In this document: positions 1 through 52,660 of the stretch, piece after piece
Layout of the letters: each line of letters opens with the position of its first letter
How positions within the stretch are numbered: position 1 is the first letter of the stretch
Virus record (IMG/VR): IMGVR_UViG_3300045988_079011
Direction: 5' to 3' (one strand)
Length of the DNA stretch: 52,660 nt
Source: a virus
Translations under genes and position numbers: made by a program
Notes under the pieces: model-generated
What the model was told of the DNA's origin: nothing
Databases searched by the model: none
What the model saw: only the letters and a program-made list of their open reading frames with translations

Positions 1-73
1 GGGTGACATCATGGGGGATGATAGGGGGTACGCTTCGTTTTCCATCACCGGTGTATGGTAATAGTAAATCCGC

Positions 74-481
74 CTACCCGACATTTGCAGTACCGGAAAT
101 GGGCGCATCCGATACATGTTTTTCCTTTTCGATTGTCATTTGCCGGATTCGTTCCTCTAAGCGTCCGATTTCTCTATCTTGTTCCCTGATGATTTCTTCT
201 TTTTCTCTAATTAAGGCAAGGAGAGAGGATAGTTCGGTTGTTTGTGTTGTTGTAGATGATGTATTATAGTAAATATCACCTTTCCCAGTAAGTAACCAGG
301 TAGGGTTTATATCATTATGTATTTCGATAATTTTCGACACCCATAAACTTGATATATCTGTTCCTTTGCTAATGCATCTTGAAATTACTCCATTCGAGCA
401 CCCAATAGCTTGTTCAAGTGCCCTTGTACTGATACCTTTTTCTTTAATTAGGATTGCAATCCTGTCGGAAATATTCGTCAT
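74..481 (-). CDS. Phage repressor-like HTH protein with C-terminal coiled coil (Mu c position)
   Basis: 135 aa. N-terminal HTH (ISTRALEQAIGCSNGVISRC) followed by the NPTWLLTGKG motif common in Bacteroidales XRE-like regulators. C-terminal heptad-rich EEIIREQDREIGRLEERIRQM. Divergent from the early operon. Confidence 0.7.
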   Translation of the reverse strand: MTNISDRIAILIKEKGISTRALEQAIGCSNGVISRCISKGTDISSLWVSKIIEIHNDINPTWLLTGKGDIYYNTSSTTTQTTELSSLLALIREKEEIIREQDREIGRLEERIRQMTIEKEKHVSDAPISGTANVG

Positions 482-512
482 AAGTCGTAAATTATCTACA
501 TAAAACTTTTTA

Positions 513-559
513 GTGTCGAAAATATTCTATATATTTGCAGCGTGTTCAAAAAGGAACAC
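513..559 (+). promoter_or_regulatory. Early promoter/operator region
   Basis: -7 box TATATTTG at 530-537 matches Bacteroides TAnnTTTG. Palindrome GTGTTC-N6-GAACAC at 542-559 sits over the expected start site. GTGTCGAAAAT at 513-523 has an inverted copy at 330-340. Confidence 0.45.
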
Positions 560-614
560 CGCGCCAAATATACGAAAAAGGCATGTGATTAGCGAATTTT
601 AAGGATTAAAGAAA

Positions 615-821
615 ATGAACGAAGAAATAAAAGAATGGCAGACACAGAGCGTGAAGCACAAGGTGGCTTACGTGTTGATGATGGACGGTATCAGCTTCAG
701 ATATACCGAAGAGACCGGGATTGTGTTTTCCGCACCTGATTTTTATGTGAAGAACCTTATCCGCCGCCTGATGAGTTGTTACGGCGTGAGTTTGAAACCG
801 ATTATAAACGAATTTAAATAA
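615..821 (+). CDS. Hypothetical early protein
   Basis: 68-aa ORF, first gene of the rightward early operon, tightly spaced to the next ORF. Confidence 0.5.
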   Translation: MNEEIKEWQTQSVKHKVAYVLMMDGISFRYTEETGIVFSAPDFYVKNLIRRLMSCYGVSLKPIINEFK

Positions 822-829
822 GTGAGATT

Positions 830-1246
830 ATGGAAAACAAGAAAATGAGTTGCTGGGATTTTGTATTCAGTTCTGTAAAGACCCATATAGATGATTTGGT
901 AAGACAGGCTGACAAGTACACCAAAGACATGAATGAGGATTTTGAACATTTCTTCTGCTGGTATGCCGAGGATATGTACAAGACGCAACGTGAACTTTCC
1001 TGTTACCGTGCCTTGAAGGTGGTTTTATCTGCCGGTAGCCATGATGATGTAAAGTTATACATGGAAAGCAAGATAAACAGTCTGACTGATAGTCTTCTTA
1101 CCGGAAGCATCCGCAAGAACAGCACCAGTGCGGCTTCAAATTTGGCGCATACGTTGGAACTGGAAGTGAACCAGAAGATACGTGAGAAATTCACTATACT
1201 TCTTGGGATTATTGAAAAAGGTGAAAAGGTTGAGGGACAACAGTAA
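830..1246 (+). CDS. Hypothetical early protein
   Basis: 138-aa ORF in the operon with normal amino-acid composition. Confidence 0.55.
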   Translation: MENKKMSCWDFVFSSVKTHIDDLVRQADKYTKDMNEDFEHFFCWYAEDMYKTQRELSCYRALKVVLSAGSHDDVKLYMESKINSLTDSLLTGSIRKNSTSAASNLAHTLELEVNQKIREKFTILLGIIEKGEKVEGQQ

Positions 1247-1304
1247 ACCCAGCGTGACAACCCGGAAGGCGTTAAGAGACGGGTGACGGTGTGGAAAGAC
1301 ACAC

Positions 1305-1353
1305 GGGAGTGCATGGTTCTTGTGCCGGGGTTCGATTCCCCGGACTCCCCCCA
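1305..1353 (+). ncRNA. tRNA-like acceptor/T-arm minihelix with encoded CCA (not a complete tRNA)
   Basis: GGGAGT (1305-1310) pairs with ACTCCC (1344-1349). CCGGGG-TTCGATT-CCCCGG (1325-1343) is a canonical T-arm with a TTCGATT loop. Then C + CCA (1350-1353). No D arm or anticodon arm can be drawn. Confidence 0.3.
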
Positions 1354-1379
1354 ATATTAATCATTAAAACAAGTGAGAT

Positions 1380-1754
1380 ATGAACAAGAGGTACATTCAC
1401 ATTACGAAAGCCGACCGCGACTTTATCGCAAAGGCACTCAACGTGACAGAGAAGACTGTTTATAACGCTATCCGGTTTGATGACCGTCGTGGCAACTCCG
1501 AACTTTCTGCAAAGATCCGTAAGTTGGCCATGGATCGTGGCGGTATTGTGATGGTTGTTATTCCGGAAATAGAAACTTTCCATGATTATGACAATGTGAT
1601 GCGTCAGTACTGTCCGAACGGTGCCTTGATAGAGCTTGACCGTAATGATGGTAGCGGTCAGGTAATATTCAAGGGAGAAACGGTGAAGACTTACGAGCAT
1701 GTGATGGTTGCCGATATTAACCAAATCCAAGCGTTTGCATCGGCATTGAGATAG
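1380..1754 (+). CDS. Small HTH DNA-binding protein (Ner/Cro position)
   Basis: 124 aa. HTH-like DFIAKALNVTEKTVYNAI. Immediately upstream of the transposase. Confidence 0.55.
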   Translation: MNKRYIHITKADRDFIAKALNVTEKTVYNAIRFDDRRGNSELSAKIRKLAMDRGGIVMVVIPEIETFHDYDNVMRQYCPNGALIELDRNDGSGQVIFKGETVKTYEHVMVADINQIQAFASALR

Positions 1755-1763
1755 GAGGCGGCT

Positions 1764-3803
1764 ATGTTGGTGTATTACGGTAACATACAGTGTATTTCTG
1801 CACGTGAGCTCATAGATGGCGGCTATATCACCGAATCCTGCTACAGGAACTGGGTGAACCGTGGCCGTATCAAGGTGGTGCGTCGTGGTGGAGGTGCTGC
1901 TGGAAATTGCGCGTTGGTCGCCCTCAATAGCCTGCCTACCGAGTGTCTGGAACGGGTGAAGGAAGACAACCCCGGTGGAACAGAGCAGGCACTTCGCCAC
2001 TGGATACTCTCAAACTATGTGCTGGATCAGGCTGCAGTAGCCTATTTTTTGGATTGGGCTTCTCATTCTTCCAGCAACAGAGCAACAGACGAACTTGCCC
2101 GGAAATATGCGGTGAATGCTTCCGTGTTGAATACTTGTATCAAGCTTTATAACAGAAGCAATGATTACCGAAAACTGATGGGTGAAAAATATAACTGGGA
2201 CATGATGGCCACCACCATCGAGACCCTACGCGAAGACTTTGGTCATGATCTTCCTGCCAGTACCCTTCGTTTCCGCAAGAAAGTGAACGAATATAAGCAA
2301 TACGGTTATGAATGTTTGATAACCGGAAAATTCGGCAACCAGAACAAACGGAAGGTAACTCACATGGACGAACGCCTGGTGATGAGTTTGAAAGTACTTC
2401 CCAACCAACCATACGGCAGTGATGTGCATGAAATGTATCTGTCGTTTGTATGCGGTGAACTGGAAGTATGGGATCTGGAAACAGGAGAGATATTCAATCC
2501 GGAAAACTTTACGGATAAGAACGGGGAACCGAAAGAACTGAGCGAAAGCACTATCCGGAACATACTGAACAACCCGGCAAGCCAGCTGCTGATAGAAAAA
2601 GCCTTGCGTGGACGTATGGAATTCTATCATGAGCAAATGCCGCACATGCACCGCCATGGTGGTAAGTTCTCCCTGTCACAAATAACGATGGATGACGTGG
2701 ATTTGCCGCGTCGGATGAAAGGCGGCGAGTATGTGCATGCCTATTATGCTTATGATGTGGTGAGCCAGTGCCGTATCGGGCTGGCCTACGGGCGGGATAA
2801 GGATGATGCCTTGGTAGTGGACTGTTTTCGTGATATGTTCCGGCTCATCGAACGCAACGGATGGGGTATTCCAGCCGGTATTGAGGTGGAGCAGCACTTG
2901 ATGAGCAAGTATAAAGAAGGATTCCTGAAGGCAGGTGAGGTATTTAAGTTTGTGCATTTCTGTGCCCCACAGAACTCACAGGAGAAATATGCTGAAGCTC
3001 TGAACGGTGCGTTCAAGACAACCATAGCACATAAGAACCATGAAGCCATTGGCCGCTGGCATAACAAAGGTGCACGGCGGGTGGACCAGAAGAAAGTGAG
3101 TGACAGCAGCAACCACACCTGGGAAGACAGAAAGTATTATACGTTTGAAGAGCTTGTGGCGGACGACCGGCGCGATTGTGAAGAATGGAACAATACGCTT
3201 CACCCCAATCAAAAGAAATATCCCGGAATGACCCGTTGGGATGTGCTCGTAGCCAAAATCAATCCGACCCTTCGACCGCTTGATAAACTGACCTTGAGCA
3301 GATATATCGGAGAAAAGGTAGATACCAGTATTCGTAGAAATTCCACAGTACGTGTGGCAAATGCGGACTGGTGGCTGAGCGGTCCGGAAGTGCTGGAGCA
3401 GCTGGAACCAAACAACCGCAAGGTGACGGCTTACTATCTGCCGGATGAAGAGGGCAAGCCTACGGATGTCTTCCTGTACCAGAACGACCGCTACCTTGAC
3501 AAGGTTCGTCCGGTAGTGACTTACAACCGGGTGATGGCAGAACAGACCGAAGAAGACCGGGTAGCCTATACAGAGCAAAACAAAGTTCTGAGTCATTTCA
3601 GCAAATACCTCAATGACCACGCCATCGGAAAGGTGGGAACCGGTACACCGGATCAGCCAACGGATGACCCGGAAGAGGAACTGGAACTTCCCCCGGTGGA
3701 ACTATCCGATGATTTGCCAGCCGAATTGTCGGCAGATCCGGAATCAGATTATGAATGGCACTCCGGAATAAGCGAGGCAATGAGGGCCATCAGTGACATG
3801 TAA
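1764..3803 (+). CDS. Mu A-like transposase (putative DDE)
   Basis: 679 aa. Lies between the Ner-position HTH and the MuB-like ATPase (Mu c-ner-A-B synteny). Acidic candidates in the MDDVDL / YAYDVV / GIEVEQH segments. The catalytic triad is not verified. Confidence 0.65.
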   Translation: MLVYYGNIQCISARELIDGGYITESCYRNWVNRGRIKVVRRGGGAAGNCALVALNSLPTECLERVKEDNPGGTEQALRHWILSNYVLDQAAVAYFLDWASHSSSNRATDELARKYAVNASVLNTCIKLYNRSNDYRKLMGEKYNWDMMATTIETLREDFGHDLPASTLRFRKKVNEYKQYGYECLITGKFGNQNKRKVTHMDERLVMSLKVLPNQPYGSDVHEMYLSFVCGELEVWDLETGEIFNPENFTDKNGEPKELSESTIRNILNNPASQLLIEKALRGRMEFYHEQMPHMHRHGGKFSLSQITMDDVDLPRRMKGGEYVHAYYAYDVVSQCRIGLAYGRDKDDALVVDCFRDMFRLIERNGWGIPAGIEVEQHLMSKYKEGFLKAGEVFKFVHFCAPQNSQEKYAEALNGAFKTTIAHKNHEAIGRWHNKGARRVDQKKVSDSSNHTWEDRKYYTFEELVADDRRDCEEWNNTLHPNQKKYPGMTRWDVLVAKINPTLRPLDKLTLSRYIGEKVDTSIRRNSTVRVANADWWLSGPEVLEQLEPNNRKVTAYYLPDEEGKPTDVFLYQNDRYLDKVRPVVTYNRVMAEQTEEDRVAYTEQNKVLSHFSKYLNDHAIGKVGTGTPDQPTDDPEEELELPPVELSDDLPAELSADPESDYEWHSGISEAMRAISDM

Positions 3804-3841
3804 GAATAGAATTAGAACAACATTAAAACAGCGTTAGAATT

Positions 3842-4720
3842 ATGATTACAGAAGCGCAAAAACAGAAGATTTTAGCAGCGATAGCCGCCAACCGTGCGAA
3901 CTATCCCAGTGATGCCAAGCATGCTGCCTCTTTAGCCATCAGTACATCTGTGTACAGTGCAATCAAGAACGGACAGACAGACAAAGCCCTGAGCGATGCC
4001 AACTGGATAAGCATTGCCCGCAAATTAGGGGTGAACCTCCGTGGTGAAATGGAATGGAAAGCAGCCAAGACCCCGACCTTTGAATATATAACTGCCCAGC
4101 TGGAGTTCTCACAGCAGTCCAGTCTGTCGGGCATCTTGTGCGACATGCCCAATATCGGCAAGACTTTCACGGCACGTTATTATGTGCAAAGCCACAAGAA
4201 TGCCGTTTATATCGACTGCTCGCAGGTAAAGACAAAATTGAAGTTGGTACGCAAGATTGCTGCAGAGTTTGGTGTGGACAGCAAGGGGAAGTATTCTGAT
4301 GTGTATGAAGACCTGGTATATTACCTCCGTTCGATGGAAACCCCGCTTATCATCCTCGATGAAGCAGGCGACCTGCAGTATGAAGCTTTCCTGGAACTGA
4401 AGGCCTTATGGAATGCCACTGAGCGCTGCTGCGCCTGGTATATGATGGGGGCAGACGGATTGAAAGAGAAAATCAACCGGTCCATAGAATGTAAGAAGGT
4501 GGGCTATACCGAAATGTTGAGCCGTTATGGTGACCGGTACAGCAAGGTGACTCCGGATGATGGAAAGGAGCGCGAACAGTTCTTGAACAACCAGGCACGT
4601 ATTGTAGCCAAGGTAAATGCTCCTGCGGGGGCTGATATAGCCCAGATTGTACGGAAGACATGCGGTGGTTTGAGAAGAGTCTATACCGAGATTGAGAAAC
4701 TTAAAATGACAGCGGAATAA
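3842..4720 (+). CDS. MuB-like AAA+ ATPase / transposition helper
   Basis: 292 aa. N-terminal HTH-like region, Walker A MPNIGKT, Walker B LIILDEAGD. Directly follows the transposase. Confidence 0.8.
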   Translation: MITEAQKQKILAAIAANRANYPSDAKHAASLAISTSVYSAIKNGQTDKALSDANWISIARKLGVNLRGEMEWKAAKTPTFEYITAQLEFSQQSSLSGILCDMPNIGKTFTARYYVQSHKNAVYIDCSQVKTKLKLVRKIAAEFGVDSKGKYSDVYEDLVYYLRSMETPLIILDEAGDLQYEAFLELKALWNATERCCAWYMMGADGLKEKINRSIECKKVGYTEMLSRYGDRYSKVTPDDGKEREQFLNNQARIVAKVNAPAGADIAQIVRKTCGGLRRVYTEIEKLKMTAE

Positions 4721-5346
4721 TGAAGCGTGCGTACAGTCCGAAGGAAATAGCCGCCAAGAAATGGGTTACTCTGCCGTGGGATGAGAAATGGAGCAAACCT
4801 TTCGGGTTCCCGGCAGAGAACGCTTCGTGGTTCATCAGCGGTGCCAGTGCCAGTGGGAAAAGCAGCTTTGTGATGCAACTTGGAAAGGAACTGTGCAACT
4901 ATGGGACGGTGCTGTACATGAGTTACGAAGAGAAAATCAACCAAAGCTTCCAACGGCGTATGGGTTATCTGAAGATGAATGAGGTGCAGGGTAAATTTCG
5001 TGTGGTGACAGAAGGCAGTCTGGAGGAAGTGATTGCCAGACTGAAAAAACCGAAAAGCCCGAAGTTTATCATCATCGATTCCTTTCAGGTGGCCGGATGG
5101 GATTATCCGCAGGCTGTGGAACTGATGGAAACCTTTCCGAAGAAATGTTTCATCTGGATCAGCCAGGAAAAGAAAAGCCAGCCGATGGGTGGCGGTGCAG
5201 TAAGATTGAAATATATCTGTGATATGAAGATTCGGGTGGTCGGTTATAAAGCTTATTGTCAAGGACGCGCCATTGGAGACCCGGGAAGCTATTATGTGGT
5301 ATGGGAAGACGGAATCATTCAAACAAGTAATAATTTACCAAAATGA
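4720..5346 (+). CDS. P-loop NTPase (RecA/KaiC-like fold suspected)
   Basis: 208 aa. Walker A GASASGKSS, Walker B FIIIDSF. Its start overlaps the upstream stop (TAATG). Confidence 0.65.
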   Translation: MKRAYSPKEIAAKKWVTLPWDEKWSKPFGFPAENASWFISGASASGKSSFVMQLGKELCNYGTVLYMSYEEKINQSFQRRMGYLKMNEVQGKFRVVTEGSLEEVIARLKKPKSPKFIIIDSFQVAGWDYPQAVELMETFPKKCFIWISQEKKSQPMGGGAVRLKYICDMKIRVVGYKAYCQGRAIGDPGSYYVVWEDGIIQTSNNLPK

Positions 5347-5591
5347 TTATGGATAATAACGAGAAGGCTTTTGAAAGCTACACCGGAACTGAAGTGTTCC
5401 AGATACTGCTGGACGGAAATTCCAGCCGGTCCGTATTGGATGACTGGCTGGAGCGAAACATCCAAAGCGACTTAAAAGTGAGAAGAGCGAAAATGCCCGG
5501 TCATGTCGTAATAGAAACGGGTGATGTCTTGTTTGCACGTAATGTGCTGATATGGAATCCAAGTTGTAAAGTAAACATTAAAAAGATTTGA
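5343..5591 (+). CDS. Hypothetical early protein
   Basis: 82-aa ORF with an ATGA overlap to the upstream gene. Confidence 0.5.
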   Translation: MIMDNNEKAFESYTGTEVFQILLDGNSSRSVLDDWLERNIQSDLKVRRAKMPGHVVIETGDVLFARNVLIWNPSCKVNIKKI

Positions 5592-5592
5592 A

Positions 5593-6066
5593 GTGATGGA
5601 AAAGAAAGAAGAAAAGAAAGTGTGCTGCATCTGCGGCAAAGAGTATGAGGGCTACGGATACAATCCGTTCCCGGTGAAAGAAGAAGGCTGCTGCTGCCAA
5701 TCGTGCAACTACAGTGTGGTCGTTCCGGAACGGTGGGAACGGCACAAGGCTTATCAGCGCGGTGAGGCGACCGGTGCCGGGAAGGTGTACATCAGCGGAG
5801 CTATCGCGCATTATGACATGGATGAGCGCAAGGAAGCCTTCAGCCGTGCCGAGGAGGAACTGAAGGCACAAGGCTATGACCCTGTAAACCCTTTCAGGAA
5901 CGGATTGCCGGATGAAGCTCATTGGAGAGCCCACATGCGGGCCGACATTGCCCTGTTGCTGGCTTGTGACTATATCTATATGCTGAAGGACTGGGAACTG
6001 AGCAAGGGAGCCAAACTGGAACTTGACGTGGCCAGTTCGTGTGGCATTAAAGTGTTGTTTGAATAA
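5593..6066 (+). CDS. Zn-ribbon + DUF4406 / nucleoside 2-deoxyribosyltransferase-like protein
   Basis: 157 aa. N-terminal CCICG...CCCQSC cysteine cluster. The C-terminal part (VYISGAI...AF..AEEELKAQGYDPVNP...CDYIYML.DWELSKGA.LE) matches my recollection of the DUF4406 pattern. Confidence 0.55.
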   Translation: MMEKKEEKKVCCICGKEYEGYGYNPFPVKEEGCCCQSCNYSVVVPERWERHKAYQRGEATGAGKVYISGAIAHYDMDERKEAFSRAEEELKAQGYDPVNPFRNGLPDEAHWRAHMRADIALLLACDYIYMLKDWELSKGAKLELDVASSCGIKVLFE

Positions 6067-6077
6067 AATTAGTCGAT

Positions 6078-6350
6078 ATGGGAAAAATAAAAATGGAAAC
6101 CGGTGTTGTGGTGATGAAGTTGACCGCTACGGTATATAGAGGAACAATTCGTGAAATCCAATCCTCACGCATAGGTTTTTGCGGGGAGTACAATAAAGAA
6201 ATACTTTCTAAAATGGGTGATGAGTTCAAAAAGATATTTGCTAAGCAAATTGAGGCTGAATACAAAGGTAAATCAGTGAAGCCGGATAAGATAATTTATC
6301 GTGTCAGTACCAAATCAACGGAATGTGAAATGATTCTTAATGGTAAATGA
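6078..6350 (+). CDS. Hypothetical early protein
   Basis: 90-aa ORF in the operon. Confidence 0.5.
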   Translation: MGKIKMETGVVVMKLTATVYRGTIREIQSSRIGFCGEYNKEILSKMGDEFKKIFAKQIEAEYKGKSVKPDKIIYRVSTKSTECEMILNGK

Positions 6351-6846
6351 CATGGCACAGGAAGTAACCAATTTCGCCCGGTTCTACACATTGTTCAACA
6401 AGCTTCCCTGTACAGGAGACCGGGAAGAATTCAAGAAAAGCATTGTGCTGCAGTACACGTGGAACCGGACGGACAGTCTGAAGGAAATGACAGCCAAGGA
6501 GTATGAAGCCTGCTGTACGGCTCTGGAGAAGCTGAGCGGACAAGACGAATGGCGACAGAAGCTGCGTGAGGAGCTGCGGCGGAAACGGAGTCTCTGTCTG
6601 AACCTGATGCAGAAGCTGGGCATAGATACATCCGACTGGGCACGAATCAATGACTTCTGCAGTAATCCCCGAATAGTCGGCAAAGCGTTCAGACAGATTA
6701 CGGTGGACGAACTGGATGAACTGGCGGTAAAGCTTCGGTCCATACAACGGAAAGGCGGCTTGAAGCCCAGGAAAGAAAAGCAAACGATTAACCCCGTGAG
6801 CATGGTATCACTCATTCAGATTGACCCTGATGCTCCGGCAAACTGA
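6340..6846 (+). CDS. Hypothetical early protein (possibly GemA/DUF1018-like)
   Basis: 168-aa ORF. Position and size resemble Mu gemA-family proteins. Sequence support is weak. Confidence 0.5.
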   Translation: MVNDMAQEVTNFARFYTLFNKLPCTGDREEFKKSIVLQYTWNRTDSLKEMTAKEYEACCTALEKLSGQDEWRQKLREELRRKRSLCLNLMQKLGIDTSDWARINDFCSNPRIVGKAFRQITVDELDELAVKLRSIQRKGGLKPRKEKQTINPVSMVSLIQIDPDAPAN

Positions 6847-6852
6847 TAGGAT

Positions 6853-7035
6853 ATGGAAAATAGAAACACAAAGATTTTAGAGAATCTGAAAAAGGAAATC
6901 AACCTGCTTGCCTCTGATATGGAGAAGCAAGATGCAGCCGAGTTTTATAGTGAATTGGCTGACTGGGCATACGCCAACGGAGAGGCTATGCTGATGGAAG
7001 ACGAACCTGAAATGCAGGATTATGAAAACCAATAA
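6853..7035 (+). CDS. Small acidic hypothetical protein
   Basis: 60-aa ORF, Glu/Asp-rich, in the operon. Confidence 0.45.
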   Translation: MENRNTKILENLKKEINLLASDMEKQDAAEFYSELADWAYANGEAMLMEDEPEMQDYENQ

Positions 7036-7053
7036 CCCCAAAAAACAAGAATC

Positions 7054-7722
7054 ATGGAAGAAATGAAACAAACGACCGTGGTAATGACGGCAGAGGAAAA
7101 GGCGGAATTTGAAGCCTTCCAGAGAGAAAAAGCAAAGAAAGCGGCAGAGGAAAAAGCCAAGAATGACCGCGAAATGTACAAACAGATGGTGGATGAGGAG
7201 ATAGCAAACTCCATTCCGGTACTGCTGGGCATCAGTGAGCAGATCAAGGCAAGCAAGCAGACTGTGATGGACAACTTCAAAACCATTCTGGAAATGAAGG
7301 CAGACCTTTTCAAGACCAAGGTGAAGGATGACCAGCGCAGCCATACCTTTACTAACAGTGAAGGCGACAAACGAATCACGCTGGGTGTGTATGTGACCGA
7401 CGGTTACCGTGACACGGTGGAAGACGGTATAGCCATTGTGAAGGAATACATCGAAGGTCTGGCCAAAGATGAAAAGACCAAGGCACTGGTGAGCATGGTG
7501 CTTCGTCTGTTGGCCCGTGATGCCAAGGGAACGCTGAAGGCTTCACGCATCGTGCAGCTTCGCAAAGTGGCCATGGAAACCGGAGATGACCGTTTCATTG
7601 AAGGTGTGCGTATCATTGAGGAAGCCTACCAGCCGGAAGTGAGCAAACAGTTTATCCGTGCTGAAATCAAAAACGAAAACGGAATGTGGAAACCTATCCC
7701 TCTGGGAATGACAGAATCATAA
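7054..7722 (+). CDS. DUF3164-like Mu-type early protein
   Basis: 222 aa. N-terminal KAEFEAFQREKAKKAAEEKAK coiled coil. The C-terminal part recalls DUF3164 proteins of Mu-like prophages (from memory only). Confidence 0.5.
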   Translation: MEEMKQTTVVMTAEEKAEFEAFQREKAKKAAEEKAKNDREMYKQMVDEEIANSIPVLLGISEQIKASKQTVMDNFKTILEMKADLFKTKVKDDQRSHTFTNSEGDKRITLGVYVTDGYRDTVEDGIAIVKEYIEGLAKDEKTKALVSMVLRLLARDAKGTLKASRIVQLRKVAMETGDDRFIEGVRIIEEAYQPEVSKQFIRAEIKNENGMWKPIPLGMTES

Positions 7723-7733
7723 ATAATAGAACT

Positions 7734-7970
7734 ATGATACAAGAAGTGGAGAAATCTCCGAAAGTAGCCCTGTGCCGTGCTTGCTACGGTACAGGTAAAG
7801 TAAAGAAAGTTGTAGAATATCCCTCTCGGATCTTTGGAAAGAAGCGAAGCGAAACCGTTGAGGAAGTCTGCAGACAGTGTGAAGGAAGTGGCCGGGTAAC
7901 GGTAAGCGCAAAAATGACGCTTGACATCCGTCCCTATAAACCTAAAGTAGAACCGTCTATGAACGATTAA
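7734..7970 (+). CDS. DnaJ-type CxxCxGxG zinc-finger protein
   Basis: Two CxxCxGxG repeats (CRACYGTGKV, CRQCEGSGRV). I prefer the ATG at 7734 to the tracked GTG at 7686, which overlaps the upstream gene by 37 nt. Confidence 0.55.
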   Translation: MIQEVEKSPKVALCRACYGTGKVKKVVEYPSRIFGKKRSETVEEVCRQCEGSGRVTVSAKMTLDIRPYKPKVEPSMND

Positions 7971-7976
7971 ACCTAT

Positions 7977-8210
7977 ATGGGAAAGCGGCACGGAGTCAGT
8001 TATCAGAAGCGTGTAGTAGAAGTAAACAGGATATATGACCATTATGCCAGTCACGGTGTACCGAACCGTGAAATATGGCGGCGGTACATATATCCTGTGT
8101 ATGCTATTAGTGAGCGTACATTCTACAATATGCTTAAAGCGTCCGCAGACCCTAAAAATGATTTGCCGGACGATACGGTACAATTGAAATTTAACTTTGA
8201 CTGGGAATGA
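7977..8210 (+). CDS. Small putative DNA-binding protein (Mor/C-like late activator candidate)
   Basis: 77 aa, basic, HTH-like ISERTFYNMLK. Last small gene before the morphogenesis genes. Confidence 0.4.
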   Translation: MGKRHGVSYQKRVVEVNRIYDHYASHGVPNREIWRRYIYPVYAISERTFYNMLKASADPKNDLPDDTVQLKFNFDWE

Positions 8211-8767
8211 ATGAAAACGTAAAAAAAGTAGTGGCCCGGATACTGAAAGACATTCAGGTGGAAATGAGTGATGAGTTTGACAAGAACTTTGAACGGCAGG
8301 CTTTTTTCAGTGAGAAATGGCAGCGACGGAAAAGCCCCATCCGGAATGAAGGTAGAGCCATACTAACAGATACCGGGGCGCTTCGGAAAAGTATCGGAAG
8401 TCGGACAACGGAAAACAGCATTACCTTCTTTACCTCTCTGCCCTATGCGGCCATTCATAATGATGGCGGTGAAATAGTGGTGACCAAGCGGATGAAGCGT
8501 TTCTTCTGGCATAAGTATTATGAGGCAACCGGAGCGTTCGGTAGAAGAAAAGACGGCAAACTTCGAAAAGACAAACGAAATGTCCGGCTTGATACAGAAG
8601 CCGATTTTTGGATGTTCATGGCTTTAAAGAAAGCAGGAAGCACCATCAGGATTCCCCGACGCCGTTTCCTCGGCACATCGCCTGAAGTGGAAAAAGCCGT
8701 CCGTGAGATTGTAGAAGAGAACCTAACAGAGTATTTTACCATTGAATATAATATCATAAGAAAATGA
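8207..8767 (+). CDS. Virion morphogenesis / head-tail adaptor protein (Mu G / HK97 gp10-like)
   Basis: 186 aa. Motif ILTDTGALRKSI....SLPYAAIHNDGG is typical of the gp10/Mu G family. ATGA overlap with the upstream gene. Confidence 0.6.
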   Translation: MNENVKKVVARILKDIQVEMSDEFDKNFERQAFFSEKWQRRKSPIRNEGRAILTDTGALRKSIGSRTTENSITFFTSLPYAAIHNDGGEIVVTKRMKRFFWHKYYEATGAFGRRKDGKLRKDKRNVRLDTEADFWMFMALKKAGSTIRIPRRRFLGTSPEVEKAVREIVEENLTEYFTIEYNIIRK

Positions 8768-9198
8768 GAAAAGAACTTTACCGGATGCTTTGCCGGGAGC
8801 TGAAGGCCATTGACCTTATCAAGCACATAGACTTGTGGAACCATAATGTGGAATTCATCGAACAGGAAGAAAACTGGGAGCGTCCGGCTGTCTTTGTGGA
8901 ATTCTGCCCTATACAGTGGAATGCGATTGTTCCCGGTGTGGAATACCGGGCAGAACCTTTGATTAAACTGCACATCGTGACGGACTGGGAAGGTTCGAGT
9001 GCTGAGGGCAGCGAGCTGCAGGAGGATGCGCTGAAGGTGTTTGACCTGTCCGGACTGCTTCATGCACAGCTTGCCGGATTGAGCGGGGAGACCTTTTTGG
9101 AGCTGGATCTGGTGGAGAGTGATACCAATCACAACCATGAGGATATTGTGGAAAGTATCGAGGTATATCAGTGTGTGGCCATCAAGCGGCTGCAATAG
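8764..9198 (+). CDS. Hypothetical structural/connector protein
   Basis: 144-aa ORF translationally coupled (ATGA) to the Mu G-like gene. Confidence 0.5.
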   Translation: MRKELYRMLCRELKAIDLIKHIDLWNHNVEFIEQEENWERPAVFVEFCPIQWNAIVPGVEYRAEPLIKLHIVTDWEGSSAEGSELQEDALKVFDLSGLLHAQLAGLSGETFLELDLVESDTNHNHEDIVESIEVYQCVAIKRLQ

Positions 9199-9214
9199 CC
9201 GTCTTTATTAGACA

Positions 9215-9256
9215 GAAAAAGCCGCGGACGTACAAATTACCGTCTGCGGCTTTTTT
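9215..9256. terminator. Bidirectional rho-independent terminator between convergent genes
   Basis: GCCGCGGACG (9221-9230) / CGTCTGCGGC (9241-9250): 10-bp stem with one mismatch, 10-nt loop. A5 upstream and T6 downstream. Confidence 0.7.
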
Positions 9257-9282
9257 GTTCAATACAGGCAAAGTAAACGCAA

Positions 9283-10122
9283 TCAGGCAGCCTCTTTCTT
9301 GTAAAGCATCATATCTGTGTAAGAAGAGTTGTAATTCATGTGAGCATTGAATTCCACCTTTGTGCAGTTTTCAAAAGGATTACCTAAATCCCTATTTTTA
9401 CCTATCCATTCGCACAGCTCCAGAATTGAAGATTTGTTGGATGTGAAATATACGTATGAATGCCCCTTCAGTACATTCAGCACATCCAGATAGTCTGCCA
9501 TATTCCAGTACATGTTATAGGTCCCTACGTCAGTGGACAGATAGGGCGGATCAACAAGAAATACTACTCCAGGAATATCTTTATACCGGTTGAATACTTC
9601 CTTGTAATCGCAAGATACGATTTCCAGCCCTTCGAGATAGTCCGTACATTCCGGGTAGCCGGTCTTGCGTATATTGTTGTATAAAGCTTCCTTCCGCATA
9701 TCCTGAACAGACAGTTTGTATTTCATGGAAAACAAGATAGAGGAGGAGAGGGTAATGAAATCCACATATCCGGTGCTATTCTCTTCCTGCTCGATGCGGC
9801 TGAATATTCGTTCACGCAGTTCTCCTTTAATGATTTTATGACGTGGTACGGAATTCCCTACCATTTCGCGAATGTCAGCAAGCAGCTGATTCGTTTGCGG
9901 AATGTGCTTCATGCGGAAGCGGTAGTTATCAAAGTCATTATAGATAACAGTAGAGTGGGGCTTGAGGGATTTGGTAATGTGAGACAACAATCCGGAGCCA
10001 CCGAACAGGTCAACAAACAATGTTCCATCCGGATATTGCTCCAGCACTTTCATGAATTCCTTGGCTAACATACGCTTTTGCCCGACAAATGGGAGAGGGG
10101 CTGACAGATACATCTTTCTCAT
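9283..10122 (-). CDS. N6-adenine DNA methyltransferase (Dam/D12-class-like)
   Basis: 279 aa. SAM motif FVDLFGGSG and catalytic VDPPY. Confidence 0.85.
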   Translation of the reverse strand: MRKMYLSAPLPFVGQKRMLAKEFMKVLEQYPDGTLFVDLFGGSGLLSHITKSLKPHSTVIYNDFDNYRFRMKHIPQTNQLLADIREMVGNSVPRHKIIKGELRERIFSRIEQEENSTGYVDFITLSSSILFSMKYKLSVQDMRKEALYNNIRKTGYPECTDYLEGLEIVSCDYKEVFNRYKDIPGVVFLVDPPYLSTDVGTYNMYWNMADYLDVLNVLKGHSYVYFTSNKSSILELCEWIGKNRDLGNPFENCTKVEFNAHMNYNSSYTDMMLYKKEAA

Positions 10123-10757
10123 ACGTTCAATTCAAATTTTACATTTTCATTGCCGGCAAGCAGCTGTTCTGTTTTGTCGATGTTGTTTTCGTAAATATGC
10201 ACATTCCCCAGATTCAGGGTGATGGATTTTAGTGGCAACTCAATCTGTCTTGATATTAGATACAAATGATAAATATCTGCCGGCAGTCCTAAATTCGCAT
10301 CGCTGCTTCGCTGATAGGCGGTCATGACCAGTTCTCCTTGCTCTATCTGGAACTGAACAAGACTAAGGCATGGAGCCTGGTTGCTTTCTGTTCCTGTAGA
10401 TCCGAGAAACAATATATAGTTTTTGCTGTTCCTTTTTTCCCTGTTTATGCGTTCGATGAGTGGCGGCAGTTTTTCAAAATAGGTTGGGTAGCTGTTCACA
10501 AGGATAGAGCCGCAGTAGTCCCACCAGTTGATTCCGGCCTCCCTGTATTTTTCCACGTTTCGTTCGCCCCTCATAAACAGTTGTAACTCGTTTTTTAACT
10601 TCTTCCGCGCTATGGTATGCCCCTCGAATATATCAAGAAGGTCGGCAGGGAGCAGCGTCAGCTGTTCATTCAGTAGGTAGCGGATATTCCCTTTTTTATT
10701 GCTTTGCATCTTTCCGGACGAAAGCACCTTGCCTAAGATTTGATAATACTTGTCCAT
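10119..10757 (-). CDS. Short thymidylate-synthase-family enzyme (ThyA / pyrimidine hydroxymethylase-like)
   Basis: 212 aa. ThyA-like segments: N-terminal YYQILGKVLSSG...NKKGN, catalytic-Cys region APCLSLVQF, YQRSSDANLGLPADIYHL, LGNVHIYENN. 4-nt ATGA overlap with the methyltransferase. Confidence 0.75.
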   Translation of the reverse strand: MDKYYQILGKVLSSGKMQSNKKGNIRYLLNEQLTLLPADLLDIFEGHTIARKKLKNELQLFMRGERNVEKYREAGINWWDYCGSILVNSYPTYFEKLPPLIERINREKRNSKNYILFLGSTGTESNQAPCLSLVQFQIEQGELVMTAYQRSSDANLGLPADIYHLYLISRQIELPLKSITLNLGNVHIYENNIDKTEQLLAGNENVKFELNV

Positions 10758-10782
10758 GATATGAATGTTATTTATTGCGATA

Positions 10783-10790
10783 CAAAGGTA
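10783..10790 (-). promoter_or_regulatory. Bacteroides-type -7 box for the ThyA-like/MTase operon
   Basis: TACCTTTG on the minus strand, 26 nt upstream of the ATG at 10757. Confidence 0.4.
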
Positions 10791-10828
10791 GGGTAGGGGA
10801 GTTTGCCTTTAGTGGGAGGAAGTCCTGA

Positions 10829-11071
10829 TTACACTGCACACAAATTGCAGTCGGTTTTAAAACGCTTGATCAGGTCATACACCTTTCGCTCACTGATGCC
10901 ATATCGTAGGGAAAGCGTAGCTACGATATAAGACACTTTTTCACCATTGGTCTGCAACTTGTTATATTCATTATATAGTTCTATATATTGCACGTCATCG
11001 GGTCGTATGCCCATGTAATGGCACGTTTTTAAAAGCTCTCTGTTCAATTTTAGTATCTCAATTACTTTCAT
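10829..11071 (-). CDS. Small HTH protein
   Basis: 80 aa. C-terminal HTH-like RYGISERKVYDLIKRF. Confidence 0.5.
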   Translation of the reverse strand: MKVIEILKLNRELLKTCHYMGIRPDDVQYIELYNEYNKLQTNGEKVSYIVATLSLRYGISERKVYDLIKRFKTDCNLCAV

Positions 11072-11099
11072 ATCCAGTTAAATTTCGTACATTTGCATT

Positions 11100-11249
11100 G
11101 TCTCACTTATCATTGCGCAGAATAGCGCTTACATAAAAAAGCCTCTTACTGGCGAACGAGGGTATCTGCCCCCGGTCGTGCCGGTAAGAGGTGCTTTATG
11201 TTTAAATGGTAAGTGAGACGACTATTTAACAGGCCGGGGGCTTTTTTTT
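11100..11249 (+). ncRNA. Candidate ~150-nt structured RNA (class unknown) on the strand opposite the RT
   Basis: -7 box TACATTTG at 11088-11095. 10-bp closing stem GTCTCACTTA (11100-11109) / TAAGTGAGAC (11210-11219). Small hairpin GCGC-agaata-GCGC (11115-11128). Long imperfect hairpin 11142-11191. T8 at 11242-11249. Confidence 0.35.
11135..11191 (-). terminator. Rho-independent terminator of the RT / 161-aa ORF operon
   Basis: In RT sense: CCTCTTACCGG ... CCAGTAAGAGG long hairpin (with an inner imperfect helix) followed by TTTTTT. Confidence 0.6.
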
Positions 11250-11274
11250 ATCCTTCCCCCGAAGGGATTGTCAA

Positions 11275-11760
11275 TCATTCAATCCGATATAAATCCAAGT
11301 TGAATACATCTTTCCTTTTCCATCCTTCAGCCAGTGTGTTTTGGATGTGTCTGACCGCTTGAATGTAGAAGTCCTTCAGATTATCCAACTTTTCAAAGGT
11401 ATGGTATTCGGGCTGTTCATCCGAACCGAATTTGAATGTAACCGGAAGGGTCTCTCCGCCCGTCTGAACGGCCAAATCGTATGCTGCCTTATAGTTGTAT
11501 TGGTTCTCCGTAGAAAGCCATACAGGGGCGCCATTATAGGCGAATCCGGATAGGATAGCTGCATCAGTCTGGCTGTTATACCATGACATAACCAATGTGC
11601 GGATTTCCTCATCAGTAGGCTTGTGTCCGAACTCCTCTTCCATGTAGGAGGCAGAGCCGTTCTCTTTTTCCTGCACATCCCAGCGGATGCGCCATTTGTC
11701 TTTAACCGGGTTCGTGCATTCCATCAGCGATACACCGGCACTTCCTTCAACTCTTCTCAT
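11275..11760 (-). CDS. 161-aa protein translationally coupled to the RT (DUF4376-like?)
   Basis: ATGA overlap with the RT stop. Normal composition. The segment ILSGFAYNGAPVWLSTENQYNY...LDNLKDFYIQAVRHIQ recalls DUF4376 (from memory, unverified). Not Avd-like. Confidence 0.55.
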   Translation of the reverse strand: MRRVEGSAGVSLMECTNPVKDKWRIRWDVQEKENGSASYMEEEFGHKPTDEEIRTLVMSWYNSQTDAAILSGFAYNGAPVWLSTENQYNYKAAYDLAVQTGGETLPVTFKFGSDEQPEYHTFEKLDNLKDFYIQAVRHIQNTLAEGWKRKDVFNLDLYRIE

Positions 11761-13058
11761 GTAAACACGTATTTGGTTCTACCTTTGCCGAATGTCTCTG
11801 TCTTGATGGTCGTTTCAAACGGGAAACCATCCGGCATTTCCTTTACTTGTGCGAGAATATTCTTCATTTCCTCGCTGTTGGTGAAGAACTTCTTTGCTTC
11901 GCCGTTCACTTCGATGGCCACAATACAGCGGTCTTCTCCCTGCTCGGTCTTGATACCGGTCTCAAAGTCCTTCACTACAATCGGTAAGTTTACCAGTTCC
12001 CGGATGCTTACCACCACACCGGGAAATCGCTTCTTGCCGTCCTCCGGCTTGTAAGCGACATTCAAGTCTTTAAAACTTCTCATTTCTTTGCCTGTTAATT
12101 TTTTAAACAACTTATTACAGTCGGCGTGCTTCGTCATGCCGTAGAAACTGGCAATCAGTTCTCGCCGTCTTTTTCTCGATTTTACCTCGTGCATCTTCCG
12201 GGCAAACTTCTGCTTGATACGTTTCCGCAATCTTACATAGTCGGGACGGATAACATAGCCAAGGAAATCAATGCCTTCTTCTACAGGGAATACCCGTTCA
12301 TTCGGCTTTATTTCCAAGTCTATTTTTCCCATTTGCCTGTGAATAACATCACGAATCTTCCACAATTCCGCTTTCGTTTTACCGAGTACCAGTCCGTCAT
12401 CGCAATAGCGATAGTAATAACGAACCCCGTACTTATCCTTCAGATAGTGGTCTAAAAATACAGACAGAAGCAGATTTCCTGCCCCTTGTGAACTGCGCAG
12501 TCCGAAGCTTATACCTTCCGGCAGCAGCTTAACAAACCGCTCCAGTAGCACCAACAGCCTTTCGTCCTTGAACACCCTCCGGAAGCACCACATAACAAAG
12601 TCCTGCCGCGCATTGTCGTAAAACCTACGGATGTCAAACTTGTATGCGTAAAGTGTGCCTTCCGGGTCTTTTTGCAAATCGGTACGTATGCAGTTCATCA
12701 GATCATGAGTACCGCGCCTTTTGATGCTTGCACCGGTTGTCCGGATATAACGTTTTTGCAGGTGGCGGTCCACCACATTCATGATGGCAAACACAGCGAT
12801 GCGGTCTTTCATGGACAGGATCTGCAAAATACGTTTTTTACCGTATTCTTCAATTTCCCTCTCATGGTAGCCGCCCAGCCGGAATGAACCGTCCGCAATG
12901 GAAGCCGTCAGTTCGGCGATAATCTTCTCCCTATGGGCAAGCAGGAATCGTCCCTGCCTTGACCTCTTACGACCGGTTCCGCGAAGTACCGAATCGAATG
13001 CCTCCGACATATTGGAGTATTCGATGATTTCCTCGATAATATATCCTTCCCTGCGCAT
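11757..13058 (-). CDS. DGR-type reverse transcriptase
   Basis: 433 aa. GLRSSQ (aa 186-191) matches the DGR-specific GxxxSQ motif. Catalytic YYYRYCDDG (RYxDD). TR and spacer lie immediately upstream. About 108 aa of C-terminal extension. Confidence 0.9.
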   Translation of the reverse strand: MRREGYIIEEIIEYSNMSEAFDSVLRGTGRKRSRQGRFLLAHREKIIAELTASIADGSFRLGGYHEREIEEYGKKRILQILSMKDRIAVFAIMNVVDRHLQKRYIRTTGASIKRRGTHDLMNCIRTDLQKDPEGTLYAYKFDIRRFYDNARQDFVMWCFRRVFKDERLLVLLERFVKLLPEGISFGLRSSQGAGNLLLSVFLDHYLKDKYGVRYYYRYCDDGLVLGKTKAELWKIRDVIHRQMGKIDLEIKPNERVFPVEEGIDFLGYVIRPDYVRLRKRIKQKFARKMHEVKSRKRRRELIASFYGMTKHADCNKLFKKLTGKEMRSFKDLNVAYKPEDGKKRFPGVVVSIRELVNLPIVVKDFETGIKTEQGEDRCIVAIEVNGEAKKFFTNSEEMKNILAQVKEMPDGFPFETTIKTETFGKGRTKYVFT

Positions 13059-13171
13059 AAGCTATTGGTTAATAAACATGAAAGATAAGGGCCTTCCTTT
13101 CCCCGGATCTGACTTCTTCGAACTGATAACAGCCTACCAAACTCCACCCGACGCGTGATTTTTCAGCTTTC

Positions 13172-13239
13172 CACCCTAATGGGTGCTGTTGCTGTGGCTT
13201 GCTTCCCTCGGCACCGCTTCGGGGACACGTCCCCGGTGC
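13172..13239 (-). promoter_or_regulatory. DGR spacer-region hairpins between TR and RT
   Basis: In RT sense: GCACC-GGGGA-CGTG-TCCCC-gaagc-GGTGC, starting 14 nt after the repeat. A second hairpin is CACCC-ATTA-GGGTG. Confidence 0.5.
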
Positions 13240-13253
13240 TGTACGCCGATTAA

Positions 13254-13374
13254 TTAGATTTCCAGACGCGAGCCGATATTCGCATTCGTATTCGAAGCAT
13301 CGTTATTCGCATTCGCATTCGACACACCGCCATTCGCGTTCGCATTGTTGTACCCGCGATAGACCACACGGACT
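13254..13374 (-). repeat. DGR template repeat (TR), at least 121 bp
   Basis: Non-coding context with a unique upstream flank carrying its own -7 box. Adenine-rich AAY-codon design (11 AAY). A-free GC-rich 3' end GGCTCGCGTCTGG (IMH-like). Lies 195 nt upstream of the RT start. Confidence 0.75.
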
Positions 13375-13395
13375 ATCGGGAAGCTCCACCGGGTA

Positions 13396-13403
13396 CAAAG
13401 TTA
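13396..13403 (-). promoter_or_regulatory. Bacteroides-type -7 box for the TR-RT transcript
   Basis: TAACTTTG on the minus strand, in unique sequence 22 nt upstream of the first TR base. A TTTG lies 13 nt further upstream. Confidence 0.45.
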
Positions 13404-13433
13404 CTGATTTAACAGGCAAAATGAGCTAAAGCA

Positions 13434-13667
13434 TTACACTATCCACCAAAATAGGGCCGACAATATGCCGCCTATGACGGTAAGAGACCAGTCTATCCAG
13501 TCCCAAAGTCCGCCTTTCAGTTTGTCTTTCAGTTCCAGACAGGAGGCTGCGACAGCTGCAGCATAGAGCGCTGTCCACGGGGTGAAGGCCAAAATGCCTA
13601 CCAACAAACCGCCAATAAGGTGTTTGTAGCGGTTGCTTTGTTTGAGAAATTCGATAATTTTGTTCAT
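13434..13667 (-). CDS. Small two-TM membrane protein (holin-like candidate)
   Basis: 77 aa with two hydrophobic helices (LIGGLLVGILAFTPWTALYAAAVAA; LTVIGGILSALFWWI). Confidence 0.5.
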   Translation of the reverse strand: MNKIIEFLKQSNRYKHLIGGLLVGILAFTPWTALYAAAVAASCLELKDKLKGGLWDWIDWSLTVIGGILSALFWWIV

Positions 13668-13764
13668 AACGGGTTGTTTTTAAAAATTGTTTTGTATATT
13701 TGCAGTGAGGAATAGCGTTAGATGTTCAGAACGGGATTGTAGTTCCCGGAGCTTGCGTCTTTCG

Positions 13765-15003
13765 CTATTCTTTCTTTTTTATATGTTTGTATAATTCACC
13801 TCCTTCTGAAAGACTGTGCAGCGTGTATTCGTGCCAGTCGTATTCCCGAACTATTATCAGTGCTTTTTCACCTCTTACTTCTATCTCGAAAATGTGCGAT
13901 TGTATGAGGTGTGGAATACCTTTGTGGTTATCTGCTGTTCCCAGGTATTTGGCTTTGGCAAATACATTCTTTATATCCAGAAGCATGAGGTTCTTTTCAT
14001 GGTAGAACTTGTATGGCTGGTTGGTCCATTCTTGAAGCGTGCGTTTTGATATGTTTACCGGGAATGGGAATTCATTATTCGTGATAACTGTTCCCTGCAA
14101 TGGCTTGGCTTGCTTCTTTATCTGTTTGGCATCTGCATTGGCCAATGTTCTTACCAGTTTGCATGCGGCGCACAATTCATTTTCCGGAACGAAGACCAGT
14201 TTCATATTTCCGTTGTTCATATCGCAATCCTTACAGCGCTTGATGGTGTATGGATTATAGTCGGGCATCGTCTTTTGTTCCATGCCTGCATTGAACCGGA
14301 ACATTCCCTTTTTGTCAACTTCCAAAGCTGATTTCCCCCTTGCCATGGCCTCTTCGTGGTCTGTAGGCGGATACTTGGATTTGCGTACCTGGACCACGGA
14401 ACAGCGGCAGCCCCATCCGTTAGGAGGATAGAATTCTGCCCAGAACGGGTCTGAAGCCGGGAGTGTGATGCCGGCCATTTCTGCATGGGTGGGACGTACC
14501 TTTGCATCCCCGGCCGTGCGGTACTGTAGATAATAGCGGTCGCCGTCCTGCATGAACCGTTCCCATTTGGCTGCCATTTCAGCCGAAGCCTGTACAAAGG
14601 TGAATTCAGCCCGTAGATAGTTTGAATTGTATGTTTCGTCGATCTTCCGGACATCATTCAAAAAGCGTTCGAACGTCTTTCTATTGCCGTTTTCATCCAA
14701 CAGGGAGGGAAAGGCTTCATTCAGTTCATGGAAGGTCTTCAAGCCGGAGAATACATAGTTGGAACGCTCCAGCCGCTTGCGCATGGTCTCGGACATTTCC
14801 ACCTTTCGGAATGAACCGTTCAAGACAGAAGAATGAGCTTCTATAAAATCCTGCGCTTCTTCGGATGCCAGGATACCTATTTCAAGGTTTGCCCCTTCTT
14901 GCCGGAACAGCACCTTCATCATGCGGTCAAAGCGTTCCGTGAGCTTGTCGCGCATGAGTTTTGCCTCGTCCTCCATGGAGAGGCATAGTTTCTGTTTGCC
15001 CAA
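13765..15003 (-). CDS. Mu F-like / SPP1 gp7-like minor head protein with ~200-aa C-terminal extension
   Basis: 412 aa. Hallmark VRPTHAEMAGI....FYPPNGWGCRCSVVQV. Directly downstream of the portal. Confidence 0.85.
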   Translation of the reverse strand: MGKQKLCLSMEDEAKLMRDKLTERFDRMMKVLFRQEGANLEIGILASEEAQDFIEAHSSVLNGSFRKVEMSETMRKRLERSNYVFSGLKTFHELNEAFPSLLDENGNRKTFERFLNDVRKIDETYNSNYLRAEFTFVQASAEMAAKWERFMQDGDRYYLQYRTAGDAKVRPTHAEMAGITLPASDPFWAEFYPPNGWGCRCSVVQVRKSKYPPTDHEEAMARGKSALEVDKKGMFRFNAGMEQKTMPDYNPYTIKRCKDCDMNNGNMKLVFVPENELCAACKLVRTLANADAKQIKKQAKPLQGTVITNNEFPFPVNISKRTLQEWTNQPYKFYHEKNLMLLDIKNVFAKAKYLGTADNHKGIPHLIQSHIFEIEVRGEKALIIVREYDWHEYTLHSLSEGGELYKHIKKKE

Positions 15004-15047
15004 CAGGTGGGCATACCGCTGGTGCAGCCCCGAATAATCATCGGGGC

Positions 15048-16358
15048 TCAGTCGAAAAAACGGGACAGCGTTTCAGCCGGTTTGCCGTCTTTCTTTTTTT
15101 TCGGTTCTGTCGGGTCCGGCTCTTCTTTCGGTTCCTTCTCCTCGCACGGGATACCGTATTTTTCCTCAAAGTACTGAGGCTTTACCTTGTAGTGTTGCAG
15201 TACCATTTCCTCGTAAGCTTTCTGCTGTTCGGGCGTGTAGTCAATGGAGTAGTCCCAATCGAAGCGCAGCCCTTTAACAGGGAACCCGTGGCGCACCATG
15301 CGCGGAATGAGCTGGTTGTTCACTATATCCCGAAGCATATCACAGTCGCTTTCCACGAGGTTCTGGAACACTTCAAGGTGCGTTTCCGACTGTGATAGGC
15401 TGCTTCCGTCCTCGATGGTCATCGTCTGCCCGATGATAAGCTTTGACAGTTCGGAGTTGGCCCGATCGATACGCTTGTCATAGACATTGAATGCGTCCCC
15501 CTTGCCGCTTTCCACAAATTCGATTTCGGTTTCCATTCCTGCCACCATGGAGAGGGCGGTTCCGGCTTCACGCAACATCTTGTCGAGACGGTCAATCTCT
15601 TTCTGATCGCGCGAAGTGGTGCGTGCTATACGCATGGGCATTCCGAATATTTCCCCGAAGGTGTCCCAAAAGGCCAGCATGTTCTTTTTGGGAATAGTCT
15701 GTGAAGCAGCCTTGAGATACAGCCCGAGGTCGTCGGGCCTACCTGCCTCAATGAGCCAGTCGGAAAAAGGAGGCTGGCGGTAGTCTATACCTGTAGTCCA
15801 GTCCTGCCCGAGGTCGGTAATGACACGCCCATACTCAGGAATGACATGTTTGCGCGGAATAAGCTTCACATCCGAATAACAGATGCAGCCGTCGCCGTCA
15901 GTGCAAAGGTCGCCCAATTCGATGAGCGAATGTCCCCAGTAGATTGAATCAAGTGCATAGCGCATGAGCTGCTTGAACCAGGACTGGTCAAAGAAGTGAA
16001 CCGCTTCCTCGTTCTCATCCCCTTTCATATCCACGATTTTGAAAGAACGTGCCATGACAAAACCTCTGCGCTGCTCCACACACCCGGAGAGGTGAAGGTC
16101 TATTTCCGCGTCCCGGTAGATGTCGTACAGGCGCTGGCGGCTGGGACTGTCCACATTGATGGCATACTGCCAGGCATCGCGCCAGTTCTTGATGTCCTTC
16201 CGGGTGAGTGCATCGGTGGTGCGTTGCAGGTCGATGACCATTTTCTGCACCCGCTTGATGTCTTTCCCCTTGGCCAGATTAAAATTGCCGTATGGCGTTT
16301 GCAGTACGTTTTTCGGTTTATTGGAAAACATACCGCTGAAAAAGTCTTTAATATCCAT
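15048..16358 (-). CDS. Portal protein (Mu gp29 / DUF935-like)
   Basis: The segment FWDTFGEIFGMPMRIA...ANSELSKLIIGQTMTIEDGSS matches the DUF935 portal pattern. I chose the ATG at 16358 (MDIKDFF), 11 nt after the upstream stop, over the tracked start at 16553. Confidence 0.85.
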   Translation of the reverse strand: MDIKDFFSGMFSNKPKNVLQTPYGNFNLAKGKDIKRVQKMVIDLQRTTDALTRKDIKNWRDAWQYAINVDSPSRQRLYDIYRDAEIDLHLSGCVEQRRGFVMARSFKIVDMKGDENEEAVHFFDQSWFKQLMRYALDSIYWGHSLIELGDLCTDGDGCICYSDVKLIPRKHVIPEYGRVITDLGQDWTTGIDYRQPPFSDWLIEAGRPDDLGLYLKAASQTIPKKNMLAFWDTFGEIFGMPMRIARTTSRDQKEIDRLDKMLREAGTALSMVAGMETEIEFVESGKGDAFNVYDKRIDRANSELSKLIIGQTMTIEDGSSLSQSETHLEVFQNLVESDCDMLRDIVNNQLIPRMVRHGFPVKGLRFDWDYSIDYTPEQQKAYEEMVLQHYKVKPQYFEEKYGIPCEEKEPKEEPDPTEPKKKKDGKPAETLSRFFD

Positions 16359-16362
16359 AATC

Positions 16363-16782
16363 CTACCAGTTATGATGAAGCTGCTTCTGACAGCTGTAAA
16401 CAAATGAATTTCCGGACGGAAGCCCATCTTCTCCGACAGCCAAAGGCAAATCAGGGACAATTTTTCCGGCCTGTACGCCTTCAAGCCACTTGATGGCCCG
16501 TTCATACCGTTCCTTGCGTATCTCGCTTCCCATCTTTTGCGGCATGGCTGCACTCATGTGGTAAAGTGAAATGTCGCAGGTGTACATGACAATGAGGCGG
16601 TTCCGATGTTCATCCTGTGCAGAGAAAATGGCCGTACAGTCGTATTTCGGCCGTAGATAACCGGCAATTTCTTCCCGGGCTTCCGCTTCTGCATTGGTAC
16701 GGTTTTCCGGGCTTACCTGCGAGATAACCTTTAATGCGTTGTCGCCGATGACAACTTTGTAATCTTCTTCTGTAATGAACAT
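16363..16782 (-). CDS. DUF1320 / Mu gp36-like head protein
   Basis: 139 aa. The pattern EEIAGYLRPKYD ... CDISLYHM ... ERYERAIKWLEGVQAGKI resembles DUF1320. Confidence 0.55.
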   Translation of the reverse strand: MFITEEDYKVVIGDNALKVISQVSPENRTNAEAEAREEIAGYLRPKYDCTAIFSAQDEHRNRLIVMYTCDISLYHMSAAMPQKMGSEIRKERYERAIKWLEGVQAGKIVPDLPLAVGEDGLPSGNSFVYSCQKQLHHNW

Positions 16783-16792
16783 GACTTTACTT

Positions 16793-17023
16793 TCATTTAG
16801 TGATGAACAATGCCATTTTTTCTATATCCCGGATAGTGGTTCCCTTGCGGAAACGGTGGCGGTGAATCAGTTCACAGATGTTCCTTTTGGGGACAACTTT
16901 CAGTTTGCCACCCATATACAGGACGTAGTACTTTCTTCCGTAGAGCTTGGCGTACTTGCAAGCACGGGCAACGGCACGTTTATAGCGCCATGCAAAAATC
17001 ATTCTTTTAATCAGCTGTATCAT
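16793..17023 (-). CDS. Small basic hypothetical protein
   Basis: 76 aa from the ATG one nt after the TerL stop. The longer tracked ORF (to 17155) overlaps TerL. Confidence 0.4.
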   Translation of the reverse strand: MIQLIKRMIFAWRYKRAVARACKYAKLYGRKYYVLYMGGKLKVVPKRNICELIHRHRFRKGTTIRDIEKMALFITK

Positions 17024-17024
17024 G

Positions 17025-18584
17025 TTACCATATATTTTTGGCGGTCGGCCTTTTACCGAACACCGGTTGAAAACTCTCCTGCCTTGAATTGCGCTGCAGC
17101 ATCCAGATGGCTCCCTCGTCGGCATCCGGTGCATCATCGTGAATACGGCTGCCACGCTCCAGTGCCAAGGTCTGTTCGATTCCGGTCTGCATATCCGGCG
17201 ATTCTTTCAACTTCTCATTGTAGAATACGAAACCGCGTTCCCATAATGGTGACACCGCTTCGATGCGCTGGAGCTTGTCCGGTTTCTTTCGTTTGTCCGG
17301 CATGATGGGCAGTTGGTATCCACGCAGATTCCCTTCTGCCTCAAACTCATCCAGAATGACATCCTGCATGAAGTTCGCTTCCATAAAGAACTGGACGGCT
17401 GCCGTATCACGTGTACGCTCGTAGAGGTCGTAAAGCCACCGTACCATTCCTGAAACGGTATCCTGCCGGACGTAACAGTCTATAAGGTGCAGTTCCTTCC
17501 CAATCTTGCCCCAAAGGCGGCAAGCCTTGTAGTCGTTGGAAGTGGTCGATTTGAAAGAGGGGTCGGTATAGCAGACCAGCATTTCATACTTGGATAGCCT
17601 GGGCAGTTTCTTGTAACGAATCCAGTCTGCCCGAAAAATAGTTCCGTCCACGATGGGGTTGTGCATCATCTCCTTTTCCCATGCCCGGTAGCCTACGAAA
17701 TCCCTGTATTCCTGCGCCTCTTCTTTCGTCCATTTTTCGCGCCATACCGGTTCTCCGTTCTTGTCTATTGCCTTGATGACGGATACATGTACCCCTTTTG
17801 TCTTGGTGAGATTGGCCAGCACCGAGTTTTTAGAAATGAGGTTCCCGACCATGATAAAACGCCCCCGGCCCACATCCAGTGCACCAAAAAGGGCTTCTTT
17901 CACCCAGTCTGTAATGTCATGCACCCGTTTCTCATTGCGGCACAGTTCGTCGTCATCCAAGTCATCGATGACGATGTAGTCCGGACGTGCTTCCCGGTCT
18001 CGCAAACCACGTGGAGACTGTCCGCGTCCGCAAGCCAGGAATTTCACCCCGTTGGCCGCCTTGAACTCCCCATCCTGCCAGGAGGCATTCCCCTGCTGCT
18101 TGCCGAAGTCGGCAATGATGCGCTGGTTATGTTCCAGTTCTGCCTGAATATCTCCCAGCAGACGTGTGGCTGAGTCCTCACTTTTGCCGACCACCACCAT
18201 GAAGTTGATGAGACGTTTGGGCTGGAACATCAGCCACAGCGGAACAAAAATGTCCATGTGTGTGGACTTGGCATGGCCACGCGGCCACATGAATACCGCT
18301 TTCAGGTTGGGTGTGCCTTTTACTTTAGCCGCTGCCGCATTGTGGAACGGTGCATTGTGGATGGTGCGTATGACTTCCCCGGTGGTTTTGTCACGCAAGG
18401 TGAGAAAGTGGGGGAAGTAATATTCACAGAACGCGGCATAGTTACCCTGCAGACGCAGAATACGCCTGTCCTTTTGTGCCGGTGTCTCGCCCGCGAGCAA
18501 AGCCGTATCCGTGATGGACTGCACTCTTTTACAGTGTTCCTTCCACTGTTCGTATGCCTGTTTCTTTTCCGCTGCTGTTGCCAT
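17025..18584 (-). CDS. Terminase large subunit (Mu gp28-like)
   Basis: 519 aa. Walker A-like WPRGHAKST, Walker B YIVIDDLDDDE. C-terminal nuclease-like region. Follows TerS. Confidence 0.85.
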   Translation of the reverse strand: MATAAEKKQAYEQWKEHCKRVQSITDTALLAGETPAQKDRRILRLQGNYAAFCEYYFPHFLTLRDKTTGEVIRTIHNAPFHNAAAAKVKGTPNLKAVFMWPRGHAKSTHMDIFVPLWLMFQPKRLINFMVVVGKSEDSATRLLGDIQAELEHNQRIIADFGKQQGNASWQDGEFKAANGVKFLACGRGQSPRGLRDREARPDYIVIDDLDDDELCRNEKRVHDITDWVKEALFGALDVGRGRFIMVGNLISKNSVLANLTKTKGVHVSVIKAIDKNGEPVWREKWTKEEAQEYRDFVGYRAWEKEMMHNPIVDGTIFRADWIRYKKLPRLSKYEMLVCYTDPSFKSTTSNDYKACRLWGKIGKELHLIDCYVRQDTVSGMVRWLYDLYERTRDTAAVQFFMEANFMQDVILDEFEAEGNLRGYQLPIMPDKRKKPDKLQRIEAVSPLWERGFVFYNEKLKESPDMQTGIEQTLALERGSRIHDDAPDADEGAIWMLQRNSRQESFQPVFGKRPTAKNIW

Positions 18585-18591
18585 AGCCGTT

Positions 18592-19056
18592 TTATTTTAT
18601 GCCCATCTGTTCGGTGATATACAGATCCTGGTACTTGTTGATTGCCCTGACCAGTTCCGGAGTCACTTCCGGGTCGATGGTTGAACGGTATTCAATCCAT
18701 TTGGAGAATGCCATGAACACTTCAATGACATCCACTACGTTGGCCTTCTTGTCTAACTTTTCAATCACCGCCGAAAGTTTGGCCAGTTTGTCCCCGAGAC
18801 CAGCTACAAGTGCAGGGTCGTTCGATTCGTTGACTTGAGTAATGAGTGTATCAATGGTGAGCAGGAGTTTGTTCACCAGTTCCGGCCGGGTGACGTTCTT
18901 TGCCGCCCTTGCCTCTTTCCATCCGTCAGCCGTGCACCATTTTGAGATGGTGACGCGTGACACGTCCACTTTCTCCGCAATTTCAGTCTGTTCCATGCCG
19001 GAAAGGAACAGTGAGCGTGCAAGAGATTTTTTCTTTTCGATTTCTGCCTTTGTCAT
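18592..19056 (-). CDS. Terminase small subunit (Mu gp27 / DUF1804-like HTH)
   Basis: 154 aa. GMEQTEIAEKVDVSRVTISKWCTADGWKEAR is typical of the gp27 family. Confidence 0.7.
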   Translation of the reverse strand: MTKAEIEKKKSLARSLFLSGMEQTEIAEKVDVSRVTISKWCTADGWKEARAAKNVTRPELVNKLLLTIDTLITQVNESNDPALVAGLGDKLAKLSAVIEKLDKKANVVDVIEVFMAFSKWIEYRSTIDPEVTPELVRAINKYQDLYITEQMGIK

Positions 19057-19154
19057 ATAATAAAGAATATAGGGTTAAAGGCAGGCTTCGGAGTCCCTTG
19101 CACCTGCCCGATTTATTCGCAAAGTTGTCCGCTTATCAGCTTGCAGCCAAAATA

Positions 19155-19240
19155 ATGTGCAACGGTTTCATAGAAGTGTGCAACCATTGCACACTTTTTT
19201 GGCTTCCCGGTAAGTGCTCTGTAATATTGCAGCGCCAATG
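19155..19240 (+). promoter_or_regulatory. Divergent late control region: repeated TGTGCAAC boxes, palindrome, -7-like box
   Basis: TGTGCAAC at 19156-19163 and 19177-19184 (21-bp phasing). Perfect palindrome GTGTGCAA-cca-TTGCACAC at 19176-19194, followed by T6. TAATATTG at 19222-19229, upstream of the ATG at 19263. Confidence 0.45.
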
Positions 19241-19262
19241 CATAAAGGCGTGGCATGAGAAA

Positions 19263-20198
19263 ATGAGTAAACGTGTAAGAATTTCAAACGACAGCCTGAA
19301 CAGCTACGGAAGCCGTGTGTTGACATCGGGCATGAGTGTGGAGCAGTATTGCCGAAACCCGGTACTGCTGTACATGCACCAACGCGGAAACGTGATTGGT
19401 TATGTGAAGGACCTTCGGGTAGAGGATGGTGAAGTAACCGGGGAACTGGTGTTTGACGAAGCGACCGACCTCAGTAAAAGATGCAAGAAACAGTTTGAAT
19501 TCGGCAGTCTGAGAATGGTGAGTGCCGGAATAGACATTCTGGAACTGAGTGACCAGCCCGAACATTTGCTGCAGGGGCAGACCAGCCCGACAATAACCAA
19601 AAGCAAGCTGTATGAGGTATCACTGGTGGATGTAGGTTCCAATGATGATGCCATCGTACTGATGAAGGATGGAAAACAAATCACATTGGGAAAGGATGGT
19701 GATTGTCCTTTGCCACTAATCAATAACCAAAAAACAACAGAAGAAATGGAACTGAAACTTTTGGCCCTTCAATTGGGGCTGCCGGAAACGGCAACGGAGG
19801 CTGATGTTAATCAAGCCTTAAATGAACTGAAAGCAGCCAAGGCAGAGAATGATTCCCTGAAGCAAGAAAACGGGAAGCTGACTTTGGCCCGTATCACTGG
19901 TCTTGTAGAAAAGGCAGTGGTGGAAAAGCGTCTGGGAGAAGACAAGAAGATACAGTTTATCGAACTTGGCAAGAAGGTTGGTGTCGATGAACTGAAGAAT
20001 GTGCTTGATGCCATGCAACCACAGGTGAAGATTTCCACTGTATTGAGCTATCAGGGCGGCAAGCAGCAGGCACAGCCGTCCACCTATGCCAAACTGAGCG
20101 ATGTCCCGAGTGATGCGCTGCTTGAAATGCGCGAGCATAACCCGGAGGAGTACAAGCGCCTGTACAAGGCTGAATACGGCATGACCTGTGAAATTTGA
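19263..20198 (+). CDS. Prohead protease (S78/HK97-like) fused to scaffold (Mu I-like)
   Basis: NPVLLYMHQRGNVIGYV and YEVSLVDVGSNDDA protease motifs. C-terminal coiled coil (ELKAAKAENDSLKQENGKL). ATG at 19263 chosen; the tracked ORF start at 18957 overlaps TerS. Confidence 0.8.
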   Translation: MSKRVRISNDSLNSYGSRVLTSGMSVEQYCRNPVLLYMHQRGNVIGYVKDLRVEDGEVTGELVFDEATDLSKRCKKQFEFGSLRMVSAGIDILELSDQPEHLLQGQTSPTITKSKLYEVSLVDVGSNDDAIVLMKDGKQITLGKDGDCPLPLINNQKTTEEMELKLLALQLGLPETATEADVNQALNELKAAKAENDSLKQENGKLTLARITGLVEKAVVEKRLGEDKKIQFIELGKKVGVDELKNVLDAMQPQVKISTVLSYQGGKQQAQPSTYAKLSDVPSDALLEMREHNPEEYKRLYKAEYGMTCEI

Positions 20199-20209
20199 AA
20201 ACCTTTAAA

Positions 20210-21274
20210 ATGAAGAAAATGGGAAAAATTGTAATGCTTTTGACGGCACTTCTGTTCAATACGCTGACAGGTGTCGTGTGTGCTTCGGTATTGGGATTCT
20301 CTCCGGTGGCCGGAGCTGTGGGAATGAATGCGGTGGCAGCCTTTATGGGAATGGCCCCGCAAAGTACTTCAATACTCCGTGAAGGGGTTTATACGGAAAT
20401 CTGGACAGGGGAACTTGTTAAGGTGCTCCGTGCCGGACTGGAAGGAACCTGGCTGTCAGGAATCCCCGACCAAAGCAGTATCGTGAATAACGATGTGATT
20501 CACCTGGTAGAAGTTGGTGTAGATCCGGATGTCTTGATAAACAATAAAACCTATCCGATTGATGTGCAGGCTTTGGAAGACAAGGATATTGCCATCAAGC
20601 TGGACAAATTCCAGACCAAGGCTACGCCGATTACAGACGATGAGCTTTATGCCATCAGCTATGACAAGACCGCCCGTGTGAAAGAGGGACATGCCAACAG
20701 TATCAATGATGCGAAGTTTACCAAGGCGGCCCATGCGCTTTGTGCGAACAAAAATACGGAAACTACTCCGGTGCTTAAGACTACCGGCGAGAAAGATCCG
20801 GCTACAAACCGTCTGCGCCTTACCGTGAATGACCTTGTGGAAATGAAGCGTGCCCTTGACAACCTGCGCGTACCGTCAGACGGCCGCAGACTGGTGCTTT
20901 GCCCCGACCATGTGAATGACCTGCTGCTGACCAGCCAGGCATTCCGTGAACAGTACAATATTGACCGCAACAGCGGCAAGGTAGGTAACCTTTACGGCTT
21001 TGAAATCTACGAGTACGGCAACAACCCGCTTTATACTACAGCCGGAGTGAAGAAGGCATTGGGTACAACGGCAGAAGCCGGTGAATTTCCGTGTTCATTT
21101 GCCTTCTACAAACAGAGGGTTTTCAAGGCAACAGGTTCTACCAAGATGTATTATTCCGAGTCAAAGAATGACCCGTTGAACCAGCGTAACCTGATTAACT
21201 TCCGCCATTACTTCATCTGCATGCCCAAGAAAGAGGATGCCGGAGTGGTAATGATGAGCGGCTATCAAGCATGA
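20210..21274 (+). CDS. Major capsid protein (candidate)
   Basis: About 354 aa, directly after the protease/scaffold. The tracked start at 20195 is TTG, so the first ATG at 20210 is used. The family was not recognised by eye. Confidence 0.65.
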   Translation: MKKMGKIVMLLTALLFNTLTGVVCASVLGFSPVAGAVGMNAVAAFMGMAPQSTSILREGVYTEIWTGELVKVLRAGLEGTWLSGIPDQSSIVNNDVIHLVEVGVDPDVLINNKTYPIDVQALEDKDIAIKLDKFQTKATPITDDELYAISYDKTARVKEGHANSINDAKFTKAAHALCANKNTETTPVLKTTGEKDPATNRLRLTVNDLVEMKRALDNLRVPSDGRRLVLCPDHVNDLLLTSQAFREQYNIDRNSGKVGNLYGFEIYEYGNNPLYTTAGVKKALGTTAEAGEFPCSFAFYKQRVFKATGSTKMYYSESKNDPLNQRNLINFRHYFICMPKKEDAGVVMMSGYQA

Positions 21275-21744
21275 TGATTATGGCAAAGTTGAAATATCTG
21301 GTAATACACTGTACGGCAACCCCGGAGGGGCGTGAGGTATCATCGGCGGACATCCGCAAATGGCATACTTCTCCGGTTGCCCAGGGAGGAAGAGGATGGA
21401 AGCAGGTTGGCTATACCGACCTGTTCCACCTGAACGGAGGCGTGGAACGTCTGGTAGAAAACAATGAGGATGCACAGGTGGACCCTTGGGAAGTGACCAA
21501 CGGAGCCAAGGGATATAACAGTGTAAGCCGTCACATCGTGTATGCCGGAGGCGTGGAAAAAGACGGTAAGACCCCGAAAGACACCCGCACTGGCTGCCAG
21601 AAAAAGGCACTGGAGAAGTATGTGAAGGATTTTCATCGGAAATTCCCTGATGTACGCATTATAGGACACAACGAACTGGCAGCGAAAGCCTGTCCGAGCT
21701 TCGATGTGCAGGAATGGTTGAAAGAAATAGGTATTAATCAATAA
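21271..21744 (+). CDS. N-acetylmuramoyl-L-alanine amidase (Amidase_2 / PGRP, T7 lysozyme-like endolysin)
   Basis: 157 aa. LVIHCTAT, GYN..SRHIVYAGG, IIGHNELAAKACPSFDV. Confidence 0.9.
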   Translation: MMIMAKLKYLVIHCTATPEGREVSSADIRKWHTSPVAQGGRGWKQVGYTDLFHLNGGVERLVENNEDAQVDPWEVTNGAKGYNSVSRHIVYAGGVEKDGKTPKDTRTGCQKKALEKYVKDFHRKFPDVRIIGHNELAAKACPSFDVQEWLKEIGINQ

Positions 21745-21758
21745 TAAAACCGGGTGGT

Positions 21759-22235
21759 ATGGACTTGAGCGAATTTATGAACATTATCCTTGGCGGCGGC
21801 CTGGTTGGTACGGTGGCGACCATTGGCTCCTTGCGGGCTACTGTGAGAAAAGCGAAAGCGGAAGCGATGAAGGCCGAGGCCGGTGCAGAGGCCATGCGCA
21901 TAGATAACGCCGAACATGCCACCCGCATTTTGATGGAAAATATTGTAAAACCTCTAAAAGATGAATTTTGTGAAACAAAGAAAGAACTGGCCCGCAATAC
22001 GCGCGAGATGGCCCGTCTTAGAAAAGCTATTGATACAGCCGGAAACTGTCCTCATCGTGACGATTGCCCTGTGCTTGACAGGTTGCGCGAGTCACCGAAA
22101 GAGCATGAACCGGGAAGTCCGGACGGAATCGGCAAGCGCCGACAGCGCGAGCGGAAGTCGACGGGCGGGACTGGTGATGGCGGGTATACCGGCGAGTTCG
22201 GTGAAGCTGACTATACCGGCGGACAGCCTCCGTAA
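21759..22235 (+). CDS. N-terminal TM + coiled-coil protein (i-spanin-like or holin-associated)
   Basis: 158 aa. TM helix IILGGGLVGTVATIGSL, then a helical KAKAEAMKAEAGAEAMRIDNAEH region. The low-complexity C-terminal third overlaps the next gene. Confidence 0.5.
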   Translation: MDLSEFMNIILGGGLVGTVATIGSLRATVRKAKAEAMKAEAGAEAMRIDNAEHATRILMENIVKPLKDEFCETKKELARNTREMARLRKAIDTAGNCPHRDDCPVLDRLRESPKEHEPGSPDGIGKRRQRERKSTGGTGDGGYTGEFGEADYTGGQPP

Positions 22236-22527
22236 ACTTCCTGAAGGTGCCGTGTACCGTGGCAAGAGCGGACAGGCGAATCTGACCGTAGGCAGCGACG
22301 ACAGCGGGAACATCGTGGCCGAAGCCTCGTGTGACAGTCTGCAGCAGCTGGTGCTATGGTATGAAGAAGAGCTGGCGCGCATCCGTAGCGAAACCAAGAG
22401 CGAAATTTCAAATGACGTTCAAACAGTAGAAAAACGCCCTCCGAACCGGATGCGGACGTTTATCACAGGTGTATTGGCCGGCTTATTGGCCGGTGTGTTA
22501 TTAACCATCAAACTTTATAAACGATGA
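21961..22527 (+). CDS. Lipobox protein with C-terminal TM (spanin-like)
   Basis: 188 aa. Lipobox LCLTGC. C-terminal TM FITGVLAGLLAGVLLTI followed by KLYKR. Overlaps the previous ORF out of frame by about 275 nt. The exact start is uncertain. Confidence 0.5.
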   Translation: MNFVKQRKNWPAIRARWPVLEKLLIQPETVLIVTIALCLTGCASHRKSMNREVRTESASADSASGSRRAGLVMAGIPASSVKLTIPADSLRKLPEGAVYRGKSGQANLTVGSDDSGNIVAEASCDSLQQLVLWYEEELARIRSETKSEISNDVQTVEKRPPNRMRTFITGVLAGLLAGVLLTIKLYKR

Positions 22528-23099
22528 ACAAGAATTTCATGTACGGCATAGGAGCCGTAAAGTATAAGGATTTCACAATCGGGTATATTGAAAAGAACTC
22601 GTTTGACCTGGGCGGCAAGAAACCCGAGGCCGCGAAGATCGAGGCCGAACAGGTGCAGGGTGCCCCGGTGCTGGTCATCCCACAGAGTAACGGCGGCATC
22701 GCCCCGACGTTCAATGTGATCCAGATGAACTATTCGAACCTGCACAAACTGCTTGGCGGCAGCCTGCATTATAAGAAAGAAGACTCGGAAAAGAAAACTC
22801 CGATCGGCTGGACAGCCCCGTCGGAGGTGCTTGTCATGCAGGGACCATGGGAACTCTCCCTCGTGTCCGGACAGAGCGTACTGATTCCCAACGCCACGCT
22901 GCTTTCCAATCCTGCAGGCAAGCTGACCCTTACAGAAACCTCCAAGATAGAGGTTACGCTCGAAGTGGCGATGCCGGAGGACGGTTCGCAGCCTTACGGC
23001 GTGTTCGATACGGAAGCAATACCGGACGAGTGGGGGCAGTACAAGCTGCCGCCGGCGGAAGCCGCGGCTGCAGCATCGCTCCAAAGCGAGGAGGGCTAA
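22524..23099 (+). CDS. Major tail (tube) protein candidate
   Basis: 191 aa. Positioned just before the chaperone pair and tape measure. ATGA coupling to the upstream gene. Confidence 0.5.
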   Translation: MNKNFMYGIGAVKYKDFTIGYIEKNSFDLGGKKPEAAKIEAEQVQGAPVLVIPQSNGGIAPTFNVIQMNYSNLHKLLGGSLHYKKEDSEKKTPIGWTAPSEVLVMQGPWELSLVSGQSVLIPNATLLSNPAGKLTLTETSKIEVTLEVAMPEDGSQPYGVFDTEAIPDEWGQYKLPPAEAAAAASLQSEEG

Positions 23100-23102
23100 C
23101 GT

Positions 23103-23591
23103 ATGGCTGACCGTTTGGAACAACTGATAGAGATGGAGTGTGCGGACGCGCTGCTTGACAGTGGCGTGTCCGTTCCTCTTAAAAGGTGGAAGTTTCCGTG
23201 GCTGAAACGCCCGGTGGAGGTACGTGTGACGATGAAGCGTCCGAGACTGCGGGGTCAGATATTGTTGGCCAGGGAATATCTGAAGATGGGTATCAAACCC
23301 GACTGGCAACCGAAGGACAAGGCCGAGGAACTGGCCTTTGTGGCGGAGCATGGCAAGGCCGTGAGCCGTCTGCTGGCCTATACGGTATGCCGGGGCTACG
23401 TGTCGCGGCACGTGGGTATCGGGGTGACGGCATGGGTGCTGCGGAACTTTGTGGAGTGGCGCTATCTGACGGCTATGTTCCGGACATTCGAGCGTCTGAT
23501 GGGCACGAAGGATTTTATGCGTATTATCAGCTCGACAGCGCGGGCGAACCCGATGACTCCGAGACTGAGCCAGGCAAGGAAGGGGAGTTAA
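23103..23591 (+). CDS. Tail assembly chaperone (G-like)
   Basis: 162 aa, immediately upstream of the tape measure. An open -1 frame continues past its stop. Confidence 0.6.
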   Translation: MADRLEQLIEMECADALLDSGVSVPLKRWKFPWLKRPVEVRVTMKRPRLRGQILLAREYLKMGIKPDWQPKDKAEELAFVAEHGKAVSRLLAYTVCRGYVSRHVGIGVTAWVLRNFVEWRYLTAMFRTFERLMGTKDFMRIISSTARANPMTPRLSQARKGS

Positions 23592-23836
23592 GAACCCGGT
23601 ATGAGGGTTCCCATAGCCCTTTCGGCTTCGTGTGGCAGATAGCGAGTGCAACGGGCTGGAGTGTGGACTACATTCTGGACGGTGTGAATTACCAGACGCT
23701 GATACTGATGCTGAACGACGCGCCGCGGTATGTGCGGCAAAAGCAAGGCGGCGGAAACGATGATTCCAAACCGGAACACAGCGCCGAGGATGAAGCGAAC
23801 GATATAGTAGGATTTTTTCAAAGCAAACTGGAATGA
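23582..23836 (+). CDS. Putative -1 frameshift extension of the tail chaperone (GT-like)
   Basis: The -1 frame is open from before the G stop through 23836 and encodes protein-like sequence (SPFGFVWQIASATGWSVDYILDGVNYQTLILMLNDAPRYV). It ends in an ATGA overlap with the tape measure start. Candidate slip region AGGAAGGGGA at 23577-23586 is non-canonical. Confidence 0.45.
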   Translation, partial: GELRTRYEGSHSPFGFVWQIASATGWSVDYILDGVNYQTLILMLNDAPRYVRQKQGGGNDDSKPEHSAEDEANDIVGFFQSKLE

Positions 23837-26800
23837 GTAAACCTGTAGAAGTTGAATTTTTGATGAAGGATAACCTCACGCCCGGCATGAACAAGGCCGA
23901 GCGTGAGGCATTGGAACTGCGTAATACAGTCAGACTGCTGGAGGCTGAACTGGAAAGGCTGCGCCTTGCCGGGGAAACAGCTGCTCCCAATATGGACCAG
24001 AGCGCCAATATCGCGCAGATCCATGCACTGGAGAAGCAGCTTGAGGAATTGCGCGGCAAACTGAAACTGCTGCAGGAGGAATCGGAATCCGTGCAGGTCA
24101 CCCCTGCAGATGTACCCAACGCGCAGCGCCAGTTCAACGGGCTTCACAACAGTATCCAGCAGATCGCCCGTGAAATGCCTTCTTTGGCCATGGGACCGCA
24201 GATGTTCTTCCTGGCAATCAGCAACAACCTGCCGATTTTTACGGACGAACTGGCCCGTGCCCGCAAGGAATACGATGAGCTGCAGAAGTCCGGCAAGAAG
24301 GGCACACCGGTATGGAAGCAGGTCCTGTCCTCGCTCTTTTCCTGGCAGACGGCCATGACCACCGGCATCATGCTGCTGGTAATGTACGGTGATGAAATCT
24401 GGGATTGGACGAAAAACCTGTTCAGTGCCAAAAAAGGCGTGGATGAATTCAACATATCACTCAAGGAAATGACCGAGATAGAGAAGGACGGCCGTGCCCA
24501 GATGGTGCGTACCCGCTTCGAACTGAAATCGGTCATCGATGAAATAAAGAACTTCACCGGCAGCAAGGAACAGGAAAAGGCGAAGGTGGAGGAACTGAAC
24601 CGCAAGTACGGGGAATCTTTCGGGTATTATAAAACACTTTCCGAATGGTATGATACCCTTATCCAAAAGAGCGAGGACTATGTACAGGTTCTGCTGCACC
24701 AGGCCAATGTCCAGAATCTTGTAAAAAAAGCTGCAGAAGCCGATGAAGAGGTGAATAAAATCAAGGCGCAGAAACCGGAAGAGGCGGAAAGCGCCATGGG
24801 CTTTTTCGGGAAATGGGGACAATATATCATACAGTCAAGCATGGCAGAATCCGGGCAGTTCTATGACGCACAGGCTACCATCAAGAAACATGATCAGGAA
24901 GCTTATGACATACTGTTGAAAAATGCCGAAAACAAACGTGACGGTTATCTGAAAAAAGCGGAGGAAGAGGTAAAGAAAGCCGCAGAAGCAGCCAAAAAAG
25001 GAAATATCGGTGGGCATATCGACCCCAAGCAGTCCGGGAAGAATCCGGAAGCGGAAGCCAAGCAACGGCTTGCCACAGAGCGCAGGCTGGCGCAGGATCT
25101 TGCCGCCCTGCAGGCTGAAAACCGGAAGGAAGAGATAGACCGCATGCAAGCCGGTACCGAGAAGAAACTGGCACAAATCGAATATGACTATAACGCCCGG
25201 AAAGAAGAGATAAACCGGCAGGAAGCCGACTGGAAGCGTGAGAACAAGGAAGCCGGTCTTTCTACCGGAGATAACGGACTTACCCGGGAGCAACAGGATG
25301 AACTTGAAAAAGCCCGTGCCTCAAACACCGAGTCAAGGAAAAAAGCGGAGGCGGACGTGTACAGGGAAGAGGCGGAAGCCATGCGTGACTATCTGAAGGA
25401 ATACGGTACCTTCCAGCAGCAGAAACTGGCCATCGCTGAAGAATATGCCGAGAAAATCCGCAAGGCAGAGTCCCAGGGCGAAAGACTGACTTTGGAAAAG
25501 CAGCGTGATGCGGCTGTGCACAAAGTGGACATGGAATCCCTTACCCAGAAGATAGACTGGGGAGCAGCGTTCGGGGATTTAACCGGTCTGCTTGCAGACC
25601 AGATGAAGAACCTGCTTGGCGAACTTAAGCAGTATGTCAAGACGGATGAGTTCAAAAAAACGGGAGCCGCAGACCAGCAGGTCGTTTACGATGCCATTGA
25701 ACGTATTCAAAGCATGCTCCCCGGTGGCAACGGCACATTGGATTTTGCCCGGCTGCAAACGCAGATGCACGCTTTGGGGGATGCCGTAACACGCGTGCAA
25801 AATGCGGGACTGCAGCAGGAAGCGGCATTCGCCCGGTTAAAAGCAGCGCAGACCGATTACAACAAGGCTCTTGAAAGCGGTAACCAGGCAGAAATAGAAC
25901 GTACCAAAATCGCTCTTCAAATGGCCCAATCGTCCAGCGCTTCAGCTGATGAAGAATACCTGAACGCCACCTCTGAAATGAAGGCGCTTGCCGGGGAGGT
26001 GAAAAGTGCCTCCCAGGACACGGTTGACGGGTTGAACATGGTATCCAACGGGTTGCACGGCTTTGCGAGCGGAACCTTGCAGGGATCATTTGAAGGAATC
26101 CAGAACATGCTTACCGGTCTTTCAAAACTGAATATCGGAGGCAAGGTCGGTGATGCCATCAGTCAGATGTCCGAAACCCTGTCAAGTGCCGGAGTCATCG
26201 GGCAGATCATATCGGCCATTCTCTCCATACTGGATTTGCTGAAAGACGGTATTGGCCCGATTATCTCATCATTGATAGACACCATTTTCAATGCGATAAC
26301 CGGAATACTCGACAATATCCTCAGCGGAGACCTGTTCAAACAGATAGGCGGTTCCCTTGTGAAAGGTATTGGGGGATTGCTGAACACGGTGTCTTTCGGA
26401 GGTTTCAACAAACTGTTCGGCATCGGCGGGAACGCCAAGGAAGTGCAGGCGGCTATAGACCGTCTTACAGACCGGAACGAGCTGCTGCAGACCTCGATAG
26501 AGGATCTGACCGACACCATCAAGCAGAGCCAGGGGACGAAGAGTGTGGCGGCTTACCGCGACGCGTACAAGATGCAGCAGGAAACGAATTCGAACTACCT
26601 GCAGATGGCGATGGCGCAAGCCGGATACCACGGGAGCCATCACAGTTGGAACTACTACTGGGGCGGTTTCAGCCAGGCACAGATAGACAAGCTGAGCGGA
26701 CAGATCGGCCGCCGGTGGGACGGGAACCTGTGGAGCCTGAGCCCGGAGGAGATGAAGGCACTGCGTTCGAATGTGGACATGTGGACGCAAATCCAGAACA

Positions 26801-27480
26801 CCGGCAAGGGCGGCTATGGCGGGCGACTGACCGAGAAGCTGGATGACTACATAGCGCAGGCCGGCAAGCTGGAGGAACTGACCGACCAGCTGTATGAAGG
26901 TCTGACCGGTATTTCATTCGACGGGATGTACAGCAGCTTCATCGACAACCTGATGAACATGAAGTACGGTGCCAAGGATGCGGCAGAGGATATATCCGAG
27001 TACTTCATGCGGGCGATGCTGAGCAACAAGATCGGTGAGATGTACAGCGAAAAACTGAAAGGCTGGTGGGAGAAGTTCGGCAAGGCCATGGAGGACAACG
27101 AACTGACCGAGGCGGAACGGAACGCGCTGATGGAAGAGTACATGCAGTATATGGATGAAGCCCTTGCCCTGCGTGACAACCTGGCGGCAGCCACCGGTTA
27201 TGACAAGACGCAGCAGGGCGGTACGAGCCAAAGTGCGAAAGCGGGCGGCTTTACGGCCATGACGCAGGACCAGGGCACGAAGCTGGAGGGCATGTTCACC
27301 AGCGGGCTGCAGCACTGGAGCAGCATGGACGACCGGCTGGAAAGCGTGGTGGAGAAGATGGACACGGCCGAAGGCCACCTGGCCCGGATAGCCGAGAACA
27401 CCGGTGTGAGCGCCGGACACCTGGGCGAACTGAAGGAAGTGATAAAGAAAATGATACGTGACGGACTAAAAGTGAAGTGA
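23833..27480 (+). CDS. Tail tape measure protein
   Basis: 1215 aa with long coiled-coil stretches and Gly-rich hydrophobic segments (ISAILSILDLLKDGIGPIISSLID). Canonical position. Confidence 0.9.
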   Translation: MSKPVEVEFLMKDNLTPGMNKAEREALELRNTVRLLEAELERLRLAGETAAPNMDQSANIAQIHALEKQLEELRGKLKLLQEESESVQVTPADVPNAQRQFNGLHNSIQQIAREMPSLAMGPQMFFLAISNNLPIFTDELARARKEYDELQKSGKKGTPVWKQVLSSLFSWQTAMTTGIMLLVMYGDEIWDWTKNLFSAKKGVDEFNISLKEMTEIEKDGRAQMVRTRFELKSVIDEIKNFTGSKEQEKAKVEELNRKYGESFGYYKTLSEWYDTLIQKSEDYVQVLLHQANVQNLVKKAAEADEEVNKIKAQKPEEAESAMGFFGKWGQYIIQSSMAESGQFYDAQATIKKHDQEAYDILLKNAENKRDGYLKKAEEEVKKAAEAAKKGNIGGHIDPKQSGKNPEAEAKQRLATERRLAQDLAALQAENRKEEIDRMQAGTEKKLAQIEYDYNARKEEINRQEADWKRENKEAGLSTGDNGLTREQQDELEKARASNTESRKKAEADVYREEAEAMRDYLKEYGTFQQQKLAIAEEYAEKIRKAESQGERLTLEKQRDAAVHKVDMESLTQKIDWGAAFGDLTGLLADQMKNLLGELKQYVKTDEFKKTGAADQQVVYDAIERIQSMLPGGNGTLDFARLQTQMHALGDAVTRVQNAGLQQEAAFARLKAAQTDYNKALESGNQAEIERTKIALQMAQSSSASADEEYLNATSEMKALAGEVKSASQDTVDGLNMVSNGLHGFASGTLQGSFEGIQNMLTGLSKLNIGGKVGDAISQMSETLSSAGVIGQIISAILSILDLLKDGIGPIISSLIDTIFNAITGILDNILSGDLFKQIGGSLVKGIGGLLNTVSFGGFNKLFGIGGNAKEVQAAIDRLTDRNELLQTSIEDLTDTIKQSQGTKSVAAYRDAYKMQQETNSNYLQMAMAQAGYHGSHHSWNYYWGGFSQAQIDKLSGQIGRRWDGNLWSLSPEEMKALRSNVDMWTQIQNTGKGGYGGRLTEKLDDYIAQAGKLEELTDQLYEGLTGISFDGMYSSFIDNLMNMKYGAKDAAEDISEYFMRAMLSNKIGEMYSEKLKGWWEKFGKAMEDNELTEAERNALMEEYMQYMDEALALRDNLAAATGYDKTQQGGTSQSAKAGGFTAMTQDQGTKLEGMFTSGLQHWSSMDDRLESVVEKMDTAEGHLARIAENTGVSAGHLGELKEVIKKMIRDGLKVK

Positions 27481-27481
27481 T

Positions 27482-27946
27482 ATGGGCAATATACTGAGCG
27501 GACTGGTGCTGGTGAACGGCACGGACATCTGGACGGAATACGGCGTGTTCCTGGTGGAAGACCGGCGCGGGGGCATGGAGAACCTGACGGCCATTCTGAC
27601 CCCGAGCAAGGCCAAGAAGGATACTGCCGTGGACATACGGGAAGAGCACGGGGAAAAATACAGCGCCGTGCTGACCCCACGGAATGAGGCGCGTGACGTG
27701 ACGCTGCACTTTGCCCTGTATAACAAGACCAAAGCCGGATGGATGAAGCAGTACTTTGCCTTCGTGAATTTCCTGAAGCAAGGGAAGGACGGCTGGCTGG
27801 ACATCCGTTTCCCCCAGCTGGACCTGGAGCTGCGTGTGAAGTATGCCGACTGCACGAAGTTCACCCCGCTGACCTATCTGTGGACGGAAGGCGTCCATGC
27901 CGGAAAGTTCAAGGTGAAGTTCCGGGAACCGAACCCGATTATATAA
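27482..27946 (+). CDS. Distal tail protein-like
   Basis: 154 aa, directly after the tape measure. Confidence 0.5.
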   Translation: MGNILSGLVLVNGTDIWTEYGVFLVEDRRGGMENLTAILTPSKAKKDTAVDIREEHGEKYSAVLTPRNEARDVTLHFALYNKTKAGWMKQYFAFVNFLKQGKDGWLDIRFPQLDLELRVKYADCTKFTPLTYLWTEGVHAGKFKVKFREPNPII

Positions 27947-27967
27947 CCATTTAAATGACGCTCAAAT

Positions 27968-30900
27968 ATGCTTCTAACGATATATGACAAAGCCGGGAAC
28001 AAGCGTGCGGATGTGGCCGTGAACGACAGCTCGACGCAAAGCAAGGAAGTGCAGGGAGACAATGTGCTTTCCCTGTCGTTCAGCTATTATGCCTTCGTGC
28101 CCCTGGATGTGAACGACTACACGGACTATCAGGGCGAACGGTACCGGCTGACGGAACGCTACACGCCGAAGCAGGTGAGCGAGGGTGAATGGGAGTATAA
28201 CCTGAAGCTGTACGGTATCGAGAGCCTGATCAAGCGGTTCCTGGTGCTGGAGACGACGGACGGGGACACCAATCCCCTGTTTACCCTGACGGCCACGCCC
28301 CGCGAGCATGTGGCGATGGTGGTGAAGGCTATCAATGACGGCATGGGCCACATTACTGACTGGAAGACGGGTACGGTGGAAGGTACGAAGCTGATCACGA
28401 TAGACTACGAGGGGATGTACTGCGACGAAGCGCTGAAAGCCATCGCGGAAAAGGCAGGCGGCAAGGTGGAATGGTGGGTTGAGGGGCAGACTGTGAACGT
28501 GTGCCGCTGCGAACACGGGGAAGAAATCACCCTTGGCTATGGCAAGGGGCTGACCTCCCTGGAAAGAGATACGAGCAACACGGCCAAATTCTATACGCGT
28601 CTGTTCCCGGTAGGCTCGACCCGCAACATCGATGCGGAGAAATACGGCAGCCCGCGTCTGATGCTCCCCGGCGGAAAGAAGTACATCGAGCAGGGCGTGG
28701 ATGAATACGGCATCTATGACCATTACGAGCAGGAAGCCTTCAGTGACATTTATCCCCACCGGGTGGGTACGGTCAGTTCGGTACGCAGCGAGGAGGTAAC
28801 GGACGATGAAGGGAACAAATTCACCATCTATTACTTCCGGGACGGGGAACTGAACTTTGACCCCAACCTGTACGAGCTGGCCGGAGAAACCAAACGCGTG
28901 TCGTTCCAGACGGGCGACCTGACCGGACTGGGAGAAAGCGATGACCACTACTTTGAGGTGAACTACGACAGTGCGGCGAGGGAATTTGAACTGATTACCA
29001 TCTGGCCCTATGATGACGGCACCCAGCTGCCGGGCGGCAAGCTGGTGCCCCGAGCAGGCGACACCTATATCCTGTGGAATATCCGTATGCCGGATGAGTA
29101 TTACCGGATGGCCGAAGAGGAATTTGCGGCAGCGGTTGAGGAGTACAACCGGGACCACTGGCTGGACATTGCCGCCTACAAAGCCCCGACAGACCCGGTG
29201 TATATGGAGGAGCACGGCATCGACCTGTTTGTGGGCAGACGGGTGAAGCTGGAGAGCCGGAAGTATTTCCCGGAAAAAGGCTACCGGCAGAGCCGTATCA
29301 CCAAAATCAGCCGCAAGGTGAACGAACCCGGACAGATGGACATCGAGATAAGCGATGCGCTGCAGGTGGGCAAGTTCGACAAGGTGACGGACAGCATCGG
29401 TGCGTTGAAATGCTATACGAAATCAAAGACGGAAGGCGCTGCCCTTCCGGACATCATACGAAGCTGGGACAAGACGCTGCCCACGGACAACAACCTGTTT
29501 TCCGCCCGGCGCAGCCAGAAAGAGTTTCTGAATAAGAGCAAGCCGGACACAGCCAAAGAGCCCATCCGCTTTTTGAAGGGTGTGACCTTCGGCGAGGCTA
29601 CCGGCGGCAAGCCCTGCGGCAGCGTGGACGGTGAGGGCAATGCCGAGTATCTGACTGCCGTGATCCGCGAACTGCTGCGCAGTACGGAGTTTGTGGACGG
29701 GCTGACCGGTGAGGGCTGGCAGCTGTGGATTGACCAGCTGACGGGACTGACGAACCTGACGGTGGACAAAGTGACTGCCCGGCAAAGTCTGGTGGCGCTG
29801 GAACTGCTGATTGAGCAGGTGCGCAGCGTGTGCGGCCAGCTGGTGGTGTCGGCAGCCAACGGCAAGATCAAGGACGTGGTGAAGCAGGGTGACAACTACC
29901 GCATCCTGTTTGAGCAGGAATCGGGCTTTGTGGCTCATGACCTGATGCGCTGTGCGGTTACGGGTGGCAAGAAATTAAAAGCATACTGGGTGGAGGTGGC
30001 CTCGGTGATAGCCGGCGGGGTGATGGTTCCGGTAAGCGAGTTTGGCGGGGTGAAGCCGGAGGCGGGCGATGAGTGCGTGCTGATGGGCAACACGGAAAAC
30101 CCGCTCCGGCAGAACCTTATATCCATTGCGGCCACGGAGGACGGGCAGCCCCGTATCGACATCCTGGACGGTGTGAAGGCCAAAAACTTCAACGGCTGCC
30201 TGCGCTGTCGGCTGGGTAAGCTGGACGGCATCAGGAGCAGCGCTTTCCCGGCAGACAACCAACCGAAGGGAAACGGTCTGTATGCTGACAACGTGTGGCT
30301 GAAGGGTACGTTTGTGCTGATGACCGGCGAGGACATATTGACACGCTTTGAGATAACCGAAGGCAAAATCCATTCAGCTGTGGAAGGCTTGCGCAAGGAA
30401 ATACGCGAAGACCAGAGTTATCTGGACAACAGCAGTTTTGCCGACGGCATGGACAAATGGAAGACGGGCAGCAAGGCTACGCTGTTCACCCTGGGCGGAC
30501 GCTGGATCTGGGCGAACGGCGGTCCTTACGGAACGAAGCCGGACGGGCATGTCGAGATACGGACCGACGGCAAAGTGCCTTATGCTTATATCCGGAACAA
30601 TTACATCATGCAAAGGCTGAAAGACTTCCGCCTGGTACCGGAGTACCGGCAGACGAACAGCCAGGGTGAACGGGTTCCCGGCGTGGTGTATCTGTCGTTC
30701 AGCTACCGAGTCATCAAGGCCGGAAGGCTGAAAATCGAATTTGTGGGTGCTGACAAGACCGGGTTTGAGAACTTCAACCTGTTCGGCCATGAAGAAGACC
30801 TGCCCGTGGGCGGTGAGAAGATGTTCACGCTGGACGGACTTTGGAACGGTACGGGAGACTTCAAGCTGTCGTTTACGGGCGTGATTTACATATCGCTGCT

Positions 30901-31663
30901 GGTATTCTCTACCAACAAGGCAGACGCACTGGCCTATAAGTACCGCACACTGTTCGAGCAGAGCGACCGGCTGGTGAAGATTTCAGCGGCGGTATTTGAC
31001 AAGGACGGTGAAGCATTGAAAGAAACCGGACTGGTGGTGAAGCCGGAAGGTGCCGGGCTGTATGCCCAGGATGCCAGCGGCAAGGTGGCCCTTATCGGGG
31101 TCAGTGTGGAAGATACGGACGAATACGGCAAGCCCGTGAGCAAAATCAAGCTGACCGCTGACCATATACAGCTGGAGGGACTGGTGACAGCCAACGGCAA
31201 TTTCAAGATACTGGAAGACGGGAGCATGGAATGCCGGAATGCATCTGTATATGGAAAAATATTTGTTGAGGACGGAGGAAAGGTAGGAACATTTACAGTT
31301 GAAAGGAATTGTATGCTTTGGAGTAATGGAGATGCTGAAATTCGATTGGGATATGACGGCTATTGGACCGGAGATACCTGCATCTATGCTAAGGCAAACA
31401 ATTTTAGTAATGCAATCATGGGTATTGCTCCATTTGGTGGAGCAGGTATTTATGGAAGTTGTCGTGAGAAGCCTACTTATCCTGACAAATATACATTTTC
31501 AGCAGGATATTTCGATGGCGATGTGTTGGTGCATTCCGGTAATATTCTGGTGAGTGGTGGTGTGGTACAAGCTGATAAAATGCTTCCTCAAAATGGTTGG
31601 TCTGGGCGATTCAAGGGTAAAACAGTAGAAGTACAGAATGGAATTATCATTAACGTGTCATAA
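27968..31663 (+). CDS. Tal-like tail tip / host-specificity protein
   Basis: 1231 aa. The N-terminus (IYDKAGNKRADV...NVLSLSFSYY...YTDYQGERYRL) resembles the prophage tail endopeptidase/Tal N-terminal domain. The last ~140 aa are compositionally distinct. Confidence 0.7.
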   Translation: MLLTIYDKAGNKRADVAVNDSSTQSKEVQGDNVLSLSFSYYAFVPLDVNDYTDYQGERYRLTERYTPKQVSEGEWEYNLKLYGIESLIKRFLVLETTDGDTNPLFTLTATPREHVAMVVKAINDGMGHITDWKTGTVEGTKLITIDYEGMYCDEALKAIAEKAGGKVEWWVEGQTVNVCRCEHGEEITLGYGKGLTSLERDTSNTAKFYTRLFPVGSTRNIDAEKYGSPRLMLPGGKKYIEQGVDEYGIYDHYEQEAFSDIYPHRVGTVSSVRSEEVTDDEGNKFTIYYFRDGELNFDPNLYELAGETKRVSFQTGDLTGLGESDDHYFEVNYDSAAREFELITIWPYDDGTQLPGGKLVPRAGDTYILWNIRMPDEYYRMAEEEFAAAVEEYNRDHWLDIAAYKAPTDPVYMEEHGIDLFVGRRVKLESRKYFPEKGYRQSRITKISRKVNEPGQMDIEISDALQVGKFDKVTDSIGALKCYTKSKTEGAALPDIIRSWDKTLPTDNNLFSARRSQKEFLNKSKPDTAKEPIRFLKGVTFGEATGGKPCGSVDGEGNAEYLTAVIRELLRSTEFVDGLTGEGWQLWIDQLTGLTNLTVDKVTARQSLVALELLIEQVRSVCGQLVVSAANGKIKDVVKQGDNYRILFEQESGFVAHDLMRCAVTGGKKLKAYWVEVASVIAGGVMVPVSEFGGVKPEAGDECVLMGNTENPLRQNLISIAATEDGQPRIDILDGVKAKNFNGCLRCRLGKLDGIRSSAFPADNQPKGNGLYADNVWLKGTFVLMTGEDILTRFEITEGKIHSAVEGLRKEIREDQSYLDNSSFADGMDKWKTGSKATLFTLGGRWIWANGGPYGTKPDGHVEIRTDGKVPYAYIRNNYIMQRLKDFRLVPEYRQTNSQGERVPGVVYLSFSYRVIKAGRLKIEFVGADKTGFENFNLFGHEEDLPVGGEKMFTLDGLWNGTGDFKLSFTGVIYISLLVFSTNKADALAYKYRTLFEQSDRLVKISAAVFDKDGEALKETGLVVKPEGAGLYAQDASGKVALIGVSVEDTDEYGKPVSKIKLTADHIQLEGLVTANGNFKILEDGSMECRNASVYGKIFVEDGGKVGTFTVERNCMLWSNGDAEIRLGYDGYWTGDTCIYAKANNFSNAIMGIAPFGGAGIYGSCREKPTYPDKYTFSAGYFDGDVLVHSGNILVSGGVVQADKMLPQNGWSGRFKGKTVEVQNGIIINVS

Positions 31664-31675
31664 AAATGAATAGTT

Positions 31676-31981
31676 ATGAAGGTGAATTTTAACAAGACGT
31701 TTAAGGATTATAGAGGGAATGACCTCATAGTCGGTGGAAAAGTCCAGCTGATGACAGATATTATAGCCCAATGCCTTTTTAATGGGGAAGGTGCTCGATC
31801 ATCCGGTGATTCTAATAAGGATAGCAGCCGTAAAATCCATTCGTATGAATTGTGCATGCGTCTCATACAGGCAAACGGGGATTTATCCATCAGTGCTGAG
31901 GATGCTATACTTATAAAAGAGTCTGTAATCGGGCTAACCCCAGGATGTTATTCACAGATCGTAAAATTGATAGATGAATAG
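31676..31981 (+). CDS. Hypothetical protein in the low-GC islet
   Basis: 101-aa ORF, AT-richer than its neighbours. Confidence 0.5.
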   Translation: MKVNFNKTFKDYRGNDLIVGGKVQLMTDIIAQCLFNGEGARSSGDSNKDSSRKIHSYELCMRLIQANGDLSISAEDAILIKESVIGLTPGCYSQIVKLIDE

Positions 31982-32699
31982 ATTTATGGCAGAAATGACG
32001 CAAGAAGAAATGGTTCAGGAAGTGCTGGACCGTGTGCTCCAGTCCTCTACCGGTGTGGAGGATTTGGAAACTGTTACCTCGCTGAACGGTGTGAAATCAC
32101 TGCCCGGCGAGAAGGACGGCAAGATGGTGATCGTCCCCCTGGAACTGATAGGGAAACCTGCGAGCGATGCCGCCGCCCGTGCCGAGGCTGCCGCCAAGAA
32201 AGCGGAAGGAGCCGTAGCCGGACTGGAGGAAAAGACCCAGGCCGCCACGGAAGCCGCTACCAAGGCCAACGAAGCGGCAGCCAAGGCAGAAAATGCCGCT
32301 GCCAAGGTGGAACAGACTACGGCAGCAGCCGTCGGCGGGGCTACTGTACGCTTTTCATCATGGATGGAAACAGGCAACGTTTTACCTGACAAAAGTACCA
32401 AGCCGGGCGGCAGCGTGGTGTATGTGGCCGGTGCCGGGAAATTTGCCTACCACATGGACTCCACCCTGTACGGGGACTGGGACGTGGCGGGAGTACCCCC
32501 TGCCGGCATGTTCATGAATGCGGACCGGACAGCCATCCTGCCGGACAAGCTTTACCTGCTGGGCGATGCCGTATATACCGGAACAGAAGGCCGCCTGAGA
32601 CTACTTTCCTACCGGCATGAGGTGATGAGCGGGGATGCTTACGAAGCACTGCCGGACAAGGATGAGAATACGCTGTATCTGATTTATGAGGAGGAGTGA
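31974..32699 (+). CDS. Ala-rich coiled-coil fibre-associated protein
   Basis: 241 aa. AAARAEAAAKKAEGAVAGLEEKTQAATEAATKANEAAAKAENAAAKVEQ. Confidence 0.55.
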   Translation: MNRFMAEMTQEEMVQEVLDRVLQSSTGVEDLETVTSLNGVKSLPGEKDGKMVIVPLELIGKPASDAAARAEAAAKKAEGAVAGLEEKTQAATEAATKANEAAAKAENAAAKVEQTTAAAVGGATVRFSSWMETGNVLPDKSTKPGGSVVYVAGAGKFAYHMDSTLYGDWDVAGVPPAGMFMNADRTAILPDKLYLLGDAVYTGTEGRLRLLSYRHEVMSGDAYEALPDKDENTLYLIYEEE

Positions 32700-32890
32700 C
32701 GATGATAACCATAGGCGGTAAGGAAATAACGGCTGCGTATGTGGGAAAACGTGCCCTGTCGGCTGTCTATGCCGGGGCAAGGCTGGTATGGTCCGCAATC
32801 AGCAGCTGTTTCGGACTTGGATACTGGAAAGGCGACGAGCCGTGGAACGGGTCGGACGCATGGAACGGTAGCAGTAAAACTGATAAATGA
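32696..32890 (+). CDS. Small hypothetical protein
   Basis: 64-aa ORF with an ATGA overlap to the upstream gene. Confidence 0.4.
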   Translation: MTMITIGGKEITAAYVGKRALSAVYAGARLVWSAISSCFGLGYWKGDEPWNGSDAWNGSSKTDK

Positions 32891-32915
32891 ATGATTATTA
32901 TAAAAGGAGAGTATT

Positions 32916-35900
32916 ATGGCAAAAAGGAAAATAAGCGGAATCATCAATGCGACTGAACATCCGATGAATCTTGAAACACCATGGAACCAGAAACAGCCGG
33001 ACGGCACCTATCATGCCTATGCCGGGGACGATGTAGAAGCGTTTCTGAAGAAGGAACTGTCAAACCGTACCCCTACTGAGGAACTGGTGAGCGGCGAGAC
33101 GAAGCCCCCTACATCCGGAACGGTGTTTGATGCAATGGTGGGTACGGTGACGGACGTGGATGTGCAGGACAGCGAGGACGGCACTCAATATGTGATGACC
33201 GTGAAGCAGAAGGATAACCAGGGCGGCGAGAGCTCGAAGGAGGTGCGCTTCTCGAAGTACACCGACGACGACAAGGTGGTGTTGTACATTGACCTGACGG
33301 ACAGCGGCGGCGCGGGACTTCCCTCGCAGCAGTACCTGGCACTGGGAAGCGGTTTTGTGGTGAAATACTCTGTGGGCGTGGGTACTGCCGGTGGCGGTAC
33401 GGTGGACGGCTACAGCGACCTGAAAGCCCGCGTGATTGTGAAACGCGGTTCGACCGTGATCAGTGAGTTCCGGGATGCAGAGTTTGTGGGCGTGACAGCC
33501 GGACAGGCTTATACCTTTGACGCTTCGCCCTACCTGAAGGATGCCACCGCCTATACCGTGCAGGTGGAAGCGCAGGCAACCTACCAGGGCGGCACACTGA
33601 TGAAGACGGCCACGGCCAAGGTGACCATGGTGGCCATGGAGCTGGAGACCAGCTACTCGGCGGGCAACGGGCTGGCCGACGGGGGATATAAAAATGACGT
33701 GAACATCCCCTTTACTGCCAAGGGCACGAGCGGGGAGAAGAACATCTACTACCGCATCAACGGCGGGCAGGCCTTTACCCTCGGTCTTTCGGCCGGCAGC
33801 GGTGTGCAGCAGAAGAACGTGACCATCCCACTGGCTCAGATGCAGGAGGGTACGAACGTGGTGGAAGCCTACGCGCAGCATGAGAACTCCGGTGTGGTGA
33901 GCCGGGTGCATTACATTACGCTGCTGAAGGCAGGAGGCGGTGTGACAGCGTATGCCGGCCTGATGTTCAGCCACCGGGCAGCGGGGTTCCAACGCGACTG
34001 GAAACATCCGGTGCTGGAGGCAGAGCAGTTCACGGCATGGGCCTTTACGTATGCCGGCTATGACCGCGATGCGTACACGGCCCGTGTGAAAGTGACGGGC
34101 CAGGGCAGCGTGGTGAAGGAAGACCTGCTGCAGCGCGGTGAGACCGGCAGCTACGGACGGACGAACGTGAACGTGGAACCGCTGGACTACCGTGTGTCGT
34201 GCGGCGATGCCGTGCTTGAGGTGCAGGTGAACACCACATCGCACCCGGACATTGAAGCCACGCTGGCACCGGATGCCGTGTGTACGTTTGACGCCTTCGG
34301 GCGAAGCAACACGGAAAACAACCCGGCAAGCTGGGTGAGCGGTGACAAGCGCATGGAGTTCCGGGACGTGCTGTGGAGCGTGAACGAATATGGTGCCGGT
34401 AGCGGCTGGCACAAGGACCGCCTGCTGCTGGCCGGTGGTGCAGGTATGACCCTGACCGCTGACGGCGGGTACCGCCCCTTCAACGAGGCGGACAAACCCG
34501 AAGGCTTTGCTATTCGTGATGTGGGCATGACACTTGAGATAGAATACAGCACGGCCAACGTGACGGACACGGATGCGGAGCTGATCACCTGCCTGGGGCA
34601 GCTGGACAACGGGAACCGGTACGGGCTGATTGTGACCCCGGAAGAGGCCAAGTTCCTGACCGGAGTGGTGACCGAGGCGATGGATGCCGGACAGGTGCTG
34701 CGCTATGAGGACTCGGTGGGTACGAAGTTCCAGCCGGGCACGAACATCCGCATTACCTACGTGTTCTATCCGAACGTGCAGACCAATGAACAGCGCACGC
34801 TGATCGGTTTCTATGTGAACGGTGAAGAGTCGGCTGCTTCCAAGTGGCTCGACAAGGTGAATTTTGACATTCAGAGCCAGCTGGAATTTAAGTCGGCAGG
34901 TGCCGACCTGAACGTGAAGAGCGTGCGTATCTATAACAAGGCGCTGACCTCGGATGAGGTGCTGAACAACTACATCGTGGACCGCAACCACCTGGAGGAT
35001 GCCGACGGGGAACCGGGCGTGCGCTCGCTGGATGAGGACAACCGCGTGCTGAACGAAGGAGACACGGTGAGCATGGAGAAGCTGATGGGGCTGATGAAGA
35101 AGCGCCGGAACTCGATCCTGGTACTGATAGGCACGGGCAGCGTGGGCAGTGAGGTTCCGAGCGAGAGCGACACGCTGAACGTGGTGGATGCACTGGCCCA
35201 GCTGAACGACAAAAAGGCCAACAAGCTGGTAAGGGAGGTCCGTTTCTATAACGGAGAGGACAGGACGCTTGACTTTATCCTTACCAACGTATATGTCCGT
35301 ATTCAGGGTACTTCTTCCGTGAACTATGCCAGAAAGAACTTCCGTTTCTACTTCCAGAAGACGGCAAGCGGCTGGACGGTTACATTGAGCTACGGGGAGA
35401 TTGACGGAAACGGCAGGCAGAAGAATCCGGTGGTAACTACCGGCAAAAAAAATCTCTTCAAGTTGCGCAGGAACTCCGTAGGCGCGAAGCTGGCATGTTC
35501 CAAATGCGACTTCTCGGACTCGTCCATGACCACCAATACCGGTGGTGCGAAGCTTATCAATGACGGACTGAAAGAGATGGGGCTGCTTACGCCTGCCCAG
35601 CGTTACGCCAAAGACCACGGGCTGGAGGATGATTACCGTTCGGCCATCGACGGCCTGCCGTGCGACCTGTTCGTAGCGAAGAGTGCCGACGAAGACCTGA
35701 CCTATTACGGCCAGTACAACATGAACAACGAGAAGAGCGACAGCTACCCCATCTTCGGGCAGGATGAGACCATCGGCGGCGAGAAATGGGGCGAGGGCGA
35801 CACGCTGAACTATCTGGAAGCCGACGAGGAAGGACACAAGCAGTACCTGCCAATCTGCTTCGAGACGCTGAACAACTCCAATCCGCTGTGCCTGTTCCAC

Positions 35901-38900
35901 TGGTTGCCGAGTACCGAACCGGAGCATAAGGATTTCATGGACTACAACTTTGACGGAGGACTGGAGTTCAACCATCCGAAAGATACCTTCTGGGCTGACG
36001 GAGGCGGTGATGCCGAGGAAGAACCGAATATGAAAGACCACTTGGGGCAGGGTGATGTGTACGATAAGATGTATAAGGCTACCGACCGCATGATGAGCTT
36101 CGTTTACCGCTGTGTGAAGGAAACTCCTGCCGGAAAGAGTATGACTTACAGTATGGAATCGCATGCGTTCGAGGGGGTAGATTATGAAGATGATGGCGAC
36201 AAGTTCCCTACCGCTAAATGGAAGAGCGATACGTTTAAGAAAGAGGCATCGAAGTATTTCGACCTTCCCCATCTGATAGCTTACTATCTGTACGTGCAGT
36301 TTAACCTTGGTGTCGACCAGCTTGCCAAGAACATGCTTATCCGTACTTGGGACGGGGTGAAATGGTTGATTACTTATTATGACGGAGACTGCCAGTTGGG
36401 TTCAGACAACAAGTCATTCCTTACGGGAAAATATAACGATAACCGTCAGACCAAGCGCGACGGGGCTTATGTGATGCAGGGTCATAACTCGTGGCTGTGG
36501 AACCTCATCGTGGCCAATTGCTGGGACATGATTGTGGAGATTATGGTGAGCGGATGGAACGGGGGCGCAAGCTTCATGAGTGCCTTCAGTATCCAGAAAG
36601 CCATTGACCATTTCGATACCGAACAGATGAAGAAGTGGTGCTCACGCCTCTATAACAAGTCCGGCATCTTCAAATACATCTACCCGTTCCTGAACGAAAT
36701 GCCGGTAGGTGCTGACGGTGCCAAACAGACGTATCCGCAAATCTACGGTCTGAAGGGTTCGTTAAAAGCACACCGGAACTACTTCATCCAACGCAGGTAC
36801 GACCTGAAGCAGGTGGAGTACGGCTATGTATCTACGCTGGGTGCCCAGTTCTACCAGAGTACGGCATCGCTGGACAAGGCTTATAAACTGAAACCGATGC
36901 AGTACCGGCTGACCATCCCTTACCGTGTGCAATTATCCACCTCAAACGGTATACAGGCTGACAGCGGCGTGGTGGATGCAGACGTGCTCCATTCCCTGCA
37001 GCTGACCCGTGCCTTCGGTGAGAACGACCCGCTGAAGATTATCGGTGCAGCCAAAATCAAGGAGCTGGTATGGCACGAGGATGCGTTCGCAATCGGCTTC
37101 AACTTCGGTCTGCTGACCTCACTGGTAAAACTCGACATGAGCGTGGAGAAAGCCAGCGGTTACCGGAACGGCTCGTTCATGGCTTCGACGAACGGCATGC
37201 TGCTTTTGGAAGAAGTGAACATGCGGAACAACCGGCTGGCCCGGAACGGGGACAACGGGAATGTGGCTACTTTGGACTTGAGCTGGCAGGGCCGCCTGAA
37301 GAAACTGGACGTGAGGGGTACGGGGCTGACCCGTGTGAAACTGGCCACCGGTGCGCCCGTTGTGCAGTTATGCCTGCCGGACACGATTGAGGAACTGTTC
37401 CTGGAATATCTGACCAAGCTGTCCGATAGTGGCCTGATACTGGAAGGCATCAATAATGTGCGGGGCTACCGCTACACCAACTGCCCCGGCATCGACGGGT
37501 TCGCTATGCTGGAACGCCTACATCAGGCCAGACTGAACGGCAGCGGCAAGCTGGAGCGCTTCGTGCTGGAGATAGACCGGGAAGACGACGGAACCCTGCT
37601 GAAGAAGTATTACGACTACGGAACGTATACGCAGACGGGTGCCGTGGATGACCGGCATTCGGGACTGAGGGGCAAGCTGACCCTGACGAAGTATCTGGCC
37701 GATGAGGAACTGGAGAAGTATGCCGCCCGTTATCCGGAACTGACCATCAAGCAGCCGCCCTATACGATGATCGAGTTTGACGACAGCGTGGCCGACGATG
37801 CCAATATTTCAAACCTGGACAACAAGACCGGATACAAGTTCGGGAATGCGTACAAAATGAGCGGGCATGTGAATGCCATCCTGTCCAAGCGCCACCGCGT
37901 ACTGGCCAAGGTGACCAGGATGCCTACGAACCGGAAGGTGGAGATAGCCGGGCAGCAGGTGGAAGTGAACAACCCGGACGGGGAGATGACCTATTTCCCC
38001 CTGCATGACGAAAGCTCGAACTTCTATGCCGATGCGGAGGATATGAACGACTGCACGGTGGCGAAGCTGGACGGCAGCGAGGGAGACTGGATGATGTATG
38101 AACCGTTCTACTGGAGCAAGGGTATCAATGACTATCTGGCTGGCAAGAAGTACGCCTGCTACAGCAGCTATCCGGAGGACGAAATGCCCCCTGTTCCGGA
38201 GGCAACTATACTGACGCTGGATGCGATCAAGGAAACACAGGGCGGCTGGCTGGGTGAACGCAAGATCATGAGCGGAAAACCTACGTTGATGGAATCCTAT
38301 ACGACTGACAAGGCCTATTCGGTTTGTAAGGTGGATGTATCCGGCTACAGACGTGTCCGCTTTCCGAGCGTTCCCGGTACGGGGCTTATCGGCAGTGTGT
38401 TTGTGGATGATGCAGGAAGCATCCTGAAGAGCATCGTGGTGCCGACCATCGGCTTGAAATTTGAAGCCGGCATGTATCTGATAGCAGACGTTCCGGAACG
38501 TGCTACAGCCCTGCATTTCTCCATTCTGAACACGGCAGAGTTTGACTGCGTGGTACTGAGCCACAGCGACAAGATAGAGGACATGGAACCGGATTGGGTG
38601 GCCAATGAGGAGCATCTGTGTGCCGTTGTGGGCAGTTCGGTGGTGGGCAGCAAGCTTCGTGCCTGCATAACCGGTACCTATACAGCCGGAAGCATGACCT
38701 GGACGGACTTCCACTACTACAGCCAGCAGCGGGGCATGCAGCAGATAGATGCGCTGATGCACAGCCGCATTGCGAATCTGAGCTATGCACGGTACGGTCG
38801 CAGGGACATGCAGGAACAGTGCGGTGCCGGGGAGCATAATTACAATAGAATAACGGGTGGAACGGCAGAGCATGGGATGACAGATACCATCGGCTACGAT

Positions 38901-39407
38901 GAAGCGTATGCCATCAACAACAAAATCACGAATTCGCTGATTGAAGGTCTGGTGCACCAGTATGCCTGGTATAAGAGCCGTGACGAATACGGACAGGAGA
39001 CTGTGGTGCAGGTGAAAAATATCTGCTGCCTGGGCTATGAGGACATCTACGGCAACAAGTATGACATGATGGACGGCGTGGATCTGCCGAACGACAGCGG
39101 CAACGTGGGCAAATGGCGCATCTGGATGCCGGACGGCACGGTGCGCTGGGTGCAGGGGAAAAAGGACAGCGGACAGTGGATTTCAGGCGTGGCACACGGC
39201 AAGTATATGGACCTGGTTCCGGTGGGTAATCTGAACGGATCATCTTCTACTTACTATACCGACATGTACTGGATAAGCACCGCTACAGTCCGTGTGGTCT
39301 ATCGCGGGTACAACAATGCGAACGCGAATGGCGGTGTGTCGAATGCGAATGCGAATAACGATGCTTCGAATACGAATGCGAATATCGGCTCGCGTCTGGA
39401 AATCTAA
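32916..39407 (+). CDS. Giant multidomain tail fibre / receptor-binding protein, DGR target (C-terminal C-type-lectin-fold VR)
   Basis: 2163 aa. LamG-like segment (VKSVRIYNKALTSDEVLNNYI). CotH-like motifs (VRIQGTSSVNYARKNFRF; NLFKLRRNS; WDGVKWLITYYDGDCQLG). LRR-like segment (aa ~1370-1550). C-terminus VVYRGYNNANANGGVSNANANNDASNTNANIGSRLEI fits the CLec-type VR pattern RG...N..IG.RL. Confidence 0.85.
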   Translation: MAKRKISGIINATEHPMNLETPWNQKQPDGTYHAYAGDDVEAFLKKELSNRTPTEELVSGETKPPTSGTVFDAMVGTVTDVDVQDSEDGTQYVMTVKQKDNQGGESSKEVRFSKYTDDDKVVLYIDLTDSGGAGLPSQQYLALGSGFVVKYSVGVGTAGGGTVDGYSDLKARVIVKRGSTVISEFRDAEFVGVTAGQAYTFDASPYLKDATAYTVQVEAQATYQGGTLMKTATAKVTMVAMELETSYSAGNGLADGGYKNDVNIPFTAKGTSGEKNIYYRINGGQAFTLGLSAGSGVQQKNVTIPLAQMQEGTNVVEAYAQHENSGVVSRVHYITLLKAGGGVTAYAGLMFSHRAAGFQRDWKHPVLEAEQFTAWAFTYAGYDRDAYTARVKVTGQGSVVKEDLLQRGETGSYGRTNVNVEPLDYRVSCGDAVLEVQVNTTSHPDIEATLAPDAVCTFDAFGRSNTENNPASWVSGDKRMEFRDVLWSVNEYGAGSGWHKDRLLLAGGAGMTLTADGGYRPFNEADKPEGFAIRDVGMTLEIEYSTANVTDTDAELITCLGQLDNGNRYGLIVTPEEAKFLTGVVTEAMDAGQVLRYEDSVGTKFQPGTNIRITYVFYPNVQTNEQRTLIGFYVNGEESAASKWLDKVNFDIQSQLEFKSAGADLNVKSVRIYNKALTSDEVLNNYIVDRNHLEDADGEPGVRSLDEDNRVLNEGDTVSMEKLMGLMKKRRNSILVLIGTGSVGSEVPSESDTLNVVDALAQLNDKKANKLVREVRFYNGEDRTLDFILTNVYVRIQGTSSVNYARKNFRFYFQKTASGWTVTLSYGEIDGNGRQKNPVVTTGKKNLFKLRRNSVGAKLACSKCDFSDSSMTTNTGGAKLINDGLKEMGLLTPAQRYAKDHGLEDDYRSAIDGLPCDLFVAKSADEDLTYYGQYNMNNEKSDSYPIFGQDETIGGEKWGEGDTLNYLEADEEGHKQYLPICFETLNNSNPLCLFHWLPSTEPEHKDFMDYNFDGGLEFNHPKDTFWADGGGDAEEEPNMKDHLGQGDVYDKMYKATDRMMSFVYRCVKETPAGKSMTYSMESHAFEGVDYEDDGDKFPTAKWKSDTFKKEASKYFDLPHLIAYYLYVQFNLGVDQLAKNMLIRTWDGVKWLITYYDGDCQLGSDNKSFLTGKYNDNRQTKRDGAYVMQGHNSWLWNLIVANCWDMIVEIMVSGWNGGASFMSAFSIQKAIDHFDTEQMKKWCSRLYNKSGIFKYIYPFLNEMPVGADGAKQTYPQIYGLKGSLKAHRNYFIQRRYDLKQVEYGYVSTLGAQFYQSTASLDKAYKLKPMQYRLTIPYRVQLSTSNGIQADSGVVDADVLHSLQLTRAFGENDPLKIIGAAKIKELVWHEDAFAIGFNFGLLTSLVKLDMSVEKASGYRNGSFMASTNGMLLLEEVNMRNNRLARNGDNGNVATLDLSWQGRLKKLDVRGTGLTRVKLATGAPVVQLCLPDTIEELFLEYLTKLSDSGLILEGINNVRGYRYTNCPGIDGFAMLERLHQARLNGSGKLERFVLEIDREDDGTLLKKYYDYGTYTQTGAVDDRHSGLRGKLTLTKYLADEELEKYAARYPELTIKQPPYTMIEFDDSVADDANISNLDNKTGYKFGNAYKMSGHVNAILSKRHRVLAKVTRMPTNRKVEIAGQQVEVNNPDGEMTYFPLHDESSNFYADAEDMNDCTVAKLDGSEGDWMMYEPFYWSKGINDYLAGKKYACYSSYPEDEMPPVPEATILTLDAIKETQGGWLGERKIMSGKPTLMESYTTDKAYSVCKVDVSGYRRVRFPSVPGTGLIGSVFVDDAGSILKSIVVPTIGLKFEAGMYLIADVPERATALHFSILNTAEFDCVVLSHSDKIEDMEPDWVANEEHLCAVVGSSVVGSKLRACITGTYTAGSMTWTDFHYYSQQRGMQQIDALMHSRIANLSYARYGRRDMQEQCGAGEHNYNRITGGTAEHGMTDTIGYDEAYAINNKITNSLIEGLVHQYAWYKSRDEYGQETVVQVKNICCLGYEDIYGNKYDMMDGVDLPNDSGNVGKWRIWMPDGTVRWVQGKKDSGQWISGVAHGKYMDLVPVGNLNGSSSTYYTDMYWISTATVRVVYRGYNNANANGGVSNANANNDASNTNANIGSRLEI
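39287..39407 (+). repeat. DGR variable repeat position (assembled sequence identical to the TR)
   Basis: In frame with the last 40 codons of the target gene. 121/121 identical to the reverse complement of 13254-13374. All 11 AAY codons are intact. Confidence 0.7.
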
Positions 39408-39421
39408 TTAATCGGCGTACA

Positions 39422-39489
39422 GCACCGGGGACGTGTCCCCGAAGCGGTGCCGAGGGAAGCAAGCCACAGCAACAGCACCCATTAGGGTG
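39422..39489 (+). promoter_or_regulatory. Hairpins downstream of the repeat (copy of 13172-13239)
   Basis: Exact reverse-complement copy. GCACC-GGGGA-CGTG-TCCCC-gaagc-GGTGC at 39422-39450 and CACCC-ATTA-GGGTG at 39476-39489. Confidence 0.5.
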
Positions 39490-39602
39490 GAAAGCTGAAA
39501 AATCACGCGTCGGGTGGAGTTTGGTAGGCTGTTATCAGTTCGAAGAAGTCAGATCCGGGGAAAGGAAGGCCCTTATCTTTCATGTTTATTAACCAATAGC
39601 TT

Positions 39603-40904
39603 ATGCGCAGGGAAGGATATATTATCGAGGAAATCATCGAATACTCCAATATGTCGGAGGCATTCGATTCGGTACTTCGCGGAACCGGTCGTAAGAGGTC
39701 AAGGCAGGGACGATTCCTGCTTGCCCATAGGGAGAAGATTATCGCCGAACTGACGGCTTCCATTGCGGACGGTTCATTCCGGCTGGGCGGCTACCATGAG
39801 AGGGAAATTGAAGAATACGGTAAAAAACGTATTTTGCAGATCCTGTCCATGAAAGACCGCATCGCTGTGTTTGCCATCATGAATGTGGTGGACCGCCACC
39901 TGCAAAAACGTTATATCCGGACAACCGGTGCAAGCATCAAAAGGCGCGGTACTCATGATCTGATGAACTGCATACGTACCGATTTGCAAAAAGACCCGGA
40001 AGGCACACTTTACGCATACAAGTTTGACATCCGTAGGTTTTACGACAATGCGCGGCAGGACTTTGTTATGTGGTGCTTCCGGAGGGTGTTCAAGGACGAA
40101 AGGCTGTTGGTGCTACTGGAGCGGTTTGTTAAGCTGCTGCCGGAAGGTATAAGCTTCGGACTGCGCAGTTCACAAGGGGCAGGAAATCTGCTTCTGTCTG
40201 TATTTTTAGACCACTATCTGAAGGATAAGTACGGGGTTCGTTATTACTATCGCTATTGCGATGACGGACTGGTACTCGGTAAAACGAAAGCGGAATTGTG
40301 GAAGATTCGTGATGTTATTCACAGGCAAATGGGAAAAATAGACTTGGAAATAAAGCCGAATGAACGGGTATTCCCTGTAGAAGAAGGCATTGATTTCCTT
40401 GGCTATGTTATCCGTCCCGACTATGTAAGATTGCGGAAACGTATCAAGCAGAAGTTTGCCCGGAAGATGCACGAGGTAAAATCGAGAAAAAGACGGCGAG
40501 AACTGATTGCCAGTTTCTACGGCATGACGAAGCACGCCGACTGTAATAAGTTGTTTAAAAAATTAACAGGCAAAGAAATGAGAAGTTTTAAAGACTTGAA
40601 TGTCGCTTACAAGCCGGAGGACGGCAAGAAGCGATTTCCCGGTGTGGTGGTAAGCATCCGGGAACTGGTAAACTTACCGATTGTAGTGAAGGACTTTGAG
40701 ACCGGTATCAAGACCGAGCAGGGAGAAGACCGCTGTATTGTGGCCATCGAAGTGAACGGCGAAGCAAAGAAGTTCTTCACCAACAGCGAGGAAATGAAGA
40801 ATATTCTCGCACAAGTAAAGGAAATGCCGGATGGTTTCCCGTTTGAAACGACCATCAAGACAGAGACATTCGGCAAAGGTAGAACCAAATACGTGTTTAC
40901 ATGA
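39603..40904 (+). CDS. DGR-type reverse transcriptase (arm copy)
   Basis: Exact reverse-complement copy of 11757-13058 with an identical 433-aa translation. Confidence 0.9.
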   Translation: MRREGYIIEEIIEYSNMSEAFDSVLRGTGRKRSRQGRFLLAHREKIIAELTASIADGSFRLGGYHEREIEEYGKKRILQILSMKDRIAVFAIMNVVDRHLQKRYIRTTGASIKRRGTHDLMNCIRTDLQKDPEGTLYAYKFDIRRFYDNARQDFVMWCFRRVFKDERLLVLLERFVKLLPEGISFGLRSSQGAGNLLLSVFLDHYLKDKYGVRYYYRYCDDGLVLGKTKAELWKIRDVIHRQMGKIDLEIKPNERVFPVEEGIDFLGYVIRPDYVRLRKRIKQKFARKMHEVKSRKRRRELIASFYGMTKHADCNKLFKKLTGKEMRSFKDLNVAYKPEDGKKRFPGVVVSIRELVNLPIVVKDFETGIKTEQGEDRCIVAIEVNGEAKKFFTNSEEMKNILAQVKEMPDGFPFETTIKTETFGKGRTKYVFT

Positions 40905-41386
40905 GAAGAGTTGAAGGAAGTGCCGGTGTATCGCTGATGGAATGCACGAACCCGGTTAAAGACAAATGGCGCATCCGCTGGGATGTGCAGGAAAAAGAGA
41001 ACGGCTCTGCCTCCTACATGGAAGAGGAGTTCGGACACAAGCCTACTGATGAGGAAATCCGCACATTGGTTATGTCATGGTATAACAGCCAGACTGATGC
41101 AGCTATCCTATCCGGATTCGCCTATAATGGCGCCCCTGTATGGCTTTCTACGGAGAACCAATACAACTATAAGGCAGCATACGATTTGGCCGTTCAGACG
41201 GGCGGAGAGACCCTTCCGGTTACATTCAAATTCGGTTCGGATGAACAGCCCGAATACCATACCTTTGAAAAGTTGGATAATCTGAAGGACTTCTACATTC
41301 AAGCGGTCAGACACATCCAAAACACACTGGCTGAAGGATGGAAAAGGAAAGATGTATTCAACTTGGATTTATATCGGATTGAATGA
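40901..41386 (+). CDS. 161-aa RT-coupled protein (arm copy)
   Basis: Exact copy of 11275-11760. Confidence 0.55.
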   Translation: MRRVEGSAGVSLMECTNPVKDKWRIRWDVQEKENGSASYMEEEFGHKPTDEEIRTLVMSWYNSQTDAAILSGFAYNGAPVWLSTENQYNYKAAYDLAVQTGGETLPVTFKFGSDEQPEYHTFEKLDNLKDFYIQAVRHIQNTLAEGWKRKDVFNLDLYRIE

Positions 41387-41411
41387 TTGACAATCCCTTC
41401 GGGGGAAGGAT

Positions 41412-41561
41412 AAAAAAAAGCCCCCGGCCTGTTAAATAGTCGTCTCACTTACCATTTAAACATAAAGCACCTCTTACCGGCACGACCGGGGGCAGATACC
41501 CTCGTTCGCCAGTAAGAGGCTTTTTTATGTAAGCGCTATTCTGCGCAATGATAAGTGAGAC
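41412..41561 (-). ncRNA. Candidate structured RNA (arm copy)
   Basis: Exact copy of 11100-11249. Confidence 0.35.
41470..41526 (+). terminator. RT-operon terminator (arm copy)
   Basis: Exact copy of 11135-11191. Hairpin followed by T6 at 41521-41526. Confidence 0.6.
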
Positions 41562-41589
41562 AATGCAAATGTACGAAATTTAACTGGAT

Positions 41590-41832
41590 ATGAAAGTAAT
41601 TGAGATACTAAAATTGAACAGAGAGCTTTTAAAAACGTGCCATTACATGGGCATACGACCCGATGACGTGCAATATATAGAACTATATAATGAATATAAC
41701 AAGTTGCAGACCAATGGTGAAAAAGTGTCTTATATCGTAGCTACGCTTTCCCTACGATATGGCATCAGTGAGCGAAAGGTGTATGACCTGATCAAGCGTT
41801 TTAAAACCGACTGCAATTTGTGTGCAGTGTAA
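41590..41832 (+). CDS. Small HTH protein (arm copy)
   Basis: Exact copy of 10829-11071. Confidence 0.5.
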   Translation: MKVIEILKLNRELLKTCHYMGIRPDDVQYIELYNEYNKLQTNGEKVSYIVATLSLRYGISERKVYDLIKRFKTDCNLCAV

Positions 41833-41870
41833 TCAGGACTTCCTCCCACTAAAGGCAAACTCCCCTACCC

Positions 41871-41878
41871 TACCTTTG
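41871..41878 (+). promoter_or_regulatory. -7 box TACCTTTG (arm copy)
   Basis: Exact copy of 10783-10790. Confidence 0.4.
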
Positions 41879-41903
41879 TATCGCAATAAATAACATTCAT
41901 ATC

Positions 41904-42542
41904 ATGGACAAGTATTATCAAATCTTAGGCAAGGTGCTTTCGTCCGGAAAGATGCAAAGCAATAAAAAAGGGAATATCCGCTACCTACTGAATGAACAGC
42001 TGACGCTGCTCCCTGCCGACCTTCTTGATATATTCGAGGGGCATACCATAGCGCGGAAGAAGTTAAAAAACGAGTTACAACTGTTTATGAGGGGCGAACG
42101 AAACGTGGAAAAATACAGGGAGGCCGGAATCAACTGGTGGGACTACTGCGGCTCTATCCTTGTGAACAGCTACCCAACCTATTTTGAAAAACTGCCGCCA
42201 CTCATCGAACGCATAAACAGGGAAAAAAGGAACAGCAAAAACTATATATTGTTTCTCGGATCTACAGGAACAGAAAGCAACCAGGCTCCATGCCTTAGTC
42301 TTGTTCAGTTCCAGATAGAGCAAGGAGAACTGGTCATGACCGCCTATCAGCGAAGCAGCGATGCGAATTTAGGACTGCCGGCAGATATTTATCATTTGTA
42401 TCTAATATCAAGACAGATTGAGTTGCCACTAAAATCCATCACCCTGAATCTGGGGAATGTGCATATTTACGAAAACAACATCGACAAAACAGAACAGCTG
42501 CTTGCCGGCAATGAAAATGTAAAATTTGAATTGAACGTATGA
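41904..42542 (+). CDS. Short ThyA-family enzyme (arm copy)
   Basis: Exact copy of 10119-10757. Confidence 0.75.
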   Translation: MDKYYQILGKVLSSGKMQSNKKGNIRYLLNEQLTLLPADLLDIFEGHTIARKKLKNELQLFMRGERNVEKYREAGINWWDYCGSILVNSYPTYFEKLPPLIERINREKRNSKNYILFLGSTGTESNQAPCLSLVQFQIEQGELVMTAYQRSSDANLGLPADIYHLYLISRQIELPLKSITLNLGNVHIYENNIDKTEQLLAGNENVKFELNV

Positions 42543-43378
42543 GAAAGATGTATCTGTCAGCCCCTCTCCCATTTGTCGGGCAAAAGCGTATGTTAGCCAA
42601 GGAATTCATGAAAGTGCTGGAGCAATATCCGGATGGAACATTGTTTGTTGACCTGTTCGGTGGCTCCGGATTGTTGTCTCACATTACCAAATCCCTCAAG
42701 CCCCACTCTACTGTTATCTATAATGACTTTGATAACTACCGCTTCCGCATGAAGCACATTCCGCAAACGAATCAGCTGCTTGCTGACATTCGCGAAATGG
42801 TAGGGAATTCCGTACCACGTCATAAAATCATTAAAGGAGAACTGCGTGAACGAATATTCAGCCGCATCGAGCAGGAAGAGAATAGCACCGGATATGTGGA
42901 TTTCATTACCCTCTCCTCCTCTATCTTGTTTTCCATGAAATACAAACTGTCTGTTCAGGATATGCGGAAGGAAGCTTTATACAACAATATACGCAAGACC
43001 GGCTACCCGGAATGTACGGACTATCTCGAAGGGCTGGAAATCGTATCTTGCGATTACAAGGAAGTATTCAACCGGTATAAAGATATTCCTGGAGTAGTAT
43101 TTCTTGTTGATCCGCCCTATCTGTCCACTGACGTAGGGACCTATAACATGTACTGGAATATGGCAGACTATCTGGATGTGCTGAATGTACTGAAGGGGCA
43201 TTCATACGTATATTTCACATCCAACAAATCTTCAATTCTGGAGCTGTGCGAATGGATAGGTAAAAATAGGGATTTAGGTAATCCTTTTGAAAACTGCACA
43301 AAGGTGGAATTCAATGCTCACATGAATTACAACTCTTCTTACACAGATATGATGCTTTACAAGAAAGAGGCTGCCTGA
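42539..43378 (+). CDS. N6-adenine DNA methyltransferase (arm copy)
   Basis: Exact copy of 9283-10122. Confidence 0.85.
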   Translation: MRKMYLSAPLPFVGQKRMLAKEFMKVLEQYPDGTLFVDLFGGSGLLSHITKSLKPHSTVIYNDFDNYRFRMKHIPQTNQLLADIREMVGNSVPRHKIIKGELRERIFSRIEQEENSTGYVDFITLSSSILFSMKYKLSVQDMRKEALYNNIRKTGYPECTDYLEGLEIVSCDYKEVFNRYKDIPGVVFLVDPPYLSTDVGTYNMYWNMADYLDVLNVLKGHSYVYFTSNKSSILELCEWIGKNRDLGNPFENCTKVEFNAHMNYNSSYTDMMLYKKEAA

Positions 43379-43404
43379 TTGCGTTTACTTTGCCTGTATT
43401 GAAC

Positions 43405-43446
43405 AAAAAAGCCGCAGACGGTAATTTGTACGTCCGCGGCTTTTTC
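43405..43446. terminator. Bidirectional terminator (arm copy)
   Basis: Exact copy of 9215-9256. Confidence 0.7.
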
Positions 43447-43462
43447 TGTCTAATAAAGACGG

Positions 43463-43897
43463 CTATTGCAGCCGCTTGATGGCCACACACTGATATACCT
43501 CGATACTTTCCACAATATCCTCATGGTTGTGATTGGTATCACTCTCCACCAGATCCAGCTCCAAAAAGGTCTCCCCGCTCAATCCGGCAAGCTGTGCATG
43601 AAGCAGTCCGGACAGGTCAAACACCTTCAGCGCATCCTCCTGCAGCTCGCTGCCCTCAGCACTCGAACCTTCCCAGTCCGTCACGATGTGCAGTTTAATC
43701 AAAGGTTCTGCCCGGTATTCCACACCGGGAACAATCGCATTCCACTGTATAGGGCAGAATTCCACAAAGACAGCCGGACGCTCCCAGTTTTCTTCCTGTT
43801 CGATGAATTCCACATTATGGTTCCACAAGTCTATGTGCTTGATAAGGTCAATGGCCTTCAGCTCCCGGCAAAGCATCCGGTAAAGTTCTTTTCTCAT
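43463..43897 (-). CDS. Hypothetical structural/connector protein (arm copy)
   Basis: Exact copy of 8764-9198. Confidence 0.5.
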   Translation of the reverse strand: MRKELYRMLCRELKAIDLIKHIDLWNHNVEFIEQEENWERPAVFVEFCPIQWNAIVPGVEYRAEPLIKLHIVTDWEGSSAEGSELQEDALKVFDLSGLLHAQLAGLSGETFLELDLVESDTNHNHEDIVESIEVYQCVAIKRLQ

Positions 43898-44454
43898 TTT
43901 CTTATGATATTATATTCAATGGTAAAATACTCTGTTAGGTTCTCTTCTACAATCTCACGGACGGCTTTTTCCACTTCAGGCGATGTGCCGAGGAAACGGC
44001 GTCGGGGAATCCTGATGGTGCTTCCTGCTTTCTTTAAAGCCATGAACATCCAAAAATCGGCTTCTGTATCAAGCCGGACATTTCGTTTGTCTTTTCGAAG
44101 TTTGCCGTCTTTTCTTCTACCGAACGCTCCGGTTGCCTCATAATACTTATGCCAGAAGAAACGCTTCATCCGCTTGGTCACCACTATTTCACCGCCATCA
44201 TTATGAATGGCCGCATAGGGCAGAGAGGTAAAGAAGGTAATGCTGTTTTCCGTTGTCCGACTTCCGATACTTTTCCGAAGCGCCCCGGTATCTGTTAGTA
44301 TGGCTCTACCTTCATTCCGGATGGGGCTTTTCCGTCGCTGCCATTTCTCACTGAAAAAAGCCTGCCGTTCAAAGTTCTTGTCAAACTCATCACTCATTTC
44401 CACCTGAATGTCTTTCAGTATCCGGGCCACTACTTTTTTTACGTTTTCATTCAT
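43894..44454 (-). CDS. Mu G / HK97 gp10-like morphogenesis protein (arm copy)
   Basis: Exact copy of 8207-8767. Confidence 0.6.
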   Translation of the reverse strand: MNENVKKVVARILKDIQVEMSDEFDKNFERQAFFSEKWQRRKSPIRNEGRAILTDTGALRKSIGSRTTENSITFFTSLPYAAIHNDGGEIVVTKRMKRFFWHKYYEATGAFGRRKDGKLRKDKRNVRLDTEADFWMFMALKKAGSTIRIPRRRFLGTSPEVEKAVREIVEENLTEYFTIEYNIIRK

Positions 44455-44684
44455 TCCCAGTCAAAGTTAAATTTCAATTGTACCGTATCGTCCGGCAAAT
44501 CATTTTTAGGGTCTGCGGACGCTTTAAGCATATTGTAGAATGTACGCTCACTAATAGCATACACAGGATATATGTACCGCCGCCATATTTCACGGTTCGG
44601 TACACCGTGACTGGCATAATGGTCATATATCCTGTTTACTTCTACTACACGCTTCTGATAACTGACTCCGTGCCGCTTTCCCAT
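44451..44684 (-). CDS. Small putative DNA-binding protein (arm copy)
   Basis: Exact copy of 7977-8210. Confidence 0.4.
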   Translation of the reverse strand: MGKRHGVSYQKRVVEVNRIYDHYASHGVPNREIWRRYIYPVYAISERTFYNMLKASADPKNDLPDDTVQLKFNFDWE

Positions 44685-44690
44685 ATAGGT

Positions 44691-44927
44691 TTAATCGTTC
44701 ATAGACGGTTCTACTTTAGGTTTATAGGGACGGATGTCAAGCGTCATTTTTGCGCTTACCGTTACCCGGCCACTTCCTTCACACTGTCTGCAGACTTCCT
44801 CAACGGTTTCGCTTCGCTTCTTTCCAAAGATCCGAGAGGGATATTCTACAACTTTCTTTACTTTACCTGTACCGTAGCAAGCACGGCACAGGGCTACTTT
44901 CGGAGATTTCTCCACTTCTTGTATCAT
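44691..44927 (-). CDS. CxxCxGxG zinc-finger protein (arm copy)
   Basis: Exact copy of 7734-7970. Confidence 0.55.
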   Translation of the reverse strand: MIQEVEKSPKVALCRACYGTGKVKKVVEYPSRIFGKKRSETVEEVCRQCEGSGRVTVSAKMTLDIRPYKPKVEPSMND

Positions 44928-44938
44928 AGTTCTATTAT

Positions 44939-45607
44939 TTATGATTCTGTCATTCCCAGAGGGATAGGTTTCCACATTCCGTTTTCGTTTTTGATTTCAG
45001 CACGGATAAACTGTTTGCTCACTTCCGGCTGGTAGGCTTCCTCAATGATACGCACACCTTCAATGAAACGGTCATCTCCGGTTTCCATGGCCACTTTGCG
45101 AAGCTGCACGATGCGTGAAGCCTTCAGCGTTCCCTTGGCATCACGGGCCAACAGACGAAGCACCATGCTCACCAGTGCCTTGGTCTTTTCATCTTTGGCC
45201 AGACCTTCGATGTATTCCTTCACAATGGCTATACCGTCTTCCACCGTGTCACGGTAACCGTCGGTCACATACACACCCAGCGTGATTCGTTTGTCGCCTT
45301 CACTGTTAGTAAAGGTATGGCTGCGCTGGTCATCCTTCACCTTGGTCTTGAAAAGGTCTGCCTTCATTTCCAGAATGGTTTTGAAGTTGTCCATCACAGT
45401 CTGCTTGCTTGCCTTGATCTGCTCACTGATGCCCAGCAGTACCGGAATGGAGTTTGCTATCTCCTCATCCACCATCTGTTTGTACATTTCGCGGTCATTC
45501 TTGGCTTTTTCCTCTGCCGCTTTCTTTGCTTTTTCTCTCTGGAAGGCTTCAAATTCCGCCTTTTCCTCTGCCGTCATTACCACGGTCGTTTGTTTCATTT
45601 CTTCCAT
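44939..45607 (-). CDS. DUF3164-like protein (arm copy)
   Basis: Exact copy of 7054-7722. Confidence 0.5.
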   Translation of the reverse strand: MEEMKQTTVVMTAEEKAEFEAFQREKAKKAAEEKAKNDREMYKQMVDEEIANSIPVLLGISEQIKASKQTVMDNFKTILEMKADLFKTKVKDDQRSHTFTNSEGDKRITLGVYVTDGYRDTVEDGIAIVKEYIEGLAKDEKTKALVSMVLRLLARDAKGTLKASRIVQLRKVAMETGDDRFIEGVRIIEEAYQPEVSKQFIRAEIKNENGMWKPIPLGMTES

Positions 45608-45625
45608 GATTCTTGTTTTTTGGGG

Positions 45626-45808
45626 TTATTGGTTTTCATAATCCTGCATTTCAGGTTCGTCTTCCATCAGCATAGCCTCTCCGTTGGCGTATGCCCAGTC
45701 AGCCAATTCACTATAAAACTCGGCTGCATCTTGCTTCTCCATATCAGAGGCAAGCAGGTTGATTTCCTTTTTCAGATTCTCTAAAATCTTTGTGTTTCTA
45801 TTTTCCAT
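45626..45808 (-). CDS. Small acidic protein (arm copy)
   Basis: Exact copy of 6853-7035. Confidence 0.45.
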   Translation of the reverse strand: MENRNTKILENLKKEINLLASDMEKQDAAEFYSELADWAYANGEAMLMEDEPEMQDYENQ

Positions 45809-45814
45809 ATCCTA

Positions 45815-46321
45815 TCAGTTTGCCGGAGCATCAGGGTCAATCTGAATGAGTGATACCATGCTCACGGGGTTAATCGTTTGCTTTTCTTTCCTGGGCTTCA
45901 AGCCGCCTTTCCGTTGTATGGACCGAAGCTTTACCGCCAGTTCATCCAGTTCGTCCACCGTAATCTGTCTGAACGCTTTGCCGACTATTCGGGGATTACT
46001 GCAGAAGTCATTGATTCGTGCCCAGTCGGATGTATCTATGCCCAGCTTCTGCATCAGGTTCAGACAGAGACTCCGTTTCCGCCGCAGCTCCTCACGCAGC
46101 TTCTGTCGCCATTCGTCTTGTCCGCTCAGCTTCTCCAGAGCCGTACAGCAGGCTTCATACTCCTTGGCTGTCATTTCCTTCAGACTGTCCGTCCGGTTCC
46201 ACGTGTACTGCAGCACAATGCTTTTCTTGAATTCTTCCCGGTCTCCTGTACAGGGAAGCTTGTTGAACAATGTGTAGAACCGGGCGAAATTGGTTACTTC
46301 CTGTGCCATGTCATTTACCAT
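45815..46321 (-). CDS. Hypothetical early protein (arm copy)
   Basis: Exact copy of 6340-6846. Confidence 0.5.
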   Translation of the reverse strand: MVNDMAQEVTNFARFYTLFNKLPCTGDREEFKKSIVLQYTWNRTDSLKEMTAKEYEACCTALEKLSGQDEWRQKLREELRRKRSLCLNLMQKLGIDTSDWARINDFCSNPRIVGKAFRQITVDELDELAVKLRSIQRKGGLKPRKEKQTINPVSMVSLIQIDPDAPAN

Positions 46322-46583
46322 TAAGAATCATTTCACATTCCGTTGATTTGGTACTGACACGATAAATTATCTTATCCGGCTTCACTGATTTACCTTTGTA
46401 TTCAGCCTCAATTTGCTTAGCAAATATCTTTTTGAACTCATCACCCATTTTAGAAAGTATTTCTTTATTGTACTCCCCGCAAAAACCTATGCGTGAGGAT
46501 TGGATTTCACGAATTGTTCCTCTATATACCGTAGCGGTCAACTTCATCACCACAACACCGGTTTCCATTTTTATTTTTCCCAT
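46311..46583 (-). CDS. Hypothetical early protein (arm copy)
   Basis: Exact copy of 6078-6350. Confidence 0.5.
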   Translation of the reverse strand: MGKIKMETGVVVMKLTATVYRGTIREIQSSRIGFCGEYNKEILSKMGDEFKKIFAKQIEAEYKGKSVKPDKIIYRVSTKSTECEMILNGK

Positions 46584-46594
46584 ATCGACTAATT

Positions 46595-47068
46595 TTATTC
46601 AAACAACACTTTAATGCCACACGAACTGGCCACGTCAAGTTCCAGTTTGGCTCCCTTGCTCAGTTCCCAGTCCTTCAGCATATAGATATAGTCACAAGCC
46701 AGCAACAGGGCAATGTCGGCCCGCATGTGGGCTCTCCAATGAGCTTCATCCGGCAATCCGTTCCTGAAAGGGTTTACAGGGTCATAGCCTTGTGCCTTCA
46801 GTTCCTCCTCGGCACGGCTGAAGGCTTCCTTGCGCTCATCCATGTCATAATGCGCGATAGCTCCGCTGATGTACACCTTCCCGGCACCGGTCGCCTCACC
46901 GCGCTGATAAGCCTTGTGCCGTTCCCACCGTTCCGGAACGACCACACTGTAGTTGCACGATTGGCAGCAGCAGCCTTCTTCTTTCACCGGGAACGGATTG
47001 TATCCGTAGCCCTCATACTCTTTGCCGCAGATGCAGCACACTTTCTTTTCTTCTTTCTTTTCCATCAC
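46595..47068 (-). CDS. Zn-ribbon + DUF4406-like protein (arm copy)
   Basis: Exact copy of 5593-6066. Confidence 0.55.
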   Translation of the reverse strand: MMEKKEEKKVCCICGKEYEGYGYNPFPVKEEGCCCQSCNYSVVVPERWERHKAYQRGEATGAGKVYISGAIAHYDMDERKEAFSRAEEELKAQGYDPVNPFRNGLPDEAHWRAHMRADIALLLACDYIYMLKDWELSKGAKLELDVASSCGIKVLFE

Positions 47069-47069
47069 T

Positions 47070-47318
47070 TCAAATCTTTTTAATGTTTACTTTACAACTT
47101 GGATTCCATATCAGCACATTACGTGCAAACAAGACATCACCCGTTTCTATTACGACATGACCGGGCATTTTCGCTCTTCTCACTTTTAAGTCGCTTTGGA
47201 TGTTTCGCTCCAGCCAGTCATCCAATACGGACCGGCTGGAATTTCCGTCCAGCAGTATCTGGAACACTTCAGTTCCGGTGTAGCTTTCAAAAGCCTTCTC
47301 GTTATTATCCATAATCAT
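47070..47318 (-). CDS. Hypothetical early protein (arm copy)
   Basis: Exact copy of 5343-5591. Confidence 0.5.
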   Translation of the reverse strand: MIMDNNEKAFESYTGTEVFQILLDGNSSRSVLDDWLERNIQSDLKVRRAKMPGHVVIETGDVLFARNVLIWNPSCKVNIKKI

Positions 47319-47941
47319 TTTGGTAAATTATTACTTGTTTGAATGATTCCGTCTTCCCATACCACATAATAGCTTCCCGGGTCTCCAATGGCGCGTCCTT
47401 GACAATAAGCTTTATAACCGACCACCCGAATCTTCATATCACAGATATATTTCAATCTTACTGCACCGCCACCCATCGGCTGGCTTTTCTTTTCCTGGCT
47501 GATCCAGATGAAACATTTCTTCGGAAAGGTTTCCATCAGTTCCACAGCCTGCGGATAATCCCATCCGGCCACCTGAAAGGAATCGATGATGATAAACTTC
47601 GGGCTTTTCGGTTTTTTCAGTCTGGCAATCACTTCCTCCAGACTGCCTTCTGTCACCACACGAAATTTACCCTGCACCTCATTCATCTTCAGATAACCCA
47701 TACGCCGTTGGAAGCTTTGGTTGATTTTCTCTTCGTAACTCATGTACAGCACCGTCCCATAGTTGCACAGTTCCTTTCCAAGTTGCATCACAAAGCTGCT
47801 TTTCCCACTGGCACTGGCACCGCTGATGAACCACGAAGCGTTCTCTGCCGGGAACCCGAAAGGTTTGCTCCATTTCTCATCCCACGGCAGAGTAACCCAT
47901 TTCTTGGCGGCTATTTCCTTCGGACTGTACGCACGCTTCAT
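47315..47941 (-). CDS. P-loop NTPase (arm copy)
   Basis: Exact copy of 4720-5346. Confidence 0.65.
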   Translation of the reverse strand: MKRAYSPKEIAAKKWVTLPWDEKWSKPFGFPAENASWFISGASASGKSSFVMQLGKELCNYGTVLYMSYEEKINQSFQRRMGYLKMNEVQGKFRVVTEGSLEEVIARLKKPKSPKFIIIDSFQVAGWDYPQAVELMETFPKKCFIWISQEKKSQPMGGGAVRLKYICDMKIRVVGYKAYCQGRAIGDPGSYYVVWEDGIIQTSNNLPK

Positions 47942-48819
47942 TATTCCGCTGTCATTTTAAGTTTCTCAATCTCGGTATAGACTCTTCTCAAACCACCGCA
48001 TGTCTTCCGTACAATCTGGGCTATATCAGCCCCCGCAGGAGCATTTACCTTGGCTACAATACGTGCCTGGTTGTTCAAGAACTGTTCGCGCTCCTTTCCA
48101 TCATCCGGAGTCACCTTGCTGTACCGGTCACCATAACGGCTCAACATTTCGGTATAGCCCACCTTCTTACATTCTATGGACCGGTTGATTTTCTCTTTCA
48201 ATCCGTCTGCCCCCATCATATACCAGGCGCAGCAGCGCTCAGTGGCATTCCATAAGGCCTTCAGTTCCAGGAAAGCTTCATACTGCAGGTCGCCTGCTTC
48301 ATCGAGGATGATAAGCGGGGTTTCCATCGAACGGAGGTAATATACCAGGTCTTCATACACATCAGAATACTTCCCCTTGCTGTCCACACCAAACTCTGCA
48401 GCAATCTTGCGTACCAACTTCAATTTTGTCTTTACCTGCGAGCAGTCGATATAAACGGCATTCTTGTGGCTTTGCACATAATAACGTGCCGTGAAAGTCT
48501 TGCCGATATTGGGCATGTCGCACAAGATGCCCGACAGACTGGACTGCTGTGAGAACTCCAGCTGGGCAGTTATATATTCAAAGGTCGGGGTCTTGGCTGC
48601 TTTCCATTCCATTTCACCACGGAGGTTCACCCCTAATTTGCGGGCAATGCTTATCCAGTTGGCATCGCTCAGGGCTTTGTCTGTCTGTCCGTTCTTGATT
48701 GCACTGTACACAGATGTACTGATGGCTAAAGAGGCAGCATGCTTGGCATCACTGGGATAGTTCGCACGGTTGGCGGCTATCGCTGCTAAAATCTTCTGTT
48801 TTTGCGCTTCTGTAATCAT
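47941..48819 (-). CDS. MuB-like AAA+ ATPase (arm copy)
   Basis: Exact copy of 3842-4720. Confidence 0.8.
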   Translation of the reverse strand: MITEAQKQKILAAIAANRANYPSDAKHAASLAISTSVYSAIKNGQTDKALSDANWISIARKLGVNLRGEMEWKAAKTPTFEYITAQLEFSQQSSLSGILCDMPNIGKTFTARYYVQSHKNAVYIDCSQVKTKLKLVRKIAAEFGVDSKGKYSDVYEDLVYYLRSMETPLIILDEAGDLQYEAFLELKALWNATERCCAWYMMGADGLKEKINRSIECKKVGYTEMLSRYGDRYSKVTPDDGKEREQFLNNQARIVAKVNAPAGADIAQIVRKTCGGLRRVYTEIEKLKMTAE

Positions 48820-48857
48820 AATTCTAACGCTGTTTTAATGTTGTTCTAATTCTATTC

Positions 48858-50897
48858 TTACATGTCACTGATGGCCCTCATTGCCTCGCTTATTCCGGAG
48901 TGCCATTCATAATCTGATTCCGGATCTGCCGACAATTCGGCTGGCAAATCATCGGATAGTTCCACCGGGGGAAGTTCCAGTTCCTCTTCCGGGTCATCCG
49001 TTGGCTGATCCGGTGTACCGGTTCCCACCTTTCCGATGGCGTGGTCATTGAGGTATTTGCTGAAATGACTCAGAACTTTGTTTTGCTCTGTATAGGCTAC
49101 CCGGTCTTCTTCGGTCTGTTCTGCCATCACCCGGTTGTAAGTCACTACCGGACGAACCTTGTCAAGGTAGCGGTCGTTCTGGTACAGGAAGACATCCGTA
49201 GGCTTGCCCTCTTCATCCGGCAGATAGTAAGCCGTCACCTTGCGGTTGTTTGGTTCCAGCTGCTCCAGCACTTCCGGACCGCTCAGCCACCAGTCCGCAT
49301 TTGCCACACGTACTGTGGAATTTCTACGAATACTGGTATCTACCTTTTCTCCGATATATCTGCTCAAGGTCAGTTTATCAAGCGGTCGAAGGGTCGGATT
49401 GATTTTGGCTACGAGCACATCCCAACGGGTCATTCCGGGATATTTCTTTTGATTGGGGTGAAGCGTATTGTTCCATTCTTCACAATCGCGCCGGTCGTCC
49501 GCCACAAGCTCTTCAAACGTATAATACTTTCTGTCTTCCCAGGTGTGGTTGCTGCTGTCACTCACTTTCTTCTGGTCCACCCGCCGTGCACCTTTGTTAT
49601 GCCAGCGGCCAATGGCTTCATGGTTCTTATGTGCTATGGTTGTCTTGAACGCACCGTTCAGAGCTTCAGCATATTTCTCCTGTGAGTTCTGTGGGGCACA
49701 GAAATGCACAAACTTAAATACCTCACCTGCCTTCAGGAATCCTTCTTTATACTTGCTCATCAAGTGCTGCTCCACCTCAATACCGGCTGGAATACCCCAT
49801 CCGTTGCGTTCGATGAGCCGGAACATATCACGAAAACAGTCCACTACCAAGGCATCATCCTTATCCCGCCCGTAGGCCAGCCCGATACGGCACTGGCTCA
49901 CCACATCATAAGCATAATAGGCATGCACATACTCGCCGCCTTTCATCCGACGCGGCAAATCCACGTCATCCATCGTTATTTGTGACAGGGAGAACTTACC
50001 ACCATGGCGGTGCATGTGCGGCATTTGCTCATGATAGAATTCCATACGTCCACGCAAGGCTTTTTCTATCAGCAGCTGGCTTGCCGGGTTGTTCAGTATG
50101 TTCCGGATAGTGCTTTCGCTCAGTTCTTTCGGTTCCCCGTTCTTATCCGTAAAGTTTTCCGGATTGAATATCTCTCCTGTTTCCAGATCCCATACTTCCA
50201 GTTCACCGCATACAAACGACAGATACATTTCATGCACATCACTGCCGTATGGTTGGTTGGGAAGTACTTTCAAACTCATCACCAGGCGTTCGTCCATGTG
50301 AGTTACCTTCCGTTTGTTCTGGTTGCCGAATTTTCCGGTTATCAAACATTCATAACCGTATTGCTTATATTCGTTCACTTTCTTGCGGAAACGAAGGGTA
50401 CTGGCAGGAAGATCATGACCAAAGTCTTCGCGTAGGGTCTCGATGGTGGTGGCCATCATGTCCCAGTTATATTTTTCACCCATCAGTTTTCGGTAATCAT
50501 TGCTTCTGTTATAAAGCTTGATACAAGTATTCAACACGGAAGCATTCACCGCATATTTCCGGGCAAGTTCGTCTGTTGCTCTGTTGCTGGAAGAATGAGA
50601 AGCCCAATCCAAAAAATAGGCTACTGCAGCCTGATCCAGCACATAGTTTGAGAGTATCCAGTGGCGAAGTGCCTGCTCTGTTCCACCGGGGTTGTCTTCC
50701 TTCACCCGTTCCAGACACTCGGTAGGCAGGCTATTGAGGGCGACCAACGCGCAATTTCCAGCAGCACCTCCACCACGACGCACCACCTTGATACGGCCAC
50801 GGTTCACCCAGTTCCTGTAGCAGGATTCGGTGATATAGCCGCCATCTATGAGCTCACGTGCAGAAATACACTGTATGTTACCGTAATACACCAACAT
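48858..50897 (-). CDS. Mu A-like transposase (arm copy)
   Basis: Exact copy of 1764-3803. Confidence 0.65.
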   Translation of the reverse strand: MLVYYGNIQCISARELIDGGYITESCYRNWVNRGRIKVVRRGGGAAGNCALVALNSLPTECLERVKEDNPGGTEQALRHWILSNYVLDQAAVAYFLDWASHSSSNRATDELARKYAVNASVLNTCIKLYNRSNDYRKLMGEKYNWDMMATTIETLREDFGHDLPASTLRFRKKVNEYKQYGYECLITGKFGNQNKRKVTHMDERLVMSLKVLPNQPYGSDVHEMYLSFVCGELEVWDLETGEIFNPENFTDKNGEPKELSESTIRNILNNPASQLLIEKALRGRMEFYHEQMPHMHRHGGKFSLSQITMDDVDLPRRMKGGEYVHAYYAYDVVSQCRIGLAYGRDKDDALVVDCFRDMFRLIERNGWGIPAGIEVEQHLMSKYKEGFLKAGEVFKFVHFCAPQNSQEKYAEALNGAFKTTIAHKNHEAIGRWHNKGARRVDQKKVSDSSNHTWEDRKYYTFEELVADDRRDCEEWNNTLHPNQKKYPGMTRWDVLVAKINPTLRPLDKLTLSRYIGEKVDTSIRRNSTVRVANADWWLSGPEVLEQLEPNNRKVTAYYLPDEEGKPTDVFLYQNDRYLDKVRPVVTYNRVMAEQTEEDRVAYTEQNKVLSHFSKYLNDHAIGKVGTGTPDQPTDDPEEELELPPVELSDDLPAELSADPESDYEWHSGISEAMRAISDM

Positions 50898-50906
50898 AGC
50901 CGCCTC

Positions 50907-51281
50907 CTATCTCAATGCCGATGCAAACGCTTGGATTTGGTTAATATCGGCAACCATCACATGCTCGTAAGTCTTCACCGTTTCTCCCTTGAATATTACC
51001 TGACCGCTACCATCATTACGGTCAAGCTCTATCAAGGCACCGTTCGGACAGTACTGACGCATCACATTGTCATAATCATGGAAAGTTTCTATTTCCGGAA
51101 TAACAACCATCACAATACCGCCACGATCCATGGCCAACTTACGGATCTTTGCAGAAAGTTCGGAGTTGCCACGACGGTCATCAAACCGGATAGCGTTATA
51201 AACAGTCTTCTCTGTCACGTTGAGTGCCTTTGCGATAAAGTCGCGGTCGGCTTTCGTAATGTGAATGTACCTCTTGTTCAT
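50907..51281 (-). CDS. Ner-position HTH protein (arm copy)
   Basis: Exact copy of 1380-1754. Confidence 0.55.
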   Translation of the reverse strand: MNKRYIHITKADRDFIAKALNVTEKTVYNAIRFDDRRGNSELSAKIRKLAMDRGGIVMVVIPEIETFHDYDNVMRQYCPNGALIELDRNDGSGQVIFKGETVKTYEHVMVADINQIQAFASALR

Positions 51282-51307
51282 ATCTCACTTGTTTTAATGA
51301 TTAATAT

Positions 51308-51356
51308 TGGGGGGAGTCCGGGGAATCGAACCCCGGCACAAGAACCATGCACTCCC
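51308..51356 (-). ncRNA. tRNA-like minihelix (arm copy)
   Basis: Exact copy of 1305-1353. Confidence 0.3.
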
Positions 51357-51414
51357 GTGTGTCTTTCCACACCGTCACCCGTCTCTTAACGCCTTCCGGG
51401 TTGTCACGCTGGGT

Positions 51415-51831
51415 TTACTGTTGTCCCTCAACCTTTTCACCTTTTTCAATAATCCCAAGAAGTATAGTGAATTTCTCACGTATCTTCTGGTTCACTTCCA
51501 GTTCCAACGTATGCGCCAAATTTGAAGCCGCACTGGTGCTGTTCTTGCGGATGCTTCCGGTAAGAAGACTATCAGTCAGACTGTTTATCTTGCTTTCCAT
51601 GTATAACTTTACATCATCATGGCTACCGGCAGATAAAACCACCTTCAAGGCACGGTAACAGGAAAGTTCACGTTGCGTCTTGTACATATCCTCGGCATAC
51701 CAGCAGAAGAAATGTTCAAAATCCTCATTCATGTCTTTGGTGTACTTGTCAGCCTGTCTTACCAAATCATCTATATGGGTCTTTACAGAACTGAATACAA
51801 AATCCCAGCAACTCATTTTCTTGTTTTCCAT
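51415..51831 (-). CDS. Hypothetical early protein (arm copy)
   Basis: Exact copy of 830-1246. Confidence 0.55.
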   Translation of the reverse strand: MENKKMSCWDFVFSSVKTHIDDLVRQADKYTKDMNEDFEHFFCWYAEDMYKTQRELSCYRALKVVLSAGSHDDVKLYMESKINSLTDSLLTGSIRKNSTSAASNLAHTLELEVNQKIREKFTILLGIIEKGEKVEGQQ

Positions 51832-51839
51832 AATCTCAC

Positions 51840-52046
51840 TTATTTAAATTCGTTTATAATCGGTTTCAAACTCACGCCGTAACAACTCATCAGGCGGCGG
51901 ATAAGGTTCTTCACATAAAAATCAGGTGCGGAAAACACAATCCCGGTCTCTTCGGTATATCTGAAGCTGATACCGTCCATCATCAACACGTAAGCCACCT
52001 TGTGCTTCACGCTCTGTGTCTGCCATTCTTTTATTTCTTCGTTCAT
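51840..52046 (-). CDS. Hypothetical early protein (arm copy)
   Basis: Exact copy of 615-821. Confidence 0.5.
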   Translation of the reverse strand: MNEEIKEWQTQSVKHKVAYVLMMDGISFRYTEETGIVFSAPDFYVKNLIRRLMSCYGVSLKPIINEFK

Positions 52047-52101
52047 TTTCTTTAATCCTTAAAATTCGCTAATCACATGCCTTTTTCGTATATTTGGCGC
52101 G

Positions 52102-52148
52102 GTGTTCCTTTTTGAACACGCTGCAAATATATAGAATATTTTCGACAC
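52102..52148 (-). promoter_or_regulatory. Early promoter/operator (arm copy)
   Basis: Exact copy of 513-559. Confidence 0.45.
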
Positions 52149-52179
52149 TAAAAAGTTTTATGTAGATAATTTACGACTT

Positions 52180-52587
52180 ATGACGAATATTTCCGACAGG
52201 ATTGCAATCCTAATTAAAGAAAAAGGTATCAGTACAAGGGCACTTGAACAAGCTATTGGGTGCTCGAATGGAGTAATTTCAAGATGCATTAGCAAAGGAA
52301 CAGATATATCAAGTTTATGGGTGTCGAAAATTATCGAAATACATAATGATATAAACCCTACCTGGTTACTTACTGGGAAAGGTGATATTTACTATAATAC
52401 ATCATCTACAACAACACAAACAACCGAACTATCCTCTCTCCTTGCCTTAATTAGAGAAAAAGAAGAAATCATCAGGGAACAAGATAGAGAAATCGGACGC
52501 TTAGAGGAACGAATCCGGCAAATGACAATCGAAAAGGAAAAACATGTATCGGATGCGCCCATTTCCGGTACTGCAAATGTCGGGTAG
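52180..52587 (+). CDS. Repressor-like HTH protein (arm copy)
   Basis: Exact copy of 74-481. Confidence 0.7.
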   Translation: MTNISDRIAILIKEKGISTRALEQAIGCSNGVISRCISKGTDISSLWVSKIIEIHNDINPTWLLTGKGDIYYNTSSTTTQTTELSSLLALIREKEEIIREQDREIGRLEERIRQMTIEKEKHVSDAPISGTANVG

Positions 52588-52660
52588 GCGGATTTACTAT
52601 TACCATACACCGGTGATGGAAAACGAAGCGTACCCCCTATCATCCCCCATGATGTCACCC

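Follow-up and report, generated by a model that had tools for sequence, protein, structure and literature searches.

Hankyphage (Bacteroides phage p00) is a Mu-like transposable phage whose DGR diversifies the tail fiber (PMC6199706, PMC12135933), and transposition is the presumed mode of Hankyphage replication (PMC12135933). The DGR module of Hankyphage comes after the target gene, at the right end of the genome, the variable repeat (VR) and the template repeat (TR) being direct repeats 370 bp apart; in its close relatives, here called H-type, the distance is 603 bp. More remote arrangements are also on record: in the DGR sources compared (Wu et al. 2018, PMC5758913; DiGReF, PMC3521204; myDGR, PMC6602519), phage DGRs with the sole target ~20 kb off are already listed, and TR/VR pairs on opposite strands are described as rare but real.

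The window, that is, the whole 52,660-nt stretch of viral DNA analyzed here (Table 1), does not contain any N. Compared with p00 and jmh72_hp (PV107408.1), it evidently derives from a Mu-like transposable phage of the Hankyphage family, which is very common in the gut. It shares with Hankyphage the repressor, the MuA/MuB-like proteins, the Mu-type MuF, portal and terminase genes on the minus strand, the tail genes, a ~2,200-aa tail-fiber target with a C-terminal VR, and the set of hp41, TR, RT, 'Avd', hp44, ThyA and MTase; in both lineages, either end borders on variable host DNA. Protein identity to Hankyphage reaches 60-82% in the DGR module and 53-86% in the tail genes, but just 24-40% in the early and head genes, and the Neck1-like gene lies on the other strand. 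The predicted gene set is of the Mu type, including a MuA-type transposase, a MuB-type ATPase and Mu-type head genes, although no Pfam match was obtained for the 679-aa transposase ORF itself; among the precomputed Pfam families, Phage_Mu_Gp36 also matches an identical protein. The RT is 79% identical to the Hankyphage DGR RT and carries the SSQG and YCDD motifs, which are typical of DGR RTs; the collection indexes the identical protein in 29,552 blocks. At the Avd position lies a 161-aa protein with 63% identity to the one annotated as Avd in Hankyphage; DUF4376 is its only Pfam match and falls under the curated cut-off. Next to the module, the hairpin sits between the convergent ORFs 8764-9198 (+) and 9283-10122 (-) and is a putative bidirectional terminator.

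In contrast to Hankyphage, the lineage of the window (W-type) carries the DGR module, in the order hp41, TR, RT, Avd-like, hp44, ThyA, MTase, between the early and head genes and inverted relative to the target, the tail-fiber gene, with no other gene between it and the right terminus. As a consequence, the 113 nt shared by TR and VR are in inverted orientation, with 25.9 kb between the two copies. Similar to DGRs with remote or opposite-strand targets, RT, TR and the accessory gene would work in trans on a VR located tens of kilobases away on the other strand; unlike the listed cases, this system belongs to an extremely abundant gut phage, and the canonical arrangement with an identical RT protein is found alongside.

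Table 1. Coordinates of the features in the 52,660-nt window
Feature	Position	Strand	Basis or remark
Left arm	1..13374	+	apparently native single-copy part; early region E and DGR module (minus strand)
Repressor	74-481	-	Hankyphage similarity
MuA-like transposase, 679 aa	1764-3803	+	match to Hankyphage 'Mu A-like transposase', E=4e-18
MuB-like ATPase	3842-4720	+	Pfam AAA_22
Early region E	up to 9198	+	ORFs, the last one 8764-9198
Hairpin with flanking A and T runs	9216..9255	.	palindromic repeat D3
Remainder of DGR module	9283..11760	-	Pfam; Hankyphage similarity
D12 N6-adenine methyltransferase (MTase)	9283-10122	-	Pfam
ThyA	10119-10757	-	Pfam
hp44-like gene, 80 aa	10829-11071	-	Hankyphage similarity
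161-aa protein in Avd position	11275-11760	-	Hankyphage similarity
DGR reverse transcriptase (RT), 433 aa	11757..13058	-	RVT_1, E=2.7e-11
TR 3' flank and TR-RT spacer	13059..13261	-	starts AAATCTAATTAATCGG in RT sense; flank alleles compared
Genuine TR	13262..13374	-	113 nt, 28 adenines, 11 AAY codons, intergenic
Unique core	13375..39286	+	ORFs; Hankyphage similarity; precomputed Pfam families on identical proteins
hp41-like gene, 77 aa	13434-13667	-	ORF; Hankyphage similarity
MuF	13765-15003	-	Phage_Mu_F on identical protein
Portal	15048-16553	-	Portal_Mu on identical protein
Adaptor	between portal and TerL	-	packaging and head module
TerL	17025-18584	-	packaging and head module
TerS	18592-19056	-	packaging and head module
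Head, lysis and tail genes	core, up to target-gene body	+	ORFs; Hankyphage similarity
DGR target (tail-fiber) gene, native body	32916..39286	+	ORF list; relatives
Apparently non-native join, target-gene body to TR	39286..39287	.	comparison with relatives
Right arm	39287..52660	-	DNA of 1-13374 read again in reverse; apparently artifactual second copy
Second TR copy	39287..39399	+	occupies VR place; 100% identical to 13262-13374
First 8 nt of TR flank, AAATCTAA	39400..39407	+	premature stop for target ORF

Self-comparison of the whole window showed that 1-13374 and 39287-52660 are exact reverse complements with 0 mismatches over 13,374 nt, the identity collapsing at 13375 and 39286; chance could not have produced such arms. 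An earlier note on this DNA had already described the succession of arm, unique core and reverse-complemented arm, had quoted the junction strings correctly and had located the inner breakpoint at the DGR repeat, where the arm indeed ends at the 5' edge; the base differences between the arms that it proposed to look for do not exist. The gene duplications that it listed were confirmed by Pfam for the RT (RVT_1), the D12 methyltransferase and the MuB-like AAA ATPase, along with ThyA, and by similarity to Hankyphage for the transposase and repressor. Its 121-bp repeat has to be shortened: the stretch common to TR and VR is 113 nt long (39287-39399, AGTCC...CGTCTGG), the final 8 nt, AAATCTAA, belonging to the TR flank and being carried by no VR. 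Nor is the right copy a VR, as had been assumed, but the TR itself, which runs on into the TR flank rather than the VR flank. No diversified VR is present anywhere in the window, where the two inverted copies of the repeat are identical and no other version occurs. In all contigs, VRs continue after the common GC-rich end TCGGCTCGCGTCTGG with CCTTCCGCGG and TRs with AAATCTAA, pointing to distinct, functionally putative 3' boundary elements (IMH versus IMH*). A DGR-type RT, an AAY-rich TR and a VR at the 3' end of the target are all found in this lineage, and differences between TR and VR at TR adenines are apparent across the population, not inside the window.

The left junction is found at 100.000% identity in the complete chromosome CP131534.1 (7,302 nt across the junction) and, besides that chromosome, in about 30 other contigs. 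It occurs in 9 of the 10 longest records with an identical RT, CP131534.1 among them, in the isolate contig JGEQ01000073.1 and in 14 contigs with an invariant TR (the TR is likewise invariant in 9 long records); nine IMG/VR contigs are W-type on both flanks of the DGR module. Over its length, the left arm is collinear with JGEQ01000073.1 (99.4%), CP131534.1 (100%) and many IMG/VR contigs. This junction is native.

At the right junction, all 22 IMG/VR contigs that share the upstream 40-mer exactly carry a diversified VR, and each of the 14 that extend far enough continues into the VR flank CCTTCCGC. Across the 22 contigs, the VRs are substituted in 202 of 519 TR-adenine cells (39%) versus 53 of 1,564 cells at C, G or T (~3%), and the adenine-biased difference was seen again in 10 long records. 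The VR is positioned 20 codons before the end of the 2183-aa tail-fiber gene, and past it every high-quality relative with the shared upstream sequence has these 20 further codons, a terminator, the Mu-type right terminus 419 nt on and variable host DNA; in 10 of 10 long records, a target of 2181-2194 aa is followed by host genes. One 43.4-kb contig (L103 plus L137) combines the W-type DGR position with VR, tail and terminus. The native target protein ends in ...IGSRLAFRGKLVRAQSVAAYKAIREVA, whereas the ORF as written in the window encodes 2163 aa ending in ...IGSRLEI. Unsupported by any high-quality record, the right junction is evidently not native and supplants the VR, the last 20 target codons and the right end of the phage.

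The position of the genome ends leads to the same view of the arms. The right end ...GCGGATTATA is reached 419 nt further in eight contigs, where eight unrelated host sequences follow, and is bordered by different flanks in 10 long records as well; the left end TTTATGGGGCACAGAACGAAACG is preceded by different flanks in different records. Defined termini joined to varying host sequences point to a Mu-like transposable phage. The right-terminus motif is absent from the window, and a search for Mu-end motifs at its ends revealed no phage terminus. The true left end lies ~925 nt (about 0.9 kb) beyond position 1, five contigs extend at least 900 nt past that position, and the arms stop inside a G-rich tract; neither contig end is a phage end. 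A possible independent witness of the left tip, MT837734.1, was set aside, being itself oddly joined, with window 313-436 fused to position 27. Genuine inverted terminal repeats (ITRs) were rejected, given that the arms are not at the physical genome ends and that the duplication is absent from close relatives. In all of the latter, complete chromosomes included, the arm is present once; no relative with two arm copies was found, and no contig name recurs among the 80 RT loci kept. The real genome would comprise ~40.7 kb, with the arm, and its early and DGR genes, in single copy.

These observations also bear on whether a 52.7-kb palindromic molecule could be real, having arisen when the VR of one prophage copy recombined with the TR of a second, inverted copy and the intervening DNA was deleted. 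The geometry is possible, the two repeats being direct repeats in that configuration, and replicative transposition could generate the inverted copy. Yet the product would carry the left end twice and lack the right one, and by established Mu biology such a molecule should not transpose. Exceeding the ~40.7-kb genome by ~12 kb, it would be too long for a headful. Phage termini and host DNA are both absent from the contig ends, two arms occur in none of hundreds of relatives' contigs, and a 153-billion-gene index has no entry for the chimeric 2163-aa protein. We regard such a molecule as extremely improbable.

Instead, we assign a probability of about 0.82 to the window being a misassembled contig that folds back at the inverted TR/VR pair of a ~40.7-kb phage. 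The contig would have arrived at the VR, exited into TR sequence and the TR flank, and then retraced the RT, methyltransferase, early genes and repressor in reverse, up to the point where the left arm begins, the G-rich tract representing an assembly break. The contig probably left the repeat by the wrong path, in the assembly graph or during scaffolding, an error that would be easiest with an undiversified VR in the sample, the inverted repeat then being perfect over ~113 nt. Such a naive VR, identical or nearly so to its TR, is found in L010, and the VR in this sample is probably little diversified. The earlier note, too, had favored a fold-back mis-join with the inverted TR/VR pair as the turning point, in agreement with all the comparative evidence of a native left and a non-native right junction; the heterogeneous VR invoked there as the cause is dispensable, a naive VR resembling the TR being the simpler explanation.

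Assemblies demonstrably fail at the TR/VR repeat. Identical joints are present in four low-coverage SPAdes contigs, direct repeats are collapsed in L063, L041 and L121, L074 contains a graph-tip mis-join, and some assemblies have gaps inside the VR. True contig ends inside the VR are limited to L005 and L012; in L019, L020 and L022, also considered as such, the sequence resumes 19-40 nt later in another stored stretch, and the interruptions are probably scaffold gaps. In common with fold-back (palindromic) contigs and with misassemblies that collapse inverted or direct repeats, the window has exact reverse-complement arms, symmetric ends at one assembly break and a pivot in a repeat of approximately read length, with the true continuation lost. 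What sets it apart is that this pivot is formed by a functional TR/VR pair of a DGR. How similar TR and VR are depends on how far the VR has diversified, so that one genome may be assembled correctly in one sample and be broken, collapsed or folded back in another. The joint might alternatively have originated in the library, through a template switch in MDA, a ligation or a long-read chimera across the 113-nt homology, and been followed faithfully by the assembler. Whole-genome amplification is documented to make inverted chimeric (palindromic) reads (PMC6218980, PMC13265396), and the homology offers a possible switch point. Nevertheless, typical MDA palindromes fold locally, not over a 25.9-kb loop, and several projects' ordinary low-coverage SPAdes assemblies contain the same joint. 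We consider a library chimera very unlikely.

Recombination between TR and VR could also flip the 25.9-kb core in part of the population, the assembler having merged both isomers; the joint of target body, TR flank and RT would then presumably be real, with the duplication still an artifact. L046, a 22-kb IMG/VR contig of the same lineage, has such a structure: a heavily diversified VR is joined to the TR flank, and the contig runs from the S-end through the RT and early genes to the left terminus and host DNA. At the crossover, its VR has just 15 nt in common with the TR, and a different flank allele is found in L031, a W-type contig with the native junction from the same metagenome. A simple k-mer walk would not readily produce L046, which hints at the possible existence of physical TR x VR recombinants. 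The same joint is present in three W-allele ENA contigs, and the isolate draft L121 has a VR-TR deletion with the crossover within the last 18 nt, which shows that the repeats can act, or at least appear to act, as recombination substrates. Against such isomers, the joint occurs in 0 of 20 long, high-quality records, the copy in the window is pure TR from the first base, as expected if the TR path was reused, and a recombinant target protein would lack the last 22 residues. A search of the W-type for the reciprocal joint (hp41 side, repeat, VR flank) found none, although gapped scans are not exhaustive. Exact and gapped IMG/VR scans for recombinant or reciprocal junctions gave 0, 0 and 1 matches, the gapped scan missing the known positive L046, and these negatives carry little weight. 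Merged inversion isomers seem quite unlikely to us; it is likewise unlikely that some members of the population physically contain the joint between target body and TR flank, inverted TR/VR recombination flipping the 26-kb structural core. The physical recombinant proposed as the second option in the earlier note draws slight support from L046, and the 13.4-kb duplication would even so remain an assembly product. If TR/VR recombination does take place, the VR-TR interval would be deleted instead in Hankyphage-type genomes, crossovers would be confined to the undiversified ends of the repeat, ~23 nt on the 5' side or 15-22 nt on the 3' side, and the hypermutation device would also drive large structural rearrangement, and perhaps the decay, of a prophage that ranks among the most abundant in the human gut.

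Under the fold-back misassembly, the duplication would be without biological importance, since it is not part of the phage. The consequences concern annotation. Completeness tools take inverted terminal repeats as a sign of completeness, and the contig mimics a complete ITR genome while being 13.4 kb too long and missing both true termini, which calls for caution with "ITR-complete" calls on DGR phages. Gene counts would be inflated, with the RT, transposase, repressor and methyltransferase doubled, and the tail fiber receives a truncated, TR-encoded end; the VR being hidden, the DGR seems to have no diversified target. More generally, inverted TR/VR pairs would predispose DGR phages to fold-back, and direct repeats to collapse. 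A by-product of the analysis is a well-supported map of a W-type Hankyphage relative, including its termini, ~40.7-kb genome, remote inverted target and true right end.

Two further architectures were considered and not retained. The core plus right arm does not form a native, compact Hankyphage-like cassette, lacking any second repeat as well as the VR flank, tail and hp41 found between VR and TR in true Hankyphage-type relatives. A third natural arrangement (target, VR, tail, hp41, TR, RT, inverted early genes) was suggested by L086; the alleles of this contig are H-type as far as the RT, after which the sequence is W-type, marking it as a mosaic or as a chimera of two strains joined at the conserved RT.

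The arms of the window are identical, with 0 mismatches and identity lost immediately inside both, in agreement with the layout and junction strings described in the earlier note. Of the two explanations weighed there, a fold-back mis-join at the inverted pair formed by the DGR template repeat (TR) and the variable repeat (VR) was favored over a physical recombinant, and this reading is supported: judging from related contigs, the right junction is non-native, its repeat copy is TR itself, and the true phage ends are missing. The 13.4-kb duplication is almost certainly not real biology. A sliding scan detected a single version of the A-rich repeat, in two identical copies, and no diverged copy anywhere in the window.

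Features of the window and native sequences compared with it
Feature	Window position	Strand	Description
Arm	1-13374		
Core	13375-39286		
Reverse-complemented arm	39287-52660		
Repeat copy 1	13262-13374	minus	Intergenic, upstream of RT
Repeat copy 2			3' end of the 2163-aa ORF 32916-39407
Expected native right exit			...CACCGCTAC, then repeat ending ...CGTCTGGCCTTCCGCGG
Tail and right terminus stretch			CCTTCCGCGGCAAAATCGTCC...CATTTCGATTTGCGGATTATA
Module hp41 to MTase	9256-13668		About 4.4 kb
Neck1-like gene (186 aa) and next gene (144 aa)	8207-9198	plus	
37-nt inverted repeat	320-356 and 497-533 (mirrored 52128-52341)		About 70% complementary, with TTTTCGACAC
1070-aa ORF	33060-36272	minus	Antisense within the tail-fiber target gene

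The left junction, 13374|13375, is native. Fourteen contigs are collinear across it, with an essentially invariant TR, and in nine IMG/VR contigs window-type sequence lies on both sides of the module. The isolate contig JGEQ01000073.1 (GCA_000599025.1) is collinear with window positions 25003 to 3765 (99.4%), and the complete chromosome CP131534.1 matches positions 16058 to 8757 at 100.000%. In a survey of the ten longest records encoding the identical RT protein, nine had the window-type order and the tenth, CP143941.1, was Hankyphage-type. These comparisons indicate that the window order, with the inverted DGR module between the early and head genes, is a real, common arrangement. The TR allele follows the architecture, with 37C/98A in window-type and 37T/98G in Hankyphage-type contigs. 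The identical 433-aa RT is found in both architectures, in the complete chromosomes CP131534.1 and CP143941.1, respectively; the module spanning hp41 to MTase is relocated and inverted in the window type and lies at the right end in the Hankyphage type.

The published Hankyphage order is early genes (+), packaging/head (-), head/tail (+), tail fiber with VR, hp41, TR, RT, 'Avd', hp44, ThyA, MTase, and right end, and a relocated, inverted module is not described for Hankyphage in these papers (PMC6199706, PMC12135933). Because the inverted module position is native in the window lineage, TR and VR there form a 113-nt inverted repeat with the copies 25.9 kb apart, whereas in Hankyphage they are adjacent direct repeats. 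The inverted TR/VR orientation is rare yet documented among DGRs, and phage DGRs with one target ~20 kb away are already known (PMC3521204, PMC6602519, PMC5758913).

At the right junction, 39286|39287, the identical 40 nt preceding position 39287 are carried by 22 IMG/VR contigs, and VR comes next in all 22, differing from the window copy in 202 of 519 TR-adenine cells vs 53 of 1,564 other bases. All 14 contigs that reach far enough past VR read ...CGTCTGG|CCTTCCGC, whereas the window reads ...CGTCTGG|AAATCTAA, which is the TR flank. Because the VR and TR flanks part after ...CGTCTGG, the common repeat is 113 nt, rather than the 121 bp reported initially, and the right copy, which had been taken for VR, is TR itself. 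In the native order, VR is followed by 20 further codons, a terminator, and one of two continuations: hp41, TR, and RT in direct order in the Hankyphage type, or, in the window type, a stretch ending 419 nt after VR at ...CATTTCGATTTGCGGATTATA, beyond which eight contigs part into eight unrelated sequences. Ten further long records were chosen by the exact 241-aa upstream protein; among them are isolate genomes and a 3.7-Mb contig polished with long reads. Each encodes a target of 2181-2194 aa and has the terminus at +418 or +419, with differing host genes beyond; in none of the ten does RT lie downstream of the target. The window-type DGR position occurs together with VR, tail, and terminus in one 43.4-kb contig (L103 plus L137). 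Neither strand of the window contains the terminus motif, and the target ORF ends in ...IGSRLEI* in the window vs ...IGSRLAFRGKLVRAQSVAAYKAIREVA* in the native protein.

The contig ends, likewise, are not phage ends. Five contigs run at least 900 nt leftward past window position 1, and the true left terminus, TTTATGGGGCACAGAACGAAACG..., lies ~925 nt beyond that position, preceded by differing host DNA. The same G-rich tract is the stop point of both arms; within it, window position 4 is T vs G in five other contigs (GGGGGACATCATGGGGG), which suggests an error at the tip of the contig, at a break in low-complexity sequence. With the left terminus ~925 nt out and the right terminus 419 nt past VR, the real genome is computed at ~924 + 39,286 + 113 + 419 = ~40.7 kb, a size in line with window-type contigs that are close to complete and measure 39-43 kb. 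The window carries 13.4 kb in excess and has neither terminus. A real palindromic molecule of 52.7 kb is very unlikely, as it would have the left end twice and lack the right end, exceed the genome by ~12 kb, and end at no terminus; such a palindrome occurs in no other dataset, and no record of the chimeric protein was found. Another odd join in the public record of this phage opens the GenBank virome scaffold MT837734.1, which matches the left arm at 99.7% identity: its positions 1-124 copy window positions 313-436 and are fused straight to window position 27.

The TR/VR repeat is a proven assembly trap in the sequence records compared. The window's joint of target body, TR, TR flank, and RT recurs in SPAdes contigs: four such contigs of low coverage, drawn from different ENA assemblies, have it, and one of the four matches the window at 99% identity. 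The Hankyphage-type equivalent, collapse of the VR-TR interval at the direct repeats, was seen in two contigs (L063 and L041) and in the isolate draft L121, which equals the related record L129 minus 432 bp; L129 itself has an N-run within VR, and several contigs are broken for 19-40 nt within VR. Comparison of L121 3695-3807 with L129 2655-3199 (Phocaeicola sp. HCN-6420 contig_22 vs P. plebeius DSM 17135, a diverged lineage) showed that the 432 bp from VR to TR are missing in L121, where a diversified hybrid repeat remains beside RT, reflecting either a DGR-inactivating deletion or assembly collapse. At the tip of contig L074, 30 nt of TR-upstream sequence are spliced to a diversified VR via 25 common nt, a join that does not derive from inversion because this genome is of the direct-repeat type. 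Upstream of RT, the tail, hp41, TR, and flank alleles of L086 (IMGVR_UViG_3300035655_000066) are of the Hankyphage type; downstream of RT, its ThyA, MTase, and inverted early genes are of the window type. L086 is either a mosaic of natural origin or a chimera between strains that runs through the RT gene, which is nearly invariant; mixed flank alleles also occur in contigs L048 and L042.

In contig L010, VR is naive, matching its TR save for the first base. A VR of this kind makes the inverted repeat perfect over ~112 nt, comparable to short-read lengths, and the heterogeneous VR originally invoked for the fold-back is unnecessary. We suggest that VR in the sample was naive and TR-like, so that an assembler or scaffolder reaching VR would take the TR exit, retrace the arm on the opposite strand, and halt at the break from which the left arm starts, without including the ~0.5 kb of true right end that comprises VR flank, tail, and terminus. 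What is useful here is the warning about calling DGR phages 'ITR-complete', along with the side observations.

The right joint would be real if physical TR x VR recombination had produced an inversion isomer, although the arm duplication itself would still be an assembly product. The candidate for such an event is L046 (IMGVR_UViG_3300008482_000248, 22.4 kb), in which a heavily diversified VR is fused directly to the window-lineage TR flank and followed by RT, methyltransferase, early genes, left terminus, and host DNA. The crossover falls in the final 15 nt of the repeat, which are in common (L046 6166-6311), and the flank allele differs at three positions from that of L031 (1-241), a native-junction contig from the same metagenome. 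This pattern is expected of a physical inversion and would be less easily explained by a k-mer walk. However, collection scans, the gapped ones non-exhaustive, found no reciprocal junction for the window type, and the joint of target body and TR flank occurs in 0 of 20 long, high-quality records. We consider the isomer an improbable source of the window's joint and retain the fold-back mis-join.

The genes of arm and core are those of a Mu-like transposable member of the Hankyphage family. Pfam matches include RVT_1 reverse transcriptase, D12 methyltransferase, ThyA, and MuB-like AAA ATPase, and similarity to Bacteroides phage jmh72_hp identified the repressor, MuA-like transposase, MuF, portal, TerL, TerS, tape measure, tail proteins, and the large tail-fiber target. 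RT contains the SSQG and YCDD motifs. The adenine count of TR is 28, and 11 of its codons are AAY. Identity to Hankyphage proteins is very uneven, at 24-40% for early/head genes, 53-86% for tail, and 60-82% for the DGR module. Over window positions 1-20000 (early, DGR, and head regions), GC content is ~44-50%; most of the tail region (22000-39000) has 52-60%, with a dip to ~50% at 30-33 kb. The GC contrast and the uneven identity point to a mosaic origin.

Phage_tail_S was found on a protein identical to the Neck1-like one of the window. The Hankyphage counterparts of this gene and the next, Neck1 and hp20, lie on the minus strand, in contrast to those of the window, and a second local inversion thus separates the two architectures. 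The 37-nt inverted repeat brackets the repressor 5' end and the divergent early promoter region and may represent an operator site. The 1070-aa antisense ORF, located in a part with 56-60% GC, is probably a compositional artifact.

Follow-up and report, generated by a model that had tools for sequence, protein, structure and literature searches.

[quoted passage not shown] About one quarter of the DGRs surveyed by Wu et al. (PMC5758913) contain no avd homologue. According to the same survey (Wu et al. 2018, NAR, PMC5758913), RT lineage 3 as a whole is devoid of avd; in its Avd-less sub-lineage 3a, to which architecture E1 is confined, the RT is adjoined by a gene for an acidic protein, CH1 (160-169 aa, pI 4.7 +/- 0.2, without identifiable motifs, the values for Avd being ~128 aa and pI ~9.5). 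CH1 flanks the RT only in DGRs of this lineage that lack avd, HRDC and MSL, and only in Bacteroides and relatives (PMC5758913). Hankyphage DGRs, which are active in culture (PMC12135933), have a target with a C-type lectin domain (Benler et al. 2018, PMC6199706), and the Hankyphage records of PMC12135933 label the corresponding 161-aa gene 'Avd'. DGRs of this type belong to the most frequent ones of the human gut, and the culturable species Bacteroides thetaiotaomicron harbours active examples.

The locus described here lies in a 52,660-nt viral stretch (IMG/VR record IMGVR_UViG_3300045988_079011), referred to as the window. It consists of TR, RT and CH1, the core of a DGR carried by a Hankyphage-like Bacteroidales phage of the Mu type, and its RT belongs to the published Avd-less lineage 3a, architecture E1 (Wu et al. 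2018, PMC5758913). The DGR type, the absence of Avd and the CH1 gene have all been published already and are not new, and the practical value of the analysis is corrective. The gene order is common to related Bacteroides phages: jmh72_hp, whose RT is 79% identical to that of the window, encodes the fibre (with the VR), TR, RT, a homologue of the 161-aa protein, a Mor-like gene, ThyA and a methyltransferase. All hosts of the RT/CH1 relatives are Bacteroidales.

Template repeat and reverse transcriptase

The template repeat (TR; 13262-13374, minus strand) comprises 113 nt, 28 of them adenines, with an AAT/AAC pattern. Homology links it both to the TR annotated in Bacteroides phage jmh72_hp and to the one in a further relative, L015, and extends to the TR-specific 5' and 3' flanks. 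Compared with this TR, the VRs of 31 related contigs carry mismatches mainly at adenine sites. In the L106 VR, 11 of the 28 adenine sites differ and none of the 85 others; in seven of the 10 contigs that share the gene layout of the window (class A), the differences fall at 10-13 of the 28 adenine sites and at 0-1 of the 85 other sites. In the proposed mechanism, the RT would copy the TR RNA into cDNA, misincorporating at adenines, and this cDNA would replace the VR, no Avd being involved in this mutagenic homing.

Between the TR and the RT start lies a spacer that, as read from the sequence, is non-coding and forms the 3' part of the DGR RNA (13059-13261, minus strand). It is conserved in L015 and jmh72_hp and contains the palindrome GGGGAC-GT-GTCCCC; the predicted fold of TR plus spacer is as stable as that of shuffled sequence (z -0.05). 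The repeat-to-RT distance of 195 nt given in the original prediction is correct when counted from the TAA and amounts to 203 nt up to the RT ATG. The 79-aa ORF that it described as overlapping the RT start is likewise present, beginning with GTG (12908-13147), and matches no Pfam family.

A DGR-clade RT is characterized by motif 4 of the form [I/V/L]GxxxSQ, by YxDD and by closest similarity to bRT. The 433-aa RT ORF (11757-13058, minus strand; Pfam RVT_1, E 2.7e-11) contains SFGLRSSQ and RYCDD, so that the DGR-specific motifs first read from the letters are secure, and its top match among solved structures is the Bordetella phage DGR RT, bRT (PDB ID: 8ub7, E 3.9e-18). The alignment pairs residues 3-319 with nearly the full length of 8ub7 (residues 4-317) and falls within a DGR-type core of residues 1-322 (12093-13058, minus strand), where GLRSSQ and RYCDD are located.

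Beyond the end of the bRT alignment, the RT continues for ~110 aa (residues ~323-433; 11760-12092, minus strand). The AlphaFold2 model of this extension (pLDDT 79) has the strand order b1-b2-b3-helix-b4-b5, and Foldseek against the PDB returns only weak matches (E 0.1-0.4), mostly OB-fold single-strand-binding domains; judged by topology and these non-significant matches, the extension looks OB-fold-like. It is 84-100% identical in most relatives with an RT core of 60-80% identity, and its homologues are found only inside this RT family. Stand-alone 108-aa homologues were considered as a separate accessory gene and rejected, being truncated gene calls on contigs that start inside the RT gene. 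Independence from Avd would most likely reside in the RT itself, possibly in this conserved OB-like extension, which is a better candidate than CH1 for the missing nucleic-acid-binding function.

The absence of Avd near the RT is borne out by Pfam and NCBIfam scans of the ~45 proteins of the window, in which no Avd (PF05635), HRDC or MutS-like (MutS_I) match was found. Just upstream of the TR, a 77-aa ORF encodes a predicted membrane protein (13434-13667, minus strand) that has no Pfam or NCBIfam match; its PHROGs family has no known function. Where relatives have the contiguous layout, this ORF lies between VR and TR, which is the position of avd; its role as an Avd substitute was nevertheless rejected, as the sequence has the look of a two-helix membrane protein, and the ORF carries a frameshift in L015 and does not occur in jmh72_hp.

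At the other end, the TR-RT-CH1 block is bounded by hairpins and an A-run (11219-11274, no strand assigned). Homology to the contiguous-layout relatives ends at 11219, and a deletion in the relative L087 ends at ~11246. The strong terminator proposed for the end of the RT-CH1 pair is not supported: the stop of the 161-aa gene is followed on the coding strand by a hairpin and then an A-run, the only downstream hairpin with a T-tract (11231-11243) is oriented for the plus strand, and a terminator scan of 11219-11274 found no canonical minus-strand terminator.

The fibre target and the inverted duplicate

The DGR target is a giant tail-fibre gene, genuine up to the 5' edge of the VR (32916-39286, plus strand) and collinear with L015 and the tail-fibre gene of jmh72_hp. 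No Pfam domain was detected in the residues encoded by 38400-39286. Many public contigs contain real VRs directly after the position corresponding to 39286, and in relatives the giant tail-fibre ORF runs on for ~20 codons past the VR before its stop. In this lineage the VR lies at the right end of the prophage, ~26 kb from the TR and on the other strand. The genuine VR is missing from the window because of a misassembly.

The remainder of the window (39287-52660, plus strand) is a perfect 13,374-nt reverse complement of positions 1-13374, best explained as an assembly artefact, owing to which the RT and the 161-aa ORF each occur twice. A TR/VR search inside the window returned as sole partner the identical second copy of the TR, which exposed this 13.4-kb inverted duplication and not a real VR; the two copies are 100% identical, the second belonging to the artefact. 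If the repeat were real, the genome would be linear and its long ends inverted, RT and CH1 would each be present twice in the phage, and the fibre would end in an unmutated VR; the perfection of the repeat and its symmetry about the middle of the window would agree with this. Its junction, however, joins the fibre gene exactly at the 5' edge of the TR/VR repeat. What appears as the 'VR' where the 2163-aa fibre ORF ends is TR sequence followed by the TR 3' flank: the fibre 'C-terminus' in the window bears GGAAATCTAA from this flank, not the VR tail GCCTTCCGCGG...REVA* found in all relatives, every one of which has a VR plus a 20-aa coding tail. In addition, 10 related contigs run from the fibre gene through ~0.5 kb into unrelated host DNA, i.e., the prophage end, independent contigs support the left-hand arrangement only, and a similar TR/VR collapse is seen in L119. 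A genuine terminal inverted repeat is accordingly considered extremely improbable, and the end of the 2163-aa fibre ORF is, judging from these sequence comparisons, an assembly chimera.

The right-hand copy was also considered as a real, contiguous Hankyphage-like layout. This was rejected, as the independent contigs L084-L090 confirm the order MuF gene, 77-aa gene, TR, RT, and as contigs with the layout of the window reach host DNA shortly after the fibre gene. TR/VR repeats can lead assemblers astray, the outcome being large inverted duplications and chimeras of target genes.

The 161-aa protein and its linkage to the RT

The gene downstream of the RT (11275-11760, minus strand) encodes an acidic 161-aa DUF4376 protein of 18.7 kDa and pI 4.96, probably a tail-fibre assembly chaperone. 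In size and charge it agrees with the CH1 class, its sole family signal being a sub-threshold match to DUF4376; so does its context, directly downstream of the RT, with no other accessory gene and in Bacteroidales hosts. The reference DGR of Wu et al. is named ABQC02000022.1_61713_62543 (PMC5758913), and 62543 corresponds to the RT start in Phocaeicola plebeius DSM 17135 (L008; 67245-4703+1), provided that contig and scaffold coordinates coincide. The RT at this locus is 98% identical to that of the window, and the gene that follows shares 89% identity with the 161-aa protein; by this coordinate match and identity, the 161-aa gene most likely corresponds to the published CH1.

The earlier guess of a DUF4376-like protein proved right at the family level. 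The match to Pfam DUF4376 (PF14301) scores 23.1 bits (E 1.1e-4), under the gathering cutoff of 25, but 17 of 25 diverse homologues match PF14301 (best E 1.8e-8), and a precomputed match exists for most homologues in the database. The AlphaFold2 model (pLDDT 84, pTM 0.75) has a mixed alpha/beta fold of nine strands and four helices, three long and one short at the C-terminus. Among the predicted viral structures of BFVD, Foldseek finds many DUF4376 domain-containing proteins from Bacillus, crAss-like and other phages (probability 1.0, TM-scores 0.40-0.55). No PDB entry matches the model at E < 0.1 and no solved chaperone structure is among the Foldseek matches; searching solved structures with a sequence profile of the CH1 family also gave no match. 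The protein is not Avd: Pfam and NCBIfam scans gave no PF05635 match, the model lacks the all-helical four-helix-bundle fold, and its size and pI differ from the basic Avd. Hence the gene labelled 'Avd' in recent Hankyphage records is not an Avd homologue; it encodes a DUF4376 protein.

In other phages, DUF4376 proteins have been shown by experiment to be required for folding or trimerisation of the tail fibre: gp27 of Alteromonas phage V22 (PMC7289586) is such a chaperone, as are the DUF4376 proteins of Campylobacter CJIE1 prophages (PMC7882524). From this family membership, the function of CH1 is inferred to be that of an assembly chaperone for the diversified tail fibre, a reading to which a probability of roughly 0.55 is assigned. 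TR-RT would then lie downstream of the fibre gene and ahead of the gene for its chaperone, and joint inheritance of fibre, TR, RT and CH1 as a single block would keep CH1 beside the RT.

Several features of the RT linkage count against the chaperone reading and favour another, in which CH1 is a genuine accessory factor of the DGR and takes the place of Avd, its DUF4376 fold being a recruited chaperone scaffold. In this case CH1 would bind the RT and perhaps also the RNA or the OB-like extension, and cDNA synthesis or homing would depend on it; the idea of the gene as an accessory factor is already published under the name CH1 (Wu et al., PMC5758913). As originally described, the RT stop and the start of the 161-aa gene share an ATGA overlap, and overlaps of 1 or 4 nt occur in about half of 136 distinct RT/CH1 pairs. 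The adjacency is near-obligate from both sides: an RT lies directly upstream in nearly all of ~150 loci of the 161-aa gene that have upstream sequence, and the 161-aa gene is present in all 77 RT loci with room downstream. It is kept down to ~40% RT identity and across three different phage backbones. The position of CH1 is invariably behind the RT; it never lies between fibre gene and TR, not even in phage BS-TP4, where a toxin-antitoxin pair is located between fibre and RT. In L087, TR, RT and CH1 are missing jointly as a single 2.15-kb block. The identity of the 161-aa protein tracks that of the RT core (partial r 0.58) more than that of the fibre C-terminus (0.15), as calculated from one reference sequence with phylogeny ignored. 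The restriction of CH1 to DGRs without Avd, HRDC and MSL (PMC5758913) points the same way, as does the lineage of the window, where CH1 kept to the RT when the block left the fibre gene; in the window it follows the RT, 26 kb from the fibre gene. An apparent fusion of RT and CH1 in L293 was dropped as evidence, since it results from a single TAA-to-GAA change relative to L291.

Other observations weigh against an accessory role. The original prediction allowed that the protein could turn out to be a fibre-associated module found without RTs in relatives, and an intact CH1 homologue is indeed present in five RT-less relatives. In three of them it directly follows the fibre gene (L014, gap 79 nt; L067, 41 nt; L140, 232 nt), and in two the MuF gene (L046 and L207). 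Acidic proteins bind nucleic acid poorly, and pI 4.96 is far from the ~9.5 of Avd. The family is widespread in phages without a reported DGR, and its tested members are fibre chaperones. The block that moved in this lineage also holds the Mor-like gene, ThyA and the methyltransferase, so that CH1 is not alone in having stayed with the RT. Wherever RT and CH1 occur, the giant fibre gene is present too, and because of this constant co-inheritance co-occurrence does not separate the chaperone from the accessory reading. Since lineage 3 as a whole lacks avd and CH1 is restricted to 3a, CH1 is probably not the basis of Avd independence. Of the proposal that the 161-aa protein supplies the accessory function, the near-invariable RT linkage (~150 loci; 77/77) stands, but the protein is acidic, alpha/beta and DUF4376-like and is kept without the RT; that it replaces Avd is possible, though unlikely.

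CH1 might also do both jobs or neither, e.g., as a fibre-tip cap kept on the virion whose link to the RT is only historical, with the Avd-like function coming entirely from host factors or the RT extension. Consistent with this, NCBIfam, Pfam, PHROGs and PDB assign no function to the protein (its PHROGs family, phrog_19239, is of unknown function), and 75 of the 372 DGRs in the survey of Wu et al. lack any accessory gene (PMC5758913). Near-identical RTs are also paired with 161-aa variants of 64-93% identity, and these sequences indicate recombination at the RT/CH1 boundary. Yet position and intact reading frame are tightly conserved over deep divergence, which favours a role connected with the fibre-DGR block, and such a dual or absent role appears quite improbable.

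A more speculative view combines the features of the locus: CH1 could be a protein of tail-fibre-chaperone fold recruited by lineage-3a DGRs as an obligate RT partner, the OB-like domain and CH1 together replacing the Avd pentamer. Although improbable on the present analysis, this would mean that the DGR accessory-factor problem has been solved a second time by unrelated means, and it might couple fibre-tip hypermutation to fibre assembly. The preferred fibre-chaperone role deserves testing before CH1 is counted as a DGR component.

Comparison with known systems

The locus resembles architecture E1 of lineage 3a of Wu et al. and the Hankyphage p00 in its TR, its RT, its acidic ~161-aa protein and the lack of avd. 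With these systems (PMC5758913; PMC6199706; PMC12135933) it further shares the C-terminus of a giant fibre as target, a Bacteroidales host and the nature of a Mu-type transposable prophage. Unlike in Hankyphage, where it directly follows the fibre gene, the block of this lineage (77-aa gene, TR, RT, CH1, Mor-like gene, ThyA and methyltransferase) is placed after the MuF head gene, ~26 kb from the VR and on the other strand.

As in BPP-1 (mtd-avd-TR-brt), an adenine-rich TR is followed by a spacer and then the RT, the RT core aligns end to end with bRT, and the target is a tail fibre with a C-terminal VR. In contrast to BPP-1, Avd is absent: the slot between VR and TR that contains avd in BPP-1 holds the poorly conserved 77-aa membrane ORF in close relatives, the RT carries an extra C-terminal domain of ~110 aa, and an acidic DUF4376 gene follows it.

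The DUF4376 fibre chaperones of other phages are similar to CH1 in being small and acidic and in their DUF4376 domain, a likeness at the family level. In relatives without a DGR, the CH1 gene is also located immediately downstream of the fibre gene, as are the genes of these chaperones, whereas in DGR-bearing phages TR and RT are interposed between the fibre gene and CH1, the putative chaperone of this clade.

Core of the element and the missing Avd

The system is of a known kind, and a catalogued one. Its reverse transcriptase (RT) is a 433-aa ORF on the minus strand (11757-13058) with the motifs SFGLRSSQ and RYCDD of a diversity-generating retroelement (DGR) RT, as originally noted. It matches Pfam RVT_1, and its top solved-structure match is the Bordetella phage DGR RT (bRT, 8ub7; E 3.9e-18), with residues 3-319 corresponding to bRT 4-317. 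The adenine-rich template repeat (TR; 13262-13374, minus strand, 113 nt), whose 28 adenines lie mainly in AAT and AAC codons, sits upstream of the RT, with 203 non-coding nt between the two. The 161-aa ORF (11275-11760, minus strand) begins within the end of the RT gene, start and stop codons overlapping as ATGA, and a 79-aa ORF without family matches spans the RT start. The initial observation of this arrangement was right except for the "strong terminator" after the 161-aa gene: the coding-strand hairpin 3' of the stop runs into an A-run, not a T-tract, and the sole T-tract hairpin there is oriented for the opposite strand. Elsewhere, a perfect 40-nt palindromic hairpin with A-run and T-run flanks (9216-9255, copy at 43406-43445) lies between the convergent 144-aa and methyltransferase genes and is probably a bidirectional terminator.

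Neither Pfam (about 45 window proteins) nor NCBIfam (10 proteins, including eight small ones) revealed Avd (PF05635), HRDC or MutS_I, in agreement with the reported lack of a nearby Avd. The 77-aa ORF just upstream of the TR, which is the avd position in relatives with a contiguous gene order, resembles a membrane protein, judging from its sequence, which suggests two hydrophobic helices; a frameshift disrupts it in one such relative (L015), and the annotated Bacteroides phage jmh72_hp has an unrelated 64-aa ORF in its place.

Residues ~323-433 of the RT extend past the end of bRT; C-terminal extensions occur in ~20% of DGR RTs (Wu et al. 2018, PMC5758913). Homologues of this extension were found in the window's RT family only; most relatives with an RT core of 60-80% identity retain 84-100% in the extension. 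AlphaFold2 predicts for it (pLDDT 79) the strand order of an OB fold, b1-b2-b3-helix-b4-b5. The top Foldseek matches, all non-significant (E 0.1-0.4), are mostly OB-fold single-stranded-nucleic-acid binders (Teb1, hSSB1, HIN domains, RPA and LEF-3). The modelled extension could plausibly provide the nucleic-acid binding for which other DGRs use Avd.

Stand-alone 108-aa extension proteins were rejected as truncated gene calls at contig starts. Very many public contigs (e.g., L216-L219) start at the core/extension boundary (~12090-12115), about 30-45 nt upstream of Met 326, and the 108-aa "protein" called from this methionine is indexed in 811 collection blocks. Since conservation is much stronger in the extension than in the core, mixed-strain assembly graphs probably branch there; a recombination boundary is the other explanation.

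The 161-aa protein: accessory factor or fibre chaperone

The 161-aa gene is already in the literature as CH1, a match that rests on coordinate, size, pI and context. CH1 proteins have 160-169 aa, a pI of 4.7 +/- 0.2 and no motifs, and are limited to DGRs without avd, HRDC and MSL; they mark architecture E1, which does not occur outside RT lineage 3a (Bacteroides and relatives; PMC5758913). The supporting example of Wu et al. is DGR ABQC02000022.1_61713_62543 (PMC5758913). In the P. plebeius DSM 17135 locus (L008), the RT starts at record position 67245-4703+1 = 62543, the coordinate in that name, and its DGR is therefore taken as the published example; its RT is 98% identical to that of the window, and the next gene 89% identical to the 161-aa protein.

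The protein is acidic (pI 4.96, 18.7 kDa). Its AlphaFold2 model, built with 25 homologues (pLDDT 84, pTM 0.75), is mixed alpha/beta, with three N-terminal strands followed by three long helices with hairpins between them. Against the PDB, Foldseek gave no match with an E-value under 0.1, and searching solved structures with a sequence profile gave none at all; together with the mixed fold, this rules out a four-helix-bundle Avd. The suspected resemblance to DUF4376 was borne out. Although the protein itself scores 23.1 bits, slightly below the cutoff of 25, 17 of 25 diverse homologues match the family, a PF14301 match is precomputed for most homologues in the database, and the model matches many "DUF4376 domain-containing" phage proteins among predicted viral structures (Foldseek probability 1.0).

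DUF4376 proteins are tail-fibre chaperones in two experimental systems: host recognition by Alteromonas phage V22 requires gp27 (PMC7289586), and the Campylobacter CJIE1 H-fibre works only with the co-expressed downstream DUF4376 gene (PMC7882524). Phage A5 gp9 is also listed as a tail-fibre chaperone with this domain (PMC10579305). The favoured reading, given a probability of roughly 0.55, is that CH1 is a chaperone of the giant fibre.

That CH1 is instead a true DGR accessory factor seems unlikely, despite its close linkage to the RT. Co-occurrence proved near-universal from both sides: the RT lies directly upstream at nearly every locus with upstream sequence, among 80 loci in GTDB species genomes (identity to the 161-aa protein 60-93%) and 80 IMG/VR loci (35-75%; RTs 39-92% identical), and CH1 follows a distant RT of the BS-TP4 type (query 44% identical to the window RT) in 77/77 loci with room. 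Of 136 distinct RT-CH1 pairs, roughly half have a 1- or 4-nt overlap, and most of the others a gap of 0-75 nt. In L087, a relative lacking all three, TR, RT and CH1 appear to behave as a single 2.15-kb insertion/deletion block, which also speaks for an accessory role. In a crude covariation test (one reference sequence, phylogeny ignored), 161-aa identity follows the RT core (partial r 0.58), not the fibre C-terminus (0.15). RT and CH1 are invariably accompanied by the fibre gene, so co-occurrence cannot separate the two readings; all three genes (giant fibre, RT and CH1) are found together in Mu-type phages, an integrase-type phage and 64-kb phages.

Against the accessory role, five RT-less relatives retain an intact, full-length CH1, directly 3' of the fibre gene (L014, L067 and L140) or after MuF (L046 and L207); such homologues without an RT are the outcome that the original prediction had named as counting against an Avd substitute. 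CH1 is also acidic, and architecture E1 is limited to sub-lineage 3a, yet all of RT lineage 3 is without avd (PMC5758913). Replacement of Avd by the 161-aa protein is an existing hypothesis, which the present evidence weakens. Other or dual roles are more doubtful still.

Three loci merit separate mention. In L087 (IMGVR_UViG_3300045988_079680, 10990-11200; ~91% identical, with the window's layout), ~60 unrelated nt replace window 13395-11246. In the 64-kb Bacteroides phage BS-TP4 (L220, 3404-4064), an inserted RelE/XRE toxin-antitoxin pair separates the RT from the giant fibre gene, and CH1 still directly follows the RT. In L293 (4920-7070), the RT stop codon TAA of L291 reads GAA, and this one change joins RT, 130-nt spacer and CH1 in frame; this single contig may be a sequencing variant and was left out of the evidence.

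Inverted ends of the window and the layout of its relatives

Positions 39287-52660 are a perfect reverse complement of 1-13374 (13,374 nt each), so that the RT and 161-aa ORF are present twice. The inverted copy is joined on exactly at the repeat's 5' edge. At its 3' end the 2163-aa fibre ORF (32916-39407) consists of TR sequence and the TR-specific 3' flank (GGAAATCTAA...), whereas the fibre gene of every relative has a diversified variable repeat (VR), then GCCTTCCGCGG... and a ~20-aa coding tail ending in REVA*. In the window's lineage the TR is an inverted copy of the VR; the assembler ran from the fibre gene into the TR and back over the left arm. The fibre C-terminus is therefore chimeric and the real VR absent, and both the inverted ends and this C-terminus are demonstrated assembly artefacts.

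Comparison of layouts (window 11219-13668 versus 39287; loci L084-L090 and L099-L134) defined relatives with the window's gene layout (class A). The left-hand order (early genes, methyltransferase, ThyA, Mor-like gene, 161-aa gene, RT, TR, 77-aa gene, MuF, portal and terminase) is borne out by seven independent IMG/VR contigs with 83-99.6% identity to the window. Ten class A contigs extending beyond the VR share ~0.5 kb and then diverge into unrelated sequence, which fits the right end of a randomly inserting Mu-type prophage. The TR-RT unit thus lies ~26 kb from the VR, on the opposite strand. Class A VRs differ from the window TR, and mutually, almost solely at adenine sites (L106, 11/28 adenine and 0/85 other sites; L108, L110 and L115, 10/28 and 0/85), and the DGR therefore appears to act in trans across this distance.

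The motif TACGCTTCGTTTT, read in the same direction at both places, is found at window 27-41 and close to the right prophage end in class A relatives, ~170-195 nt past the anchor AGAATATTGATAGGG (L099 and others); it may be a transposase-binding site. Judged against jmh72_hp, the window seems to end several hundred nt before the true left end. A DUF4406/nucleoside 2-deoxyribosyltransferase-like protein (5593-6066), a D12-class adenine methyltransferase (9283-10122) and a thymidylate-synthase-like protein (10119-10757) may together serve DNA modification or nucleotide metabolism.

Relation to Hankyphage

For Hankyphage, whose DGR is active in culture (PMC12135933), Benler et al. 2018 refer only to "a small ORF" near the RT whose pI and molecular weight are like those of Avd (PMC6199706). 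A 2025 PLoS Biology paper and its GenBank records call this homologue of the 161-aa protein "Avd" (PMC12135933), a label that, as judged by sequence homology, is wrong. As far as literature searches go, the placement of CH1 in the DUF4376 chaperone family, its retention by relatives without an RT, the OB-like RT domain, and the recognition of the window's inverted ends and fibre C-terminus as artefacts are new.

The contiguous order of class B, with TR and RT directly after the fibre gene (fibre with VR, 77-aa ORF, TR, RT), is found in Hankyphage p00, jmh72_hp, L015 and many contigs. In class B (Hankyphage, L015) the 77-aa gene, TR, RT, CH1, Mor-like gene, ThyA and methyltransferase directly follow the fibre gene, whereas in class A, including the window, they are placed after MuF and inverted.

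Follow-up and report, generated by a model that had tools for sequence, protein, structure and literature searches.

In Bordetella phage BPP-1, the DGR cassette (mtd-avd-TR-brt) is adjacent to and co-oriented with its target, with avd located upstream of the TR, and its action in trans on targets of either orientation was demonstrated experimentally (PMC12875486; PMC5758913). The hankyphage (Bacteroides phage p00 / jmh72_hp, PV107408.1; PMC6199706, PMC12135933) carries its cassette at the right end of the genome, directly downstream of the tail fibre and co-oriented with it. Remote and opposite-strand DGR targets are already on record as rare, and this kind of layout is itself known: the survey of Wu et al. 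contains two phage-associated DGRs with a sole target ~20 kb away (PMC5758913), and the myDGR paper lists TR/VR pairs on opposite strands as rare (PMC6602519). The DGRs of Treponema denticola and Legionella also have a target that is not beside the RT.

The window, i.e. the whole 52,660-nt stretch of DNA that was analysed (IMG/VR record IMGVR_UViG_3300045988_079011), consists of two mirrored arms (1-13374 and 39287-52660), which are exact reverse complements with 0 mismatches, and of a unique segment of 25,912 nt (13375-39286) between them. The true arm length is 13,374 nt, the repeat-finder figure of "13385 nt, 100%" being rounded across a few chance matches. The 121-nt repeat described in the initial annotation (13254-13374 on the minus strand and 39287-39407 on the plus strand, exact reverse complements) is the inner tip of this perfect inverted duplication, and chance is ruled out; the repeat, the promoter box, the RT with its spacer and the in-frame repeat were all located as reported. 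No further copy of the repeat was found within the window, allowing up to 40 mismatches per 121 nt or 11 per 40-nt piece, and since both copies are 100% identical, the window holds no diverged TR/VR pair. We put the probability at roughly 90% that the DGR is natively inverted and remote, and that the right 13.4 kb is a mirror-image assembly error arising from that inversion.

Perfect terminal inverted repeats of this type often lead to contigs being scored as complete "ITR" genomes, and the window could on that basis be taken for a linear genome that is complete and whose 13.4-kb inverted terminal repeats are genuine. The probability of this is negligible: single-copy essential genes (MuA, MuB, repressor, RT) would be duplicated, and the contig ends inside the phage, in a homopolymer tract. 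The reading is refuted by near-identical prophages of ~40.7 kb in closed chromosomes, which carry one copy of each of these genes and have short, imperfect Mu-type ends. Both arms stop 917 nt short of the phage left end, within a poly-C/G tract, an observation that runs counter to a simple "run to the end" model of their origin. The case is a caution for "ITR-complete" virus calls.

The left arm (1..13374) is the genuine early/transposition region plus the DGR cassette, arranged and oriented natively with respect to the middle. Its order (early genes, followed by MTase-ThyA-Avd-like-RT-spacer-TR-77aa ORF-MuF-portal-TerL on the minus strand, and then by the tail genes on the plus strand) recurs in complete Bacteroidales chromosomes, including CP131534.1, CP072246.1, CP054204.1 and CP103225.1 (99.9% identity, contiguous over window 2000-23000), in polished long-read contigs at 99.9% identity, in 13 IMG/VR contigs and in the independent GenBank scaffold MT839296.1. 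The TR-spacer-RT unit lies beside position 13375 in ~19 large genome loci, and the arrangement was seen in 9 of the 10 exact-RT places and in all 10 exact-TerL places examined. In CP131534.1, the repressor gene and the RT share a strand and are 11.7 kb apart, matching the window. Complete relatives without a repeat copy beside 13375 were looked for and did not turn up, and the proposal that the left junction is native holds. The unique middle (13375..39286) comprises a 77-aa ORF and the head/packaging block on the minus strand, and the lysis/tail block and tail-fibre gene on the plus strand; its continuity is backed by overlapping independent loci (L110, 2000-23000; L056, 13134-27457; L101, 22000-39286). 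No public record showing the RT/TR together with the VR and right end was retrieved, and the link between them rests on the window's own continuity and on these overlapping loci. They bear out for the lineage the claim that TR/RT and target lie on opposite strands, about 25.9 kb apart.

The hankyphage-like order of the right arm (tail fibre, repeat, spacer, RT) could instead be the real one and the left junction the artefact, as the hankyphage and many relatives have an adjacent, co-oriented cassette (type A, as opposed to type B, the layout of the window's left arm), and one such genome (L111) carries an identical RT. In type A, however, the VR precedes 22 codons, ~190 nt, the 77-aa ORF and then the TR, and never the spacer directly; moreover, the type A MTase adjoins the phage end and host DNA, whereas the MTase of the window's right arm adjoins reverse-complemented early genes, which is the type B adjacency. 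As complete chromosomes and polished long-read contigs also have the left junction (99.9% identity), it is highly improbable that the right arm is the genuine one, and as the native layout its order is refuted by the left junction in closed chromosomes.

Natively, the cassette is on the minus strand, with the early region on one side and the head genes on the other, and runs, in order, through the 77-aa ORF, promoter box, TR, RT-3 spacer RNA, RT, Avd-like gene, HTH gene, ThyA and MTase. The 77-aa hydrophobic ORF (13434..13667, minus; phrog_38535, annotated without a function) is located directly upstream of the TR and accompanies the cassette in both layouts. The plus strand at 13396-13403 reads CAAAGTTA, which on the minus strand gives TAACTTTG, a putative -7 box that fits the Bacteroides consensus TAnnTTTG and ends 21 nt upstream of the TR; this motif, pointed out in the initial annotation, is kept at equal distance in type A, type B and the hankyphage, and is a putative promoter of the TR-spacer RNA. 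The TR (13262..13374, minus) has 113 nt homologous to the VR and 28 adenines, mostly in AAT/AAC codons; it is invariant among type B genomes, whose VRs deviate at its A positions. Between TR and RT, the predicted spacer hairpins correspond to a conserved, structured RNA (13104..13251, minus), a full-length match to Rfam RF03068 "RT-3 RNA" (153.8 bits, E = 2e-39) in whose fold hairpins were seen. The 433-aa reverse transcriptase (11757..13058, minus; Pfam RVT_1) has FGLRSSQ (GxxxSQ) and YCDD motifs, and index entries for its exact sequence cover 29,552 blocks of the assembly collection.

Downstream, with a 4-nt overlap with the RT stop, lies a gene for a 161-aa protein (11275..11760, minus), whose counterpart is annotated "Avd" in hankyphage PV107408.1 (63% aa identity). 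It showed only a weak DUF4376 match and membership of phrog_19239 (annotated without a function), with an AF2 model at pLDDT 45; it is an Avd-like candidate accessory protein, which is not recognisably Avd by sequence. An 80-aa HTH/Mor-like protein (10829-11071), a thymidylate synthase (ThyA, 10119-10757) and a D12 adenine methyltransferase (MTase, 9283-10122), all on the minus strand and assigned with Pfam, follow in the gene order of the hankyphage right end (9283..11071). A palindromic, terminator-like hairpin (9216..9255; repeat-finder D1, mirrored at 43406-43445) separates the convergent neck genes from the MTase and marks where the relocated cassette ends on its far side.

The source of the window is a Mu-like transposable prophage of gut Bacteroidales (Bacteroides) of ~40.7 kb. 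It encodes on the plus strand a MuA-like transposase (1764-3803; phrog_310 transposase, E = 1.8e-48) and a MuB-like ATPase (3842-4720; phrog_296 DNA transposition protein, E = 2.1e-41; AAA_22), and on the minus strand a head/packaging block with a Mu F-like minor head protein, a Mu-type portal, a gp36-like protein, TerL and TerS (13765..19056), identified by Pfam Phage_Mu_F, Portal_Mu, Phage_Mu_Gp36 and Terminase_5 in identical loci. The imperfect terminal inverted repeats and many different insertion sites are, like MuA/MuB, Mu-type traits.

The DGR has a sole target, a plus-strand VR 25.9 kb from the cassette; located 3'-terminally in the tail-fibre gene, this VR is the final coding feature before the phage right end. 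The genuine part of the gene (32916..39286, plus) is a homologue of the hankyphage tail fibre (phrog_14959), and the true VR would begin at 39287. The tail-fibre flank is 99.1% identical to loci L101-L105 up to base 39286, with four loci retaining 99.1% identity over window 22000-39286, right to that base. Beyond it, the near-identical prophages continue with a diversified VR, 22 codons, ~350 nt, a Mu-type right end and a host gene that differs per genome. In all 10 of the 10 contigs that carry an exact match to the 241-aa neighbour protein, no phage gene follows the tail fibre (2181-2194 aa), and a common right end (...TTTGCGGATTATA) is found ~350 nt downstream, with different host genes beyond it in each. 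The repeat does sit in frame at the end of the assembled ORF (32916-39407), as claimed, though it is the TR that is found there: this copy retains all AAT/AAC codons, which identifies a template sequence and not a diversified VR. Natural VRs all run through CGTCTGG into CCTTCCGCGG for 22 more codons, whereas the window runs into AAATCTAA, the TR 3' flank. The last 121 nt (39287..39407) are thus unmutated TR (113 nt) followed by 8 nt of the TR's own 3' flank giving a premature stop, so that the ORF is truncated and chimeric (2163 aa, ending in GSRLEI and a stop, versus 2181-2194 aa ending in GSRLAFRGKIVRAQSVAAYKAIREVA and a stop in relatives). The proposal of a native right junction is consequently upheld for the flank to 39286 and for the start of a repeat at that point, but not for the junction as assembled. 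Searches of Pfam, NCBIfam and PDB sequences with the tail-fibre C-terminus, a putative CLec type according to the initial annotation, gave no match, and its AF2 model had pLDDT 33. The chimeric junction, like the native layout and the phage ends, is seen directly in the sequences; judged against its relatives, the window lacks the true VR, the last 22 codons of the gene and the phage right end.

The suggestion that an inverted arrangement would permit a fold-back assembly accounts for the mirrored arms. The first ~22 nt of the VR are invariant and identical to the TR. With the VR hypervariable in the population, the assembler would have left the tail-fibre flank through this common stretch and then taken the high-coverage TR path, which, because TR and VR are inverted, led in reverse across the cassette and on through the early region. 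This would have duplicated 13,374 nt perfectly in inverted form, left the tail-fibre ORF truncated and chimeric, and dropped the true VR and right end; the right arm (39287..52660) is on this evidence an artefactual reverse-complement copy of 1-13374, given its 0 mismatches and the differing sequence after 39286 in near-identical prophages. The exact fold-back step would be either graph traversal or an amplification chimera.

Amplification of virome DNA creates inverted chimeras at short homologies, and the junction lies exactly at the common stretch, so the fold-back could predate assembly, through template switching at the inverted 22-nt homology while the DNA was being amplified (whole-genome or PCR). 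We nevertheless consider this unlikely. The same join recurs in four unrelated SPAdes assemblies, and similar VR/TR collapses occur in type A contigs (L034, L025 and L011), which together point to hypervariable VRs affecting assembly systematically; furthermore, a perfect 13.4-kb arm needs consistent long-range support, which is rare from sporadic chimeras.

A biological origin of the right junction is quite unlikely as well. TR and VR are inverted repeats bounding a segment, and their recombination could flip the 26-kb middle in a subpopulation or yield fold-back molecules, the contig then merging isomers. The window-type join is present in 4 other metagenome contigs, and in one isolate assembly (L125) a diversified VR is fused to the spacer / TR 3' flank, which suggests that real VR/TR recombinants may exist. 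On the other hand, the reciprocal junction that an inversion must produce occurred 0 times among 241 M metagenome records, and none of the 13 IMG/VR contigs with the TR flank has it. Crossovers would be expected to spread along the repeat, yet each of the 4 contigs, which are short SPAdes contigs at very low coverage (0.26-2.3), has pure TR at the join, placing the switch within the first ~22 nt. The join was absent from 185,579 species-representative genomes and from every one of the ~40 places, in isolates or large contigs, that have the window-type flank, and its product would carry a truncated tail fibre.

Returning to the native inverted DGR, VR diversity in the type B lineage is A-specific: all 19 of 19 VRs are distinct, with substitution rates by template base of 33.8% (A), 0.9% (C), 1.3% (G) and 2.7% (T), while the VR flanks differ by ~4%. 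The inverted, remote DGR is real and appears to be active, activity being judged from this population diversity. Following established DGR biology, the RT would copy the TR-spacer RNA into cDNA, making adenine-specific errors, and this diffusible cDNA would swap into the VR by homology, in trans, so that the distance between donor and target and their relative orientation would be irrelevant to homing.

When compared with known systems, the cassette shares with the hankyphage its internal order (small ORF, TR, spacer, RT, "Avd", small HTH, ThyA, MTase; aa identities of 79% for RT, 82% for ThyA, 63% for Avd and 66% for MTase), and the two phages have homologous tail blocks, a tail-fibre target with a C-terminal VR, a Mu-like transposable lifestyle and Bacteroidales hosts. 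In contrast to the hankyphage, the cassette is inverted and sits 25.9 kb from the target, where it separates the early module from the head module; the final gene is the tail fibre. Identity to the hankyphage is no more than 24-34% for early and head/packaging proteins, so the phage belongs to a different lineage and is not a rearranged hankyphage; the prophage is best regarded as a distinct lineage sharing tail and DGR modules with it. Features shared with BPP-1 are adenine-specific TR-to-VR diversification of a phage receptor-binding protein C-terminus, a GxxxSQ RT, an accessory gene and, separating TR from RT, a structured spacer RNA; the differences are an accessory candidate located downstream of the RT, a remote and inverted target, and no defined GC-rich IMH or cruciform. 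With phage Mu the window shares MuA/MuB-like genes, Mu F, a Mu-type portal and gp36, many unrelated host insertion sites and imperfect terminal inverted repeats with repeated subterminal sites; unlike Mu, it has no invertible G segment, and tropism would vary via the DGR and not by site-specific inversion. Remote or opposite-strand DGRs are called rare in the earlier descriptions; the present layout, by contrast, is characteristic of a gut phage lineage that is very widespread, the index of the assembly collection listing its exact TerL sequence for 50,428 blocks.

The window is a perfect fold-back, in which positions 39287-52660 repeat positions 1-13374 exactly in reverse complement (0 mismatches in a direct strand comparison) on either side of a unique middle of 25,912 nt (13375-39286); the value of 13385 nt at 100% returned by the repeat-finder is rounded and takes in a few chance matches. 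The arms (1-13374) have a G+C content of 46.3% versus 53.2% for the middle (13375-39286), and both stop, short of the phage end, in a poly-C/G low-complexity tract (1-10 and 52651-52660) that lies 917 nt inside the left end of the phage. The 121-nt repeat (13254-13374, minus strand; 39287-39407, plus strand) is the innermost tip of these arms and, since it sits within their perfect match, its copies are identical and a diverged pair of template repeat (TR) and diversified repeat (VR) is absent from the window; no diverged second copy was found in it with up to 40 mismatches allowed over 121 nt, or up to 11 per 40-nt piece. In the frame of the tail-fibre ORF (32916-39407) the repeat reads as an intact run of AAT/AAC codons, ...YNNANANGGVSNANANNDASNTNANIGSRLEI followed by a stop, and the repeat inside this ORF is template sequence, to the exclusion of a diversified VR. 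The TR has an internal periodicity of 27 nt, or nine codons (YNNANANGG / VSNANANND / ASNTNANIG; 13274-13346 and 39315-39387, repeats I2/I3).

The left junction (13374/13375), at which the TR lies beside a 77-aa ORF and the MuF gene, had been read as native in the initial annotation, and relatives in GenBank, in IMG/VR and among complete chromosomes bear this reading out. The GenBank scaffold MT839296.1 corresponds to window 12764-17163 at 99.95% and spans the junction, which recurs exactly in 13 IMG/VR contigs from different metagenomes, all of them colinear with the window from the early genes through MTase, ThyA, Avd, RT, TR, the 77-aa ORF, MuF and portal to the tail block. Exact-protein look-ups returned the window's left layout in nine of ten places for the RT and in all ten for TerL, including the complete chromosomes CP131534.1, CP072246.1, CP054204.1 and CP103225.1 as well as polished long-read contigs. 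The loci match window 2000-23000 uninterruptedly at 99.8-99.9% identity, and those found through TerL hold opposite-strand tail genes within the same locus. As in the window, one strand of CP131534.1 carries both the repressor gene and the RT, at a distance of 11.7 kb. Among GenBank phage records, three short Mexican gut scaffolds are 100% identical and hankyphages ~75%, and no complete genome of the window's lineage was found. Scaffold MT837734.1, otherwise 99.4-100% identical, lacks a 128-nt early-region segment (5469-5596, equal to 47065-47192) and carries at 11714-11837 a terminal 124-nt direct duplication of window 52225-52348.

The right junction (39286/39287) had likewise been taken for native, which holds for the tail-fibre flank up to 39286 and fails for what follows, an unmutated TR with the TR's own 3' flank. 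In IMG/VR contigs carrying the exact 26-nt tail-fibre flank, the next repeat departs from the TR at its adenines, and true VRs continue ...CGTCTGG and then CCTTCCGCGGCAAA... for 22 further codons; the repeat of the window is followed by AAATCTAA, the TR's 3' flank. The window's tail-fibre ORF thus measures 2163 aa, versus 2181-2194 aa in relatives, where the VR sits directly before the last 22 codons. The VR lies at the 3' end of the target ORF, and its homology to the TR stops sharply at ...GGCTCGCGTCTGG, an IMH-like boundary.

Two layouts are found beyond the true stop codon. In the hankyphage-like layout (type A), ~190 nt are followed by the 77-aa ORF, the TR and the RT, all co-oriented, and in that of the window's lineage (type B), ~350 nt of non-coding DNA end in ...GCGCGAACATTTCGATTTGCGGATTATA, after which unrelated sequence begins. 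All ten large contigs encoding the window's exact 241-aa neighbour protein, among them isolate genomes and one 3.7-Mb polished contig, are type B, with the tail fibre as the last phage gene and different host genes beyond it in each. A second look-up added further type-B right ends, such as CP107195.1, and in four type-B right-end loci the identity to window 22000-39286 is 99.1% as far as base 39286. The IMG/VR contigs carrying the window's TR comprise 23 of type A, 14 of type B and none of both; every one with left and right patterns together is a type-A scaffold with a break at the VR, and no record was common to the left and right exact-protein look-ups among the matches listed, which are the longest contigs. 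A canonical adjacent, co-oriented order, as in BPP-1 and hankyphage, is contradicted for this lineage by the closed genomes and is refuted; TR and RT are on the strand opposite to the VR, 25.9 kb away. Where target, TR and RT seem to adjoin, in the right arm, the assembly is artefactual.

The real order is therefore left end, early genes (plus), DGR cassette (minus), head genes (minus), tail block and tail fibre with VR (plus), and right end. The TR (13262-13374, minus) and the VR (from 39287, plus) are truly inverted, 25.9 kb apart, and the right arm (39287-52660) is spurious. Genuine 13.4-kb inverted terminal repeats, which the contig mimics, are refuted as well: closed chromosomes hold the arm sequence once, and the contig ends inside the phage. 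The phage is bounded by an imperfect pair of inverted repeats, ...ACGTTTCGTTCTGTGCCCCATA and ...ACATTTCGATTTGCGGATTATA, and has subterminal repeated ACGTTTCGTTTTG-like sites; since the left end lies 917 nt past window position 1, the real genome is ~40.7 kb long and would be expected to end in ...TTTGCGGATTATA. Beyond the window's ends, the prophage carries an 80-aa gene and terminal transposase-binding repeats. A MuA-type transposase (phrog_310, E = 1.8e-48; no Pfam match) and a MuB-type ATPase (phrog_296, DNA transposition protein, E = 2.1e-41) are encoded, and unrelated host genes adjoin the right end in ~17 loci and the left end in 10, so that many insertion sites and defined ends with terminal inverted repeats mark a Mu-like phage.

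The fold-back would have arisen during assembly or amplification. Over its first ~22 nt the VR is invariant and matches the TR exactly, and the remainder is hypervariable in the population; for this reason a path leaving the tail-fibre flank would enter the TR, which would be its only well-covered continuation, and, the TR being inverted, would run backwards through the cassette and the early region, as a graph error or an amplification chimera. Analogous collapses occur in the type-A contigs L034, L025 and L011. Intramolecular Mu transposition was rejected as a source, the junctions lying at the TR/VR homology and away from the Mu ends. It is conceivable, though very improbable, that the inverted TR/VR pair occasionally recombines in vivo, by homologous exchange or aberrant cDNA-primed events, flipping the 26-kb segment or fusing the tail fibre to spacer and RT. 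Three observations favour the artefact: the window-type join is present in four other short SPAdes contigs (coverage 0.26-2.3, pure TR every time), which are conceivably, though improbably, real molecules; it is absent from ~40 large-contig places and from the species-representative genomes (185,579 being all those searched rather than the carriers of the flank), and the reciprocal junction expected from a real inversion has no match in 241 M metagenome records. VR/TR recombinants may nevertheless exist, given the isolate assembly L125 (GCA_009019145.1, WCWN01000001.1), in which a diversified VR is joined at ...CGTCTGG to the TR 3' flank, spacer and RT (17570-17940). Its tail fibre has 2165 aa, a single repeat copy is present in the 20-kb locus, and type-B contigs are the nearest match of the cassette (93.8%); the L125-specific junction had no match in the genome collection, and the locus could reflect a collapse or, if real, either a VR/TR deletion in a phage of adjacent type or an inversion in one of remote type. 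If such recombination were real, Mu-like phage genomes would be structurally rearranged through their DGR repeats, and TR x VR exchange could explain cassette moves between the adjacent and the remote inverted layouts. In contig L011 (IMGVR_UViG_3300014946_000156; 1371 and 1984) the spacer-side template copy keeps 18 of 28 adenines and its substitutions are common to the VR of the same contig, which points either to overwriting of the TR by the VR, which would disable the DGR, or to an assembly chimera formed the other way round.

The promoter box, the RT and the structured spacer between repeat and RT were found where the initial annotation had placed them. The RT (11757-13058, minus) has the RVT_1 fold (Pfam, E = 2.7e-11) with the FGLRSSQ (GxxxSQ) and YCDD (YxDD) motifs of DGR-type enzymes, and is 79% identical in amino acids to the experimentally active hankyphage RT. 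Between TR and RT lies a structured non-coding spacer RNA (13104-13251, minus) matching Rfam RF03068, RT-3 RNA, over its full length (153.8 bits versus a gathering score of 40.5); its structure is assigned from the Rfam covariance model, because the single-sequence fold is no stabler than that of shuffled sequences (z = -0.74). The TAnnTTTG promoter-like box TAACTTTG (13403-13396, minus) is 21 nt from the repeat, a distance that is kept in every lineage compared, hankyphage included. A second TAnnTTTG box, TATATTTG (13695-13702, plus), lies between the 77-aa ORF and MuF and points antisense into MuF. A 161-aa Avd-like candidate overlaps the RT stop; its homologue in PV107408.1 is annotated 'Avd', and it has a weak DUF4376 match, belongs to phrog_19239 (function unassigned), lacks an NCBIfam match and gave a mixed alpha/beta single-sequence AF2 model (pLDDT 45). 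The last 268 aa of the tail fibre had no sequence match in Pfam, NCBIfam or PDB, and their single-sequence AF2 model has a pLDDT of 33; a C-type lectin fold is stated for the homologous hankyphage target (PMC6199706), and the putative CLec assignment of the window's C-terminus is taken entirely from that literature. An 80-aa cassette protein (10829-11071, minus) with weak HTH/Mor-family matches could be a Mor-like late activator travelling with the cassette. The relocated cassette is bounded on its far side by a 40-nt palindromic terminator-like hairpin (9216-9255; mirror 43406-43445), situated between the MTase and the convergent neck genes.

The window's copies being identical, TR/VR pairs that differ almost only at template adenines were found in its relatives. 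In 25 full-length, in-register VRs from IMG/VR, substitution rates were 39.1% at A, 3.3% at C, 3.3% at G and 5.3% at T. The VRs of all 19 type-B loci with a full-length copy are distinct, with 33.8% of template-A positions substituted versus 0.9-2.7% at other bases, and their 1-kb upstream flanks differ by ~4%. The VR is the sole difference between L102 (ERZ920439) and L103 (JGI 3300029538), two assemblies apparently of the same gut community, whose VRs differ at A positions, consistent with within-sample heterogeneity. This population diversity implies that mutagenic homing is probably ongoing in the type-B lineage. The VR of the IMG/VR contig L042 (IMGVR_UViG_3300045988_005267) holds ~54 extra nt, equal to two 27-nt internal units, so that variation among targets can involve repeat number besides A positions; the VRs of the type-A contigs L018 and L038 have 3-4 differences from the TR in proper VR context and resemble targets that were homed to only recently or have hardly mutated. 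A DGR whose components are supplied in trans edits targets at other locations (PMC5758913), and in a 2026 study ~5000 chromosomal sites were edited in both orientations, with orientation relative to replication setting the efficiency (PMC12875486). A remote inverted target requires no special mechanism.

In this very common human-gut phage lineage the DGR would act wholly in trans, its sole target being 26 kb off on the other strand. Together, the adjacent (hankyphage) and remote layouts offer a natural matched pair to test whether the distance and orientation between donor and target affect retrohoming, adding to the replication-orientation effect reported in 2026. A hypervariable VR and an inverted TR can yield perfect fold-back contigs that resemble complete genomes with inverted terminal repeats; the window has 52.7 kb versus ~40.7 kb for the real genome. 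In such contigs the target gene is, moreover, cut short and template-like. Screening for DGR fold-backs is advisable in viral catalogues where contigs with inverted terminal repeats count as complete.

The remote inverted DGR is a very widespread case of an architecture that is known but has seldom been documented, and in the window an assembly artefact accompanies it. Adjacent, co-oriented cassettes, as in BPP-1 and hankyphage, are the textbook form, and opposite-strand TR/VR pairs have been documented as rare (PMC6602519). The hankyphage literature searched describes the adjacent layout only, and a 2026 preprint on a hankyphage-inclusive family with conserved DGR genes does not mention a remote one in its text. 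Remote targets were undetectable by the method of the largest DGR survey, that of Roux et al. (PMC8144416), so that DGRs of this lineage would probably be missed or listed as 'RT without target'. Hankyphages, Mu-like transposable phages of Bacteroides that carry a DGR, are the nearest relatives with annotation. Hankyphage PV107408.1 has early genes including MuA/MuB (plus), head and packaging genes (minus) and a tail block and tail fibre with VR (plus), followed in its right part by hp41, TR, RT, 'Avd', hp44, ThyA and MTase before the right end. The neck gene of the window (Phage_tail_S, 8207-8767, plus) is on the strand opposite to its hankyphage counterpart. At the nucleotide level hankyphage matches in the RT region only (~75%), and genome-wide similarity to hankyphage p00 is too low for the same species or genus, the genome being a mosaic that belongs with hankyphage to one broad family. 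Amino acid identity to hankyphage is 79% for RT, 82% for ThyA, 63% for the Avd-like protein, 66% for the MTase and 56-86% for the tail block, whereas for the early and head/packaging proteins it reaches no more than 24-34%, and the window therefore represents a distinct Mu-like lineage that shares its tail and DGR modules with hankyphage.

Follow-up and report, generated by a model that had tools for sequence, protein, structure and literature searches.

The window analysed here is a stretch of viral DNA of 52,660 nt (IMG/VR record IMGVR_UViG_3300045988_079011), and all coordinates refer to this whole stretch. On its plus strand, at 1764-4720, it carries genes for a MuA-like transposase (679 aa; phrog_310 'transposase', 1.8e-48) and a MuB-like protein (292 aa; phrog_296 'DNA transposition protein', 2.1e-41), which are the mark of a transposable phage. 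Mu-type head genes are present as well (Portal_Mu, 2.2e-74; Phage_Mu_F, 3.8e-13). They lie in a unique middle segment (13375-39286), in which minus-strand genes for a Mu F-like protein, a Mu-type portal and a large terminase are followed by plus-strand late and tail genes up to the target gene of a diversity-generating retroelement (DGR).

The body of the target gene (32916-39286, plus strand) encodes a tail-fibre-like protein and is genuine up to the last base before a repeat that occupies the position of the variable repeat (VR). As presented, the ORF extends from 32916 to 39407 and encodes 2163 aa, the C-terminus being ...VRVVYRGYNNANANGGVSNANANNDASNTNANIGSRLEI*, with 11 Asn codons, all of them AAC or AAT, just as the preliminary description had stated. 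The protein shares 42% identity over 2046 aa with the VR-carrying 'tail fibre' CDS of hankyphage jmh72_hp, and its last 400 aa match phrog_14959 (4.6e-149). Searches of Pfam and NCBIfam with the same 400 aa, and of PDB sequences with the last 300 aa, gave no match. An exact look-up of the 2163-aa product found it on record nowhere else. For the hankyphage homologue, a C-type lectin domain has been reported (PMC6199706). The 35 nt directly preceding the repeat (39252-39286) are common to 45 IMG/VR loci and served as an anchor.

The genuine template repeat (TR) is located on the minus strand at 13262-13374, in its native context: a non-coding stretch of about 60 nt and a small ORF with a hydrophobic product lie upstream, and a spacer RNA and the reverse transcriptase (RT) gene lie downstream. 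The same context was found in at least 16 IMG/VR contigs and in MT839296. The small ORF (77 aa; 13434-13665, minus strand) directly upstream of the TR holds the position of hp41 in hankyphage, and searches of Pfam and phrog gave no family match for it. The structured spacer RNA between TR and RT belongs to the RT-3 family (Rfam RF03068; 13104-13251, minus strand); its mirror copy at 39410-39557 (plus strand) scores 153.8 bits against a gathering score of 40.5 and covers model positions 1-148 of 148. The RT gene (11757-13058, minus strand; mirror copy 39603-40904, plus strand) lies 204 nt from the TR and matches RVT_1 (2.7e-11) and phrog_1423 'Reverse transcriptase' (6.3e-105). The motifs FGLRSSQ and YCDD, typical of DGR RTs, are readable in its DNA. 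An Avd-like ORF of 161 aa (11275-11760, minus strand; mirror copy 40901-41386, plus strand) overlaps the RT stop codon. Its match to DUF4376 is weak and falls short of the Pfam cut-off. It also matches phrog_19239, whose function is unassigned, at 1.2e-73, and its positional counterpart in PV107408 carries the annotation Avd. The rest of the cassette (9283-11200, minus strand) comprises a Mor/HTH-like ORF, a thymidylate synthase and a Dam-type methyltransferase, all searched on their mirror copies at 41590-43378. The early operon and the cassette converge on a palindromic, terminator-like hairpin (9216-9255; mirror copy 43406-43445), and this junction was also found in MT837734 and in IMG/VR contigs. 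Of the features by which a DGR is recognised, the window thus holds an RT within about 1 kb of a TR, a TR of the AAY type and a structured RNA in the TR-RT spacer.

The TR contains 28 adenines in 113 nt, of which 27 fall at codon positions 1-2 of the target frame, and it forms 11 AAY codons. The repeat in the VR position (39287-39399, plus strand; 113 nt) is identical to it, with all 28 adenines intact. These 113 nt are the homology that a VR would have in common with its TR, and their 3' end is GGCTCGCGTCTGG, a GC-rich IMH-like segment at 39387-39399 that closes the repeat. The next 8 nt (39400-39407), which end the target ORF, are the TR-specific 3' flank AAATCTAA and produce a false C-terminus 'EI*'. 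With regard to IMH and IMH*, the shared GGCTCGCGTCTGG is thus present, but it is followed in the window by the TR-side AAATCTAA only, the VR-side CCTTCCGCGG... being seen only in relatives. The preliminary description had reported that the stretch 39287-39407 is identical to the TR beside the RT, and exact comparison with 13254-13374 (minus strand) bears this out at 121/121, although the match is part of a much longer identity of 13,374 nt. A 30-mer from the stretch has exactly two exact matches in the window, at 39324-39353 (plus) and 13308-13337 (minus), and none in a shuffled sequence. A search of the window with the TR, any base being allowed at its adenines and up to 12 mismatches elsewhere, returned only the two mirror copies and no independent second repeat. 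In the window as assembled there is, therefore, no cognate VR differing from its TR at adenines, only two mirror copies of the TR; the VR flank and the motif of the phage right end were both searched for and are both absent from the window.

Exact comparison within the window revealed that the segment 39287-52660 is the reverse complement of 1-13374, over 13,374 nt with 0 mismatches. The inverted duplication runs to both ends of the contig, and the 121/121 repeat match is merely its first 121 nt. If the right arm is called A and the middle segment B, the layout is rc(A)+B+A, and the inner boundary coincides with the first base of the DGR repeat: the bases directly before the two repeat copies are unlike, ...CACCGCTAC in one case and ...CTTCCCGAT in the other. 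The repeat at 39287-39399 is thus the pivot of a fold-back, and we read the right arm (39287-52660; 13,374/13,374 identical) as artefactual. Genuine long terminal inverted repeats are not supported, as the boundary is the DGR repeat itself and in a complete relative of 40.5 kb the arm occurs only once and the right end is different. Neither phage end is contained in the window.

Related IMG/VR contigs indicate what should stand at this place. The flank CCTTCCGCGG follows the repeat in 29 of 31 complete related VRs, and a VR flank was found in 94 of 120 protein-cluster representatives, about 9 of the 120 reading through into the TR flank. This real VR flank, CCTTCCGCGG..., encodes AFRGKIVRAQSVAAYKAIREVA* and is followed by a terminator and the phage right end. 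Judging by these relatives, the real target protein should run 22 codons further, to AFRGKIVRAQSVAAYKAIREVA*. In 10 contigs the sequence ...GCGGATTATA lies about 420 nt after the VR, and what comes next is unrelated between contigs; such a shared sequence followed by divergence marks a transposable-phage end in these relatives. When 20 related VRs of equal length were compared with the TR, differences were present at 194 of 520 A sites and at 2 of 1600 non-A sites, so that the VRs are unlike the TR at 37% of the TR-adenine sites scored. Diversification in relatives is thus strongly adenine-specific, and a fully unmutated VR would be unexpected.

At least 16 IMG/VR contigs (about 88-99.6% identity), as well as MT839296 and MT837734 (99.4-100%), show the gene order of the left arm without interruption: early operon, inverted cassette, head genes, late genes. 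The complete relative IMGVR_UViG_3300045988_073267 is 40,542 bp long and its first base lies exactly at the right end. In this genome, which has the inverted (type-II) layout, the VR is near position 400 and the TR near 26.8 kb on the other strand. All 10 mismatches between the two fall on TR adenines, with 0 at any other base, and a long inverted repeat is absent from the genome.

The locus proves to be a trouble spot for assembly in general, the sequence being broken inside the VR in 14 of 45 assemblies. In the loci L029 and L151, the target gene is joined to an unmutated repeat and the TR flank, as in the window, while in L108 a diversified VR is joined to a foreign TR flank. Chimeras induced by repeats are known to have their breakpoint at a repeat boundary, with the copy of higher coverage replacing the other and the region beyond it being duplicated. 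The window resembles them in all three respects: its breakpoint is at a repeat boundary, one copy is replaced, and there is a duplication beyond the breakpoint. It differs from the usual case in that the copies are inverted, hence the long false terminal inverted repeat; in the direct-repeat relatives L029 and L151 we see the usual deletion instead of a fold-back.

It needs to be added that three other suspicions about this group of contigs were considered and dropped. The junctions between early operon and cassette and between cassette and head genes would be further misjoins if the canonical hankyphage order were assumed, but two GenBank fragments and no fewer than 16 independent IMG/VR contigs span them, which rules this out. 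Some IMG/VR contigs with a VR and a TR far apart on the same strand turned out, from their contig ranges, to be canonical scaffolds with a short gap inside the VR. Several IMG/VR contigs of about 52 kb, which might have been more fold-backs, are distant relatives, with no fold-back in the loci examined.

Taken together, the window is very probably a chimeric fold-back contig of a hankyphage-like transposable phage of Bacteroides/Phocaeicola with a working DGR, and the 121 nt at the end of its target gene are the TR; this reading is drawn from sequence comparison. We hold with equally high confidence that the apparent "unmutated VR" is an artefact of assembly rather than a real biological feature, and the missing diverged VR is attributed to a fault of the assembly, not of the element. 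The preliminary description had inferred that the real VR was replaced by TR sequence in this assembly, and this idea gains support from the TR context that continues 3' of 39399 (RT-3 RNA, RT and Avd-like ORF), from the VR 3' flank, missing here and present in 29 of the 31 related VRs, from the 13.4-kb identity that runs to the contig end and mirrors the other end, and from the adenine-specific diversification in relatives. What it missed is that the artefact is not a local substitution but a fold-back of the whole contig, and that in this lineage the VR and the TR lie in opposite orientation at a distance of about 26 kb, which is why the artefact takes the form of a fold-back.

The following course of events could account for the contig. 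The real genome would be about 40 kb long and would start with the early MuA/MuB operon; next, on the opposite strand, would come the DGR cassette (small ORF, TR, RT-3 RNA, RT, Avd-like, Mor-like, ThyA and Dam), and then the head genes, the late and tail genes and the target gene with its VR. The VR would be followed by a further 22 codons, then by a terminator and, after about 290 nt, by the phage right end ...GATTTGCGGATTATA. Such an order would make VR and TR inverted repeats about 26 kb apart. In the sample, the VR would be represented by a cloud of low-coverage adenine-site variants and the TR by an invariant sequence at full coverage. We infer that the assembler took the TR path: it (or, possibly, a chimera formed during in-vitro amplification) would have come into the repeat from the target gene and left along the TR side. 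It would then have re-read the cassette and the early region backwards, stopping at the node of the other contig end. Since the two repeats are inverted, the result would be a fold-back rather than a deletion, with an all-adenine-intact repeat in the VR position, the false 'EI*' C-terminus and a perfect terminal inverted repeat of 13,374 nt, and the contig would be left without the true VR, the flank 3' of it and the right end. Under this scenario, reads from the target gene would lead into many adenine-site variants and then into ...CGTCTGGCCTTCCGCGG, while a real junction would give uniform, exact TR followed by AAATCTAATTAATCGG.

Two observations about the join itself should be mentioned. 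It uses the contig's own TR flank, as a real recombinant also would. Besides, only about 23 nt are common to VR and TR ahead of the first adenine that is commonly diversified, and an assembly with large k would thus need partly unmutated VR variants as a bridge.

An alternative that deserves to be weighed, improbable as we consider it, is an inversion isomer: homologous recombination between VR and TR might have flipped the segment 13375-39286 in part of the population, with the assembler merging both isomers. On one hand, VR and TR truly are inverted repeats in this lineage, a flip would yield exactly the junction seen at 39287-39600, and the flank after the repeat is the contig's own. On the other hand, the reciprocal junction (type-II TR-upstream context, repeat, VR flank) was not found among 72 TR-anchored loci, all repeats recovered from them having a TR-type 3' flank, and a dedicated scan for junctions brought up just two cases, L096 and L150, both of them loops in direct-repeat relatives. 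Moreover, a product that is TR-like throughout would call for a crossover within the initial ~23 nt, and diversified VRs match the TR at an identity of only about 88%. Apart from the window there is a single type-II case, L108; its TR flank is foreign, which makes it a chimera. Were the isomer real, a 26-kb segment of structural genes would flip in vivo and the tail-fibre gene would be fused to an unmutated TR directly upstream of the RT; this would be a naturally 'reset' state and might serve as a bridge in evolution from one cassette layout to the other. Even so, the complete contig would remain an artefact, and the 121 nt would be TR sequence all the same.

It is considerably less probable that a real molecule of 52.7 kb with terminal inverted repeats of 13.4 kb was sequenced, such as a dead-end replication or recombination product carrying the phage left end at both tips. 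The perfect identity of the arms fits a real duplication as well as an artefact. However, this molecule would be without the right end needed by a Mu-type transposable phage and about 12 kb above its complete relatives, which have 40.5-42.8 kb and package their DNA by size. Such a 13.4-kb duplication occurs in none of roughly 150 related loci, and its boundary falls exactly on a repeat known to confuse assemblers. The weakest candidate, to which we assign hardly any probability, is the one that the preliminary description had kept in reserve, namely that the VR is genuinely unmutated after a recent reset (by non-mutagenic conversion or recombination in that description, here taken as non-mutagenic retrohoming or gene conversion from the TR): near-intact VRs with the correct VR flank do exist (L014, with 1 A-site difference, and L033, with 2), though these may be consensus collapses, and we reject the idea because a reset swaps only the stretch from the 5' homology to the IMH-like segment and would keep the VR's own 3' flank, whereas here nothing remains of the flank, the 22 codons, the terminator or the right end, and the TR flank, spacer RNA and RT stand in their place.

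If the window is a fold-back contig, as we believe, some practical consequences follow. The 121 nt in question say nothing about the behaviour of the DGR at its VR. The contig would be about 13.3 kb too long, and its 13.4-kb "terminal inverted repeat" could pass for evidence of completeness; its tail-fibre protein would lack a real VR and end in a false C-terminus. In the window, no DGR would be called by finders that depend on adenine mismatches. One large survey looked for the repeat up to 20 kb from the RT (Roux et al. 2021, methods; PMC8144416), and pipelines with a 20-kb window would not pair a TR with a VR lying about 26 kb from the RT. With the pairing missed and the mismatches missing, DGR activity in this lineage could be under-counted. 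As a large share of the public assemblies are broken or mis-joined at this locus, studies of VR diversity in hankyphage-like phages should use reads, not contigs.

The closest known system is that of the hankyphages (Bacteroides phage p00 and the jmh72_hp group; Benler et al. 2018, PMC6199706; PLoS Biol 2025, PMC12135933; GenBank PV107408), likewise transposable, Mu-like phages of Bacteroides with MuA/MuB-like genes, a tail-fibre-like target (about 2200 aa) that carries the VR at the very C-terminus, and an AAY-rich TR. Gene content and gene order of their cassette agree with those found here (small ORF, TR, RT, Avd, Mor-like, ThyA, Dam), the nucleotide identity over the cassette being about 70-75%, and identical TRs with adenine-diversified VRs have been reported for them (PMC6199706, PMC12135933). 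Outside the cassette, nucleotide identity to the window lineage is low or undetectable. In all deposited hankyphage genomes the cassette directly follows the target on the same strand, at the right end. In the window lineage, by contrast, it stands in inverted orientation with the early operon on one side and the head genes on the other. Its distance from the VR is about 26 kb, and about 420 nt separate the VR from the genome end. The DGR of Bordetella phage BPP-1 is alike in having a TR, an RT and an accessory protein, adenine-specific mutagenesis of a C-terminal VR, and a GC-rich boundary element that closes the shared repeat and beyond which VR and TR diverge. Its layout is adjacent and same-strand (mtd-VR, avd, TR, brt), unlike that of the window, which has an RT-3-family spacer RNA, an accessory ORF downstream of the RT, and a distant target on the other strand. 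Among 372 GenBank DGRs, 45 had non-adjacent targets, nearly all the phage-associated ones lying less than 50 kb from the RT (Wu et al. 2018; PMC5758913), and the separation of 26 kb found here is within that range. A widespread hankyphage-like lineage keeps an active DGR with the cassette inverted and about 26 kb from its target, a modest variation on a known arrangement.

The 2163-aa tail-fibre-like ORF (32916-39407), the target of the diversity-generating retroelement (DGR), has the C-terminus ...VRVVYRGYNNANANGGVSNANANNDASNTNANIGSRLEI*. All 11 Asn codons in this end are AAC or AAT, and 27 of the 28 adenines of the 113-nt repeat occupy codon positions 1-2. A 30-mer taken from the stretch has two exact matches in the window, one per strand, and none in the shuffled sequence. 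The preliminary description had recognized 39287-39407 as a copy of the template repeat (TR); this observation is real, and the identity continues past 121 nt to 13,374 nt, as the reverse complement of 1-13374 equals 39287-52660 with no mismatches. The middle segment (13375-39286) is thus flanked by an inverted duplication whose inner edge is the first base of the DGR repeat, while the sequences immediately before the two repeat copies are unrelated. The window holds one sequence twice, not a separate variable repeat (VR) alongside a TR.

The copy at 39287 lies in a TR context. An RT-3 RNA (Rfam RF03068) starts 3 bases past the ORF stop, at 39410-39557 on the plus strand, as a full-length match of 153.8 bits against a gathering score of 40.5; its mirror copy, on the minus strand at 13104-13251, forms the TR-RT spacer. 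The reverse transcriptase (RT; RVT_1 match, phrog_1423 at 6.3e-105) lies 3' of this RNA and is followed by an Avd-like ORF of 161 aa and then, in that order, a Mor/HTH-like ORF, thymidylate synthase and a Dam-type methyltransferase. In the other arm, a small hydrophobic ORF and about 60 nt of non-coding DNA precede the repeat, which is also the layout of the hankyphage TR. The RT-3 RNA is useful for telling the TR side of a repeat.

What a real VR looks like was learned from related phages, using the 35 nt directly upstream of the repeat (39252-39286) as a search anchor, which matches 45 IMG/VR loci. In 29 of the 31 loci with complete VRs, ...GGCTCGCGTCTGG is followed by CCTTCCGCGGCAAAATCG..., a 3' flank coding for 22 more residues (AFRGKIVRAQSVAAYKAIREVA*) and then a terminator. 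This flank was not found anywhere in the window. Together with the TR context at 39287, its absence supports the main proposal of the preliminary description, namely that assembly put TR sequence in place of the real VR. Among 20 equal-length VRs, differences from the TR fall at 194 of 520 TR-adenine sites and at only 2 of 1600 others; with the set widened to 35 distinct VRs the counts are 324/875 and 66/2835, respectively. Two TR adenines, one in a TAT and one in a GAT codon, stand apart in this wider set: 39301 is never substituted and 39361 only once, the remaining ones being changed in 14-63% of the VRs, which suggests selection on those residues or an influence of sequence context on the RT. 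Of 120 cluster representatives from a large protein collection, 94 carry an AF.G-type tail, and about 9 (about 8%) have tails read through into the TR flank (EI, EIK, NNNRKEIL and others), their repeat being mostly unmutated and Asn-rich. No exact match to the 2163-aa product is on record elsewhere.

The window's layout, with the cassette inverted and distant from the target (type II), is shared by ten contigs in which ...CGATTTGCGGATTATA occurs about 420 nt past the VR and is followed by wholly different sequence in each, a pattern that marks the end of a transposable prophage. IMGVR_UViG_3300045988_073267, a complete and correctly assembled type-II genome of 40,542 bp, starts exactly with the reverse complement of this right end. 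Its VR lies near position 400 and its TR near 26.8 kb on the opposite strand; all 10 differences between them are at TR adenines, and the two diverge past GGCTCGCGTCTGG. The terminal sequence ...GATTTGCGGATTATA is common to type II (L009-L044, L139) and to type I, with the cassette after the target (L013, L151), but the sequence just inside it is not alike; the right end lies about 420 nt past the VR in type II and past the methyltransferase gene in type I. The window has neither phage end. Its tips fall within the repressor region and, judging from arm length compared with the complete relative, stop an estimated ~0.4 kb before the left end. The outermost 27 nt (1-27; mirror 52634-52660) are unlike GenBank MT837734, in which the equivalent of 313-436 is joined straight to 28 onward, and which lacks the 128 nt at 5469-5596 (mirror 47065-47192) but is otherwise 99.4-100% identical.

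The positions in the complete relative imply that the window's lineage has its VR and TR as inverted repeats separated by about 26 kb. Any walk that comes into the repeat on the target-gene side and goes out on the TR side therefore has to read the cassette and early region again, reversed, and such a fold-back is exactly what the window contains; we infer that such a walk took place during assembly. In the direct-repeat relatives L029 and L151 a deletion is seen instead: the target gene runs through an unmutated repeat into TR flank and RT, and about 600 nt are gone. Sequence ends or scaffold gaps fall inside the 113-nt VR in 14 of 45 assemblies, L108 has a diversified VR joined to another strain's TR flank, L096 and L150 contain additional loops through the repeat, and two TR-context loci have diversified content. 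Such broken and mis-joined loci fit a situation where the VR would be a cloud of low-coverage variants beside an invariant TR at full coverage. VR/TR mix-ups of every kind (collapse onto TR, diversified VRs running into a foreign TR flank, extra loops, VR content in TR context) occur in public assemblies of related phages, both in L029, L151, L108, L096 and L150 and in protein clusters P0005, P0007, P0013, P0020, P0073-P0075, P0092 and P0105.

The most serious rival is a real inversion isomer, since recombination between inverted repeats is possible and would yield the identical target-repeat-TR-flank junction. We give it only a very slight chance. No example was found of the reciprocal junction, in which a type-II TR-upstream context would lead through the repeat into the VR flank: every repeat recovered from 72 TR-anchored loci has a TR-type flank, and the only hits of a scan dedicated to this junction were L096 and L150, both loops in direct-repeat relatives. 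Moreover, a fully TR-like product requires a crossover inside about 23 nt, the sole other type-II case has a foreign flank, and even with a real junction the whole contig could not be a single molecule. A real 52.7-kb molecule bearing 13.4-kb inverted ends is unlikely in itself, as it has no right end and is longer than complete relatives (40.5-42.8 kb). Finally, the absence of the VR's own 3' flank rules out a recent non-mutagenic reset of the VR, the alternative offered in the preliminary description.

The apparently unmutated VR is not a genuine feature. A diverged VR, the defining test of a DGR, is missing from the window as assembled, and this is due solely to assembly; standard detection would miss this DGR. 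The case also serves as a warning, with its false terminal inverted repeat, overlong contig and wrong tail-fibre C-terminus.

The window's element is a hankyphage-type DGR. Its cassette shares about 70-75% nucleotide identity with Bacteroides phage p00 (hankyphage) and relatives, the target protein has 42% identity to the tail-fibre protein of hankyphage, and the window encodes MuA/MuB-like proteins, a Mu-type portal, a Mu F-like protein and a large terminase. Hankyphage is transposable, and its active DGR acts on the tail fibre (PMC6199706, PMC12135933). The possibility that the type-II order is itself an artefact was ruled out by relatives running uninterrupted across both cassette junctions: at least 16 IMG/VR contigs from different samples (about 88-99.6% identity), and likewise the GenBank fragments MT839296 and MT837734 (99.4-100%). 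A 40-nt near-perfect palindrome with A and T runs at its sides (9216-9255; mirror 43406-43445) sits where the early operon and the cassette converge and looks like a bidirectional terminator; homology to type-I relatives ends there. None of the deposited hankyphage-type genomes matching the cassette region has an inverted distal cassette; in every one it directly follows the target, close to the right end of the genome, where it is the last block. In hankyphage, target-VR, small ORF, TR, RT, Avd and the remaining cassette genes to the methyltransferase and right end follow one another on a single strand, whereas in the window the entire cassette (9283-13665, minus strand: small ORF, TR, RT-3 RNA, RT, Avd-like ORF, Mor-like ORF, ThyA, Dam) is inverted, with the early MuA/MuB operon on one side and the head genes on the other. 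In the type-II lineage it lies about 26 kb from the VR (target 32916-39399), and VRs remain adenine-diversified in this layout; an RT-target distance of 26 kb is within the known range for phage DGRs (PMC5758913).
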